DNA from: Rebecca billardiae RCC1528
Taxonomy: Eukaryota; Protista; Haptophyta
Assembly (NCBI GenBank): GCA_965240325.2
Contig: OZ251241.1
Coordinates: forward strand, 744,001-808,000
Length of the DNA: 64,000 nt
Direction: 5' to 3'
Shown: piece by piece, positions 1 through 64,000 of the stretch
Position numbering within the stretch: position 1 is the stretch's first letter
Layout: the number at the start of each line of letters is the position of its first letter
Program-made: the position numbers and the translations under genes
The notes under the pieces: model-generated
The model's input: only the letters and a program-made list of their open reading frames with translations
Told to the model about the DNA's origin: nothing
Database searches by the model: none

Positions 1-1
1 G

Positions 2-2979
2 CGCATCTTCGTCAAGGCCTCCGGCCGCGCGCCCAGCACGCCGTGCACCGCCGTGAGCGAGGGCAGCGAGACGGCACACTTCCGATCGCACCTGGCCGGC
101 TTTGCGACCGCGGAGGTGCTCGAGGCCGCCGCGGGCCGGCTGAGCGCGGGCGCGGGCGGCGAGAAGGGCGGCGGCGGCGCGGCGTCGTTCGTGCCGCGCT
201 CGCTGGCCTTCGTCGAGCGCGCAGCCGGCGCGACGTTCAGCGGCGGGAGCAAGTCGCCGTCGAGCGCGCGGCGCGGCGCGGCGGGCGGCGCCGAGGCGGG
301 CAGCTCTGCGCTGCGCGTGTGGCGCGTTGCCGCGCGCACGCGCGTGCAGCTCCCGCCTCAGGAGGTCGGCCTGCTGTTCGACCGAGATGCGTATCTCGTG
401 CTCGCGCCGCAGCAGCCGCAGCAGCAGCAGCCCGCTGCGGCGCAGCACGCGGCCGCGACGCAGAGCAGCCGGCAGTCGGCGGGCAGCGCGCGCGGCGGCG
501 GCGCGGTGAGCGGCAAGCCTGCTGCCGCGCCGCCGCAGCCGCCGCCGCGAGCCGCCGCCGCCGCCGCCGCCGCCGGCGGCGCGCGCCACGTCGCCTACCT
601 CTGGCTGGGCGGGAGCGCGCCCGTGGCGACGGCGGTCGCGGCGCGCGCGCACCTCGCCGAGCTCGAGTCGGAGCTCGCCGCGTCGGGCAGCGCGCCGATC
701 TGCGTGCAGGAGGTGCGGCAGGGGTTCGAGCCTTACCACTTTTTGGCGCGGTTTGGCGGCAGGCTCGTCATCCGGAAGGGAGCGCACGCGAACGACGTGC
801 GCGACGCCGCGACCGCCGCCGAGCCGGCCGGCGGCGGCGGTGGCGGCGGCGTCGGCGGGCGCACGGGTAGCGGGGCTGCGCCGAGCGCGCCGGCCGCGCC
901 GACGACCGATCAGCATGGCGGCGCGGCGGAGTCGAAGAAAAAAGGCGGCGGCAGCAACAGCTGGTGGCCGTTCGGCGGCGGAGGCGGCGGCGGACGCGGC
1001 GGCGGCGTGCAGGAGACGGCCATCGTGCCGCCGTTCCTCTCACCGTCTGAGGGCGCAGCCCCGCAGGCGGGCGGCGGCGCGGCGGCGGACGGCGTGGCCG
1101 CCGCGCCGCGCGGCGGCGGGCTCTTTGGCGGCGCCGGCCGGAAGGGTGCCGCGCGCGAGGGCGGCGCGGCCGGCGCGCCGCCGTCGGCTGAGCTGGCGAG
1201 CGCGCAAGTCGCCGTGCCGCAGACGCCCGTGCTGCTGCGCGTGCGCGGCGCGTCGGAGCTCGACGCGTGGGCGGAGGAGGTGGCGTGCGAGCGCGGCGCG
1301 CTCCGCTCGGACGGCTCGTTCATCGTGCGCCCGGGCGGCGGCTTTGGCGAGGCGCCGCCCGCGCGCACGCGCGCCGGCACGCGCGTGCACTCCGCCCACA
1401 CGTGGCTGTGGCACGGCGCGCACGCGCCCTCGCTCGCGCGCGAGGCCGCGCTCGCGCTCGCGAAGGGCGTGCACGCCGCCGCGGCGGAGGAGACGGCGAG
1501 CGGCGGGCGGGTGCAGGAGGTGGAGCAGGGGAGGGAGCCCGATGAGATCTGGGCGCTGCTCGGTGGGCTGAGCACCGGCGGCTCGGCGGCCGAGGCGGGC
1601 GGCGGCGCGGCGGCCGGCGCGCCCTCCGCGGCGTCGTTGCCGCCGCTCTCGCCGCGCCTTTTCGTGCTAGAGCAGTCTGTGCCCGGCGCGGTGGGCGCGG
1701 TGGGCGCCGCGGTCTCCCGAGCGATCGGCGGCGCGACGCCCACCGCGGAGCAGCCCCACCTCAGCGCCAGCCTCGGCCACGCGCACGTCCGCTTCGCCGA
1801 GCTCGCCGAGTTCTCCCGCGCGGACCTCCAGTACGACCAGTGCTACGCACTCGACACGGGCGCGGAGGTGCTCGGCTGGGTCGGGCCGGACGCGAGGTTG
1901 GACGCGCCGCCCGCCGCGCCGCTGCACGCGGGCACCGAGTACGCGCCGCCGCCGAGCACCGCGGGCACGCCGCCCGACGGCCTGGAGGTCGCGATGGCGT
2001 ACGCCGGCGCGGCGCGCGCGCGCGACGGCCGGCCGGACGCGATTGCGATCGGCCGCGTGCGCGCCGGCGCCGAGCCGCCATTCTTCTCGCGGCACATTGA
2101 CGGCAGCGGCAGCGTGCGCGCGCTCGCGCACGCTCCGGCGGGCGGCGCGCCGAGCCGTGAGCTCGACTCGGTCGCGCCGTACGAGGCGGCCCTGCAGCGG
2201 CTGCGCGCGGCCACGTCCGAGGCGGCGGGCGGCGCGAGCCCCCGCGCCACCACCACCTCCGCGGTCGCGCACACCCTCCAGATGTCCATCCAAGTGCGCG
2301 CGCCCGCGCCGCGCGCGCGCGGCGTGCGCGCGAGCGCGCGGCGTGCGCCACGCCGCGGCGCGACCGCAGTCGGACGCCGCGCACCTCGTGCACGCCGCGC
2401 CGCACCCGCGCGCCCCGCCGCCGCCCATCGAGCCCTCGCGCTCTCTCTCTCTCTCTCGAGCGCGCGCGCTGAGCACACGCGCGCCGCCCCCGCCGCCGTC
2501 GCCGCGCGCGCAGGCCGCAGACCGGCTGGCCGCGGCCGGACAGCTGCAGGAGGCGGCCGCGATGGTGGCGGCAGCCATGGAGGCGGCGGCAGCGCAGGAG
2601 AAGCGGGTGCGTGCTGCGGCGCGGCACCAGCACCCGCCGCCGCCGCCCGCGCGTGCGCGCCGAGCGGACCGAGCGCGCCAACACGCCCACGCGCGCACGC
2701 GGCCCGCCCCCCGCTCCGCTCCGCTCCGCTCGGCTCCGCTCGGCGAACGCGCGCCCGCGCCGAGCGCAGGCCACGGACGCCCCGCGTCGCGACGAGTCGG
2801 CGCGCATCCCTTACCGCGTGCTGCGCGCGGGCGCGGTGGCGGGCATCGACAATGGGCGCAAGGAAGCGTACCTCACGGACGAGGAGTTCGCCAAGGAGCT
2901 CGGGATGGGCCGGGAGGCGTTCGACGGGCTGCCGCTGTGGCGCCAGCAGGAGATCAAGCGCAAGGCGGGGCTCTACTGA
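2..2979 (+). CDS. Villin/gelsolin-family actin-binding protein with C-terminal headpiece (5'-partial; exons ..2293, 2514-2606, 2770-2979)
   Basis: Frame is open from base 2. Gelsolin-like segments (LRVWRV...DAYLVL, AYLWLG...EVRQGFEPYHF, LRSDGSFIV...WLWHG...EVEQGREP, DQCYALDTG...WVG...AGAEPPFF). Two GT-AG introns (2294-2513, 2607-2769) join in frame to a villin headpiece RKEAYLTDEEFAKELGMGREAFDGLPLWRQQEIKRKAGLY*. Confidence 0.88.
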
Positions 2980-3335
2980 GAGCGACTAGCCACTGACAAG
3001 CCACGCGCTGGTGGCACCGAGCCTGCGGCCTGCGGGCGAGCGGCTGCTGCCTGAATCGATGCCGACGGCGACAGTCCGATGTGACGCATGCGCCGCCGTA
3101 CGCAGGCAGTAGTGCTGCGCGCCACTCGCGGGTCCTCAGCGGCACACCGGAGCTTGTTACGAGTTGTGCACAGTGCAGCGCTGGGGCTGGTGGTGTGCGG
3201 TGCGCGGGTGCGATCGAGCAGGCCCGCCGGCGCGGTGCGTGCTCCCGTGCAAGGAACTGATGGGGCGAACTCGTGTCCCCAGCCCCAGGAACGACCAAAA
3301 AACGTTTTAAAAAAGGAAAAATACCGTACAGACTG

Positions 3336-3385
3336 TACTATGTTTTAACGTGCACACTTGGTTAAGGCGTGATTGACGCCATCCA
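3336..3385 (+). repeat. 50-bp element, copy A of a long-range inverted repeat pair (partner 63413-63462)
   Basis: TACTATGTTTTAACGTGCACACTTGGTTAAGGCGTGATTGACGCCATCCA matches the reverse complement of 63413-63462 at 48/50 positions. Confidence 0.9.
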
Positions 3386-3461
3386 GTAGCGCGTCCGGGA
3401 AGCTTCCGCTTGGTCGGCCAGTTCGGCCTCCTCGGCTTGGTGGCGGCGGCCGTGAAGCATT

Positions 3462-6400
3462 ATGAGGAACGCCTCGGCGGCGGTGTACCTCGTGGCCAGC
3501 CTGACGTCGTCGCCGACGAGGCTGCACACGCTCGGGCCCACCTTGTCGTCGCTCTCTCCGCCGAGCCAGACGCGCCCTTTTGACGAGATCGTCCTCAACC
3601 TGCCCTCGCCGGCCGGGCAGACCGCGTCGCTGGCCGAGCTGCCGCCGGCCGTCTCGGCGGCGGTGACGGTCAACCGCGTGCCGTACGACTGGGGCCCGGC
3701 GGCGAAGCTCGTGCCGACGGTGCGCTACCTCCTGCAGACGCGGCTGCCCGCCATCGCCGCCGCACTCGAGCTGCCGCCGAGCGGGCGCGAGCAGGAGGCG
3801 TGGCTGCGCACGCACATTGTGCTGCTCGCCGACGACGTCATCTATCCGCCCGGCATGGCGCTCTCGCTGGCGGGATCGGCGGCGCCGTCCGTGTCGGAGG
3901 CGGCGGCGGGCTGGGAGCTGAAGCCACGCACGCTGACCCACCCGCGCGGCTACGCGATCATCGAGGCCCCGCACGGCGCGCCGCTCGACGTGGCCGAGGG
4001 CCGGGCCGGCTGGCGAGTCCCACTCGCGGCGTTTGGGCGCGGCGCGCGCGACGCGGACGCGTTCGAGGCGCGGATGCGCGAGCTGCTGAACGGCACGGAC
4101 GCGAGGGCGAGCGACGACCTCGTCATCTCGGCGTACCTCGCCGAGCGCAACGTCTCGCGCGCGCTGCACCGGACGGAGCGCTTCCGGAAGGCGCTGCTGG
4201 GGCTGCCGGGCGTGGGTAAGCCGGGTAAGCTGGGTAACCCGGGTAACCGGAGTGATGCGCAGAGGAACGGCACGGGGAACGGCGCGCTCACCGGCGGCAA
4301 GGAGCACTGGATGCGCGCGTGGCGCGTGCTCGAGTCGGGCCGGCTGCCCGCGCTGCCCATGCCCGAGCGCTGGGACGTGCTCTGCCCCGCGCAGCTGCGG
4401 CCCGCCGCGCCGCCGGCGTGCCAGCGGCGCACCGGCGCAGAGGACTACCACGTCTGGGGCGAGCGGCACTGCGGCACCAACGCGATCGCCTCGCACGTGC
4501 GGCTCAACTTTGGCGCGCCCGGGCCGTACATGATGGAGACGCACACGCACATGTGGGTCTCGGAGGACGCCGCCGACCTGCGCGCCATGGTGGCGAGGAT
4601 GGCGCGCGTGCACGCGCGCGGGCTGCCGGCGATCATCATGGTCCGCGAGCCCGTGCAGTGGCTGCTGCAGATGCACCGGGAGCCGCAGCACGCGCCGTGG
4701 CTGGCGGGCAAGGGGGGCTTCCTCGAGTTCCTGCAGGCCGAGTGGCGCTCGTGGTTCCCGCGCAAGGCGCGCGAGCACTGCGCGGCGCTCGGCCTCATCC
4801 CGAACAGCTCGGTGCCCGCCGCGGCTCTGGAGGCGCTGAAGCCGGAGCAGCAGCGCGCGTGCGCGGTGCGCGAGTTCGCCTCCATCATGGCGCTGCGCTC
4901 GACGAAGCTGCGGCTGTGGGCGCAGGCGTTCGAGCTCGTGCCGGCGGACGAGCAGACGCGGCGCGAGCGGCTCGTGCACACGGTGAGCCGCCGCGCCGTG
5001 CCCGGCAGCGGCCGCGTGCTCGTGCTCCGCTTTGAAGACATGGTCGCGCGCGAGGCGGAGCTGCCGTGCATGCTCGCCCACCACCTGGGCGCGTGCCCGC
5101 TGCGCGCGTACGCGCGCGTGCCCAACGGGCTGGTCGGGCCGGCCGGGGCGGAGGTGCCGCCGGAGACCCTCGCGGAGAAGCTCGAGCGCGTGGCGCGCAC
5201 GACGCTCGAGCCGTGCGCCCACCTCAACACCACGGGCGCGCGCGCGTTCCGTACGATCCTTGGAGGGCTGGACTGGGCTATGGAGGCACTCTATGGGTAC
5301 GCGCCCGAGGGTGCGTACCGGCGCTGCCTGGGCGAGGCCGAGCCGCGGCGCGCGCACGCCGTGCGCCCGCCCAAGCCCGAGCCGCGCCCGCCGGCCGAGC
5401 CCACGCCCAAGCCCGCGCCCACGCCCAAGCCCTCGGCCGAGCCGCGCGAGCTGCACGCCGCGGAGGCGCAGCGGCTGGGCTCCAACTGCCCGGCTCAGCT
5501 CGTGCGCGCCGCGCCGCGCATGTGCCGCCCGCTGCGCGGGGCGCAGCGGTACCTCCTGCTCGGCGAGCGGCTCGCTGGCGCCGACACGGTGGAGCAGCTG
5601 ATGCGCTACAACTTTGCGACGATCATACCCGCGCACAGGGCCGAGTTCGGCCAGACGTGGACCGCAGACGAGCCGGCCGCGCTCGCGCGCACGAGCGCGC
5701 AGCTGCGCGCGCTGCGCGCGGGCGGACTGCCGACGATCGTGCTGGTGCGCGAGCCGGTGCAGTGGCTGCTGGAGCTGCACCACCACCCGGAGCACGCGCC
5801 GTGGATGCGCCGCGTCTCGATGCGCATGTTCGTCTCGACGGAGTGGCGCTCCCTGCAGCTGCCGGGCGCGCTCGAGCGGTGCGCCGCGCTCGGGCTCATC
5901 GCCAACGCGAGCGTGCCGATGGCGGCGGTGCACGCGCTGCCGCCCGAGCAGCAGCGGCGATGCGCGGTGCACGCGTTCGCGTCGCCGATCGCGATGCGCA
6001 CCGCGCAGCTGCGCCTGCTGCGCGACGCGTTCGGCCTCGAGCCCGCCGACGAGCGCACCCGCACCGAGCAGCTCGTGCACACCACTGTGAGCGCGCGCCA
6101 GCCCGGCCCGGCCGGCGCGCCCGTCCTCGTCCTGCGGTACGAGGACCTGGTGGCGCGCCCGCAGCACGCGCCGTGCGTGCTCGCGCGCCACCTGGGCGGG
6201 TGCCCGACGCGCACGTTCCCGTACACGCTGTCGCTCGGCGGCGCCGCCGCGCCCACCGAGCACTGGCCCAAGCGGCGCGGGCCCAAGTACCCGGCCTCCG
6301 TCGACCCGTGCCCGCACGCCTCCCGGATGCCGCCGGAGACCTTCCGGCACATCGTGGGCGCCCTCGACTGGGAGCTCGAGGCTGTGTTTGGGTACGGCGG

Positions 6401-6617
6401 CGAGGGCGCGTACCGCGCATGCGCGGTGCGCGGCGCGCCGTCCTCCCCGTCGGAGCGTGCCGCCCGGAGCGCGCAGCCCGCGCAGCGGGGCGAGGCTCCT
6501 AGCAGCGGCAGCCACATGAATCGCAGGCGGGAGGACAAGCCGTTCCTCGCCAAGCCGCCGCTGTTCGGCTTACGGCCGGGCGCGTTGCTGGAGGACGTCC
6601 TTGACAACTCGCGATGA
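3462..6617 (+). CDS. Glycosyltransferase-like domain fused to two tandem sulfotransferase-like domains (1051 aa)
   Basis: N-terminal ASLTSSPTRL, DWGPAAKL, LADDVIYP (DxD-like) and SDDLVISAYL. Then two homologous domains: GERHCGTN / GERLAGAD (PAPS 5'-loop-like), VREPVQWL twice, LRFEDM / LRYEDL, separated by a PKPEP linker. Confidence 0.7.
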   Translation: MRNASAAVYLVASLTSSPTRLHTLGPTLSSLSPPSQTRPFDEIVLNLPSPAGQTASLAELPPAVSAAVTVNRVPYDWGPAAKLVPTVRYLLQTRLPAIAAALELPPSGREQEAWLRTHIVLLADDVIYPPGMALSLAGSAAPSVSEAAAGWELKPRTLTHPRGYAIIEAPHGAPLDVAEGRAGWRVPLAAFGRGARDADAFEARMRELLNGTDARASDDLVISAYLAERNVSRALHRTERFRKALLGLPGVGKPGKLGNPGNRSDAQRNGTGNGALTGGKEHWMRAWRVLESGRLPALPMPERWDVLCPAQLRPAAPPACQRRTGAEDYHVWGERHCGTNAIASHVRLNFGAPGPYMMETHTHMWVSEDAADLRAMVARMARVHARGLPAIIMVREPVQWLLQMHREPQHAPWLAGKGGFLEFLQAEWRSWFPRKAREHCAALGLIPNSSVPAAALEALKPEQQRACAVREFASIMALRSTKLRLWAQAFELVPADEQTRRERLVHTVSRRAVPGSGRVLVLRFEDMVAREAELPCMLAHHLGACPLRAYARVPNGLVGPAGAEVPPETLAEKLERVARTTLEPCAHLNTTGARAFRTILGGLDWAMEALYGYAPEGAYRRCLGEAEPRRAHAVRPPKPEPRPPAEPTPKPAPTPKPSAEPRELHAAEAQRLGSNCPAQLVRAAPRMCRPLRGAQRYLLLGERLAGADTVEQLMRYNFATIIPAHRAEFGQTWTADEPAALARTSAQLRALRAGGLPTIVLVREPVQWLLELHHHPEHAPWMRRVSMRMFVSTEWRSLQLPGALERCAALGLIANASVPMAAVHALPPEQQRRCAVHAFASPIAMRTAQLRLLRDAFGLEPADERTRTEQLVHTTVSARQPGPAGAPVLVLRYEDLVARPQHAPCVLARHLGGCPTRTFPYTLSLGGAAAPTEHWPKRRGPKYPASVDPCPHASRMPPETFRHIVGALDWELEAVFGYGGEGAYRACAVRGAPSSPSERAARSAQPAQRGEAPSSGSHMNRRREDKPFLAKPPLFGLRPGALLEDVLDNSR

Positions 6618-6711
6618 CGGCGGGGCCGGGGCGGGTGAGTGTCACAGTCGCTGTGTCGGACGACGAGTTTATAGACGGCGCTAGTCGTGCCGGCGGAGGC
6701 GCGCCGCATCA

Positions 6712-6746
6712 GCATATATGTATACGTAGTACGTATATATATATGC
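6712..6746. other. AT-rich near-perfect palindrome between convergent 3' ends
   Basis: GCATATATGTATACGTA-G-TACGTATATATATATGC: 17-nt arms with one mismatch. Confidence 0.6.
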
Positions 6747-6831
6747 GCGGTGTCGCGGCATCAGCAGAGTCACGACGGCCCTCTCCGCCTATCTACTAGT
6801 ACTACTAGTTACGCCCGCGGTCGTCCGACGT

Positions 6832-8592
6832 TCACACCGAGCGGGCACTCACTGCTGCCGTCACTGCATGCGCAGTGCCGCAGTCATGATGAGTGCCAGC
6901 GCGCCTCGACGAGGGGCTCTGCGGTCGCGGGATGAGCCTGGCCTGTGCGAAGAGCCGCTCGACGAGCGGCACGAGCGCCTCGAGCGGCGGCGGCGGGTTG
7001 CGCGCCGGCGGCACGCTCGGCAGCTCGACGGTCGGCGCGAGCGGGAGCGCGGTCGCGCACGGGTCGCAATCGAGCATGTGTGTGTATTCATACGACGCGG
7101 ACCAGACGCGCCTGCGCCGCTCGCTCTGGGCGGGCGCGGCCGCGCGCTGGCGCGAGTATGTGTTGCGCCACAGGATGCTGCGCGCGTAGCCGTCCTCGCG
7201 CCGCCCAAAGTAGCGCAGCCCGCGCAGGTAGCTCGCCCACGCGGCGAGCCGGCCGCCGCGCAGCCCTCCGAGCCCGCGCGCGAGGCAGTGCGACAGGGAG
7301 AAGTGCGCGCCGCAGCAGCCGTGCACGTCTGCCGCCCTGGCGATGAGCGCGACGCCGAGCGGCTGGTGCACCGCGACGCCGAGCTCGCCGCACAGGATCA
7401 CGCAGCCGCACCACCACAGCGCGTGCGCGTGGTCGTGCTGCAGCGCGCGCACGAACGCGCACGCCGCGCCCGAGGCCGAGATGGGGTACTCCGAGTCCGC
7501 GTCGAGCCCGCGCCCGACCGATCTGTAGATGAGCGCGCCCTCGCACGCGTGCGCGTCCGCGCGGTCGCGCTCGCTCCACGTGCCGTCGGTAGGGTGGTCG
7601 AGCGCGCGCCCGACGAGCTCGCGGCACAGCCCGTGGTGCTCGTCGAAGATGTCCTCCTCCTCGCGGAGCATCCCCCGCACGAAAGCGAGCGCGGTGCGCG
7701 GGTTGCCCCGGCGCGCGGCCGCGAGCAGCAGCGCCCAGCCCATCGTCTGCTCATGCACGGCCTTGAGGCCGATCGGCGCGCCCTCGAACGAGCGCACGAC
7801 GGTGTCGATGGTCGGCCCGGCGCTGTCCAGCGACGGGTCCAGCGCGCACTCCACCGCGTACCCGGAGACCATCGCCAGCGCCATGCCCTCGCGGCGCGTC
7901 CTGTCCAGCCACGCCCGGAGCGCGCGCCGCTCCTCGTACGGCCTCCGGTCCGCGCTGAGCACGTCGTCGCTCAGCCACCACCACGGCGGGAGCTCCTCGG
8001 TGATGAGCGCGTCGAGCGGCGAGATGTCGAGCACTGAGCTCTTGGCCACGTCGAGCCGGCTCATCACGCTCACCGCCGCCGCGAGCCTGAGCGGCTTCAG
8101 GTTGTGCGCGACGTCGTCGGCCGACGCCCAGTCGAGGCCCGGCCCCACCCAGCCGTAGTGGTGAGAGTCTGAAAGCCGCTCGGCGAGCTCGACGAGCGAG
8201 GCGTCGCAGCCGCGGGCGCAGCGCGCGAAGAGGCGGCGCAGCTCCCAGATCGCGAGCTGCGTCACGCCCCAGATGAGCAAACTCACCGGGCCGACCAGCG
8301 CGACGAGCGCGCAGAGTGCGTACACGAGCCAGCTGGCCGCCCAGCCGAGCAGCGCGACGGCCTCGTGCACGAGCGCCCAGAGCGGGGCGAGCACCCAGCT
8401 GTGGGCGCGCGCGCACGCGCCCGAGAGGATCGTGCCGAGCAGCCAGTGCAACCCGTCGCTCGCCCGCAGCCACAGCTTGATCAGGTGGACGAATGGCATC
8501 AGCGGCGCGTGCACTGGCACGCCCGCGGCGCTCAGCGCGGCCGTCAGCCCGGCGCCGGCGGCGACGAGGCCCCACGGGCCGAGCGCCTCCAT
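6832..8592 (-). CDS. Hypothetical membrane protein with Sel1-like repeats
   Basis: Long ORF with host-like codon usage, likely start MEALGPWG. Hydrophobic N-terminal segments. C-terminal HALWWCGCVILCGELGV...GVALIARAADVHGCCGAHFSLSHCLARGLGG resembles Sel1 repeats. Confidence 0.55.
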   Translation of the reverse strand: MEALGPWGLVAAGAGLTAALSAAGVPVHAPLMPFVHLIKLWLRASDGLHWLLGTILSGACARAHSWVLAPLWALVHEAVALLGWAASWLVYALCALVALVGPVSLLIWGVTQLAIWELRRLFARCARGCDASLVELAERLSDSHHYGWVGPGLDWASADDVAHNLKPLRLAAAVSVMSRLDVAKSSVLDISPLDALITEELPPWWWLSDDVLSADRRPYEERRALRAWLDRTRREGMALAMVSGYAVECALDPSLDSAGPTIDTVVRSFEGAPIGLKAVHEQTMGWALLLAAARRGNPRTALAFVRGMLREEEDIFDEHHGLCRELVGRALDHPTDGTWSERDRADAHACEGALIYRSVGRGLDADSEYPISASGAACAFVRALQHDHAHALWWCGCVILCGELGVAVHQPLGVALIARAADVHGCCGAHFSLSHCLARGLGGLRGGRLAAWASYLRGLRYFGRREDGYARSILWRNTYSRQRAAAPAQSERRRRVWSASYEYTHMLDCDPCATALPLAPTVELPSVPPARNPPPPLEALVPLVERLFAQARLIPRPQSPSSRRAGTHHDCGTAHAVTAAVSARSV

Positions 8593-8796
8593 CAGAGGCG
8601 CGCTCAGCTCGATGCGGCGGGTATCGTACAGAGATCTGCCCGGCCGAGCCGCGATGCGCACTCGCACGCACGAGGTCACCACGGCCCTGACGCGGCGCGG
8701 GTCCTCCGTGCTCCGACCTTTGCGCGCCGCGAGTTCCCACCCGCAGAACGGCGGTTGCCGTCCGGGTGGCGGCGGGAGCTCTGCGCAAGCCCAACG

Positions 8797-9778
8797 GAGC
8801 GTTGCGCCAGCTGGACAAACGCGAGGACGCTAGCTTTCGTAGATCACGAAGCTACGGAGGGCCTCTGACGAGAGTCGCCTTCGGATCGGGGCCCTCTCCC
8901 GCTGTGCCGCATCGGCGCACGCTCGGTGGGCTACGTTTGCGCACGCCGTGCAGCTCGCGGTGCGTGCGCGTCGGCTAGCTGGCACACTGCTCCTGACGCA
9001 CAAGTCGAATGACCGCAGCTGGGATGCCCTTTCGCGCGGCAAGGACGCGTGCGAGGCCGGTCGCTGCGGCCGAGCGGCGTGACCGTGCCGCCTGCACGCT
9101 GGGCGCCCATGGACGTGGCTTCGCCGCGCGCGCTGAGGCTGGCGAGCGTCGCGACCGAGTTCCACGACGCGTGCGACGCGCCATCTGCCCGCTTCCGTGC
9201 CTCCGACGCACGTTTTATGCGGGCAACGGCCATCGCCCGCCCATGCGGCGGCGAAGCCGCCATCCGCCGCGCTTTGCCGTTGGACACAGAGCGTTGCGCC
9301 AGCTGGACAAACGCGAGGACGCTAGCTTTCGTAGATCACGAAGCTACGGAGGGCCTCTGACGAGAGTCGCCTTCGGATCGGGGCCCTCTCCCGCTGTGCC
9401 GCATCGGCGCACGCTCGGTGGGCTACGTTTGCGCACGCCGTGCAGCTCGCGGTGCGTGCGCGTCGGCTAGCTGGCACACTGCTCCTGACGCACAAGTCGA
9501 ATGACCGCAGCTGGGATGCCCTTTCGCGCGGCAAGGACGCGTGCGAGGCCGGTCGCTGCGGCCGAGCGGCGTGACCGTGCCGCCTGCACGCTGGGCGCCC
9601 ATGGACGTGGCTTCGCCGCGCGCGCTGAGGCTGGCGAGCGTCGCGACCGAGTTCCACGACGCGTGCGACGCGCCATCTGCCCGCTTCCGTGCCTCCGACG
9701 CACGTTTTATGCGGGCAACGGCCATCGCCCGCCCATGCGGCGGCGAAGCCGCCATCCGCCGCGCTTTGCCGTTGGACA
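8797..9778 (+). repeat. Tandem duplication, 492-bp unit x2 (essentially identical)
   Basis: GAGCGTTGCGCCAG... starts at 8797 and at 9289; the ORF track shows the same peptides repeated at +492. Confidence 0.95.
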
Positions 9779-9934
9779 GAGCGCAGAACATTTCGTTTTG
9801 AAAAGCGCAGATCTGAAAAGACCGGAGGGCGTTTGTCCAGCTGGCGCAACGCCCCTGAGCGCAGAACATTTCGTTTTGAAAAGCGCAGATCTGAAAAGAC
9901 CGGAAGGCGTTTGTCCAGCTAGCGCAACGCCCCT
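9779..9934 (+). repeat. Tandem duplication, 78-bp unit x2
   Basis: GAGCGCAGAACATTTCGTTTTGAAAAGCG...CGCAACGCCCCT starts at 9779 and at 9857, with about 2 mismatches. Confidence 0.95.
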
Positions 9935-10056
9935 GGGCAACACGGGCACAACTGTCACAAGAGCCGCTGCGGATCCACAGGCGGCAAGACATTGACATTC
10001 TCAACTCTGACAGGCGGAAGTCTCAACGTCGTGGCTACGGTAGGACTTCAGCGCCT

Positions 10057-11166
10057 TCATTCGCCTTGTGCGACGCCCTGCCCTTCGAGATAGCTCGTGG
10101 GCGGATAGCGCGGTGGATCATCGGCCGAGCAGCACGTCGGGACGACTGCCATGCGCACGGTGGGCGTGGCGTTGAAGAAGAAGGGCAGAGCGTACCGCGC
10201 GGGCGGCGTGCGCTGCTGCTCGGCGTCGCGCGCGGCAGAGTCACTGCCGGGCTGCGGCGGTGCGTCGGCCGCGGCGTCGGCCGCGCCCTCTGCGGGCGCG
10301 TTGAGGACGTAGTGCCGCGTCGCCATCCACCGGTCGTTCGTCAGCTGCGCGAGCAGCTGCCCGGTGTTCACCACCAGCGCGCCCGGCACCGCGCGCGCGC
10401 GCACCCACCGCTGCGTGCGCGCGCTGTAGAAGACGAGGCCGGGCGACGAGGCGGCGAGCACCGTGACGAAGGAGGTGTCCACGTGCGGGTGGATCCCAAA
10501 CGCGCCGGCCGGCGTCGGCGGGTAGTGCGTCAGCCGCGCGCGGTACATCGGCCGCTCGAAGGCGCGCGCGAAGAAGGAGGGCGCGAGTCCGAGCGCGACC
10601 GCATACAGCGGAAGCATGCGCACGCACAGCGCGCACATCTCGGCGCAGAAGCGCTCGACCGCGGCGCGGAAGCCGGCGCCGAGCGGCGCGGGCCACGGCG
10701 CGTGCTCGAGCCGCACGTCGCGCGGCCCGGGCTCGTGCTTCACCACGAACGCCTCGTTGGTGTTACCCGTGTCGCGCGCCGGCAGCTTCCGATGGCCGAC
10801 CGGCAAGTAGCCGACGCCATGCTGGCCCATGGCGCACGCCTGCTTGTCCGCGGCGGGCAGCGCGTGGAACGCGCGCGCCGCACCGAACGCGCCGTCGATC
10901 ACTTCCTCCGGGACGCCGTGCCCGACCACGAGGTGGAAGCCCACCTGCTCGCCCACCACTCGCAGCGCGGCCGCGGCGCGCTCGAGCTCGTCCACGCGGT
11001 TCGTGGCGAAGAAGGCGCCGAGGTCGAGCACGGGCATGTCGACGTCGGTGGCGAGCGGGATGCTCGAGGCGTCGGCCGGGGGCGCCCACGACGCCGCCTC
11101 GCGCTTCAAGCGCTCTTCCAACTCGAGCGCGAGCGAGGGCACACTTATTCCGTCGGCGGCCGCCAT
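10057..11166 (-). CDS. 2-oxoglutarate/Fe(II)-dependent oxygenase (IPNS/DIOX-like)
   Basis: MPVLDL...VGFHLVVGHGVP (DIOX_N), RLTHYP, HPHVDTSFVTVL (HxD), VVNTGQLLAQLTNDRWMATRHYV (distal His), RYALPFF. Confidence 0.9.
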   Translation of the reverse strand: MAAADGISVPSLALELEERLKREAASWAPPADASSIPLATDVDMPVLDLGAFFATNRVDELERAAAALRVVGEQVGFHLVVGHGVPEEVIDGAFGAARAFHALPAADKQACAMGQHGVGYLPVGHRKLPARDTGNTNEAFVVKHEPGPRDVRLEHAPWPAPLGAGFRAAVERFCAEMCALCVRMLPLYAVALGLAPSFFARAFERPMYRARLTHYPPTPAGAFGIHPHVDTSFVTVLAASSPGLVFYSARTQRWVRARAVPGALVVNTGQLLAQLTNDRWMATRHYVLNAPAEGAADAAADAPPQPGSDSAARDAEQQRTPPARYALPFFFNATPTVRMAVVPTCCSADDPPRYPPTSYLEGQGVAQGE

Positions 11167-11287
11167 TCGGCTGGTTCGCGCTGAGTGAGTGCTGAGTGAG
11201 TACTGCTAAGTGCGGCAATCACCGCCGACACTGCGAGCGGGCCGCCCGCCCCTTCCCGCCCCCCCGCGTGCGGGCCGACCGGGCGCG
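11167..11287. promoter_or_regulatory. Putative bidirectional promoter (121 bp) with tandem GCTGAGTGAGT x2
   Basis: Divergent starts at 11166(-) and 11288(+); direct repeat at 11180-11201. Confidence 0.4.
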
Positions 11288-13579
11288 ATGGAGCGGCAGG
11301 ACTCGCTGGAGACGGCTGAGGACGGCGCGGGCGACGCGGCCGACGCGGAGGACGCGGGCCTGCTCAGCGTCGGCCGCGCGAAGACCACCGACAAGGCGCG
11401 CGCCGCCCACAGCGGCTGGCGCGGCGTGTGGTGGCGGCTGCTGCCGCTCGCGAGCCTTGTCGCCTCGGTCGGCGGCGGGGTTGGGCTGTGGCACGCGCTC
11501 GAGCGCGACCGGCGTGCCCGCTCGCTGAGCGCCGCATTCGAGCGGCGAGGCGCCCGCGTCACGCGCGTGCACACGGGCGGACCCGTCGCGCTGACGGCAG
11601 CATGGCCGCCGCACGTGCTTGGCCCAACGACGCGCGCGGCGCTCAACGCGAGCGAGCAGCTCGCGCTCCTGGGCGTGCTCGGCGAGGCGGCGGCGCGCCC
11701 GCCGCGCGGACGCTGCCCGCGCGCCGCCGCGTTCGTCCGCCCTTCCGCCGACGCGCACCCGAGCCCGAATGTCGAGGGCGAGCTCGGCGTGAGCGCGCTG
11801 TGGGCGGTCGACCATGCGCGGCTGGACCTGGCGCCGCGCGGCGCGTGGGGGGCGCGCTACGCGCGCAGGCGCGCGTGCACGCGCCCGGCGGAGTGCGTGA
11901 GCGCGTCGAGGCCGGCGTGCGCCGCGGACGGCCCGCTGCGCGTCTTCTGGTACGGCGTGAGCGCGCCGCTGCGCGCCGCCGGCGCCGACCACGCCGCCGC
12001 CGGCGCGGGAGGCGGCGGCAACGGCTCCGAGGCGGCGGCCGCGGCGGCCGCGGCGGCCGCGACGTGCACGCTGCCCGTGTGCGAGTGGGCGCTCGCGGAG
12101 CTCCAGCGGGGCGACGCCGCCCCCGCCTCCGCCGCCGTGCTCGTCTCTCGGCCCGAGGAGGCATGCATTTTCGTGTACGCGCCGCCCGATCCTTCGATCG
12201 GGCTGGCACCGGTGCTGCCGCCGCTGCCGCCGTCGACGCTGAGCGCAGAGGCGCGCGCGCGCGGCGCGGACCCGTCGGCCTCGGTGTGGGCGCGCGTGCT
12301 GCCCCACTGGCGCGCCGTCGACGGCGTGCCCGGGCGCAACCACCTCCTGCTCCAGCCGCAGTGCGCCGCGCGGTGCGACGCGCCCGCCGAGCCCATTCAG
12401 CTGGGCGCCGTCGGTGACGCGATGGTCGCGTCCGAGGGCGCGTGGCGCGGGCTGTTCCGGCAAGGCTTTGATCTGCAGCTGCCGAGCGCGCCGCGCGCCG
12501 CGACGCTCGGCGCGCTCGCGGCGGCCGTGCCCCAGCCGTTCGCGCCCGCGCTGCCGCCCGCGCGCGGCGGCGGCGGCGCGGGCGCGCCGCGCTCGCGTGG
12601 TCTCCTGCTCGCCTTCAGGGCCGGCGCGAGCGCTCGGCACACGCGCTGGCTGGTGGACCGGCTGGTCGCTGTGGAGTACTCACACTCGCCCGCGCGCGGC
12701 GTGGTCGTGGACCTCGCGCCGGGCGGCGCGCAGCAGGGCGCGTGCGCGGGCGGCACGGAGCGGCGCGCGCGCCGACTGCTCGGCCAGCCGCGAGGCGCGC
12801 GCCCGCCCGCCGCCGGCGCGCGCGCGCACCGCCGCCGGCTGCGCGCGCCACGCATCTCCCAGTCCGCATTCAGCTCGCGCTCGACGCGCCCCGCGCCGAG
12901 CCGACCGTCGCCGAGCACGCCCAGCCTCAAGCTGGCGCCTGACGAGCCACCGGCGGCGGTGCGCGCGCCGCTGCTCATCGAGGACGCGCCGCTGCTCGCC
13001 AACGCATCCTACGCGCTCGCGCCGGGCGCGGACGCGCCCTCGGCCGCTCGGCGCGTCGTCGCCGTGCTCGCGGCGGGCGCTGTGCCGGTGGTGCCGGAGG
13101 ACATCGTGCTGCCGTGGGAGGGCAGCCTGTCGTGGGGCGCGTGCGCGGTGCGCGTGAGCCGCGCCGAGCTGCGCGCGCTCGCCGACGTGCTGCTCGCCCT
13201 CGCGGCCCCAGGCACGGACGCGTTCGCCCGGCGCGCGCACGCGTGCCGACACATCTGGGAGGAGCTGAGCGGAGCGGCCGCGCCGGCGCACGATGGCGCG
13301 CACGGCGGCGCGGCCGCGCGGCCGACGCGCCCGCCGGCGGCGCGAGAGCTCGCACCCTGGCGTACGCCGGCGGCGCGGCGGCAGCTGCAACCGACGGCCG
13401 GCGCGTCGGCGGCCGCCGCAGGCGAGGCGCTTGTGCGCAGCCTGCAGCGCGCGGCCGGCGCCAGGCTGTGGGCGGAGGTGGCCGCGCGCGTGCGCAGCGC
13501 GGTCCCCACTCACGGTCCCAGTCGAGCCGTGTCCGGTGATGCCGTGGTGGCGCTCTCGATGGTGTCGGTGTCGGCGTAG
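11288..13579 (+). CDS. Exostosin/GT47-like type II membrane glycosyltransferase
   Basis: Short acidic tail plus one TM segment (WWRLLPLASLVASVGGGVGLW), PEEACIFV, LPHW...GRNHLL, FRQGFDL, LLLAFR, SYALAPG, AGAVPVV...IVLPW...W (exostosin-like motifs). Confidence 0.7.
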   Translation: MERQDSLETAEDGAGDAADAEDAGLLSVGRAKTTDKARAAHSGWRGVWWRLLPLASLVASVGGGVGLWHALERDRRARSLSAAFERRGARVTRVHTGGPVALTAAWPPHVLGPTTRAALNASEQLALLGVLGEAAARPPRGRCPRAAAFVRPSADAHPSPNVEGELGVSALWAVDHARLDLAPRGAWGARYARRRACTRPAECVSASRPACAADGPLRVFWYGVSAPLRAAGADHAAAGAGGGGNGSEAAAAAAAAAATCTLPVCEWALAELQRGDAAPASAAVLVSRPEEACIFVYAPPDPSIGLAPVLPPLPPSTLSAEARARGADPSASVWARVLPHWRAVDGVPGRNHLLLQPQCAARCDAPAEPIQLGAVGDAMVASEGAWRGLFRQGFDLQLPSAPRAATLGALAAAVPQPFAPALPPARGGGGAGAPRSRGLLLAFRAGASARHTRWLVDRLVAVEYSHSPARGVVVDLAPGGAQQGACAGGTERRARRLLGQPRGARPPAAGARAHRRRLRAPRISQSAFSSRSTRPAPSRPSPSTPSLKLAPDEPPAAVRAPLLIEDAPLLANASYALAPGADAPSAARRVVAVLAAGAVPVVPEDIVLPWEGSLSWGACAVRVSRAELRALADVLLALAAPGTDAFARRAHACRHIWEELSGAAAPAHDGAHGGAAARPTRPPAARELAPWRTPAARRQLQPTAGASAAAAGEALVRSLQRAAGARLWAEVAARVRSAVPTHGPSRAVSGDAVVALSMVSVSA

Positions 13580-14422
13580 ACTCGCCGGCCGTGCACGCAC
13601 TGGCTCACAGCCCGATAGTCGGGCCTCGGCGCCCCAGCGCAGCTGACCTTCGGACAGCGGCGCCGTGCCGGCTGCGCACCGGCTGCGCATTCGTCCGCTA
13701 GGAGACAGACACTAGTCAACCGCCAGTGCGCGAGGTTCAAACGTGTCAGACTGGCACGACGACGACTCACTGACACTCCATCATGCGTTCTTGCCCGCCC
13801 CGTGCGGCGAGCAATAAAGGACAATCGCGCGGACGCACGGTTCCGGCGCCGGGTTCCGCAGGGCCGGGGTTCACAGTGCCAGCCTGTGCTGCTGCACAAG
13901 CGTACGCGGCTACTCGACAGATGACGTAGGTGTGCGCCCTGACCAACCGTGAGGCTCCCAGTGGCGTTCGACGCCGTGGTGTCCGTGATGGCGTTGATGG
14001 CTGCCCAGATTGCATTGGTCAGCGCGGCGGAGAAGGCTCGTCAGAGCGCCGCCGATCCGCGCGTGACGCTTCTAGCCATCATCATAAGTTGGCGCGTTGT
14101 TGGGGCTTCCAAGCTGGTGTATTTTATGGACGTGAGCTCACACGATCCCAATCTTGGACGGGCGCCACGCCGCACGCGCCCGCCATGGTGGCGCCGGTCC
14201 AGGCGCTTGTGGTGGCGATGGACCCCCCGCGCCGGCTGCACGCGACGGGGACGTGAGTATCGCGGACGAACTTGATCATCAGAGCGAAGGAATCGGAGTA
14301 CTCTACGACTCCGCCGAGCTTCTGTAGATTTGATGATGACTCGATGACGAACTTGAGTAAAAAGCGCGTCCGCGCCTCCGCGGCGTCCGGAGCTTTCCGA
14401 TCTGATTCGGATTCCTCCGACG

Positions 14423-15919
14423 ATGACGCGCTCGACGCGGCGCGTGCTCGCGCTCACGCTTCTCGTGTGCGGGCTGGGGGTCACGACAGGCGCGTCCACC
14501 CGACGTGCACGGCTGGTCAGCAACGCCATGGCCGCCTCTCGCGCCCGAGGCGCCCGTCCAGCCCTCGCTGCAGCCAGTGCGCGTCTGCGACCGAGCGCGC
14601 ACGCGCCCGTGATGGCAGAGGGCGGCGGCTCGGCGCCAGCTCTGCCCGCCGAGCCCAGCGCAGCCACGCCGCTCAGCGCGCGCGAGTGGCTCGTGCTTGC
14701 CCTCGCCTGCGCCATCGCGACGCTGTGCTCGCTCGACCGCGTCGTCATGTCCATCGCCGTCCTGCCGATGGGCGAGGAGCTCGGGTACGGGCAGGCGACC
14801 AGGGGCCTGATCGCGGCCGCGTTCAGCGGGGGGTACTGCCTCGGCCTCGCGCCCGCGGGGTTCGCGTGCTCCGCGCGCTCGCCCGCCAGCGTGCTCACCG
14901 CCGGGCTGCTCGTCTGGTCGCTCGCGCAGGCGGCGACGCCGCTCGCCGCCTCGCACTCGCTGCAGTGGCTGCTGGTCATGCGAGCGCTGATGGGCGTGGG
15001 CGAGGCGGCGTGCGTGCCGGCGCTGCAGGTGATCGCCGCGCAGCGCGTGCCCGAGGCGTACCGCTCTCGCTTCTGGGGCGCGCTCTGCGCCTCCTTCTCC
15101 GCGGGCTCCCTCTTCGCGTACGTCCTCACGCCCGAGCTGATGGAGGCGGGCGGCTGGCCCGCCGCCTTTGAGGTCTTCGGCGCGGTCGGCGTGGCGCTGG
15201 GCGCGGCGTGGGGCGCGTGCGCGACGGAGCCGCGCGCGCGCGCGGGCGGCCGCGCGGCCGCGCCGCCGGGCGCGCTCTCGCCGCCGCCCGTGCGCGCGAT
15301 GCTCGCCGCGCCGCCCGTGCGCGCGCTCGCCGCCGCGCACTGCGCGTCGAACGTGTTCAACTTCTTTGTGGGCTCGTGGCTGCCATCGTTCTTTGTGCAG
15401 GCGTACGGCCTCGACGTGCGCGCGGCGAGCGGCGCGTCGCTCGCGCCCGTGGCGGCGGGCACCGCGGGCGCCGCGCTCGCCGGCACGCTCGCGGACGAGC
15501 TCGCGCGCAGAGGCATGCCCCTCACCACCGTGCGCCGGCTGATGCAGCTCGTCGCCGCGCTCGGCCCCGCGGCGTGCTTGCTCGCGCTCGCGCTCTCCGC
15601 GGGCGGCGCCGAGGGCGGCGCGCTGCCGCTCGAGGGCGCGCAGGCGCTCTTCGTGCTCGCCGTCGGCGCGACGAACTTCCTCGCCGCCGGCTACGGCTGC
15701 GCGGCGCAGGACATCGCCACGCGGCACGCGGCGCTGCTGTACGGCGGCACCAGCGCCCTGGCGGCGCTCGCCGGCGCGGGCGGCCAGTACTTGACCGGCG
15801 TGGTGCTCGAGTCGACCGGCAACGAGTGGGCGCCGCTCTTCGCTCTCACGGCGGCCGTCGAGGTGGCCGGCGGGCTGGTGTTCGCCTTGTGGTGGCGCTC
15901 GGACCGGCTCTTCGAGTGA
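14423..15919 (+). CDS. MFS anion/phosphate transporter (PHT4/ANTR, SLC17-like), probably plastid-targeted
   Basis: LCSLDRVVMSIAVLPM, RALMGVGEA, GWPAAFEVFG, SWLPSFF, LADEL...VRRLMQ, many TM segments; N-terminal signal-like and Ser/Arg-rich transit-like extension. Confidence 0.85.
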   Translation: MTRSTRRVLALTLLVCGLGVTTGASTRRARLVSNAMAASRARGARPALAAASARLRPSAHAPVMAEGGGSAPALPAEPSAATPLSAREWLVLALACAIATLCSLDRVVMSIAVLPMGEELGYGQATRGLIAAAFSGGYCLGLAPAGFACSARSPASVLTAGLLVWSLAQAATPLAASHSLQWLLVMRALMGVGEAACVPALQVIAAQRVPEAYRSRFWGALCASFSAGSLFAYVLTPELMEAGGWPAAFEVFGAVGVALGAAWGACATEPRARAGGRAAAPPGALSPPPVRAMLAAPPVRALAAAHCASNVFNFFVGSWLPSFFVQAYGLDVRAASGASLAPVAAGTAGAALAGTLADELARRGMPLTTVRRLMQLVAALGPAACLLALALSAGGAEGGALPLEGAQALFVLAVGATNFLAAGYGCAAQDIATRHAALLYGGTSALAALAGAGGQYLTGVVLESTGNEWAPLFALTAAVEVAGGLVFALWWRSDRLFE

Positions 15920-16615
15920 GTAGTGCACAGGACGCGGCAGGAGCTTCACTGTCTGCACGCCAGGCGGCGCCGACTCAACGGTCATTCGGTCAAGCGCCGG
16001 ACTCCGCCGTCATCAAGTGCAAGACTTGCGGGTTGCGCGTTGTAATTTTTGATGCTGCATAGCCAATTAGCACCCGCGCCACTGATATACCGCCCAAGTT
16101 CCACATGAACCGCATATTATTTAGAAGAATCTTCTTCGATCGATCACCAACCGAGATTGCTCTCGCCAGTATGAAATTGCTCGTCTCACTGTGTGAGCCG
16201 TACCTACGTACCCCTCTTACCCACGTACTATACTAGAAGTATCCACGCTGTCAGGGACACCCGCGCGACCGAGCCCAATTTGCTTTGGGGCGCTGCTTCC
16301 AACAACCGGCTGTTTCAGATCGGGTACGTAGGCGCACACAGATCGCAGCCACGACGCGCCGGCCCGCGTCGGGCCAGCGGCTTCGTTTTGGCTACGTCCC
16401 ACCACCGCGTTATTTTTACGCCTCCACCCACGAAGCCGCTTGCGAGCCCGCGAGCCAAGCCGGCTCGCCGCGCGCCTCAGAAGAAACCACCACGCGAGGC
16501 CGCAGGCGTTGCCACCTGCTTGCCAGTCGACACTGCGCGCAGAGCAAGCCTCGACGACCGCGCGTGGAGTGGCGCACAGCGGTGCGCACGCCGACAAGCG
16601 CAGTCCCTTCTCACC

Positions 16616-19600
16616 ATGCGAGTCACTCGCAGCTGGCTCGCAGCTGCGCTGAGTCTGCTCCTCCTCGCCGCGCCGGTGGCCTCGCAACCGAGCCCGCCGC
16701 CGAGCCCGCCGCCGAGCCCGCCGCCAAGCCCGCCTCCGAGCCCGCCTCCGAGCCCGCCGCCATCGCCGCCGCCCAGCCCGCCGCCGAGCCCGCCGCCGTC
16801 GCCGCCGCCGAGCCCGCCGCCTCCAAGCCCGCCGCCGAGCCCCCCGCCATCGCCGCCGCCGAGCCCGCCGCCGAGCCCGCCGCCGTCGCCGCCGCCGTCG
16901 CCGCCGCCGTCGCCGCCGCCGAGCCCGCCGCCGTCGCCGCCGCCGAGCCCACCGCCGAGCCCGCCGCCACCATCGCCACCGCCATCCCCGCCACCCAGCC
17001 CGCCGCCAAGCCCACCGCCATCGCCTCCACCGAGCCCGCCGCCGTCACCTCCGCCCAGCCCTCCGCCGTCGCCACCGCCCAGCCCACCGCCGTCGCCGCC
17101 GCCGAGCCCACCGCCGAGCCCGCCGCCGCCGAGCCCGCCGCCATCGCCGCCGCCCAGCCCACCGCCGAGCCCGCCGCCGTCGCCGCCGCCGTCGCCGCCG
17201 CCGTCGCCGCCGCCAAGCCCGCCGCCGAGCCCGCCGCCATCGCCGCCGCCGAGCCCGCCGCCGAGCCCGCCGCCGTCGCCGCCGCCGTCGCCGCCGCCGT
17301 CGCCGCCGCCAAGCCCACCGCCGAGCCCGCCGCCGCCGACGCCACCGCCATCCCCGCCACCCAGCCCGCCGCCAAGCCCACCGCCGTCCCCTCCACCGAG
17401 CCCGCCGCCATCGCCTCCGCCTAGCCCTCCGCCGTCGCCACCGCCCAGCCCACCGCCATCGCCGCCGCCGAGCCCGCCGCCGAGCCCGCCGCCGCCGTCG
17501 CCACCGCCGTCGCCACCGCCATCGCCACCGCCGTCACCTCCGCCAAGCCCGCCGCCCTCACCGCCACCGAGCCCACCGCCATCGCCGCCGCCGTCCCCGC
17601 CGCCATCGCCGCCGCCTAGCCCGCCTCCGTCACCGCCACCGAGCCCGCCCCCGCCGTCACCACCGCCTTCGCCGCCGCCATCACCACCACCGAGCCCGCC
17701 GCCATCGCCGCCCCCGTCGCCACCGCCGTCGCCGCCGCCGAGCCCACCACCGAGCCCGCCGCCCTCGCCGCCACCGAGCCCACCACCGAGCCCGCCACCC
17801 AGCCCACCCCCACCTTCGCCGCCACCGTCGCCTCCCCCCAGCCCGCCTCCAAGCCCGCCGCCCTCACCGCCGCCCTCACCACCGCCAAGCCCACCGCCGA
17901 GCCCACCGCCGAGTCCACCGCCGCCGAGCCCGCCTCCATCCCCGCCGCCATCTCCACCACCGAGCCCGCCGCCGAGCCCGCCACCGAGCCCGCCGCCGAG
18001 CCCACCGCCGAGCCCGCCGCCCAGCCCTCCACCGCCGTCACCGCCGCCATCGCCCCCGCCGTCACCGCCCCCGAGCCCGCCGCCATCCCCGCCGCCCTCC
18101 CCGCCGCCGAGCCCACCGCCGTCGCCTCCACCGTCACCGCCGCCGAGCCCACCGCCGAGCCCGCCCCCGAGCCCACCGCCATCTCCGCCACCGAGCCCGC
18201 CACCGAGCCCACCACCGTCGCCGCCTCCGCCGAGCCCACCGCCAAGCCCGCCCCCCTCGCCGCCTCCATCGCCGCCGCCGAGCCCGCCGCCGAGCCCGCC
18301 ACCTTCACCGCCGCCCTCCCCACCCCCCAGCCCGCCCCCGAGCCCGCCCCCCAGCCCGCCGCCTTCTCCGCCCCCGCCGAGCCCACCGCCGAGCCCACCG
18401 CCATCCCCGCCGCCGTCCCCGCCACCGTCCCCGCCGCCGTCCCCGCCGCCATCGCCGCCGCCGAGCCCGCCGCCATCGCCACCGCCGAGCCCGCCGCCAA
18501 GCCCGCCGCCGAGCCCACCGCCGAGCCCACCGCCGAGCCCACCGCCAAGCCCGCCGCCATCGCCGCCACCACCAAGCCCACCGCCGAGCCCGCCGCCTTC
18601 GCCACCACCGTCGCCGCCTCCATCGCCGCCGCCGTCGCCGCCGCCGAGCCCGCCGCCATCGCCGCCGCCGAGCCCGCCACCGAGCCCACCGCCGAGCCCA
18701 CCGCCGAGCCCGCCGCCGAGCCCGCCTCCAAGCCCGCCGCCGAGCCCGCCGCCGTCACCTCCACCGCCGAGCCCGCCGCCTTCCCCACCGCCGTCACCGC
18801 CGCCGTCCCCGCCGCCAAGCCCGCCGCCAAGCCCGCCACCTTCACCGCCGCCAAGCCCACCGCCGTCTCCGCCGCCCAGCCCGCCACCCAGCCCTCCGCC
18901 GAGCCCGCCGCCGAGCCCGCCGCCGAGCCCGCCGCCGAGCCCACCGCCTTCGCCACCGCCGCCGAGCCCGCCGCCGTCACCGCCGCCAAGCCCGCCACCG
19001 TCTCCGCCACCAAGCCCACCGCCCTCACCGCCACCAAGCCCACCACCATCGCCGCCGCCGAGCCCGCCGCCAAGCCCGCCGCCGAGCCCGCCACCATCGC
19101 CGCCGCCCTCACCACCACCGTCGCCGCCACCGAGCCCACCACCGTCGCCACCGCCTCCGAGCCCGCCGCCGAGCCCGCCGCCGAGCCCGCCGCCGAGCCC
19201 GCCGCCATCTCCGCCACCCAGTCCGCCGCCCTCGCCGCCGCCGTCGCCTCCGCCGAGCCCGCCGCCGAGCCCACCGCCGAGCCCGCCTCCGTCGCCACCG
19301 CCGCCGAGCCCGCCGCCATCGCCGCCACCGAGCCCCCCGCCGTCACCGCCTCCATCGCCGCCGCCGTCGCCGCCGCCGAGCCCGCCGCCATCGCCGCCGC
19401 CCAGCCCGCCGCCAAGCCCGCCGCCGAGTCCACCGCCGAGCCCGCCGCCCTCGCCGCCGCCGAGCCCGCCGCCGAGCCCGCCACCGAGCCCGCCGCCGCC
19501 AAGCCCACCACCAAGCCCGCCCCCGTCGCCACCACCGAGCCCGCCACCCAGCCCGCCTCCCAGCCCCCCACCCTCACCGCCACCATCGCCGCCGCCGAGC

Positions 19601-22600
19601 CCGCCGCCAAGCCCGCCGCCGAGCCCGCCGCCGTCTCCACCGCCGAGCCCGCCGCCCAGCCCGCCGCCGAGCCCGCCGCCGTCACCACCTCCTCCGAGCC
19701 CACCGCCGAGCCCGCCGCCGTCGCCACCCCCTTCGCCACCGCCCAGTCCGCCTCCATCACCCCCACCTTCACCGCCGCCAAGCCCACCTCCGAGCCCGCC
19801 GCCGAGCCCACCGCCGAGCCCGCCGCCGAGCCCGCCGCCGAGCCCGCCGCCGAGTCCACCACCGTCTCCGCCGCCCTCGCCGCCGCCGCCGAGCCCACCC
19901 CCGAGCCCACCGCCGTCGCCACCCCCTTCGCCACCGCCCAGCCCGCCCCCATCACCACCACCTTCACCGCCGCCAAGCCCACCTCCGAGTCCGCCGCCGA
20001 GCCCGCCGCCGAGCCCGCCGCCGAGCCCGCCTCCAAGCCCGCCGCCGAGCCCGCCGCCAAGCCCGCCGCCGTCGCCACCTCCTCCGAGCCCGCCACCAAG
20101 CCCGCCGCCGAGCCCACCGCCCTCGCCGCCACCCTCACCGCCGCCGTCGCCGCCGCCGTCGCCGCCGCCAAGCCCGCCTCCGAGCCCGCCCCCAAGCCCG
20201 CCGCCAAGCCCGCCGCCGAGCCCACCACCGTCGCCGCCGCCGAGTCCGCCGCCCTCGCCGCCGCCCTCGCCGCCACCGCCGAGCCCACCCCCGAGCCCAC
20301 CGCCGTCGCCACCCCCTTCGCCACCGCCCAGCCCGCCTCCATCACCACCACCTTCACCGCCGCCAAGCCCACCACCGAGCCCGCCGCCCAGCCCGCCGCC
20401 CAGCCCTCCGCCCAGCCCGCCGCCCAGCCCGCCGCCCAGCCCGCCCCCGAGCCCGCCGCCGTCACCACCGCCCCCGAGCCCGCCGCCAAGCCCGCCGCCG
20501 AGCCCACCACCTTCACCACCGCCCTCGCCGCCGCCATCGCCGCCGCCCTCGCCGCCGCCAAGCCCGCCTCCGAGCCCGCCCCCAAGCCCGCCACCGTCGC
20601 CGCCGCCGAGCCCACCTCCGTCGCCGCCGCCGAGTCCGCCGCCCTCGCCGCCGCCCTCGCCGCCGCCGCCGAGCCCACCACCGAGTCCACCACCGTCGCC
20701 GCCGCCGTCGCCACCGCCCAGCCCGCCTCCATCACCACCACCTTCACCGCCGCCAAGCCCGCCGCCGAGCCCGCCGCCGAGCCCACCGCCCAGCCCGCCA
20801 CCGAGCCCGCCGCCGAGCCCGCCGCCGAGTCCACCACCGTCTCCGCCGCCCTCGCCGCCGCCGCCGAGCCCACCCCCGAGCCCACCGCCGTCGCCACCCC
20901 CTTCGCCACCGCCCAGCCCGCCCCCATCACCACCACCTTCACCGCCGCCAAGCCCACCTCCAAGCCCGCCCCCAAGCCCGCCGCCCAGCCCGCCACCGAG
21001 CCCGCCGCCCAGCCCGCCGCCGAGTCCACCACCGTCTCCGCCGCCCTCGCCGCCGCCGCCGAGCCCACCCCCGAGCCCACCGCCGTCGCCACCCCCTTCG
21101 CCACCGCCCAGCCCGCCCCCATCACCACCACCTTCACCGCCGCCAAGCCCACCTCCGAGCCCGCCGCCGAGCCCACCGCCCAGCCCGCCGCCGAGCCCGC
21201 CGCCCAGCCCGCCGCCGAGTCCACCACCGTCTCCGCCGCCCTCGCCGCCGCCGCCGAGCCCACCCCCGAGCCCACCGCCGTCGCCACCCCCTTCGCCACC
21301 GCCCAGCCCGCCTCCATCACCACCACCTTCACCGCCGCCAAGCCCACCTCCAAGCCCGCCCCCAAGCCCGCCGCCCAGCCCGCCACCGAGCCCGCCGCCC
21401 AGCCCGCCGCCGAGTCCACCACCGTCTCCGCCGCCCTCGCCGCCGCCGCCGAGCCCACCCCCGAGCCCACCGCCGTCGCCACCCCCTTCGCCACCGCCCA
21501 GCCCGCCCCCATCACCACCACCTTCACCGCCGCCAAGCCCACCTCCGAGCCCGCCGCCGAGCCCACCGCCCAGCCCGCCACCGAGCCCGCCGCCCAGCCC
21601 GCCGCCGAGTCCACCACCGTCTCCGCCGCCCTCGCCGCCGCCGCCGAGCCCACCCCCGAGCCCACCGCCGTCGCCACCCCCTTCGCCACCGCCCAGCCCG
21701 CCCCCATCACCGCCACCTTCACCGCCGCCAAGCCCACCTCCGAGCCCGCCCCCAAGCCCGCCGCCCAGCCCGCCACCGAGCCCGCCGCCCAGCCCGCCGC
21801 CGAGTCCACCACCGTCTCCGCCGCCCTCGCCGCCGCCGCCGAGCCCACCCCCGAGCCCACCGCCGTCGCCACCCCCTTCGCCACCGCCCAGCCCGCCCCC
21901 ATCACCACCACCTTCACCGCCGCCAAGCCCACCTCCGAGCCCGCCGCCGAGCCCGCCGCCCAGCCCTCCGCCCAGCCCGCCGCCCAGCCCGCCGCCCAGC
22001 CCGCCGCCGAGCCCGCCGCCGTCACCACCGCCTCCGAGCCCGCCACCAAGCCCGCCGCCGAGCCCACCGCCCTCGCCGCCACCCTCGCCGCCGCCGTCGC
22101 CGCCGCCCTCGCCGCCGCCAAGCCCGCCTCCGAGCCCGCCCCCAAGCCCGCCACCGTCGCCGCCGCCGAGCCCACCACCGTCGCCGCCGCCAAGTCCGCC
22201 GCCCTCGCCGCCGCCCTCGCCGCCGCCGCCGAGCCCACCACCGAGCCCACCGCCATCGCCGCCGCCGTCGCCGCCGCCGAGCCCGCCTCCATCACCACCA
22301 CCTTCACCGCCGCCAAGCCCGCCGCCGAGCCCGCCGCCCAGCCCGCCGCCCAGCCCTCCGCCGAGCCCGCCGCCGAGCCCGCCGCCGAGCCCGCCGCCGA
22401 GCCCGCCGCCGTCACCACCGCCTCCGAGCCCGCCGCCGAGCCCGCCTCCGTCCCCGCCACCGTCCCCCCCGCCGAGCCCCCCGCCAAGCCCGCCGCCGTC
22501 GCCACCGCCAAGCCCACCGCCATCTCCGCCGCCCAGCCCGCCACCGTCGCCGCCACCATCGCCGCCGCCGAGCCCACCGCCCAGCCCACCACCGAGTCCG

Positions 22601-25600
22601 CCACCGAGGCCGCCGCCGAGTCCGCCACCGTCGCCACCTCCGAGCCCACCACCGTCACCGCCGCCGAGCCCACCGCCCAGCCCGCCGCCATCGCCACCGC
22701 CGAGTCCGCCGCCCAGCCCACCGCCGAGCCCGCCGCCATCGCCACCGCCATCTCCGCCGCCGAGCCCGCCACCGTCGCCGCCACCGTCGCCGCCTCCCAG
22801 CCCGCCACCGCCGAGTCCTCCGCCCTCTCCGCCACCGTCGCCGCCGCCCTCGCCACCACCGTCCCCACCACCTCCGAGCCCGCCTCCATCGCCGCCACCC
22901 TCGCCGCCGCCTTCGCCGCCGCCCAGCCCGCCACCTTCGCCGCCGCCCAGCCCGCCACCAAGCCCACCGCCCAGCCCGCCACCGTCGCCGCCACCATCGC
23001 CGCCGCCGAGCCCACCGCCCAGCCCACCACCGAGTCCGCCACCGAGGCCGCCGCCGAGTCCGCCACCGTCGCCACCTCCGAGCCCACCACCGTCACCGCC
23101 GCCGAGCCCACCGCCCAGCCCGCCGCCATCGCCACCGCCGAGTCCGCCGCCCAGCCCACCACCGAGTCCGCCGCCGTCGCCTCCGCCGTCGCCGCCACCG
23201 AGGCCGCCACCGTCGCCACCGCCGAGCCCACCACCGTCGCCGCCGCCGAGCCCGCCGCCGTCGCCACCGCCGAGCCCACCACCGTCGCCGCCGCCGAGCC
23301 CACCGCCCAGCCCGCCGCCATCGCCGCCGCCGAGCCCACCGCCCAGCCCACCACCGAGTCCGCCACCGAGGCCGCCGCCGAGTCCGCCACCGTCGCCACC
23401 TCCGAGCCCACCACCGTCACCGCCGCCGAGCCCACCGCCCAGCCCGCCGCCATCGCCACCGCCGAGTCCGCCGCCCAGCCCACCGCCGAGCCCGCCTCCA
23501 TCGCCACCGCCAACTCCGCCGCCGTCGCCGCCGCCAAGCCCGCCGCCCTCGCCGCCGCCCTCACCGCCGCCGTCCCCACCACCCAGCCCGCCACCAAGTC
23601 CACCTCCAAGCCCGCCGCCGAGCCCTCCGCCGTCGCCACCGCCATCGCCGCCTCCGAGTCCTCCGCCATCGCCACCGCCGTCTCCCCCGCCGTCTCCCCC
23701 ACCGAGCCCACCGCCGAGCCCGCCGCCATCCCCACCACCGAGCCCGCCGCCAAGCCCACCTCCGAGCCCGCCGCCAAGCCCTCCACCGTCGCCGCCGCCG
23801 TCGCCACCCCCGAGCCCACCACCGTCACCACCGCCGTCGCCACCTCCATCACCGCCGCCGAGCCCACCGCCGTCGCCGCCGCCCTCACCACCACCATCAC
23901 CGCCGCCAAGCCCGCCGCCGTCACCACCACCGTCACCACCGCCCTCGCCACCGCCCTCGCCTCCGCCCTCGCCACCACCGAGCCCTCCACCCTCGCCGCC
24001 GCCATCCCCGCCGCCGAGCCCGCCGCCATCACCGCCACCGTCGCCACCACCCAGCCCCCCGCCAAGCCCCCCACCCTCGCCGCCACCGTCGCCCCCGCCA
24101 AGCCCGCCGCCGAGCCCGCCACCGTCTCCACCGCCGTCGCCGCCTCCATCGCCACCACCATCACCGCCGCCTTCGCCACCACCCAGTCCACCGCCATCGC
24201 CACCACCGTCTCCGCCACCTAGCCCACCACCCAGCCCTCCGCCGAGCCCGCCGCCGAGCCCGCCTCCGAGCCCGCCACCGAGCCCGCCGCCCTCGCCACC
24301 CCCATCGCCGCCACCGAGCCCGCCGCCGTCTCCGCCACCGAGCCCACCACCGTCGCCGCCGCCATCGCCGCCACCATCCCCGCCGCCTTCGCCGCCGCCG
24401 TCGCCACCTCCCAGCCCGCCGCCGAGCCCGCCGCCAAGCCCGCCGCCGAGCCCGCCGCCATCGCCGCCGCCGAGTCCGCCACCATCGCCGCCGCCGAGCC
24501 CACCGCCATCGCCGCCGCCAAGCCCGCCGCCGTCGCCGCCGCCGAGCCCGCCGCCATCACCGCCGCCGAGCCCGCCACCATCGCCGCCACCGTCGCCGCC
24601 GCCATCGCCACCTCCCAGCCCGCCGCCGAGCCCGCCACCGAGCCCGCCACCAAGCCCGCCGCCGAGCCCGCCGCCGAGCCCGCCGCCGTCACCGCCGCCG
24701 AGCCCGCCACCATCGCCACCGCCGAGCCCACCCCCATCACCGCCACCGTCGCCACCGCCATCGCCACCTCCCAGCCCGCCGCCGAGCCCGCCACCGAGCC
24801 CGCCGCCAAGCCCGCCGCCGAGCCCGCCGCCGAGCCCGCCGCCGTCACCGCCGCCAAGCCCGCCACCATCGCCACCGCCGAGCCCGCCTCCATCACCGCC
24901 GCCGAGCCCGCCGCCCTCGCCGCCACCGTCGCCGCCGCCAAGCCCGCCGCCCTCGCCGCCACCATCACCGCCGCCGTCGCCGCCGCCATCGCCACCTCCC
25001 AGCCCGCCGCCGAGCCCGCCACCGAGCCCGCCGCCAAGCCCGCCGCCGAGCCCGCCGCCGAGCCCGCCGCCGTCACCGCCGCCGAGCCCGCCGCCATCGC
25101 CGCCACCGAGCCCGCCTCCATCACCGCCGCCGAGCCCGCCGCCCTCGCCGCCACCGTCGCCGCCGCCAAGCCCGCCGCCCTCGCCGCCACCATCACCGCC
25201 ACCGTCGCCGCCGCCATCGCCACCTCCCAGCCCGCCGCCGAGCCCGCCACCGAGCCCGCCGCCAAGCCCGCCGCCGAGCCCGCCGCCGAGCCCGCCGCCG
25301 TCACCGCCGCCGAGCCCGCCGCCATCGCCGCCACCGAGCCCGCCTCCATCACCGCCGCCGAGCCCGCCGCCCTCGCCGCCACCGTCGCCGCCGCCGAGCC
25401 CGCCGCCCTCGCCGCCACCATCACCGCCACCGTCGCCGCCGCCATCGCCACCTCCCAGCCCGCCGCCGAGCCCGCCACCGAGCCCGCCGCCAAGCCCGCC
25501 GCCAAGCCCGCCGCCGAGCCCGCCGCCGTCACCGCCGCCGAGCCCGCCACCATCGCCGCCACCGAGCCCGCCTCCATCGCCGCCGCCGAGCCCGCCGCCC

Positions 25601-28600
25601 TCGCCGCCACCGTCGCCGCCACCGAGCCCGCCGCCCTCGCCACCGCCATCACCGCCACCGTCGCCGCCGCCGTCGCCACCTCCCAGCCCGCCGCCGAGCC
25701 CGCCACCAAGCCCGCCACCGAGCCCGCCGCCATCACCGCCACCATCGCCACCGCCATCACCGCCCCCAAGTCCGCCACCATCGCCGCCACCGAGCCCACC
25801 CCCATCGCCACCACCGAGCCCACCGCCATCCCCGCCGCCCTCTCCGCCGCCGAGCCCGCCGCCCTCGCCACCGCCATCACCGCCACCATCGCCGCCGCCG
25901 TCGCCACCTCCCAGCCCGCCGCCGAGCCCGCCGCCAAGCCCGCCACCGAGCCCGCCGCCATCACCGCCACCATCGCCACCGCCATCACCGCCGCCGAGCC
26001 CGCCACCATCGCCGCCACCGAGCCCACCCCCATCGCCACCACCGAGCCCACCGCCATCCCCGCCGCCCTCTCCGCCGCCGAGCCCGCCGCCCTCGCCACC
26101 GCCATCACCGCCACCATCGCCGCCGCCGTCGCCACCTCCCAGCCCGCCGCCAAGCCCGCCACCAAGCCCACCACCGAGCCCTCCGCCCTCGCCGCCGCCA
26201 TCACCGCCGCCGAGCCCGCCGCCATCACCGCCACCGTCGCCACCACCCAGCCCCCCACCAAGCCCCCCACCCTCGCCGCCACCGTCGCCGCCGCCAAGCC
26301 CGCCACCGAGCCCGCCACCGAGTCCGCCACCGTCGCCGCCACCGAGCCCGCCGCCATCGCCTCCGCCAAGCCCGCCGCCGAGCCCGCCACCGAGCCCTCC
26401 GCCAAGCCCGCCGCCATCGCCGCCGCCGAGCCCGCCGCCGTCACCGCCGCCGAGCCCGCCACCATCGCCGCCACCGAGCCCGCCGCCATCACCGCCGCCG
26501 AGCCCACCTCCATCGCCACCACCGAGCCCACCGCCTAGCCCGCCGCCCTCGCCGCCACCATCACCGCCACCGTCGCCGCCACCGTCGCCACCTCCCAGCC
26601 CGCCGCCGAGCCCGCCACCAAGCCCGCCACCGAGCCCGCCGCCATCACCGCCACCATCGCCACCGCCATCACCGCCCCCAAGTCCGCCACCATCGCCGCC
26701 ACCGAGCCCGCCGCCGTCACCGCCGCCGAGCCCGCCGCCCTCTCCGCCGCCGAGCCCACCGCCTTCGCCACCGCCGAGTCCGCCGCCGTCTCCGCCACCG
26801 AGCCCTCCGCCGTCGCCACCGCCGTCGCCGCCGCCGTCGCCGCCACCGTCGCCGCCGCCCAGCCCGCCTCCATCACCACCACCTTCACCGCCGCCGAGCC
26901 CGCCGCCGAGTCCGCCGCCCAGCCCACCGCCGAGCCCGCCACCGTCACCCCCGCCGAGCCCGCCGCCGAGCCCGCCGCCGAGCCCGCCGCCGAGCCCGCC
27001 ACCGAGCCCACCGCCGTCGCCGCCCCCATCGCCGCCACCGTCGCCGCCCCCAAGCCCTCCGCCGTCACCGCCTCCGTCGCCGCCACCAAGTCCGCCACCA
27101 AGCCCGCCGCCGAGCCCGCCACCAAGCCCGCCGCCGTCGCCGCCACCATCGCCGCCACCATCGCCTCCACCGAGCCCACCACCAAGCCCGCCGCCGTCGC
27201 CGCCACCGAGCCCTCCGCCCAGCCCGCCGCCCAGCCCGCCGCCGAGCCCGCCACCGAGCCCGCCACCATCGCCGCCGCCGTCGCCGCCACCGAGCCCGCC
27301 ACCGAGTCCGCCACCATCGCCGCCACCATCGCCGCCTCCATCGCCACCTCCAAGCCCGCCGCCAAGCCCACCGCCGTCGCCGCCGCCGAGCCCGCCGCCA
27401 AGTCCGCCGCCGTCTCCGCCGCCAAGCCCGCCACCGTCTCCGCCGCCGTCGCCGCCGCCGTCGCCACCACCGAGCCCACCGCCGAGCCCGCCGCCCTCAC
27501 CGCCGCCGTCGCCGCCGCCATCGCCACCGCCCAGCCCACCGCCCAGCCCACCGCCGTCGCCACCGCCCAGCCCGCCGCCTAGCCCGCCGCCCAGCCCTCC
27601 CCCGTCGCCGCCCCCATCGCCACCGCCATCGCCGCCGCCGAGCCCGCCGCCGAGCCCCCCACCGAGCCCGCCGCCGAGCCCGCCGCCAAGTCCGCCACCG
27701 TCCCCGCCGCCAAGCCCGCCACCGTCACCGCCACCGTCTCCGCCGCCGTCACCGCCACCATCGCCACCGCCGAGCCCACCGCCAAGCCCGCCGCCGAGCC
27801 CGCCGCCGTCACCACCTCCATCGCCGCCACCGTCACCCCCGCCGAGCCCGCCGCCGAGCCCGCCGCCGTCGCCGCCACCATCGCCACCACCGTCGCCGCC
27901 GCCCAGCCCGCCGCCATCGCCACCACCGAGCCCGCCGCCGTCTCCGCCGCCGAGCCCGCCGCCGAGCCCGCCGCCAAGCCCGCCGCCGAGCCCGCCGCCG
28001 TCGCCGCCGCCGTCTCCGCCACCGAGCCCCCCACCGTCGCCGCCGCCATCGCCGCCGCCAAGCCCACCGCCGTCGCCGCCACCGAGCCCGCCTCCGAGCC
28101 CGCCCCCCTCGCCACCTCCGTCTCCGCCGCCGTCGCCTCCGCCGTCTCCGCCGCCCATCCCACCCCCGAGCCCGCCGCCGAGCCCGCCGCCGAGCCCGCC
28201 GCCGAGCCCGCCGCCGAGCCCGCCGCCGAGCCCGCCGCCGAGCCCGCCACCGTCACCGCCACCATCACCGCCGCCAAGCCCGCCGCCGAGCCCGCCGCCG
28301 AGCCCGCCGCCGAGCCCGCCGCCGAGCCCGCCGCCGAGCCCGCCGCCGAGCCCGCCGCCGAGCCCGCCGCCGAGCCCGCCGCCGTCGCCACCGCCGTCTC
28401 CGCCGCCGAGCCCACCACCATCGCCGCCGCCGTCCCCACCACCTTCACCGCCGCCGTCCCCGCCGCCGTCTCCGCCGCCGAGCCCGCCGCCATCTCCGCC
28501 TCCGAGCCCGCCGCCGAGCCCGCCGCCCTCGCCGCCGCCAAGCCCGCCGCCGAGCCCGCCGCCGAGCCCACCGCCGAGCCCGCCGCCGAGCCCGCCGCCG

Positions 28601-29017
28601 AGCCCGCCGCCGCCGAGCCCGCCGCCGAGCCCGCCGCCGAGCCCGCCGCCGTCTCCGCCGCCGAGCTCTCCACCGTCGCCGCCGCCATCGCCGCCACCCA
28701 GCCCGCCGCCCAGCCCGCCGCCCGCGCCGCCCCCTTTGCCGCCGCCGAGCCCACCGCCCAGCCCGCCCCCTCCGAGCCCGCCGCCGCCGCCAAGCTCGCC
28801 GCCGCCGCCACCACGGATCAGCCCGCTCCCGCCGCCGCCGCCGCCTTTCCCGCCGCCCACCCCGCCGCCGTCGCCGCCACCCAGCCCGCCGCCGAGCCCG
28901 CCGCCCGCGCCGCCCCCTTCGCCGCCGCCCAGCCCGCCGAGCAGCCCGCCGCCGCCGCCGCCGAGCCCGCCGCCGTCGCCGAGCCCGCCGCCGCCGAGCT
29001 CGCCGCCGCCGCCGAGC

Positions 29018-29051
<34 letters not shown>

Positions 29052-32000
29052 CGCCGAGCCCGCCGCCGCCGGCCCCGCCGCCGCCGCTCTCGCCGCCGCC
29101 GCCGTCCTCCCCGCCGCCGAGCCCGCGCCCGCCGCCGCCCTCGCCCGCGCCGCCGCCGCCGCCGAGCCCGCCGCCGCGCACCCTCGAGTTCTATGTGCTC
29201 GTGATCGACGTGCCCGAGATTGTCGATCTCGCGCTCGCCGCGGGCTCGGACGCGCTGCCCGCGGACGGCGACTCCGTCTTCCTCGCGCCGCGCGGGGCGG
29301 AGTGCAACGCCTCCGCGCCGCTCGACGCGTACGGCGGCGCGTTCGGCGTGAGCGCCGGCCAGATCACGGCGCGCGTTCCGACCGCGGCGCGGGGGCTGCG
29401 CGTGTGCCACTCGCCCTCCGACTCCGGAGGCGTGCGCACGCTCGCCAACGCGGAGCTCGACGTGTACGAGGTGGAGGGCGGCGCGTCGAGCGCCGTCGCC
29501 AACGTGAGCGTCGAGCTCCGCTTCGGCGGGATCGGCGTGGGCAGCGCCGCCTCGACCGCCGCAGACGCGGCGGTGTGGATGCCGAGCGGTGCCGTCGGCG
29601 CGGCGTGCGGCGCGCCTGGCGCCGATGCCAACTACACGGCGTGCGTCGACGCGACGTGCGACGGCGCGGCGAGCCGGGGCGCGGGCACGCTCGCCGGCAC
29701 GCTCGGCGCGGGCAACGCCGCGCCGTTCACCTTCCCGCAGCCCGGCGCGTACGAGCTCTGCTTCCGCTTCGGCGACCGCGCCGGCCGGCCGTGGGCGCTG
29801 TTCGGCGCGCGCAACGCGAGCGTGTTCGCGCTCAGCGGCGTGCTGGAGGGCGTGAGGGAGCCCGGGGCGGCCGAGGGGGAGCAGGTGCGCACGGTGGTGG
29901 GCGCGCCGCTCACGCTCGAGTTCGAGGGCGACGGCGTCGCGCAGGGCGACCAGGCGTACCTCGTGCCGCCGGGCGCGCCCTGCACCACCGCGCTCACGTA
30001 CGTCGCAGACTACGCCGGCGCGTACGGCGGCGTGCGCACGCTCGCGCCTGACCGCACGGCCGCGTTCACCGTGAGCACGGCCGGGCTCGGGCTCGAGCTG
30101 TGCTACGCGTTCACCGCGTACGCGGAGTTCGTCAAGTTCGAGTCGTTCACCGTCGACGCGCTCGAGGTGAGCTCGCCGCCGTCCACCGTCGCGGTGGTGA
30201 CGGCGCCAACCACGCTGCGGCTCGGCGGCGTCGGCGTCGGCGCGGGCGACGTGGCCAAGTGGGTGGGTGCGGCCGAGGGCTCGTGCGACGGCGCCGCGCT
30301 GCCGAGCCTCGGGGGCGAGCAGCCCGTGTCGGCGGGCGGCAACGTCACGTTCACCTTCACCGCGTCCACCGCGGCCAGCGGCGCGCTGCGCCTCTGCTAC
30401 CGCTTCGCGGACGAAGCGTACGCCCTGTTCGGCCCAATCCGCATGGAGGTGTTCGAGATCGAATCTCAGCAGCTCGAGCTGGTGGCGGGGCTGGCGGAGG
30501 GCGTGCAGCTGGGCGGGTACGGCGTGGGCGAGGGCGACGCGCTCTTCCTCGTGCCGCCCGGCACCGCCGGCGGCGCGCTCGACTGCGCCGCCGCGCTCCC
30601 CGCCGACCCGGCCCTCGGCGGGCTGGTGGCTGTGGGCGCGCGCGGCGATGCGACGCTCAGCGTGGCCGCGGGCGCGCCGGAGCTGCAGCTGTGCTACCGC
30701 TTCGCCGGGCAGCCGTTCGTGCACTTCGCGGGCGCGACGGTCGCGGTGTACGAGCTGAGCTCGCTGAGCGGCACGCCCGACGCCGACGCCTCCATGTTCG
30801 CCGTGGTCGACGTCGCCGAGCCCGTCACGTTTGGCGGCGTCGGCGTGAAGGCGGGCGACCGCGCCAAGTGGGTGAATGCCTCCGGCAGTTGCGACCAGCA
30901 GCCGCTCGGCCACGGCGGGCTGGTGCCGGGGACGAGCGTGTTCACCGCGGCGTACCAGACGGTGGGCGCGGGCGGGCTCACCGACTTCACCTTCTTCGCC
31001 GGCGCGAGCGAGCTGCGCCTCTGCTACCAGTTCGCCTCCGCCGTCGCCGCCGGGCACAAGCGCTGGGCGCCCTACCCGCAGTTCAGCGCGATCGCGGCGA
31101 CCGTCGAGTCGCCCGCGCGCGTCGTGTCCGTCGTGGGCGTGGCGGAGGAGGTGGAGCTGGGCGGCGTGGGCATCTCGGCGTCGGACACGCTGTACTACGC
31201 GCCCGCGTGCGCGAGCACCGCCGACGCCGCCGCCTCGCTCACGGGCACCCTCGCCGTGACTCCGCTCGGCGAGTACGGCACCGCCGGCCGCGTCGGCTTC
31301 ACGCCCGAGGCGACGGCGGAGGGGCTCGTCCTGTGCTACGCGTTCCGGGGGCGGGCGTACGTGGCGTACGCGCACACGCTCGACGCGTTCGACCTGTCCG
31401 AGATCTCGAGCGCGCCCATCGCGTCCCGCCGCACCGCGCGCCGCCGCCTCGGCGCCGCGCACGTGCCGCCATCCTCCGTGTCCACCGTCGTCGACTCCGC
31501 GCAGCCGGTCTACTTTGACGGCGTGGGCGTGCGCGCGGGCGACGCGGCGTACTGGGTGGCGCCGGACGCGACGAGCTGCGAGTGCGAGGGCGCGGGGTGC
31601 GTGCCGTACGCGCAGCAGACCGGCGGCGTGCAGCCCCTCAACGCCGAGCGCCGCGCCTCCTTCCTCTTCCTACCCAGCACGGGCGCGCTCGGCATGCGGT
31701 TGTGCTACGCGTTCGAATCCGAGCCGTTCAAACTCTACTCCAACCTGACGATGCAGGTGAAGGAGGTGGCGGGGCCGGCGGTGACGGTCGCGGCGGTGTC
31801 GGACGAGGTGGCCACGCGCGTGCGCACGATCACCTTCACCGGCGTCGGCGTCGGGCCGGGCGACCGCGCGCGCTGGATCCTGCCGGGAGACACGGACTGC
31901 GAGGGCGCCGACTCGGCCGGCTACGACGTTGTCGGCGCGGTGCAGACGGTGGGCGAGGGCGGCGCGGCGGGCTTCTCGTTCTTCCAGCTGCTCTCGGGCG

Positions 32001-35000
32001 CGACGCTGTGCTACCAGTTCGTCGGGCTGCCGTGGACCGCCTTCGCCTCCTCCACCATCTCCGTCGCCTTCTCCGCCAACCCGTTTGCGCTGATCGACGT
32101 GCAGCGCGTGACGCCGACAGGCTCCGCGTTCGGCGCCGGCACCGAGATCGCAATCTCGGGGAGCTCGGGCTTCGAGGCGGACGCGGCGGACGTGGCGGCG
32201 GGCGTGCAGCGCATCGCGGAGTGGCACGCGAGCGCGGAGCGCATCGCCGCCGCCGGCGACTCCGGCGCCTCCGCCTTCTGCCGCTTCTCCGGCTTCAGCC
32301 AGGAGCCGACGACGCGGCTCACGCCCATCCAGTCCGTCGGCAGCGCGCGGCTCAGGTGTGCCGCGCCCGCCGACACGGTGCGCGTGGACACGGTGACGCT
32401 CGAGCTGGTCGCGCTGGGCTGCGACGAGGCGGAGGCGGCGAGCGGCGTGTGCGACCCCGTCGCCGTGACCAAGCGCTACTCGATCTACCGCCTCTCCGAG
32501 GTGCGCGCGCTGCGCATCACGCCGGCGGGCACTCCCCAAGGGCTGGACAACAATCGCATCACGGTGTCGGGCTGGGAGGCGGGCGGCGGGCGGCTCGACG
32601 CGTACAAGGACCTGGGCCGGCTGACCGCGCGCGTGCGGCTGCCGTCGGGCCGCACGCGCGACGTCTCCGGCACCCTCCCGGACCAGGGCCTCTCCGACCT
32701 CCTCACAGTCCTGCCCTACGTCTCGCCGGTCGGCGTGGGCACGCGCCTCACGCTCGCGGTCGACGTCTCGCTCGACGGCGCGTCCTTCACGGCGGACAGC
32801 CCGACGTTCACGATGTACAACGCGCTGGTGGAGGCGGGCGCGCCGGCGGGCGGCGCGATCGGCGCGACGTCCGCGCTCACGCTCGAGGGCGTCGGCTTCG
32901 TCAAGCTGCGCGACGACCAGGACGTGGCCACGTGCATCTACACGCGCGACGGGCGCTCGAGCTCCGTGCCCGCGGCCGTGCTCAGCGAGCAGGCGGCGGT
33001 GTGCGCCGCGCCGGCGGACGCGCGCGCGGGCGTGTACGAGGTGTCGCTCTCGCTGAACGGCGGGTTCCACGTCGACCCGTTCTCGTTCGACCCCGTCGAG
33101 TTCGAGCTGTACGACATCGACGGCGTGAGCGTGAGCGCCGTCGAGCCGCCCGGAGGGCCGGTGGGCGGCGGCACGGTCGTCACGCTCTCGGGCTCAGGCT
33201 TTGCCGACTACGGCACCGCCGCGGGCGTCGCGCAGCTGGGCTGCGTGGTGACGGGCGCGGACGGCGTGCCCTCCGCGCCGATCGGCGCGACGCTGCTCCC
33301 CAACCCGCCGCGCGTGCAGTGCGAGATGCCGCCCGCGCCCGCCGGCGCCGCGGGCAACGTGACCGTCGAGGTGACGCTGAACGCTGGCGCGCCCGGCACC
33401 GTCACGGCCTCGGGTCAGCACTTCATGTACTACGCGCCGCCGACGCTGTCGTCGATCTCGTCGACGAGCGCGGCGGCGGACGGCGGCGAGCTCGTCACGA
33501 TCGGCGGCACGGGCTTCGACGGGCTGCGCGCGTTCGACCCCGCGCTCGGCCGCTACCTGCGCGTGCGCTTCGGCTCGGTCGTCGCCCGGCCGCCGGTCGA
33601 GTTCGACGCCGCAAGCGTGAGCGTGCGCACGCCGTACGGCGACGAGGGGCCGCGCGCGGTGACGGTCTCGCTGAACGGGCAGCAGTGGAGCGACGCGTCG
33701 GACGGCGTGAGCATCGAGTACGTCGGGCTGCACGCGCCCGAGATCGCGCTCGCGCGCTTCTCCGAGCTCGGCACGTTCCTCGAAGTTTCGTTCGGGGCGC
33801 AGCCGACCGACCGCGCGGGCATGCAGAGCGTGGGCGCGTGCGCGGAGGTGCTGGACGAGGAGACGGTGGCGACGCTGCGCGGGGCGGGCACCGGCGCGCC
33901 GCAGTGCTACTGGCAGGACGACGTCACGCTGATCGCGTACCTCACCATCCAGACCGCCGCCGCGCCGGGCATGACCGTGCGCACGCGCGCGGGCGCGCTC
34001 GCGCCGCGCGCCACGCCCGCCGGCTCGAGCCCCAAGTTCGCCAACAGCTCGTACGTCGTCGACCCGGACTTCCCGTGCGGCGGGCGCACGGCGCCGTGCG
34101 CCACGCCGAGCGTCACGCTCGCCGGCATGACCGCCATCTCCGCGTGCCCGTCCGACGTCCTCCGCATCGACGGCACCGAGACGGCGCGCGGCGGTCTCAA
34201 GCCCCTCACCTACCAGTGGCGCGTCGACCCGTCGGTCTCCGACTTCGCCGCCGAGCTGAACGCGCGGCTGCGCGCGCTCGACGGCACGGCGAGCCGCGTG
34301 CTCGAGCTCGGCGAGCTGCGCGGCGACGGCTGGACCTTCCAGGTGCGCGTGCGCTCCTTCCTCGGCGTGTGGTCGCCGCTGGCGCGGTGGCGCGTCGAGC
34401 GCACGCCCTTCCCGTCGCCCTCGATCCGAATGGAAGTGCCGGCGCTGCTCGAGGTGAAGCCGTCGGAGGAGCGGATGCTCACGGCGACCACGTCGACGGC
34501 GCCGTGCTTCGAGGGGGCCAACGGCATCGCCTTCAGCTGGACCCACGTGCAGACCGTCGTCACCGCCACGGGCGCGGCGGTGGGCGCGGCGTCGGCGGTT
34601 CCACCCGCCCTCTCGAGCGCGCTCGCGGCCGCGACCACGCCGCAGCTGCTCATCCCCGGGCTGACGCTCACGCCGGGCAACAGCTACACGCTGCGCTTCA
34701 ACGCGAGCATGGTGTCCGAGCCCTCCGCCTCCTCCTCCGCGCAGCTCACCCTCGCCGTCACCGACGAGCCGCTCGTCGTGCTCGTCGCCTCGCCCACCCG
34801 GCAGGTGTCGGAGTCGGCGACTGTCGTGATCGATGGCTCGGCGTCCTACGACCCGAACGACCCGACGGACGCGCTGTCGAGCTTCGAGTTCTCGCTGGTG
34901 GGCTCGCCCGCGGTGGAGGTGCTGCCGTCGTACTACTCGGACGACGGCCGCGTCGTCACGCTGCCGCCGGGCACGCTGCGCGCGGGCACCACCTACACGT

Positions 35001-38000
35001 TCACCTTCCGCGGCGCCAAGGGCGAGCGCGAGGCGTCGGCGTCGCTCAGCGTGGGCGTGCTGGCCGAGCCCGTTCCGACGGTCGAGATCTCGTCGTCGGT
35101 GGCCGCGCTCAAGCTGAACGCGAACGAGCAGCTCAAGCTCATCGGCGCCGCGGAGCAGCCCGGCGGCGGCTCCTCCGAGTACACGTACGCGTGGAGCCTC
35201 TCGGCCGGCCCGGCGCTCGGCAGCTCGCTGCAGGCCGCCACCACGACGGGGCTGAACAAGGAGAACCTGGTGCTCAAGCCGGGCGTGCTCGCGCCCGGCG
35301 CGGTGTACACGTTCCGGCTGTCGGCGACGGAGCGCGGCGGGAGCGCGGGCACGGCGTTCGCCGAGCTCACCATCCTGACCAACCGCCCGCCATTCGGCGG
35401 CGTCGTCAGCTCGAGCCCGAGCGCAGGCAGCGCGCTGCTCACGCGGTTTGAACTCGAGGCCGCGGGCTGGACGGACGACGACCCGAACGACCTGCCGCTC
35501 ACGTACCGCTTCTGCGAGGGGAGCAAGGTGCTGACGGAGCAGTCGCTCTCCAAGTTCGCCTCGATGTTCCTCGACGCGGGCACGCACGAGATCACCGTCG
35601 AGGTCTACGACTTCTACAACGGGCGCGGCGCCGCCTCGGTCGAGGTCGAGGTGGGCGCGACCACGGTCACGCGCCAAGTCACCAGCCAGACGCTCGGCAC
35701 CTCCGGGCAGATCGTGTCGGAGGGGCGCGCGAACGAGGGGCTCTCGCTGCTCAACGCGCTCTCGCGCGCCTCCGGCGGCGGCCGCGCCCGCGGCGCCGCC
35801 GCCAACCGCCGCGCGCTGCAGCTCGACGAAGACACGCTCGTCGCCGGCACCAACGTCACGTATGCGCAGGCGCGGGCGTCCGAGATGATCGATCTCGTGC
35901 GGCGCGCGCAGCTGTCGCAGCTCGCGACGGACTCGACGGTGGCGATCGTGGTGCAGGCGCTGGCCGACGCGATCGACATCGAGCCGAGCGCCGTGCTCGT
36001 CCCCGCGCAGCTCGTCGCCGTCGCCGTGCTCAAGCTGGCCGCGGGCGCGGCGAGCGGCGCGCTCGCCGCTGACGCTCGAACGCTGATGCTCACCGCGGCC
36101 GATCAGCTGTTCACCGCCATCGACAGCGCGGCGGAGGCGGAGGCGGCGGCGCTCGCGGCGGCGCCGAACGCCACTGAGCCGGGCGTCACGCCGTTCAACG
36201 CCTCCGACCCCGCGGACGCGCTCCGCCTCTCCGCCGCCGAGCTCACTGACTTCGTGTTGCACTCGTTCATGCCGGTGCTTCTGGCCGGCACGGTCGCGGG
36301 CGAGGAGCCCGCGTCGCTCAGCTTCCCGTCGCTCGCCGTGCTCGCGTCGCGCGTGCTCGGCGCGGGGCTGCCGGGCGCGCAGATCGGCGCGCCCGACGGC
36401 GGCGCGCTCGTCTCGCTCCCCGCCGGCGACTCCCTCCTCGGCGCGCTCGGCGCCGCCGCCGCCGACGCGGTGTCCCTCATGCTGGTCGAGTGGAAGCGCG
36501 ACACGCGCACCGGCTTCGATGTGCGCGCGCCGACGGTGCTCGCGCCGCCGCTGTCGTTCTGGCTCGCGGACGGCGACGGCGCGGAGTACGCGGTGAGCCG
36601 GCTCGGCGCGAGCGGCCTCATCCAGATCTCGATCCCAGTGCCGCCGCAGCCGGCGGTCACGGGCGCGGGCAACTGCACCGAGTTCGCCCTGTGCTCGGGC
36701 AACGGCGCGTGCGTCGACGGCGGCTGCGCGTGCGCGGACGGCTGGTTCGGCCCGTCGTGCGACCTGCGCGCGCGCTGCGCGTACTGGGACGAGGCGGCGC
36801 TCGGCTGGCGCCTCGGCGGCGTGCGCACGCGCGCCTACTTCAACGGCACGCTCACGTGCGCCACCGACCACCTGACAGAGTTCGGGGCGCTTGGGCTCGC
36901 GCCCGCCGAGCCAGACGTTGACAGCGGCGGCGGCGGCGGCGGCGGCGAGGAGAGCGAGGCGTCGTCGGGCTCGCAGGTGTCGGGGATCGCGGAGACGCTG
37001 TTCACCTCGGTCGGGCTGATCGCCGCCGTCGCCGTGCTCTCTGGCGTCACGCTCGTCGTCGTCGTCGGCACGAGCGTCGCCGAGGCGCGCGTGCCGCTCG
37101 GCGTGCGCAACACGGCGCGGCTGCAGCGCGCGGCCGCGCGCTCGGCCGTCGCGGCCAAGCACCGGCTGCAGGCGCGCAAGCCGTCGGAGGCGCGGCTGCC
37201 GTTCGGCATGCGCGTGCGGTATGCGCTCGAGGACAACTTCTCCCTCCTCGCCCTCTCGATCGGCGAGGCGGAGCCCGGGCTCACGCGCCCCGCTCTCGCA
37301 CTCACGGTGTGCACGCAGCTGATGCTGCAGCTGTGTCTGCAGGCGGCCTTCTTCTCGGGCGCGCTGGGCTGGCTGGGGCCGGAGGCGGTGGGCACGGCGT
37401 CGGGCGGCGGCCTCGCGCTGCACGCGACGCTGTGCGCGCTCCTTGCGCTGCCCGCGCTCTACCTGACGCGCGTGCTCTTCGCCCTCGGCCACAGCCTGCC
37501 GTGGTCCGCGTACCCGTGGCGGCTGGTGCGCGGCGCGGTGGTGACGGTGGCTTATGCGGCGGGCGGGCGGCGGCGGCGGTGGGACCGGGCGCGGCGGCCG
37601 AGCAGCTCGCGCTCGGCGTCGCGGCCGACGACGGCAGGGGGCGTAGGGCAGACCACGCCGGTCCCGACCGCCGAGGCCGAGCGCGCCTCCGCCGCGGGCC
37701 GCCCGCCGCCGCCCTCGGACCTGCCCCCCGTGCAGGAGGCGGAATCGTCGCCGGCGGTCGCGCCGGGCGCGCCCGCGGGCGCGGACGGCGGCGGCTCGAT
37801 GCAGAAGCGCACGGGCGCGACGCCGCCCGCCGCGCGGCCGATGCCGCCGCCCACCGGCCCGCCGGGGCTGCAGCCGCCCACTGTGCGCCCCATCCAAACC
37901 CGCGTGCCCCCGCCCGCCGGCCTGCGCGAGCGCATCGGCGTGCCCTACATCAACCCCGGCTCCGTGGCGCACTCGCGCGCGGGCTCTGAGATCAGCGGCC

Positions 38001-39833
38001 CGTCGTGCGCGAGCCGGGCGGGTGTGCCCTCGGCCGCGGCGGCGCAGCTGCGCGCGCAGCAGCGCAGCGAGGCGCTGCGCGCGCGCATCCCGCCGCCCGC
38101 GCCGGGCGGCGCCGGCGCGGACGGCGGCGGCGGCGCGGCCGCCTCCCAGCCCGTCCCGATGAAGCGAGATCGCGTGCCGCCGCCGTGGGAACTGTCGAAG
38201 CGGCTCTCGTCTCAAGGCTCGCAGGGGCAGACCCCGCCAAAGGGGTCGGGCGCGAGCGCGGCGGGCGCGAGCGCGGCGAGCGCTCCGCCGCCGCGCGCCG
38301 CCGCAGCCGCCGCTGCGCCCGCCGCGGCCGGCGCGGCGTCGACGCCAGATACGCAGCGCCGCACGCGCGCGCCCGTGCCGCCGCCGCCCGCCGGCGGCCC
38401 CAACTCACAGCAAGGGCCGGCGCCCGGCAGCGGGCGACGCTCGTCGGGAGCGGGCGCGCCCGGCGCGGCGCCGAGCGGCAGCACGCCGCCGCGCGTCGTC
38501 GGCGGCGCCACCCCCGGAGCGCGCCGCGCGCCGCTCGGCGCAGGCCGCGCCCCCTCCACCGGCACTCGGTGTGCGCACGCGCGCGCGCGCCCGCCGCGCG
38601 AGCGCCCTGCCGCCGCGCGCGCACGCGCGCGCGGGCGGCCGCGCCGCGCCGCGCCGCGCCGCCGCGCGGCCGCGCGCACGCCGCCGCTCACGCGCCCGCG
38701 GCCGCCCCCGCGCGCGCGCCGCGCAGCGTGACGCCCGTGCGTGGCGGCGCTGCCCCTGGCCCCGGCGCGAGGCCCGCCCTGGACATCTCGCGCGACTCGT
38801 CCCTGCTCCGCACGAGCGCGCAGCAGCGGCCGCAGGCGACTCGCGTGGAGGTGCCGGCGGCGGGCGGCGCGCCGCCGGCGCCGACTCCGGCGCCGGCACC
38901 GACCGAGGGGCCTGCTGAGCCGCCGCCGCCGCAGCCGCCGCCCTCGCCCGGCGCGCCGAGCCCGCCGCACAGCCCGCGCTACGCCGCCAGCCTGCCGCCG
39001 CCCTCGCCCGGCGCGCCGAGCCCGCCGCCGCGCAGCCCGCGCGTGCTCGCCACAAGTCTGCCTCCCAGCCCGCGCGGGCCATCGGAGCCCGCGGACGAGC
39101 CGATGGCGGCGGCGGAGGCCGGCGGCGGCGGCGGCGGCGAAGCGGCGGCCGTGCAGCCCGCGCCGCCGCGCCCCACCCCCGCCACGCTAGGCTCGCAGCC
39201 CACGGCGGGCATCTTCAACCTGCAGGCGCTACAGACCGCCGCCGGCGCCGCGCCCAAGGGCGGCAAGTACTCCGTCGACGACGAGGGCGGCGCTGGGCAC
39301 GCCAAGACGCGCTCGCCCGCAGAGATGGCCAAGGTGCGCGCAGGGCTGCGCGGGCGCGCACCGCGCAGCGCGCGCGCGCGCTCAGCCCTGACTGAGTCTG
39401 CGCGCACGCCCTCGTCCGCCCACCGCCCCGCCCCGCCCGCCTCCGCGCGCGCCCCGCGCCGCCCCGCGCCGCCGGCTCGCCGCCCCGCGCCGCCCGCAGC
39501 TGATTGCTGGCTGGGCCGTGCAGGTGGGCCTCTTTGCGGCGCTCGCGGCCGTGTGTCTGGTGCTCGGCATCGGCCTCGATCCGGACACGACGGCCCTGGC
39601 CCTGGGCGCATGGGCGGTGCGCGCACGCCCCGCGTGCACCGGCCGCGCCGGCGCGCGCGCGCGCCTCACCCAAGCAGCACACCAACACGCGCGCCTGACA
39701 CCCACGCGCCACCCGCGCCTCGGCCTTGCAGATCGCGACGGCGGAGACCTTCGTGGCCTTCGAGCCGCTCGCGATCGTGATCTCCGCCATCTTCTCGCAC
39801 ATCGTCGCCGGTGTGCTCGGCACCGAGACCTGA
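16616..39833 (+). CDS. Giant polycystin-1-like (REJ/GPS) membrane protein with (SPPP)n extensin-like rod, ~7,590 aa (exons 16616-38568, 38727-39333, 39500-39616, 39732-39833)
   Basis: Signal peptide MRVTRSWLAAALSLLLLAAPVAS; ~4,160 aa of SPPP; nine GxGVxxGD...LCYxF modules; about five IPT/TIG-like repeats (e.g. VEPPGGPVGGGTVVTLSGSGF); REJ-like (IDGSASYDPND, NRPPFGG...GWTDDDPNDLPLTYRF); EGF (CSGNGACVDGGCACADGWFGPSC); GPS (CAYWDE...W...CATDHL/TEFG). TM1-3 lie in exon 1. Three GT-AG introns add TM4 and TM5 (...TFVAFEPLAIV...) and a stop, all in frame. Confidence 0.85.
16688..29176 (+). repeat. Coding 12-nt tandem repeat (Ser-Pro-Pro-Pro)n, ~12.5 kb, with 195-nt and 228-nt higher-order units
   Basis: AGC/TCN CCN CCN CCN repeated about 1,000 times; synonymous-codon landmarks recur every 195 nt (about 19.9-21.9 kb) and every 228 nt (about 24.8-26.6 kb). 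Confidence 0.97.
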
Positions 39834-40239
39834 GCGCGCGCCTCACTCGAACCCGTCTGTCTGCGCGCGGCGCCTTCCTAGTTCCTGCGGCTCGGCCCTC
39901 GGGAGGCCGCGCCGAGCGCCGGCGTCGTCCGCCCGCCGTCAGGGCGCGCAGTCGCCGCGGCCGCCGAGAGGCGACGCTGCGCTGCCCGCCCGTGTTGTCT
40001 CGCACACCACTGGTGAAGCCCATTCAGTGGGCCAGCACCGAGCGTCTGCCGCGCTCAGCCCCGCCAACGACTGTGGGCTTGTTGTTGCGGCGCTGAGGCG
40101 CGCGGCGCACGCCGCGCCATTCAGTCAGCTTCTTCATCCGTCCGACTCCAGCGCACACGCTGAGTCCGTTCTGTCCGAGCATAGCATGTTGTGACGCACC
40201 ACCTACAGTCCCATCCACGTAGCATCCTTTGTGCACGGG

Positions 40240-42175
40240 CGAGGGTAGTAAGGGTGCGCAACTCCGCTGGCGACAGCCGCGGAGGTCGGGAGGGCCAAGG
40301 GAGGTCCGGGCCGGGAGCTCCCAGCGAGCGGCCAGCGCGACATCACCTCAAGGTTTTTTCCTGAGCGCCGGGCGGCAGCGGCGGCGAGGGCGGTGCTCCG
40401 CTGGCGGGGCGCGCACGGGGCACGGCGCTGCGGGCGCGGATGTGCCCGCAGAGCCGGCGCGTGCGGACGGGCTGTTGCGGGAGAGCATCTGGCGCCCTCC
40501 TGCGCCGCGCGCATTGCGCCACGCCTCTTTCGCCTTGACTCAGGGCAGCGCGCACATGCGCGCCGCGTCAAGGCCAGCCTTGCCGCGCCGCAGCCGACCG
40601 CGCGCGCGCCGTGCGCGGCGTGGTCGGGAAGGAACGGGCGTGGCTGCCGGGCGAGATGGCGACATCACGTGCGCACGCCATGCCGCCCCGCCACGCCTTG
40701 ACGAGCGTGTCGCCGGTCCGTTTGCACGCCTCTTCGAGTTGTCTCAAATGGTCTGCACGGCCTCGCGGTCGCGACCCTTGTCGGGACGATCATTGAGACA
40801 CAGAACAGTGCCAGACGGGCACGCGGACTACTCTTACATGAATGTCCATCACCACGTGGCCATGTAGAAGTGCTGGGTGCGACGCTTTCCTCGCGCTGAT
40901 GCACTTTCATCATCTTTTTCGAGCTCAGGTCTGGCTTCAGGCACGGCAAGAAATCAGCACTCGTCAACAGCTGTGCGGATCCGTTATCGCGCCCTTTCGC
41001 GGCGCCGCGGGACGACATGGCGTGCGCACGTGATGTCGCCATCTCGCCCGGCAGCCGCGCCCGTTCCTTCCCGACCACGCCGCGCACGGCGCGCGTGCGG
41101 TCGGCTGCGGCGCGGCAAGGCTGGCCTTGACGCAGCGCGCATGTGCGCGCTGCCCTGAGTCAAGGCGAAAGAGGCGTGGCGCAATGCGCGCGGCGCAGGA
41201 GGGCGCCAGATGCTCTCCCGCAACAGCCCGTCCGCACGCGCCGGCTCTGCGGACACATCCGCGCCCGCAGCGCCGTGCCCCGTGCGCGCCCCGCCAGCGG
41301 AGCACCGCCCTCGCCGCCGCTGCCGCCCGGCGCTCAGGAAAAACCTTGAGGTGATGTCGCGCTGGCCGCTCGCTGGGAGCTCCCGGCCCGGACCTCCCTT
41401 GGGAGGGCTCTGTTTGCCTCGGCGAGCGGTGCGAGCGGAGCGGAGCGAGTACTATCAGCGGCGGAGGGCGGCGAGGCCGCGCACGGCGTGAGGCGCGACG
41501 TCGGCCGAGTCGGTCCGCAGAGGATGCGCGGCGCTCGGCCCGCTGCGCAGCAGCAGTGCGCCTCACTTTGCCCCGAGCGCCGTCCTCCTCGTCGCCTCCT
41601 TCCCGCCTTGGAGCAGCACGCATGTGCGCGCCGCCACAATGAAGGCGGCACGGGCTCGCTCGGAAGACCGCGCGCGCGTGGCGCGCGACTTGGTCGGCTG
41701 CGCGCGCGCGCTGCCGCGGGGCAAGGTAGCGCCATCGAATGCGCGCGCCGTGCCCGCGCGAGAGCGTGTACGCGCACGTGGGTGCGAGCTCACACGCATG
41801 CCGAATGCTGCCTGCGCATCCGACTTGCCGACTGTCGTGAAGCTGGAAAAGAAAGCGGCGTGAGTGTTGGTACCATCGATGCCGAGCCTTAGCTTCCACT
41901 TGCATTCGTGCTGAGAAGGAATACACAAGACTTGGCCTTCGTCCTGGCTTTCCAATGTCACTCAACGCCCTGCTAATCGACCCGAACAGTGCCTGCGTGA
42001 GGCACAGCGAACCATTTGTGAGAGCAAGCAGGCGCCTCACGCCGTGCGCGGCCTCGCCGCCCTCCGCCGCTGATAGTACTCGCTCCGCTCCGCTCGCACC
42101 GCTCGCCGAGGCAAACAGAGCCCTCCCGACCTCCGCGGCTGTCGCCAGCGGAGTTGCGCACCCTTACTACCCTTG
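40240..42175. mobile_element. Outer non-autonomous DNA transposon (144-bp TIRs, 7-bp TSD GCACGGG)
   Basis: Left TIR = 40240-40295 + 41409-41496 (split by the inner element); right TIR = 42032-42175. Ends CGAGGG...CCCTTG. GCACGGG at 40233-40239 and 42176-42182. Confidence 0.9.
40296..41401. mobile_element. Inner fold-back MITE (~390-bp TIRs, 7-bp TSD GGAGGGC) inserted in the outer element's left TIR
   Basis: 40296-~40690 is the near-perfect reverse complement of ~41007-41401. Ends CAAGGG...CCCTTG. GGAGGGC at 40289-40295 and 41402-41408. Confidence 0.92.
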
Positions 42176-42618
42176 GCACGGGCTCCGTTGCGTGCGTCTC
42201 CGGTGCTGATTGTCATCAACCACCGAGAACCCGCGGAATAAGTCGTTGTAAGTCGTTTCGTTGCGATCAGTGATCAAGGGCAGTGATCTTCTCGAAGGCG
42301 ATCTGCATCGCGATATGATAAGCCCGCCAGTCACAACCAAGATGCCGCAATCTCCAGCTTGCAGCCAAGCGTTTCCATGGGGCGGATCGGCACGGCGGCC
42401 GCGGTTTTGCTTTGAGAGAATCGTTCTGACGGCTGGACCGCTTGAACCAGAGATACCCACCTTCTCGACTCATCTGCCGAACGCGCGATTCGCTCGGCCG
42501 CGGCGCCCCAGCCAATCAGAGCAAGGCGCCAGGCGCCCGAGCCGAGCGCACCCCGGCCTGCAACCAACCAGCCGACATCCGATTCCCCCGACGCGCAGTG
42601 CCACACCGACCGACCGTC

Positions 42619-43551
42619 ATGCTCGTGTACGCCCTTGCCCTGCTCTCGGCGGCGCACGTGCCGTCGCGCTTCGCCGCGCCGGGCGCGCGCGCGTGCACGA
42701 CCGCCCCCACCGCGGCCGGCGTGCACATGGGCTACGTCCCGGACGGCCTCACCAAGGAGCAGTACGAGAAGATCAAGAAGAAGGAGCGCGAGGCGCAGGC
42801 CAACCTCGGCGCGACCGGCACGAACCGCTTCCAGTCGCGCTCGATGTACGCCTTCCAGAAGGCGCTCGAGAGGGGCGAGGCGACGCACCTCTTCCCGGTC
42901 TCGCCTGAGAAGGTGAAGAAGGGCGAGATCAAGCTCGAGGTGCGCGCGGTGCCGCGCGGCGTCGCGCATGCGCAGCGCGCGCGCGGGCGCGCGCGCGCTG
43001 ACGCTCCCGCGCACGCGCGCGCACGGTGCGCCCCGCCCGACGGCTCGCAGGACGTGCCGTACATGCAGCGCAGGGGTGGGCGGTGGGACCAGACCGACGT
43101 GAAGGGCGCGAAGAAGCGCAACTGGAACAAGTGGGACGAGGCGTACGAGAAGTCGGGCCGCGGCGCCGACGCGTCTGTGAGCATTTTCGGCGGCGACAAC
43201 CTGCCCTGGACGAGCAAGAGCCTCAAGGGGATGTCCAAGGGGCCGGACGCGGAGATGATCCGCCAGTGGAAGCGCATGGGCGTGAAGGGTGCGCGCCGCG
43301 CCGTGCGCTCGCCCCACGCCTGGCGCACACACGCTGGCACCGTGCGCGCCGCGCCCCTTTCCTGTCCTAACCGCTGCCGCTGCCGCTGCCGCTGCCGCTG
43401 CCGCTGCCGCTTCCACTGTGCCGCTGCCGCTGCTGCCGCCACTGCCGCCGCAGTTGACAAGAACGGCAACCCGATCACGGCGGCGAGCGCGAAGGCGAAG
43501 GCGGGCGCGGAGGCCGCGCCGAAGAAGAAGGGCCTCTTCGGCCTCTTCTAA
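42619..43551 (+). CDS. Small protein of unknown function, likely plastid-targeted (exons 42619-42939, 43051-43288, 43454-43551)
   Basis: Signal plus transit-like leader ending VHM/GYVPDG; core FQSRSMYAFQKALERGEATHLFPV...DVPYMQRRGGRWD resembles, from memory, a conserved protein of red-lineage algae. C-terminus KKKGLFGLF. Two GT-AG introns (111 and 165 nt). Confidence 0.75.
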   Translation: MLVYALALLSAAHVPSRFAAPGARACTTAPTAAGVHMGYVPDGLTKEQYEKIKKKEREAQANLGATGTNRFQSRSMYAFQKALERGEATHLFPVSPEKVKKGEIKLEVRAVPRGVAHAQRARGRARADAPAHARARCAPPDGSQDVPYMQRRGGRWDQTDVKGAKKRNWNKWDEAYEKSGRGADASVSIFGGDNLPWTSKSLKGMSKGPDAEMIRQWKRMGVKGARRAVRSPHAWRTHAGTVRAAPLSCPNRCRCRCRCRCRCRFHCAAAAAAATAAAVDKNGNPITAASAKAKAGAEAAPKKKGLFGLF

Positions 43552-44116
43552 GCGCGCAGCGGCGAGCCGCGCCCTGTTCGCCCGCGCGAGGCGGACAGCA
43601 GCGGACCTCCCCGCTGCTCTGCCCACGCTCGCACGCGCGCGACACCATGCGGGCGTGCGGGCGGGGGCGCACCCTCGGCAGGCGGGCGCCTGTGCCGCGA
43701 TGCAGTGCTCAAGCACACAGGCGTCCGGGCTGCCGTGGTGTACTACACAGAGACGACGACGTTTTCCGTTTTCCCGACGCGATGGCTCGACGAGGGCGGC
43801 GATTAGGGCCGACAGTGCCGGGCTGTCGTGTGCCGCCGCGGCCACTACCAGCCGTCGTGATGAGTGCAATCTGACTGATTGACGGTGACACCCGGCCAAT
43901 GCGACGACGATGATTTTCGCGCGCGCATTTAATATAAGTCGTAGCAGGCCGTCGGCAATTATGAGGACAACCGAGTAGCAGCGGCATGCAGCGAACAGCC
44001 TGCTCAGGAGAGGCGGAGTGGTTAGATAAGTTAGACGCGCGCGACTCATAACGCCACACGGCGCGCGTGGCTGCCGCCGTGTATCAGATCGGATGACGCA
44101 CGATATATGATATGTA

Positions 44117-44121
<5 letters not shown>

Positions 44122-44188
<67 letters not shown>
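44122..44188 (+). repeat. (TG)n microsatellite, ~33 units
   Basis: Uninterrupted TG run. Confidence 0.98.
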
Positions 44189-44191
<3 letters not shown>

Positions 44192-44299
44192 GCGGGCCGT
44201 TAGATTAAATTATAATATGACCGCGTTCCGCGGTCCTTCCGTAGAACCAACGTAGTTAGGGGCCCGCGGTGCACCCTCCGTCGGCTGCTGTCTCAGTCT

Positions 44300-45560
44300 G
44301 GTCAACATGGCGGGCCGATGAGGACTGTCGCCGCGGGCCCGCGCGAAGAAGTACGGACGGCGGCCGGGGCAGCGGCGCGCGCGCGCAGGGCGAGCCTGCC
44401 TTGAGGTGCTCGCGCTGCGCCACGCGCTCGACGACGGGCCGCTGGTCGCTCAGCCGGCGCGCCTCGTGCCGGCAGAGCGAGAGCGCGCACCACTAGCTGC
44501 TGGCCCCACCCCCAGCGGCCCCAGCCTGCGCTCACGGCGCTGCGCAGCCGCGCACCGAGAGGCGAGACCGAGCGGAGCTCGGGGTGGAACGAGGCGAGCG
44601 GCGGGTCGCGCCTGCCGCCGCGCGTGCGCGCCTGCTCCACCGCGCCACCGTGCTCGCCCGCCGCCTCCTCCGCCGCGTCGGCCTCGAAGCCACGGCGGCG
44701 GCCAGCCAGCCTCCGACCGAGGCGGAGCCCGTGCGTGCTCACTCACCCGGCGCGGTGGCGCCCTCGAGTCGACGGCCGTCTACTCCACAGCTGGCTGCTC
44801 GAGCTGCTGCACGGGGCGTCGCGACGAGGGCGCCGCGCGCGCCCAGCGCGTCCGTCGCCGCGTCGCGCAGCGCGTCGAGCTCGGCGCCGCGCTTCGCCAG
44901 CTCGGCGCCCAGCGCCTCCGTGCGCACTCGTGTCTCATTCGATTGTCGTCATCGCGCTCGTCGGCTCCGTGGCGAGCCCGCGGGGCGGACGAGCGGACTA
45001 CTGCGCGCCGCAGCAGGAGCAGCGCGCGGCGCGCAGCGCTCCGCGCGCAGCAGGGCCGTCTCCTCATCCACCGAGTGCACGGCCTGCGCGGCGGCGACGG
45101 CGGCGCGCGCCGCCGCGGGGGGACGCAAGCGCTGCGGGCCGAGATGAGTCCGGCCGCCGAGCCGCGGTGGCGGCGTCGGCGTGCGCGCCGGGCGAGGTGG
45201 GCGAGCTCACGCGGCCCGGGCTCAGCACGCCCGTGCACAGCGCCGGCCGCGGTGGCGAGCGCGCACCGCTCGGCCGCGGTGGCAACCGGCTCAGCGGTTG
45301 ATGTTTGATTGTTTGAAGCCGCGAGGTCAGCGACGTCTCCGATGACTCGGCCATGATTGTGGTCCTCCTTCGCCCACGGGTGCTTTGTCGACCATCCGCT
45401 GGAGGCGCGCCAACGTCGGTACGGACAGCGCCTGCTTGAGCGTCGTGATGTGCATCAGCTCGAGCCGGCCGAAGATGGGCCCGCCGACGGCGATGATCAT
45501 GATGTGCGCGCTTGCCGCTTGGGCACCCGTCCTCGTCGCGAGACGCTGGCGGGCGGGTAA
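44300..45560 (-). pseudogene. Possible fragmented or degenerate coding sequence
   Basis: Protein-like fragments in different minus frames (e.g. EALGAELAKRGAELDALRDA, AHIMIIAVGGPIFGRLELMHITTLKQALS); no coherent ORF or family. Confidence 0.2.
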
Positions 45561-46170
45561 CCCGTTTTTCTTTCATATCAATATGACCCCCGCGTGCGCA
45601 AAATAATGCAAACCGGCAAACAGCGCGCTCGGTACGCCGACATGCAGTTTGAAACAGTCGTAGTATATGACCCATGCACATGCACTTTGTCAAAACAATA
45701 CGGCCCTTGGACCGGCGACCTAAAGTTTTCAATAGCGTCGATGACACGATGACTAAACTTTACTGACAAAGTGACGGCCTTCGATCTTCGACCCCACGGC
45801 CGTCCAACGACATACGCGGAATGACCTTGGGCGCGGCCTTTTAAGCTGTGATGGACGACAGCAATACCCCCCTCAAAAAATCGAAAACTCACCCTCCAAC
45901 AGCCCTAAAAATCGTCCCCCGTCCCCTTTTCTTTGATCAAAAGATCTTTTTGACAACGTAGTGAGGGCCCCCGGCGGGGCTCCACGCTACGCGCTCCGCC
46001 CTGCACCGCGGGCCATTATATAAAATTGACGACGACGTATTACGTAACGACGACTGACTACTCGACAGCGGCGGCTACTCTCGGATAAATACTAATAAGC
46101 CTGCTGACGACGATGATGAATAAACGTATACTCGCCGCCGCGCGCCCGACGGCAGCAGCAATAAAGCCGC

Positions 46171-48502
46171 CTACTCGGCCGGCCCGGCCTTGGCCCCGAG
46201 CGAGGACTGCAGGCCGAGCGCCATCCCGCTGAAGCCGACGAGCACGAGCGCAGAGCACGCCACCGCCTCGAGCGTCGTCATGGTGCGCCAGTGCACGGCG
46301 GTGTAGAAGGCTGCCGGCAGGATGAAGGAGATGAGCATCGTCGTGACCGCGCCCATCAGCTCGACGACCAGCCCAAAGTCCGGCACCGAGATGGCCAGCA
46401 GCCCCGCGCCCATCGCGACACCGAGCCGCACAAAGAGCGTCGTCCAGTTCAGCTTGGCGAACGGGCTGGCGCCCTCGTCGGCGTCGTCGGCCGGCGCGTC
46501 GGCGCCGGAGGGCGGCGTGGCGGGCGGCGCGGCCGCCGCCGCGGCCGCGGGCTCGGCCGAGGGCTCGCGGCTCGCGCGCGACGCGGCGGCGCGGCTGGAT
46601 CGGCGCGAGCCGCCGTGCTGGCTGCCGCTGGCGAGTGCAGACTCCTTGGCTGCCGCGCTCAGCGGCGGCGTGGGCTGCAGCGCGGCCGCCGTCGCGGCGG
46701 GCACCTTGATCCCGCCCTCCATGGCGAGCATGAGCAGCACCGTCGCGGCGGCGTCGAGCTTGGCGCTCAGCGCGTCCACCTGCGCCTTGAGCTCGTCCGC
46801 GGGCGGGCGGAGCACGCCCTCGTCCAGCTGGGCGAGCGCGCGCAGGTCGTGGCAGTAGAGCGCGTCGGTCAGGATCCGGACCACGGGCACGCAGAAGATG
46901 GAGAAGGAGAAGAACGTGTTCACCAGCACCGCCACCGTCGCGGCCGTGCCGATCAGCGGGCTGCTTGACATCAGGTTGAGGGTGAGCGTGTCCTGGGCGG
47001 GGGTATAGGGGTAGGGATAGGGGTAGGGTCAGCGCGCCGCAGCCGCTGCCGCCGCTCGCGGCGCCCGGCGCGCGCGGCGCAGCTGGCGCACACACCGCCG
47101 CGCAGTGGCCAAAGAAGTAATAGGCGAGCGCGGCGAAGAAGCAATAGTACGTGCCTGCGCACGCAAAGCCGACGTTGACCGCCTTGTCGAAGTGCGGCCG
47201 CTCCGAGGCGGGCATCTTGGCGTAGATCTCCTGGTGGCGGCGGTGGCGGGCCGTAGGGCGTGGCGCGGGAGGGAGTGTGGCGCGCGCGCGCCTTCAGCGT
47301 GGCTTCAGCGCGCCGCGCGCGTGGGGGATGCATCGGGCAGCGGCCATCGCCGCACGCGCGCGCGCGCGCGGCACACACCGGGAACGTGGCGTGCCCGGCG
47401 AAGGCGAACAGGCAGAGCGACAGTGCAGCGCCCATGCCGCGCACATTCAGCAGCTGATGATCAACAGATCGGCGGCGGCGGCCGGCGGCGGACGACGACG
47501 ACGGCAACGGGGCGCGCGCGCACAGGCGGGCGGTTGCGAGGGCGGGCGGGGGCAGGAGGCGTGAGCCGGGGGGCAGGCGGGGCGCCCCTCCTCCCCGCCA
47601 ACGTCGCAGCGGCTTGCCTCGTGCGCCATGGTTCCGCCTGGCGGCGTCGATGCGTCCAGCACGGCGCAGGGCGCGCCCGCAGGCTCGGGCAGGTGCGCGA
47701 GGAGCGGGCCGACGAGCGTGCCGAGCAGCATCGACGCCGTCGCCACCAGCCCGATGCTCGCGAAGTACGAGAGGTACCGCGTCTTGAGCAGCAGCGTGAA
47801 GAAGGCGAGGGCACACACGGAGAGGCAGACGGCGGCGGCCGCGGGCACTCCGCCGCGCAGCGTCGGCGGCAGGTGAAGAAGGACGGGCCAGTTGACGGCC
47901 TGGAGCACGATGTAGCAGGTGGCCGCGCCGAAGCACTCGAGCACGGTGAGCACCTTCATCCCCACGCCGCCCGCCTGCCCCGCCACCTCCTCCGCGAGCT
48001 GGTCGTATGTACTCACCAGCCCGCGGCCGAGCAGGCGCGAAGGGTCGGCGCGCTTGCGGTCGTTGATCGTCTTGAAGCTCCAGACGAGCATCTTGGCGGT
48101 GACGGCGGTCATGCACGTGGCGAGCGCGATGATCACCAGCCCGAACCAGCCCGCGTTCTCCAGCGCGTACGGCAGGCCGAGCACGCCCGCGCCCACGAGG
48201 CAGTTTGTGATCATGAGTGCTACCTGCCGCCACGACGGGCCATGCGCCGGGACGCTGAGGTCGAGCTCGCGCTGCGGCTGGTAGATCGACGCGCGGATCT
48301 CGTACGTGCTGAACGTGCTCTCCCGCCACGCGCGCAGCATCCCCACCTTGCGCACCGCCGAGCGGAACTTGGCGATCGCCGGCCGGCGGCGCGGCGCGCT
48401 CGCGACGTCCGCCGCGGGCTGCCGCTCGGCGCCCGCCGCGGCCGAGGCCTCGGCGGCGGGGAGCAGCGGCTGGCGCGCCGCGACGCCCGTGCCGTTCTCC
48501 AT
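46171..48502 (-). CDS. Amino-acid transporter, AAAP/Aa_trans (AVT1/VIAAT-like) (exons 48502-47618, 47453-47379, 47230-47096, 46992-46171)
   Basis: NCLVGAGVLGLPYALENAGW, TYDQLAEE, FAFAGHATFP|EIYAKM, VPDFGLVVELMGA...SFILPAAFY. Three phase-0 introns give one ORF; the first needs a GC donor. Confidence 0.9.
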
Positions 48503-48792
48503 CGCGATCACTACGGTGGAGCCCGCGAGGCGCGGCTGTGATCAGCCGCGCCGAGCGCGGGCGGGCGGGCGGGCGGGCGGGGCGGGCGGCGCGCGCCGAT
48601 CGGCCGGGTCCACCGACAATTCGGGGCCGGCCGCGGCGGCCGGACGTGGGTAGTGCTTACCCGCCCGGACATTACTGTACAGTAGAGCACCAGTCTGGAC
48701 ACCGGACTAAACAGGAGCAACCAACGGGCTGCCCCATCCCTGGTGCGTCATGCATGCCCATCACCGGCGCGCGGCGCCACACGCGCGCCTCG

Positions 48793-50127
48793 TCACAGCG
48801 TGTGCACGCGGCTGCGCGGCGCGGCGGCGGTGGCGGCGCCCGCGCGCGCCGCGCGCGCGCCGCGCGCCCAGCGCGCGAGCGCCGCGCGCCGCGCGCCGCG
48901 CGCGTGCGCGTCGGCGGCGCACGCGTGCGCGAGCACAGCGGCGACGCGCCGCGCGTAGCTCGCCTCGAGCGCGCGCATCCCGCGCCGCAGCTCGTGCGCC
49001 GCCGCCACGTGCGGCGGCACCGGCACCGTCGCAGCGAGCGCGCGCGCCGTCGCGCGCGCGCGCGCCGCGCTGCGCGCGCCGCGCAGCCGAGCAAGCAAGC
49101 GCGCGCCGTGCACCGCGCGCAGGCGGCGGCGCGCGGCGGCGGAGGCGGCGCGCGCGGCGGCGAAGAGGCGCCACGCGTGCACGGCGCGCGCCGTCGGCGG
49201 CGCCGGCCGCAGCAGCCAGCCGCCGTCGAGCGCCGCGCCGCGGCCGGCGGCGTCGGCGCGCGCCGCCTCTCGCGCGCCGGCGGCGCGCCGCCACGCGCGC
49301 ACGGCGCGCGCCGCGCACGCCGCCGCCGCCCAGCGCGCGGCGAGCGTGGCGCGCGCCGCGTCGGCGCGCCAGATCGCCCACGCGGCCTCGAGCGCGCCCG
49401 CCGCCGCGAGCGCGCGCACCCGCGCCGCCACGCGCTCGGGCTCCGCCGCCGCGGCCGCCGCCGCCCACGCGCGCCACGCGCGCGCGCGCACGGCGTGCGC
49501 GGCGCGCGCCCGCGCCCAGCCGCGCAGCCCGCGCGCGTAGGCGCGGCCGCCAAGCGCGCCGAGCGCGCGCGCGAGCACGTGCGCCGTCGCGCGCAGCTCG
49601 TCGCGCAGCGCCGCCGCGCGGCGGAGCGCGCGCGCCGCCGCCGCGCGGCGCAGCACCACGAACCCGCGCGCGCGCGCGTAGCGCCCGCCGCCGCTCACGG
49701 CCGCGACGGCGTCGCCGAGCTCGGCGGCGCGCGCGGCCGCGCGCGCGGACGCGCCGTGCGCCGCGCGCCAGCGGCGGAGCGCGGCGCGGCGCGCGTGCGC
49801 GCGGAGCGCGCGCGCGGCGGCGTGCGCGCGGCGTGCGCGCGCGCGCCACGCCGCCAGGGCGGGCTGCAGCTGCCACAGCCGCAGCAGCGCGCCGCCGCTG
49901 AGCGCGCGCGCCGGCGCGCGCTCGCGCCGCGGCGCGGCGGAGCGCGCCGCGGGCGCGCGCGCCGCGGCGGCGGGCGCGGCGGCGGGCACGCGCGGCGGCG
50001 GCGGCGGCGGCACGAGCGTGCTCGGCGCGGCGCTGACGGCACTGGGCGCGCGTGGCACCGGCCGAGGCACCGGCGGCGGCGGGGGTGGGGGCGGCGCAGC
50101 CGCCGCCGCCGCCGCCGCCGCGGGCGC

Positions 50128-50188
<61 letters not shown>

Positions 50189-53100
50189 CGCGGCGCAGCG
50201 GGCGCGGCTGAGGCGGCGCGTGGCTTGGGCTTGGGCGCGGGCATGCGCAGCCGCGCCGAGGCGGCGGCGACAAGCGCCGCGCCGCCGCTCAGCGCGCCCT
50301 TGAGCGCGCTCCATCCCGCGCCGCGCTCGGCAGCGTCGCTGGCGGCGGCGGCGTCGGTGTCGGCGTCGGCGGCGGCGGCGGTGGCGGCGGTGGCGGTGGC
50401 TGCGGCGGCTGCGCCGGCGGCGGCAGCGTTTTCCGGCGCGGCGGGGGCGGCGAGCGCGGCGGCGTCCTCTCCGAGCGCACGAGCCGACACGGACGCCACT
50501 GCGCTTGCCGAGGCTGCCGCCGCCGCCGTGCGTGGCCGCGCGCCTGGCCGCGCCGCCGCGGCGGCGGCGGCGGCGGGCGCGGCGGAAGCGGCCGGCGGCG
50601 GGCGCGGCGGCGGCGGCGGCGGCGTCGGCGCAGCGGCCGCGGCTGCGAGCGCGGGCTGGGGCGGCGGCGCCGCCGCCGCAAGGGCGAGCACGGGCGGCGC
50701 GGCGGGCAGGACGGCCTCGCACGCGAGCGCGGCGACGGGCGGCGGCGCTGCCGCCGCGCCCATCACGGCCGGCGGCGGTGGCGGCGGGCGCGCCGCCACG
50801 GCTGGCGGCGGGCGGCGCGGCGCGCGCAGCCGCTCGCCGCGCGCGCCGAGCGCCGCGGCCACGTGCGCCATCGACGCCGCGACGGCGCGCCACTGCGCGT
50901 GCGAGGCGCGCAGCGAGGCGCGCGCAGCGCGCGCGCCGAGCGCCTCCGCCGCGCGCATCGCCACGCCGCGCGCGCGCGCGCCGCGCCACGCGCGCAGCGC
51001 TCGCCGCTGACGCAGCGCGCGGGCGGCCGCGGCCGCGCGCGCGGCGCGCGCCGCGTCGGCCGCGCCGCCGCGCCACGCGCGCACGGCGCGCGCGCTGCGC
51101 CGCTGCGCGCCGGCGCGGCGTGCAGCGCCGGCGGCGATCGCGAGCGCGGCATCGGCGTCGGCGTGGACGCGCCACACGCGCGCCGCGCCGCCGAGCCCGT
51201 GCAGCCGCGCGCGGCCGAGCTGCGCGGCGGCGGCGCGCGCGGCGGCCGCGCGCGCGCCGAGCGCGCGCAGCGCGGCCGTGCGGCCGCGCGCGGCCGCGGC
51301 CGCGCGCAGCGCCGCCGCCGCCGCCGCCGCGCGCGCGGCCGCGCGGAGGCGCGCGAGCGCGCCACGCTGCTCGCGCGCGCGCAGCGCCAAGCACGCGCCG
51401 CGCTCCACGCGCCCGGCGCGCGCCGCCGCGAGCAGCGCCGCCCACGTCGGCGCGGCCAGCGCGCGCACGCCCGCGGCGCGCACGGCGGCGCGGCCGCGCG
51501 CGCCGCGCCACGCGTCGAGCGCGCCGCGCGCGCCGCGCGCGGCCGCGGCGGCCGTGGCGGCGTGCGCGGCGCGCGCGAGGTGCGCGTCGGAGGCGTGGTG
51601 CGCGCGCCACTCGAGCCACCCGCGCCGCTGCGCCGCCGCGCCGCCCGCGCCCGCCGCCGCCGCCGCCATCGCCGCAGCCGCGGCCGCGGCCGCGCGGCGC
51701 GCGCCGAGCGCGCGCAGCGCGGCGCGCGCGCCCGCGGCGCGCGCGGCCGGCGGCGCGCGGCCGGCGACGCGGCGGGCGGCGGCGGCGGCGCGGAGCGCGC
51801 GGAGCGCAGGCGGCGCCTCGCGCGCGACGCGCGCACCACGCACCGCCGCGGCCGCGCGCCCGAGCCGCGCGCGCTCGCGCGCGCCCGCGGCGGCGGCGCG
51901 CAGCGCGCGCCGCGCGGCCGCGGCCGCGGCCGCGGCGCGCGCGGCGCGGCGCGCGCTCAGCGCGCGCATGCCCGCGCCCAGCGCGCCGCCGCGCGCCGCG
52001 GCGGCGGCGCGCGCGGCGCCGAGCGCGCGCGCGTGCGCGGCGGCGCGCGCGGCGCGCAGCGCACGCAGCGCGCGCGCCGCGCGCGCCGCCCGCAGCGCGG
52101 CCGCGCCGCGGCGCGCGGCGGCGGCCTCGGCGGCGCGGCGGCGCAGCGCGGCCGCGCCGCGCGCCGCGCGGCCGCGCGCGGCGGTGGCGGCGGCCGCGTC
52201 GGCGAAAGCGCGCGCCGCGACGGCGCGCGTGAGCGCGAGCAGCGCGCGCGAGGCGCGCGCGCGCGCCACGTGCGCCGCCGCCTCCGCGCCGCGCGCGCGC
52301 GCCACCACCGCCGCATCCGCCTCGTCGCCGAGCGCGGCGCGCGCGGCGCGCAGCGCGCGCGCGCGCGCGGTCGCGGCCGCGCGCGCGCGCAGCGCGCCAG
52401 CCGCGCGCGCGACGCGCGCGGCGGCGGCGGCCTGCGCCTGCGCCGCCTCGCCGTGCGCGCTGGCGAGCGCGCGCGCGCGCGCCTCCGCGCGCGCCGCGGC
52501 GGGCGACGCCGCCGCCGCGCCGCGCGCCGCCGCCACCCAACGCCACCGGAGCAGCGCTTGCCAGCGCGCCGCCGCGCGCCGCACCGTCGACAAGGCGGCG
52601 GCGCGCTCGGCCGCCGCCGCGTCCGCCGCGGCGCGCGCGCGCGCGGCGCGCCACGTGCGCAGCGCGCGCCGCGCGTGCACGGCGTCGCGCCGCGCCGCGA
52701 CCGCCGTCGCGCCCGCCACGCCCGCCGCGAGCGCGGCCAGCGCGCGCGGCGCGTGCGCGCGCGCGCGGCGCGCGCCGAGCGCCGCGGCCGCGGCCGCGGC
52801 CGCGGCCGCGGCGCGCGCGCGCCGCCGCCACGCGCGCAGCGCGGCGCGGCGCGCGTCGCCGAGCGCGGCGGGCGCGGCGTCGGCGGCGCGGCGCGCGGCG
52901 GAGGCGTCGAGCGCGCCGCGCGCCGCCGCGCGCAGCGCCGCCGACGCCGCGTGCCGCCGCGCCACCGCCGCGTCGGCGGCGGCGGCGCGCGCGGCCGCCG
53001 CGGCGCGCCGCCACGCGCGCAGCGGCGGCGCGGCCGCGCGGCCGCGCGCCGCGGCCGCGGCCGCGCCGAGCGCGGCGCGCGCGCGCGCGGCGCGGCGCCA

Positions 53101-55092
53101 GAGCGCGAGGGCGCTCGCGCGCGCCGAGTCCGCCGCGATGCCCGCCACCGCGCGCCCGAGCGCACCCGCCGACGCCTGCGCGCGCCACGCCGCCAGTGCC
53201 GTCACAGCCGCGTGCGCGCCGCGCGCGCCGCCGAGCGCGGCGGCGGCGCGGCGGCGCGCGCCGGCCGCGCCGCCGCGCGCGCGCCACGCGCCGAGCGCGT
53301 GCGCGCGCGCGGTGGAGCGCCACAGCTGGGCGGCGGCGGCGCCGAGCGCCGCCGTCGCGCCCTTCGACGCCGCGCGCCGCCGCCACGCCGCCACGCGCGC
53401 GCGCAGCGCGGGCGCGCGCGCGGCGCGCGCCGCGGCCGCGCGCGCGGGCGCGCGCGCCGCCCACAGCGCCGCCGCCACGCGCCAGCGCGCGTGCGCCGCC
53501 GCGAGCGCGCGGACGAGGGTGGTGGCGGTGAGCTCGATGGCCCACGCGTGGCCGCGCGCGCGCGCCAGCGCCGCCTCGCGCAGCGCGCGCCGCCACGCGC
53601 GCAACGCGCCCGCGCGCCGCCCGCGCGCCGCGCGCGCGCCGAGCGCGGCCGCGGCGGCGCGCGGCGCGCGCGCCGCCGCCCAGCGCGCGAGCGCGGCGCG
53701 CGCGGCGCGCGCGCGCGCCGCCGCCGCGCGCACGGCGTCGCGGTGCGCGCGCGGCGCCCACGCGCGCAGCGCGCGCGCCAGCGCGCTCGCTCGCGCGTGC
53801 GCGCGCGCGAGCGCCGCCTCCGCCGCCGCCGCCGCCGCCGCCGTCGCCGCGCGCAGCAGTGCTCGCAGCGCCGCGGCCGCGGGCGCGGCGCGCGCCGCGG
53901 CGGCGCGGCGCGCGCCGCCGAGCGCCGCCGCGCGCGCGATGGCGCGCGCGCCGCGCGCGAGCGCGAGCGCGCCGGCGGCGTCGCGCGCGCGCGCGCGACG
54001 CTCCGCGTCGAGCGCGCGGCGCAAGCCCGCGCGCAGCAGCGCGCCGAGCGCGACGCCCGCGCGGCCGTGCGCCGCGCGGCCGCGCAGCGCCGCGCGCGCC
54101 GCCGCGGCCGCGCGCGCCGCGCGCAGCGCGCGCCGCAGCCGCAGCCGGCCGGCGGCGCGCGCGAGCGCGTGCGGCGGCGCGCGACGCGCCTCCGCGGCGA
54201 GCGCGGCGCGCCAGCGCGCCAGCGCCGCGCCGCGCGCGCCCGCCAGCGCGCGCGCCAGCGCCGCCGCCGTCGCCTCGGCGCGCGCGCGCGCGGCGGCGCG
54301 TGCGGCTTCGCTTGACCGCAGCCGTCGCAGTGCAAGCGCGCGCGCGGCGCGCGCCGCGCGCTCGGCGCCGGAGGCGTCGAAGCGGAGGCGCCTGAGGGCG
54401 CGGCGCTGCGCGTGGAGGCGCGCCACCGCGCGCGTGCGCGCCGCCGCGCGCGCGAGCGCGCGCGCCTCGCGCGCGCGCTCCCGCAGCCGGCGCAGCGCCG
54501 CGCGCGGCGCAAGCAGGCGCCATGCGGCCGCGCCCACACGTGCGCTCGCGTGCGCGCGCGCCGGCGGGCGCACGCCGTCGGCGTAGCGCACGCCGGCGCA
54601 GCGCGCGCGCCAGGTGCGCACGCCGTGCCGCGCGCGCGAGGCGCGCGTGCGCGCGGCGAGCGCGTCGCACGCGTCGCCGAGCGCCGCGTCCGCCGCGAGC
54701 GCCGCGCGCCACGCGCGCAGCCGCGCGCGCAGGCACGCGCGCGGCGCGCGCGCGGTGGTGGCGCGCCAGCGGCGGAGGAGCGCGGAGGTCGCGACGCGCT
54801 CGGCGAGCGGCGGGTCGAGCCGGAGCCGCGCCAGGTTCGCCACGCGCGCCGCCGAGAGTACGGCGTGCGCGAGCGCGGGCGACGACGCGGACGGCGGCGT
54901 GCCGAGCGCGCGCGCCGAGCCCGCCGCCGAGCCGGCCGCCGAGCCGGGCGGCGTGGCGTGCTGCGGCGAGGTGCTATGCGGCGGGACGGGGCTGAGGAAG
55001 CCGTCGCGCGTGCGCCGGCGCAGCGCCACCACCACGCCGCCCGGCCGCACCGTCGGCGTGGCCGAGCCGGTCGTCGGCGCCGCCGCCGCCAT
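48793..55092 (-). CDS. Sfi1-like centrin-binding repeat protein (~2,100 aa)
   Basis: Dozens of A/L-x-x-W-R motifs (ALRAWRR); counted Trp-to-Trp spacings of 33, 33, 33, 33 and 29 aa match the Sfi1 repeat period. Ala/Arg helix interrupted by an Ala/Pro linker (~49980-50820). Confidence 0.72.
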
Positions 55093-56354
55093 GTGGCCTG
55101 AGTCAGTGGCAGCCGTTGTTGGGAGTCCTGCCAAGCGGCCTGGCCGTGGGCCCGCCCGCGCGGCTCGAGCGTCCGGATCGCAACCGATCGCAATCACGGC
55201 GCCCGCAGCAGTCCTGTTCATGAGTTTGACAGCGGCAATGCCATGTGCCAATGTTATCGTCATCGTCATCGGTCATCCTAGCAATACTACTAGACCAATA
55301 GACAAGTGATGGCTCAGAAGTCCTGCACTTTATATGTATATATGTCTAGCCGTCCTCGCGAACGCACCACCCGCGTGCGAGCCGCAGCCGCCGGCGACGC
55401 AGGACGCGACATGGCTGGATGCCCGCGCCACGGCTGCAGAGTCCGAGAAGCCGATGATCATGGCGATCGGAGATCTTTGGCCGGTAACAGAAAGAAGAAG
55501 CCGGACAGACTGTTTGTCCGGGAGCAGCTCGTTGAGGCCATGGTCCGGTAGAGGGCGATGGAGCTGATGAGCGACGCTGGCGCCTGGCGTCCGTGTCGTC
55601 CTCTTAGACAATCGCAGTTATTGTACCAATAATAACCCCACATATATAGCTATTTCATCGATCGTCACAACGACACTACGCGCTGATGTAATGTGGCATA
55701 TCACTCTAATAATCTATTGATGAAGCACTGTACAGTAATCAATGGTACGCGCTCAAGCCATTCGATCGCGGTTATTCAGGCTATGCTCTGCCACCAGCGC
55801 CGACTTCGCAGTGTCGACGATCGGGCACTGAGTCCCGCACTGCCCGGCACTGCCGACGACGAATCAGGAGACCTGCGCCGTCCTACCTGCTGTGTCGTTA
55901 AATCATAGAATGAGTATGCGCTGCTGCTATGCACTGCTGTGTCTCTGTGACTGAGCACGCGGCCACGCGGCCGTCGCGGGACTTTACAGGCGCGGTCTGC
56001 GCCGTCTGGACTCTGGCCCTGGGGCGCCCTCTCGGAGTCCAGTCAGGCCTCAGGGCGGCGACTGTCTGACGTCCGCGCCGTCTCGGCGCGTCCGACTCGG
56101 CGTGCTCGGGCTGCTGCTGATCGGCAGACTGCGGGCTACGGACTGACAGTGATCCACTCACTACAGACTCGGTCTCGGAACGACGCTCGAATCATCAGCA
56201 GGCTACGTCCGTCAGCATGATCCTGGGCCCCGCCGAGACTCAGACAGTACGATATGCGGCGCGCGCGCTGCTGACGTCACGCGCGTAGTCCGCGAGCTCC
56301 GCCGGGGCCGGCGCGCGGCCCCCGTGCCTAAGACGGTCAGGCTGCCCGACAGCC

Positions 56355-57300
56355 TCACCGCCGCCGTGCTGCTGCAGCTGCCGGCAGCGCGCGCTGCCGG
56401 ACAAGGTCAAGGGCCGCGCCTCGGCGCGCGGCCGGCTGCGCCAACGGCCGCCGCGTCGGCGCAGGCGGCGGCAGCAGCGCCGTCGCGTTCGCGCCGCCGC
56501 CGTACCCGTGTTTACTGACGAGCGCGTCGTACATAGGCGAGTAGAAGGTGGCGTCGTAGAAGGCGGGAGAGTAGCACAGGTGGAGGCAGTCGCAGCACCG
56601 CCGGATCGGCCGGAGCGACGCGAGCGCGCGCCGGCGCCGCGGCGCGCCGCTCGGCACCGGCTTGCCGCCGACGCGCTTGAGGCGGTACGAACACATGTCC
56701 CCCTTGTGCATGTTGTACCGCAGCAGCGAGGCGTTGTAGAAGGGGACGAGGTGCACGCGCGGGTGCTTGGCCGCGTGCCGGTGCAGGATCGCCGTCGCCG
56801 CCCAGTTCTTGTTGTGGTGCGCCCACGCCTCATCCGAGCGCCAACACTTGCACACTTTCGGGCCGGCGCCGGCGCCGGCGCCGCCCGCCGTGCCGTTCGC
56901 CCCAGGCGCGGGCGCGGGCGGCGTGGCGTACTCGCCGCCGGCGAAGTGTAGCGACGAGGGCTCGCGCACGAACGCCGCCTTCGCCGGATCGCCCGCGTGC
57001 CGCGATAGCCACCTGTCGATCTCAATCAGCATGTACGCCATGTCGATCTCCCACTCGGCGAGATTGACGAGCGTGCCGCCATAGTGTTGAGGGTCGAACG
57101 CAGCGAGGACGAGGTCGTAGCGGTCGAGCCGCGCGCCGAACGCCGTGCCGTTCGCCACGCACCGGTCCTTCCGCGCGTACCGGTCGCACGTGAGGAAGCT
57201 CGGCCGGCTCACGTTGCGCGCCGCGCACGCGCGCTGCGCCGCCTCCCAGCCACAGCCGCCGCTCGCGTCCGCTGCGGGCGGCGGTGGACGCAAGCGCGCG

Positions 57301-57333
<33 letters not shown>

Positions 57334-58046
57334 GGCGTGCGTGGGCGTGAGCAGGACGGCCCGAGCGTGGCGGCATGCGCGCGCGAGGCCACAGCGAAGC
57401 ACGGCCGCGCCGCGCGCGTGCGCCAAAAACGCATCGCGCACGCCCGCGCCGCGCGCGCGCGTGCGAAACGCGCACGCACGCGAGCGCGCGCGCGCGCCGT
57501 CACACACACACCGTACTTGTTGGCCCAGGCCACGTGGACCTGCTTCCGCCTGGCGGTGAATTCCTCGGCCGAGCCCGATCCGGCGAGCGCGCACAGCGTC
57601 GCGTCGTGAAACTGCCGCGCGGTCGACGCGCCAACGACGAGCATCTTCCTGTCAGGCCCCAGCAGGGCAAGGATGTCCGCCATTGTGTGCGTGCGCCCGT
57701 CTCCGGGGCGGCGGTTGAGCGGGACGTACGGCTCGATCGTCGGCCAGTCGGCGTAGCTGTGCCGCCGCGCACACATTGCGTAGTCGCGTGGGCCGCCGCC
57801 CTCGCCCAGCCAGTTCACGTTCGTCGACGCTCGCGAGTGGAAGTAGGCTTCCGAGATGCACGGCGGCGCATCGCGCGGCGGCTGGCAGTTGACGCGCAGC
57901 CCGTCCCAGCGCGCGACCGAGGCGGCACCGATCTCCGCGTCCGGGTCATGCTCGCACCGCTTGCGCGCCGCGCGCACATGCGCGAGCGAAGGGTAGCGCA
58001 CACCTGCGGCGGCCCACACCGCGACGCACGCCAGCTGCGCCGCCAT
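56355..58046 (-). CDS. TBL/PC-esterase (SGNH-fold) O-acetyltransferase-like secreted protein (intron 57511-57272)
   Basis: Signal-like N-terminus, RKMLVVGASTARQF (GDS-like block), FVREPSSLHF.GGEY, DCLHLCYSP (DxxH). A 240-nt GT-AG intron contains a CT run. Confidence 0.7.
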
Positions 58047-58793
58047 TCTCTCCCCGTCCGGTGTGCAAGAATCTCGAAGTAGACACGTCACAAGCTACAA
58101 CTCATAGATCAACGGGATGAGCCTGGCACCCGGACCGGAAAGTCGTGCTCCGGACCGGTTCCGGATCGGCCACGCCACTGTGAGTGTGACTACTCGAACC
58201 TAAATGGTATTGCTGACGACGCGGACTGTCAGGGCGTCGCCGGCGAAGCCGAGTCCAGGCGGGCCAGACGGGGCCGCAGCCCGCACGACAGCCCGCGGCG
58301 GCGGGACTCGAGTCACGTTGGCGCCGCTGCTGCCGCGAGTCCCGCCTGCGTCTCCGCCGCCAGCGGCGCCCCGGGCTGCCCACGCTGACTTCGATGGCAC
58401 GCGTGGCTGGAAGACAGCGCGAGGCCTGCTCGTGCTCGTCAGCTTCGCCTCGGCGCTGAACGTGTCCGCGAGAATCCACAGCGATGACGCTGAGTCTGCG
58501 CCCGGCCCGCAACTGGGCAGCGTGGCGGCCGGGCGAGAGGCGTCAGTCAGTCAGCAGCCTGTCAAAGCGATTGGTCCACACCGTGCGCACGAGCAGCAAA
58601 TGCGAGGCCGTGTGCGAAGCCCAGCAGCCGCCGCTCGCGCTCGCAGCCGCGGCTGCGTGCGTGCGCGCTCGCCACACGCCAGGAGCTCGCTCGTCACGCG
58701 CCGAGCGCGAGGCGGTGTCCGCGTGCGCGTGCGCGCCTGGCGCCTGCAGCACCTGCGCGGCGGTCGGCGGCGCGACGGGTGCGGCGCGCGCGC

Positions 58794-59095
58794 CTACGGC
58801 CCGCCCCGGCACGACGGCAGGCCATCGGGCAGCCTCTGCATGGCGCTGGCCATGCCGACACCGACCGCGCCGCGTGGCGGGTGGCAGCCCCCGTGCCCGG
58901 GCGGCGCGCCGCAGTCGCCCGGCCCAAGCCGTTCGCCAGCGCCCCTCGCCCCGGCGCCGCCCCCATGCGGGCCGAGCAGGCCCAGCCTGCCGCCGCAGTC
59001 GCCGCCCAAGCCGCCTCGGTCCATCGGCAGCGAGTCGGGCTGCGGCGGTTGCAGCTGCTGCCCGCCGGGGCCGACGCCGTGCTGTCGCCGGCGCT

Positions 59096-59133
<38 letters not shown>

Positions 59134-60104
59134 TGCGCGGCGTGGCCATGCATGCCCGCATGCATCCCCGGCGCGGCGTGCACAGCGCTGTAAGCGCACT
59201 GCGAGTGCTGGTTGAGCATGCTGCCCACGCGCTCCTCGCCGCCGCTGCCGCTGCCGCCGTAGCCGTACGGCGGCACGTGCGCCGCCGGGTGGTACGAGTG
59301 CGGATGCGGCATCATCTGCGCGCCCGCCCCGTACCCGCCGCCGCCGTACATGGGCGGGCCGCACGGCATCGGCGGGCTCTCAGACGCCTCGAGCTTATGC
59401 AAGATCTTCGCGAGCTTGTCATGCAGCTGCACGATGTGGCCCATGAGCTCCTCCTCGAGCTTGAGGATGTACTGGTGCACCTGGTTCAGCTCGCTCAGCA
59501 GGTGCCGCATGTCGCCATCCGACTGGTTCTGCTGCCCGGGCGGCTCCGCCATCTTGTGCTTGGCCACGTGCCCTCGCTTGATGTACTTGAGCTGCGCGCG
59601 GCCGCCGCGCGAGAAGCGCTCGTGGAAGAACTCGATGGCGCGGGTGCCCTTCGTCGGGCCGCGGTAGAAACCGTACATGTTCAGCTGTCGGATGAAGGAG
59701 CGCAGGTTGTTGTGCTTGAAGTAGAGCGGCAGCACGTCGCGCGCAAAACCAGCGGGGTCGACAATCCTCAGCGTGTCGCCCGCCTCGTTCCAGCAGATCT
59801 GGTGATCGAGCGCCTTGGTCGAGACAATCTCGTACAGCTTGAGCAGAAATGGTGCCACCCGGTCGACACCATCCGTGTCTTCTGTCACATCAGACACCTG
59901 GCCCTCGAGCCCCTGGTCGGGGTCCCCTGTGCCATCGCCGCCGAGGCCCGAGTCCTCCGGCCCCTCATCGGCATCGGCGCCGATCCCGTATCCGGGTAGT
60001 TGTGGTATGTGGTCGCTGTCCCCATCGCCCACATGCCCGCCGAGCAGTGCCTGCGGCACGTGTGCCACCTCTTGCGGATGCGGCCAGCCGTCACCCGCAT
60101 CCAT
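58794..60104 (-). CDS. Heat-shock transcription factor (HSF DNA-binding domain + coiled coil)
   Basis: PFLLKLYEIV...ICWNEAG...FARDVLPLYFKHNNLRSFIRQLNMYGF...EFFHERF.RG...L..IKR, then a heptad segment (LLSELNQVHQYILKLEEEL). Start (MDAGDG) and 3' end are uncertain. Confidence 0.92.
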
Positions 60105-63100
60105 TGTCGCGGGAACGTTGCTTTCGTGCTTCCAATCTCCGAAGCTCCTCACCGGCCAGGCTCCAGTCCACGCAAATTCGCCAAACGACGTCCTGGCCGC
60201 GTGCTGGCACGTGATTGGCGCGTCGGGCCCCCCCGCGCTCATCACAAGAGCTTCGCCGCCCTTGACCAAATCGCTGTGAACTCATATTGCGTACTTGCGC
60301 AGACGCATCCATAGGAAGTTAAGATCCGCCATATGAACCGCGCGCATCCATTCGAGCTGAAGAAGGTGAGATTCTACAGATGAGATCATTCTCACCCTCT
60401 CGAGGCTACCTGACTACTAGTACTCGTTGCAACCGAGTGGTATTGAGTCGTATCGTTTGCGGCGCATGGAAGAGTTTTCGCGCGGGCTCGCAGAGGTCGC
60501 ACGAACCAACCTACACTAACCGTCCCGCCACTCACCCGTACGCCTCCCAACGCCTCGGGCACAGCGAGCACGATCCGCAGCCCGGGGGGAATCGCGCCAC
60601 GCCTGCGTGACCACCGACGGCGGCGTACCCGATCTTCGACCACGTGTCGATGAAGTCGCGCCTGCCCCCAAAGGCCACACCCACTGGATTCTCATTCAGC
60701 AGGCACGACTGCGAAGTGCGAGCGCCCCGGCCTGTGCCGTGTGCGCACGAGTTGATGCGCATCCTCAGTACACGCAATGAGATGATGCTGGTCACCACCA
60801 ACCCAGTGCCTGTCGGTGCCAGCTGTGCCAGCGGTCGATAATTCACGCTGTGCGTGAGAACGCGCGGGGAGACAGAGCTCGATGCGCTGAGGGCAAGCAG
60901 CCGGGACCGGGGACACAGCTGGCGTCGGCTCCGCGCTCTCAGTCAGGACCGACTTCGGAGCGCGGGAAGCGATGGGGCGACGTGGATGGCCTGAACGGCA
61001 TGGTATTTGTACGCCTAGTATTCGGAAGACACTGTGTGTTGCGGCATTGATGCATGAAATGCCTTATGAAATCACCGTAGCAGCTGGTCGGGCCCGCGCC
61101 ACTGCGGCGTCGCAGTGCCGCATGATGACGGCCCCGCAGTCCGACCTGGCTGCCGTCGACGAAGTTGATTATGCGAGGCCTAGTTGTCCGACGATGCTCG
61201 GGTTGGGCGCAGGACAGTGAGCGATGGCACTCCATTGCACGCTCAACTGACCCGGTCTACTGCCACCGAGGCAGACGGGAGTGAGTCTTCGGTCGACAAT
61301 AGTTCGTATCAAGTTGAGTGAAGTCTCCGGCGCCTCCCGGGCGGTCGGGCGGACGACACTGACGACGAGCCGCTGCCAGCTAATAATAACGGCCGTGCGC
61401 GGGGCCCGCACTCACTCGGCGCTCGCCTCAGATTTGCTGACACGACACGACCTGCACTTTCAGGAGGCCTATGGACGGCTGAATGGATTGTCCAGCGGTG
61501 CCTGCAATCGGCGACGGCTTCCGACTCCTGCAGCTTCACTCCTGCAGCACGGGTGCCGTCATTGCTGGAGGACGTCTTGCGCGATGCACTCGATGCCCCG
61601 TCGCAACGCCGCATGGTGCTGCGTGTCGATTGGTAGGCCGGCTGCCCGCCTTGCTTGCCTCATGTCTGGGCTGTCGATTTGATTGCGAATCTGCTGCTCG
61701 TCGCTCGGGGATACATTTTACAGAGTCACGCCGGTCGAGGGGACTGCCAAGTGCTGTGGGCGAGGGGATGTGCACCAGTAGCTCGTGCAACGCATGCTGT
61801 GATCAAGCTGCCTGCTAGGCCGAGGCTCCATGGATCAACCCTGTTCATGCATTATCCACAATGACGATAGCAGTCATCACCGCCGCGGAGGCGCGGACCT
61901 GACGCCCCAACGGCTCGGCTACAAGCAAGTGTCGCCGCCGGCTGTATACTGATTGGGTGGGGATCTCGTAGTCACATGCCAGGATGATCACTGCTGCGTC
62001 GTGCTGGTGGCGCTCGCGAAAGTCCTTGCGCGGAGGTGAGACGACTGCGGTGTGAGCTGGCGAAGCAAGGTTGAGGCTCCACACTGGCACACTGCCGAAC
62101 AATGCCGGCAAGGCGGGTGCTTGCCTGCTTCCGGTCTTCGAGTTCGGGCGATGAGATTCTGCTTCGAGCAGAAATACTGCAGACTTATTATCATCATTGG
62201 CGCTTGATGATCCGACCAGGAACCGCTCGGGAGGTCGCCGCTCGACTTGCCGAGCGAACATTCTTTACTCAATTCTGTATCAGTGCCGTAGACAAATAAT
62301 GAGGCGCGGATATGAATTCCGCCTACCGCGCCCAATAACCGTGGAAAAGAAGCCTATGGGGGTACTGTTGCGACGGTCACTGGCAACGGTGACCTGCGCT
62401 TCAAGGTGTTCGTGTCGGGCAACTCCCCTGGGGACGTGGACGGTGCGGCGACCCCACAGGGCGGGGCTGGGCGTCCGAACAGGAGCCGCGGCCCCGCCCC
62501 CAGCGCACCGGCCCGCGGGCCGGCCCCGCCTCGCAAGGGGGGGGCAGCCACGCCAGTCTCTGGTGTGCCTGGTGCTGCGAAGAGGTCCAAGAGTTGGAAG
62601 AAGAAGCACCGCGCGGACGGCTCGCTGAGGCCGGCTGCGGGTACGCGACGGGTCAATCGTGCTGGCAAGGCGCGTGCGGGCCCGACGCCGCAGCTCCCCG
62701 ACTCTGGCCCCTTCCGCGAGCTTGTGCCTTCGGCATCGTCGGAGCCGTCGTCGCGGCCGTCCCGCATGTCTTCGGACAGCCCAGAGGCCGAGGGCGGCCA
62801 TCGCCCTCAGGGTGATGGCGCCCCGGCTGCGGCGTCTGGGCATGCGGGCGCGGCGTCGGCGACGACCGACGAGGTCGTGGGCGCGCTCTTCGCGGGCCCA
62901 CTCGCCCCGATGGGGCGTGAGGCCGCGCCTGGCCCTGCTCACAAGGTGTATGTGTTCGAGGCAGGCAAAGGCTCTGTGCCGCAACCGGGGTAGGTGGGCA
63001 GCCAGGGGCTGGCGGCAACCGAGAGGGGCCGCTTTCCCCCGCCCCCGCTGCTTGCGAAGGCGGCGGGGGTGCGCTGCTTGCCTCCGCGGGCGAGCAGCGC

Positions 63101-63412
63101 GCAGTTTACGCCGGGCATGTGGACCTGCCCACCCTTCATCTTCCAGTTCTTCCCTTCGGCTGGGGCTCGATCAGTCGACGCGGCGTCGCTCACAGCGCAG
63201 GCAGGTGTTTGGCGTGGCTGCACTCTCGAGGTGGCTGGGATACAACATCCAGGTGCAGCACCCTCCCCGTGTGGTGTCAGAGCGCGCTCTCGAGCGCGTG
63301 CCTCCGAGCGCGGGGCGGCCGCTTGCTGCAATGGCCGCCTCGATGAGGTGCGGCAACGCGCCCCTCACCTGCCTGCGCCGGTCTGTTTTGTGGCGGTGTC
63401 TTTGTGCAGTGT

Positions 63413-63462
63413 TGGATGGCGTTAATCACGCCTTAACCAAGTGTGCACGTTAAATCATAGTA
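63413..63462 (-). repeat. 50-bp element, copy B of the long-range inverted repeat pair (partner 3336-3385)
   Basis: TGGATGGCGTTAATCACGCCTTAACCAAGTGTGCACGTTAAATCATAGTA; its reverse complement equals copy A except at 2 positions. Confidence 0.9.
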
Positions 63463-64000
63463 ATAAACTGTATATCGGACCCGGGATGCCTGGACCACTG
63501 GCCGAGTGGCCGGGACATCGGCCGGTCGTCGTTCCTCTTCGCAGCGCGCAGTCGAGAAACGCCTGGAGCGCAAGGCAGCGCGCCTGACATCTACCGCTGC
63601 ACCTGCGCCAGCCCTTGCTGCTGCCCCCCACGCAGACCGACACTCGCCTGAAGGAGTGAAGTCGGGTGGTCAGACTTGGGCGACAGCGAAGCGTTCCCCG
63701 CCGGCCGCAGCAGCGCATGCCGCCGCCAGCCAGCCAAATACCGCGCGACAAGCGCGCGCGCGGTCGAGCAGGGCACATGGGGACGGCTGGACGAGCTAGC
63801 TAAGAGCCCAAGACGGCCATCAGTCAGACATATCCTGAGTCCTGCTGCACGCTCGCGGCCTCGCCTAGGGATTGGGCACTGCAGGGACTCCACTTTGCGA
63901 GCTGCGCAGGGCAGGTGGACCGCTCATGCGACTCGGTCGCGGATCGGGTCGCGCTCTGCCACCAACCTCGGCTTGTCGACGATCGAGCACTGCCGCCGAT

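What the first reader, a model, noticed from the sequence alone, without database searches (positions are those of the whole stretch)
16616..39833. Giant polycystin-1-like receptor with a micrometre-scale (Ser-Pro3)n antenna and no channel domain: candidate core of a flagellar hair or surface filament
Seen: signal peptide, ~4,160 aa of nearly pure SPPP, nine Cys-bearing beta modules, about five IPT/TIG, REJ, EGF, GPS with intact HL/T, then five TM helices. The last two helices appear only after splicing three introns, and the protein stops where a polycystin channel domain would begin. Established: REJ+GPS+TM1-5 is the polycystin-1 N-terminal architecture; SP3-5 tracts are hydroxyproline-O-glycosylated polyproline-II rods in extensins and green-algal HRGPs; PPII rises about 0.31 nm per residue. 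I recall that the Chlamydomonas mastigoneme axial protein (Mstax/MST3) is also a very large polycystin-like protein with a glycosylated PPII tract. Inference: the rod could be ~1.3 micrometres long and sits distal to the globular domains, so it would act as an antenna or filament axis rather than a stalk. It would be anchored by a channel-less polycystin that needs a PKD2-like partner: a possible haptophyte mechanosensory hair or adhesion system.
Basis: partly seen in the sequence, partly recalled or inferred. Interest (0 to 1): 0.9.

Follow-up and report, generated by a model that had tools for sequence, protein, structure and literature searches.

The report
Giant membrane-anchored proline-rich rod protein
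A very GC-rich alga of the Pavlovales (haptophytes) encodes a 7,592-residue membrane protein, more than half of it a Ser-Pro-Pro-Pro repeat that could form a sugar-coated rod about 1.3 micrometres long on a polycystin-1-type anchor with no ion-channel part, which makes it a good candidate gene for a cell-surface or flagellar hair.

Summary
One gene (16616-39833, + strand, four exons) encodes a signal peptide and a 4,128-residue S/P tract. After the tract come nine Ig-like modules, about five TIG-like domains, REJ (E 2.9e-49), an EGF, a GPS with HL|T, and five TM helices.

The tract is coding and not a degenerate microsatellite. It uses 128 spellings of SPPP, all variation is synonymous, and more than 90% of its 60-mers are unique. 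The three 3' introns share one donor consensus, and they restore a TM4-TM5 hairpin that intron-free homologues show.

Ten homologues end just after TM5. No PLAT or PKD-channel sequence exists anywhere in the window. GPS+TM1 and TM4-5 match the same elements of an amphioxus polycystin-1-type protein (hhalign E 4.6e-6 and 2.2e-5). It therefore belongs to a channel-less, PLAT-less REJ-GPS-5TM branch of the PKD1 superfamily that is expanded in Pavlovales. Paralogues carry IQ and EF-hand motifs in their cytoplasmic loops.

The function is inferred: an O-glycosylated polyproline-II fibril held on a cleavable GPS junction. The closest analogues are Chlamydomonas MST3 (a different anchor) and the TLP-4 glycofibril (gene unknown). 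Flagellar location and a PKD2 partner were not tested.

The parts
16616..16684 (+). Start codon and signal peptide (residues 1-23)
   Evidence: First in-frame ATG of the ORF. It has a basic n-region, a 13-residue hydrophobic core and a VAS|Q cleavage-like site. This is a judgement by eye; no predictor was run.
16688..22912 (+). S/P tract, part 1: SPPP units punctuated by one SPPPP, every 65 residues (195 nt) over residues ~535-1933
   Evidence: Adjacent 195-nt super-repeats are about 75% identical at the DNA level. The exception is six or seven recent copies (93-98% identical) at about 20.7-21.9 kb.
22913..28603 (+). S/P tract, part 2: about 475 uninterrupted SPPP units (no SPPPP for 1,913 residues)
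   Evidence: In this part 90% of 60-mers are unique.
28604..29179 (+). Degenerating end of the tract and P-rich linker to the first globular module
   Evidence: Across the last 41 tract codons plus the next 12, compared with homologue L001, 27 codons are identical, 19 differ synonymously and 7 non-synonymously, only 2 of those in the tract.
29180..32095 (+). Nine Ig-like two-Cys beta-sandwich modules
   Evidence: Self-alignment. AlphaFold2 of module 4 gives pLDDT 91. Foldseek top hits are all Ig-like, at E about 0.06 and probability 0.9. There is no Pfam or PDB sequence match.
32096..33733 (+). Five TIG/IPT-like domains
   Evidence: Pfam TIG scores 38.1 and 34.8 bits for units 5 and 4, 16.9 for unit 3, 12.8 for unit 1 and nothing for unit 2.
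34592..35698 (+). REJ domain
   Evidence: Pfam PF02010, E 2.9e-49, 168 bits. A search of all protein representatives gave 2,181 REJ-type hits.
35699..36688 (+). Helix-rich then beta-rich region before the GPS (presumed GAIN domain)
   Evidence: Based on position and composition only. Pfam gave no hit and no structure was modelled. Inference.
36689..36763 (+). EGF-like domain
   Evidence: Pfam EGF_Teneurin, E 7.2e-7, 29.6 bits. It also shows weak PDB matches to reelin EGF repeats (E 0.12-0.19).
36773..36892 (+). GPS motif. The predicted cleavage is between Leu and Thr of HLT (Thr codon 36875-36877)
   Evidence: Pfam GPS scores 16 bits, below the cutoff. The motif aligns with CxCxHLTxF of homologues. 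hhalign against an amphioxus polycystin-1-type protein gives E 4.6e-6.
37010..37078 (+). TM1
   Evidence: Hydropathy. AlphaFold2 models a helix at the equivalent place in P0006. It is covered by the same hhalign match.
37295..37483 (+). TM2-TM3 hairpin
   Evidence: TM3 passes my hydropathy scan. TM2 is called from the sequence, the alignment with homologues and the AlphaFold2 helices of P0006.
37484..38568 (+). Cytoplasmic TM3-TM4 loop, first part (end of exon 1). It is disordered and P/A/R-rich, with conserved islands (RERIGVP; MKR[DE]RVPPPWEL[ST]KR)
   Evidence: The islands are conserved in the window, P0001 and P0006. RVxP occurs 3 times against 0.44 expected.
38569..38726 (+). Intron 1 (158 nt, GTGTGCGCAC...CGCAG)
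   Evidence: Frame-keeping donor and acceptor search. It removes the in-frame stop at 38729-38731. The acceptor is uncertain: 38772 and 38817 are also possible.
38727..39333 (+). Exon 2: second part of the cytoplasmic loop
   Evidence: It aligns to the intron-free homologue P0006 (GIFNL..., GKYSVDDE...).
39334..39499 (+). Intron 2 (166 nt, GTGCGCGCAG...CCGCAG)
39500..39616 (+). Exon 3: TM4
   Evidence: It is part of the TM4-5 module matched to amphioxus polycystin-1-type TM4-5.
39617..39731 (+). Intron 3 (115 nt, GTGCGCGCAC...TTGCAG)
   Evidence: An annotated intron of a Diacronema lutheri paralogue has a similar donor (GTGCGA) and the same GCAG acceptor.
39732..39833 (+). Exon 4: TM5, a 7-residue tail and the stop codon (TGA 39831-39833)
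   Evidence: The stop position is conserved in P0006, P0002, P0003, L001 and six paralogues.

Best explanation
Shown. This is one gene for a 7,592-residue (740 kDa before modification) multi-pass membrane glycoprotein of a pavlovophyte haptophyte. It has:
- a signal peptide;
- an N-terminal (SPPP)n tract of about 1,000 units, under strict amino-acid-level selection, with no domain at its free end;
- a base of nine Ig-like and about five TIG-like domains;
- REJ, an EGF and a GPS with intact HL|T;
- a polycystin-1-type TM1-5 module that ends 7 residues after TM5, with no PLAT and no channel domain.

Inferred mechanism.
1. In the ER and Golgi the prolines are hydroxylated. Hyp and Ser are then O-glycosylated, as in extensins and in MST1/MST3 of Chlamydomonas.
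2. This turns the tract into a stiff polyproline-II rod of about 1.28 micrometres, sheathed in carbohydrate.
3. The rod projects from the cell or flagellar surface on a folded stalk (about 55 nm if each of the 14 domains spans ~4 nm, my assumption).
4. Autoproteolysis at the GPS leaves the rod held non-covalently on the 5-TM stub.
5. The globular domains sit next to the membrane and the rod is distal, so the rod itself is the working part (a hair, brush or tether) and not a spacer.
6. Drag or contact force on the rod loads the GPS junction. The result is either a signal through the stub and its long cytoplasmic loop, or release of the fibril. Paralogues carry IQ and EF-hand motifs in the corresponding loops.
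For: Coding repeat:
- There are 128 spellings of SPPP, and all four Pro and all six Ser codons are used.
- All 2,324 differences from the consensus in 950 units fall at synonymous sites. About 1,470 non-synonymous codons would be expected if they fell at random, against 16 non-S/P residues in the whole tract.
- The tract end is conserved with the homologue L001, with 19 synonymous changes.

Assembly:
- The longest exact internal repeat is 266 nt, and more than 90% of 60-mers are unique.

Gene end:
- All three introns share a GTG[TC]GCGCA donor and a GCAG acceptor.
- The spliced C-terminus matches the intron-free P0006.
- Ten homologues end 6-35 residues after the TM4-5 module.
- tblastn and Pfam find no PLAT or channel sequence in the window.

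Polycystin-1 relationship:
- hhalign of the family TM4-5 profile against amphioxus polycystin-1-type TM4-5 gives E 2.2e-5. GPS+TM1 gives E 4.6e-6. The control against the channel TMs gives E 0.46.

Topology:
- The positive-inside pattern fits, and paralogues carry EF-hand and IQ motifs in the loops predicted to be cytoplasmic.

Precedents:
- In MST3, a single hydroxyproline-rich chain spans the roughly 800 nm mastigoneme with its N-terminus distal (PMC11015965).
- In TLP-4, a single chain of [S/T]Pxx tetrapeptides makes a free-standing 8 nm glycofibril with a 12.4 A rise per repeat (PMC11725842).
Against: - There is no direct evidence of transcription or translation of the tract, of hydroxylation or glycosylation, of GPS cleavage, or of location.
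- The GPS scores below the Pfam cutoff and has one Cys pair where the canonical motif has two. The P0002 and P0003 relatives have lost HLT, so cleavage is not essential to the family.
- The tract has no Tyr cross-linking motifs and no distal head domain, unlike extensins and MST3.
- Foldseek found no significant match for the 5-TM bundle. PKD1 chains appear only at E 4-10.
- The PDB profile search did not detect human PKD1.
- Copy number within the recent 195-nt amplification at about 20.7-21.9 kb could be misassembled.
Confidence: 0.5

Rival explanations
1. The protein is the axial core of a flagellar hair, analogous to a mastigoneme. It is anchored in the flagellar membrane and works with a PKD2-like channel partner as a mechanosensory unit.
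For: - The MST3 precedent pairs a hydroxyproline rod with a polycystin-type anchor on cilia (PMC11015965).
- In Chlamydomonas, six of seven further proteins with polycystin-type anchors also have polyproline regions (PMC11015965).
- The cytoplasmic loop carries conserved RVxP-type motifs: 3 against 0.44 expected, and one is conserved in three homologues. RVxP is the ciliary-targeting motif of polycystin-2 (PMC3044124).
- From my own knowledge, not checked here: pavlovophyte long flagella bear fine non-tubular hairs.
Against: - There are no localisation data.
- There is no coiled coil or any C-terminal tail that could bind a PKD2 partner; only 7 residues follow TM5.
- No MST1-like sheath partner is known.
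- RVxP is a four-residue motif in a proline-rich loop.
- I did not test whether this organism has a PKD2-like protein.
Confidence: 0.25
2. The protein is a cell-body glycocalyx, mucilage or adhesion component. It would form a mucin-like brush more than 1 micrometre thick, and GPS cleavage would shed it to feed the extracellular matrix or free glycofibrils. Any signalling role would be secondary.
For: - The rod has no distal binding domain, and the globular domains stay at the membrane.
- GPS gives a built-in release point.
- Free single-chain glycofibrils of unknown origin are common in natural water (PMC11725842, 10.1101/2025.09.30.679562).
- Other REJ relatives carry short N-terminal extensin-like tracts.
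Against: - The polycystin-1-type 5-TM module and the long loop with conserved motifs are elaborate for a mere anchor.
- Paralogues carry Ca2+/calmodulin motifs, which suggests signalling.
Confidence: 0.2
3. The tract is not part of the protein, or not at this length. Either it is an assembly over-expansion of a shorter repeat, or it is an untranslated upstream microsatellite and the real protein starts near 29.2 kb.
For: - The homologue's gene model (P0001) starts after the tract, and short-read contigs break inside it.
- Six or seven near-identical 195-nt copies at about 20.7-21.9 kb could be miscounted.
- No transcript evidence was available for the tract.
Against: - The variation is exclusively synonymous, with both Ser codon families in use.
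- No frame-breaking indel occurs in 12.4 kb.
- The only signal peptide for a clearly extracellular ectodomain lies upstream of the tract.
- The window has Val (GTG), not Met, where P0001 starts.
- The tract-to-domain junction is conserved at the protein level in L001.
- More than 90% of 60-mers are unique.
Confidence: 0.05

Closest known systems
Polycystin-1 family (PKD1, PKD1L1-3, PKDREJ; sea urchin SpREJ1-10)
   Same: - It has REJ followed by a GPS with HL|T, immediately before TM1.
- TM1 and the TM4-5 hairpin are homologous to those of an amphioxus polycystin-1-type protein.
- It has a large ectodomain of Ig-like repeats.
- The sea urchin family already spans 1 to 11 TM segments, and only half of its members have PLAT (PMC1934368). 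Channel-less and PLAT-less members therefore have precedent.
   Different: - There is no PLAT/LH2 in the TM1-TM2 loop.
- There is no TM6-11 channel-like domain or polycystin (TOP) domain, and no C-terminal coiled coil.
- The TM3-TM4 loop is about 590 residues and disordered.
- There are no PKD repeats, C-type lectin or LRR.
- An N-terminal 4,128-residue SPPP rod is not mentioned for any PKD1-family protein in the descriptions I read.
Chlamydomonas MST3 (Mstax), the axial protein of the mastigoneme (PMC11015965)
   Same: - It is a giant (8,572-residue) secreted membrane protein. Its hydroxyproline-rich, glycosylated polyproline helices span a hair hundreds of nanometres long.
- Its N-terminus is distal, and its C-terminus is a polycystin-type transmembrane anchor.
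   Different: - The MST3 anchor is a PKD2-like channel domain lacking S1, completed by the small protein SIP. No REJ or GPS is mentioned in the description I read.
- Its proline region is 42 copies of a P13...P11(XXP)3 motif wrapped by MST1, and it has N-terminal C-type lectins.
- Here the anchor is the non-channel half of a PKD1-type protein, the repeat is uniform SPPP, and there is no head domain.
- The resemblance is in architecture. Homology was not shown.
TLP-4 glycofibril from pond water (PMC11725842)
   Same: - It is a single linear chain of tetrapeptide repeats with adjacent Pro and Ser/Thr ([S/T]Pxx or P[S/T]xx), which SPPP fits.
- The rise is 12.4 A per repeat, the same as the 0.31 nm per residue used here.
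- The fibril is held together by its glycan coat alone.
   Different: - The gene and source organism of TLP-4 are unknown.
- Its modified residue is a 3,4-dihydroxyproline, and only one Pro per repeat is defined.
- No membrane anchor is known.
- Nothing here shows that this protein is glycosylated in that way.
Extensins and green-algal HRGPs (SP3-5 modules)
   Same: Ser-Pro3-4 units are the motif for contiguous Hyp arabinosylation and Ser galactosylation, and they form polyproline-II rods.
   Different: - The tract has no Tyr-containing cross-link motifs and no wall-type partner domains.
- The tract is far longer than any I know of (own knowledge, not checked) and is membrane-anchored.
- The lineage has no cell wall (own knowledge, not checked).
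Adhesion GPCRs
   Same: They have a large ectodomain ending in a GPS autoproteolysis motif next to TM1. Force on the N-terminal fragment is a known activation principle.
   Different: This protein has five TM helices, not seven, and no 7tm_2 Pfam match.

Membership tests
Polycystin-1 (PKD1) family | REJ domain in the ectodomain | tested here: met
   Pfam PF02010, E 2.9e-49, covering profile positions 34-425 of 452. Anolis PKD1 (P0149) is a phmmer hit at E 7.7e-18.
Polycystin-1 (PKD1) family | GPS motif (HL|T/S) immediately before TM1 | tested here: met
   CATDHLTEF lies about 45 residues before TM1. Pfam GPS scores only 16 bits (cutoff 22.5). The motif aligns with homologues that pass, and the GPS+TM1 profile matches amphioxus polycystin-1-type P0141 at E 4.6e-6. 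Actual cleavage cannot be tested here.
Polycystin-1 (PKD1) family | PLAT/LH2 domain in the first cytoplasmic loop | tested here: not met
   There is no Pfam PLAT hit, and the TM1-TM2 loop is only about 75 residues. tblastn with the animal post-GPS regions (PLAT onward) finds nothing significant. Of 56 REJ homologues, only 2 (both animal) have PLAT.
Polycystin-1 (PKD1) family | Eleven TM helices, with a C-terminal six-TM channel-like domain (PKD_channel plus polycystin domain) | tested here: not met
   There are five TM helices and a stop 7 residues after TM5. The end is conserved in ten homologues. The window has no PKD_channel or Polycystin_dom sequence.
Polycystin-1 (PKD1) family | TM1-5 homologous to PKD1 TM1-5 | tested here: inconclusive
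   TM1 and TM4-5 match an amphioxus polycystin-1-type protein in register (control). TM2-3 were not aligned. Human PKD1 in the PDB was not detected by profile, and Foldseek gave it only at E 4-10.
Polycystin-1 (PKD1) family | C-terminal coiled coil that binds PKD2 | tested here: not met
   Only 7 residues follow TM5.
MST3-type mastigoneme axial protein | PKD2-like transmembrane domain lacking S1 (completed by SIP) | tested here: not met
   No PKD_channel hit. The definition is from PMC11015965.
MST3-type mastigoneme axial protein | Repeated P13...P11(XXP)3 units and N-terminal C-type lectins | tested here: not met
   The tract is uniform SPPP/SPPPP and starts at the mature N-terminus.
MST3-type mastigoneme axial protein | Presence in isolated flagellar hairs, wrapped by an MST1-like sheath | not testable with these tools
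   This needs proteomics or cryo-EM.
Extensin-type HRGP | Ser-Pro3-5 repeats | tested here: met
   957 SPPP units and about 40 SPPPP units.
Extensin-type HRGP | Tyr-based cross-linking motifs | tested here: not met
   The tract contains no Tyr.
Extensin-type HRGP | Hydroxyproline and O-arabinosyl or O-galactosyl modification | not testable with these tools
   This is a biochemical test.
TLP-4-type single-chain glycofibril | Long run of tetrapeptide repeats with adjacent Pro and Ser/Thr | tested here: met
   About 1,000 tetrapeptide units. SPPP fits the SPxx and PSxx patterns given in PMC11725842.
TLP-4-type single-chain glycofibril | Dihydroxyproline with two glycans plus a glycosylated Ser/Thr, forming an 8 nm glycan-held fibril | not testable with these tools
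   This needs cryo-EM or glycoproteomics.
Adhesion GPCR | Seven-TM secretin-like domain after the GPS | tested here: not met
   There are five TM helices and no 7tm_2 hit.

The most novel reading that the evidence does not exclude
This gene may be the first known genetic source of a free-standing, single-chain glycofibril of the TLP-4 kind, made as the N-terminal fragment of a polycystin-1-type receptor. On this reading the roughly 1.3 micrometre glycan-sheathed SPPP rod is a haptophyte surface or flagellar hair. It is held on its 5-TM stub only by the non-covalent GPS junction. Force on it would be read out by the stub, and breakage would release the fibrils seen in natural waters. It would also mean that green algae and haptophytes independently joined hydroxyproline rods to the two different halves of the polycystin complex.
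Probability: 0.2. Interest if true: 0.85.

Novelty: new variant of a known kind. Interest (0 to 1): 0.7.

Why it matters
- It offers a concrete gene for structures with no known molecular basis in haptophytes: the fine hairs or surface coat of pavlovophytes.
- It gives a testable origin for the single-chain glycofibrils found by cryo-EM in natural water, for which no gene is known.
- It defines a channel-less, PLAT-less REJ-GPS-5TM branch of the polycystin-1 superfamily in protists. The cytoplasmic loops of this branch carry interchangeable signalling modules (EF-hand, IQ, TRAF zinc fingers). This bears on what the non-channel half of polycystin-1 does on its own.
- A 12.4 kb repeat kept perfectly in frame by selection is a striking case of amino-acid-level constraint on a low-complexity sequence. 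It also shows that short-read assemblies and gene callers systematically lose such proteins.

Tried and rejected
- PDB sequence searches with the REJ-to-TM3 region, with P0006, and with profiles of TM4-5 and of the Ig-like modules found no polycystin and nothing informative.
- Foldseek of the AlphaFold2 5-TM model (the P0006 homologue, because the spliced window sequence cannot be given by reference) found nothing at E below 1. Six PKD1 chains appear among the 17 weak hits, which I treat as a hint only.
- The search for homologous proteins with the full-length query, meant to find other giant homologues, timed out twice. The earlier search with the 3,210-residue piece found only P0001.
- Synteny check: the TatD gene downstream of L001 is absent from the window.
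- I first took L001/P0001 for an orthologue. A contig from the same sequencing run is 99.76% identical to the window, so L001 (69% identical) is more likely a paralogue in the same species.
- The intron position in the D. lutheri paralogue P0007 is about 10 residues from the window's intron 3, so the position is not conserved. Only the splice consensus is shared.
- I tested the upstream 2OG-Fe(II) oxygenase as a possible prolyl hydroxylase and rejected it. It is of the small-molecule dioxygenase type (DIOX_N; best PDB relatives include hyoscyamine hydroxylase and an ethylene-forming enzyme).
- The exact-product look-up of the neighbouring MFS ORF found nothing.
- Literature searches for pavlovophyte flagellar hairs returned nothing usable.

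Full report
**Observation**

The window is 70-83% GC around the finding, so long ORFs occur in several frames by chance. The minus strand of the repeat is itself open for 4,234 codons. ORF length therefore proves nothing.

The + strand ORF 16193-38731 has its first in-frame ATG at 16616. That ATG opens a typical signal peptide. Residues 25-4152 consist of Ser and Pro apart from 16 substitutions: 957 SPPP, about 40 SPPPP and a few irregular units.

**Is the tract real coding sequence?**

- The 950 in-register SPPP units have 128 different DNA spellings. They use all four Pro codons and both Ser codon families (AGY 538, TCN 412).
- Codon positions 1 and 2 of every Pro are invariant, and third positions are highly variable.
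- The units differ from the consensus at 20% of bases. If those 2,324 differences fell at random, about 1,470 codons would change amino acid. The whole tract has 16 non-S/P residues.
- No frame-breaking indel occurs in 12.4 kb.
- The longest exact internal repeat is 266 nt, and more than 90% of 60-mers are unique.
- The tract has internal structure. Over residues ~535-1933 there is one SPPPP every 65 residues, a 195-nt super-repeat. Neighbouring copies are only about 75% identical, except for six or seven recent copies (93-98%) at about 20.7-21.9 kb. About 1,900 residues of pure SPPP follow.
- Only the recent amplification is a plausible place for a copy-number error.
- Homologue L001 also begins inside an S/P tract. 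Across the last 41 tract codons and the next 12, it has 27 identical codons, 19 synonymous differences and 7 non-synonymous ones, only 2 of them in the tract.

**Globular part**

- Pfam on the 3,210 residues after the tract gives REJ (E 2.9e-49), TIG (E 4.5e-19), EGF_Teneurin (E 7e-7) and a sub-threshold GPS.
- The nine two-Cys modules align to each other.
- AlphaFold2 with an alignment of the 18 modules from the window and P0001 gives pLDDT 91. Foldseek returns only Ig-like domains, at E about 0.06 and probability about 0.9. They are divergent Ig-like sandwiches with no family-level match.
- Of the five TIG-like units, two pass the Pfam cutoff, one is borderline, one is faint and one has no hit.
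- The GPS reads CATDHLTEF. It aligns with the CxCxHLTxF of relatives whose GPS passes Pfam. It has one Cys pair where the canonical motif has two.

**The 3' end**

- Hydropathy finds TM1 and TM3 in the long ORF. Two further TM segments lie at 39.5-39.8 kb in other frames. TM2 is called from the sequence, the alignment and the P0006 model.
- P0006 is a 765-residue homologue, 49% identical. It comes from JGI sample 3300016846 and is encoded without interruption. It shows GPS, TM1, TM2, TM3, a disordered loop of about 430 residues, TM4, TM5 and then the end.
- Guided by P0006, the window splices as exons 16616-38568, 38727-39333, 39500-39616 and 39732-39833.
- The three introns (158, 166 and 115 nt) all begin GTG[TC]GCGCA and end GCAG. 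An annotated intron in a Diacronema lutheri paralogue has a similar donor (GTGCGA) and the same acceptor.
- The product is 7,592 residues and 740 kDa.
- The acceptor of intron 1 is the weakest point. Three in-frame choices exist.

**No channel domain**

- The TM4-5 module is detectable in ten further proteins. In every one it lies 6-35 residues from the C-terminus.
- L001 has the same last two exons and the same stop.
- Pfam on the larger ORFs between 40.2 and 48.5 kb finds nothing. tblastn with the PLAT-to-end region of an amphioxus polycystin-1-type protein, and with the post-GPS regions of a second amphioxus copy and Anolis PKD1, finds nothing significant in the window.
- Among 56 REJ homologues with a GPS, only two (amphioxus P0141 and Anolis PKD1 P0149) have PLAT, the polycystin domain and PKD_channel. 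Eight have EF-hand pairs.
- In the Pavlovales paralogues, an IQ-like motif sits in the TM1-TM2 loop and an EF-hand pair sits just before TM4. This fixes those loops as cytoplasmic and agrees with the positive-inside pattern.

**Relationship to polycystin-1**

- phmmer with REJ-to-TM3 finds 2,181 proteins, including Anolis PKD1.
- A profile of the family's TM4-5 hairpin aligns with TM4-5 of the amphioxus protein in register. The shared pattern is W...YG..(F/Y)G...W...(E/Q)P, at hhalign E 2.2e-5 and probability 76%.
- The GPS+TM1 profile aligns with its GPS+TM1 at E 4.6e-6 and probability 86%.
- The control against that protein's six channel TMs gives E 0.46.
- Another multi-TM REJ protein, P0036, shows the same hairpin at E 1e-3.
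- Against this, PDB profile searches do not detect human PKD1. Foldseek of the AlphaFold2 5-TM model (pLDDT 75-95 in the helices) has no significant hit, and PKD1 chains appear only at E 4-10.
- PLAT is absent. The TM1-TM2 loop is only about 75 residues.
- I therefore place the protein in the PKD1 superfamily, as a member of a REJ-GPS-5TM branch, and not in polycystin-1 proper.
- Sea urchin SpREJ proteins already range from 1 to 11 TM segments, and half lack PLAT (PMC1934368).

**Organism**

- Named relatives are from Diacronema lutheri and Pavlovales sp. CCMP2436.
- D. lutheri has 73% GC (PMC8379373), and a D. lutheri paralogue locus has 75% GC.
- The neighbouring 2OG-oxygenase product was found exactly only in Logan run ERR14847148, not in the D. 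lutheri assembly. That contig is 99.76% identical to the window.
- The window therefore comes from a pavlovophyte close to Diacronema. L001, from the same run but only 69% identical, is probably a second gene of the same architecture in the same species.

**Mechanism (inferred)**

- SP3-4 is the extensin motif.
- In the Chlamydomonas mastigoneme, hydroxyproline helices with O-glycosylated Hyp and galactosylated Ser form filaments hundreds of nanometres long. The single MST3 chain has its N-terminus distal (PMC11015965).
- In TLP-4, a lone chain of [S/T]Pxx tetrapeptides forms an 8 nm glycan-held fibril with a 12.4 A rise per repeat (PMC11725842).
- Applied here, 4,128 residues give 1.28 micrometres.
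- The rod begins at the mature N-terminus with no head domain, and the folded domains sit at the membrane. The rod is therefore the working element.
- The GPS would make the rod-to-stub junction non-covalent. That junction could act as a force sensor or as a release point.
- The cytoplasmic loop of about 590 residues is disordered but keeps sequence islands shared by three homologues. These include RVPP motifs that fit the RVxP ciliary-targeting consensus of polycystin-2 (3 found, 0.44 expected; PMC3044124). This is a weak pointer to the flagellum.

**Verdict**

The architecture-level interpretation is largely right, with corrections: there is no PLAT, the channel-less form is a family-wide feature, and MST3 has a different anchor. 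The function remains a well-motivated hypothesis.

Noticed in passing
window 11210-13576 (+) and 10060-11166 (-): Two possible modifying enzymes lie 3-6 kb upstream of the giant gene. One is a GT47 (exostosin-type) glycosyltransferase-like ORF (31.7 bits, just under the Pfam cutoff of 33.4; weak PDB match to EXTL3). The other is a 2OG-Fe(II) oxygenase. The oxygenase is of the small-molecule DIOX_N type, not a prolyl hydroxylase. From my own knowledge, GT47 includes a plant extensin arabinosyltransferase, so the neighbour may be worth a look.
   Followed up: partly
window 48796-55269 (-): A 2,158-codon ORF starting with ATG lies in a stretch of about 90% GC. Its product is 43% Ala, 18% Arg and 8% Leu, with a coiled-coil-like pattern and no Pfam hit. 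Several overlapping ORFs in other frames are also open, so whether it is a gene is unclear.
   Followed up: no
L001 (Logan ERR14847148 contig, 12,560 nt), whole locus: This is a second gene with the same architecture: end of an S/P tract, nine Ig-like modules, TIG, REJ, GPS, 5 TM and the same last two exons. It is 69% identical in DNA to the window. It comes from the same sequencing run as a contig that is 99.76% identical to the window, so it is probably a paralogue. The contig breaks inside the S/P tract, and the gene caller started the protein after it.
   Followed up: partly
Paralogues P0007, P0153 and P0155 (Diacronema lutheri, Pavlovales sp. CCMP2436) and other REJ-GPS relatives (P0017, P0044, P0051, P0110): The REJ-GPS-TM scaffold is expanded in Pavlovales and carries varied cytoplasmic modules. 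These include an IQ-like motif in the TM1-TM2 loop, an EF-hand pair before TM4, TRAF zinc fingers after TM5 (P0044), and RhoGAP (P0051) or PH (P0110) domains in other relatives. This suggests a family of surface receptors coupled to Ca2+/calmodulin and other signalling.
   Followed up: partly
P0002 and P0003 (JGI/IMG sequences), GPS position: In these two close relatives of the window's subfamily, the HL|T cleavage triad is replaced (VLGIY and SSGTY) while the rest of the module is kept. GPS autoproteolysis is therefore not universal in the family.
   Followed up: no
window 37484-38568 and 38727-39333 (cytoplasmic loop): The loop is otherwise poorly conserved and P/A/R-rich, but it keeps short conserved islands: RERIGVP, MKR[DE]RVPPPWEL[ST]KR, RAPLGG, GIF[NS]L and GKYxV[DE]DE. 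Two of them contain RVPP, which fits the RVxP ciliary-targeting consensus.
   Followed up: partly
window 18.2-22.4 kb (residues ~535-1933 of the tract): There is a regular 65-residue super-period (15 SPPP plus 1 SPPPP) that is absent from the second half of the tract. In a three-residue-per-turn PPII helix, each extra Pro would shift the angular register of the Ser positions. Whether this matters for glycan packing is unknown.
   Followed up: no
window 53-2986 (+) and 14423-15916 (+): Other neighbours are an ORF with a gelsolin repeat and DUF7904, and an MFS transporter ORF (E 1e-29) directly upstream of the giant gene.
   Followed up: no
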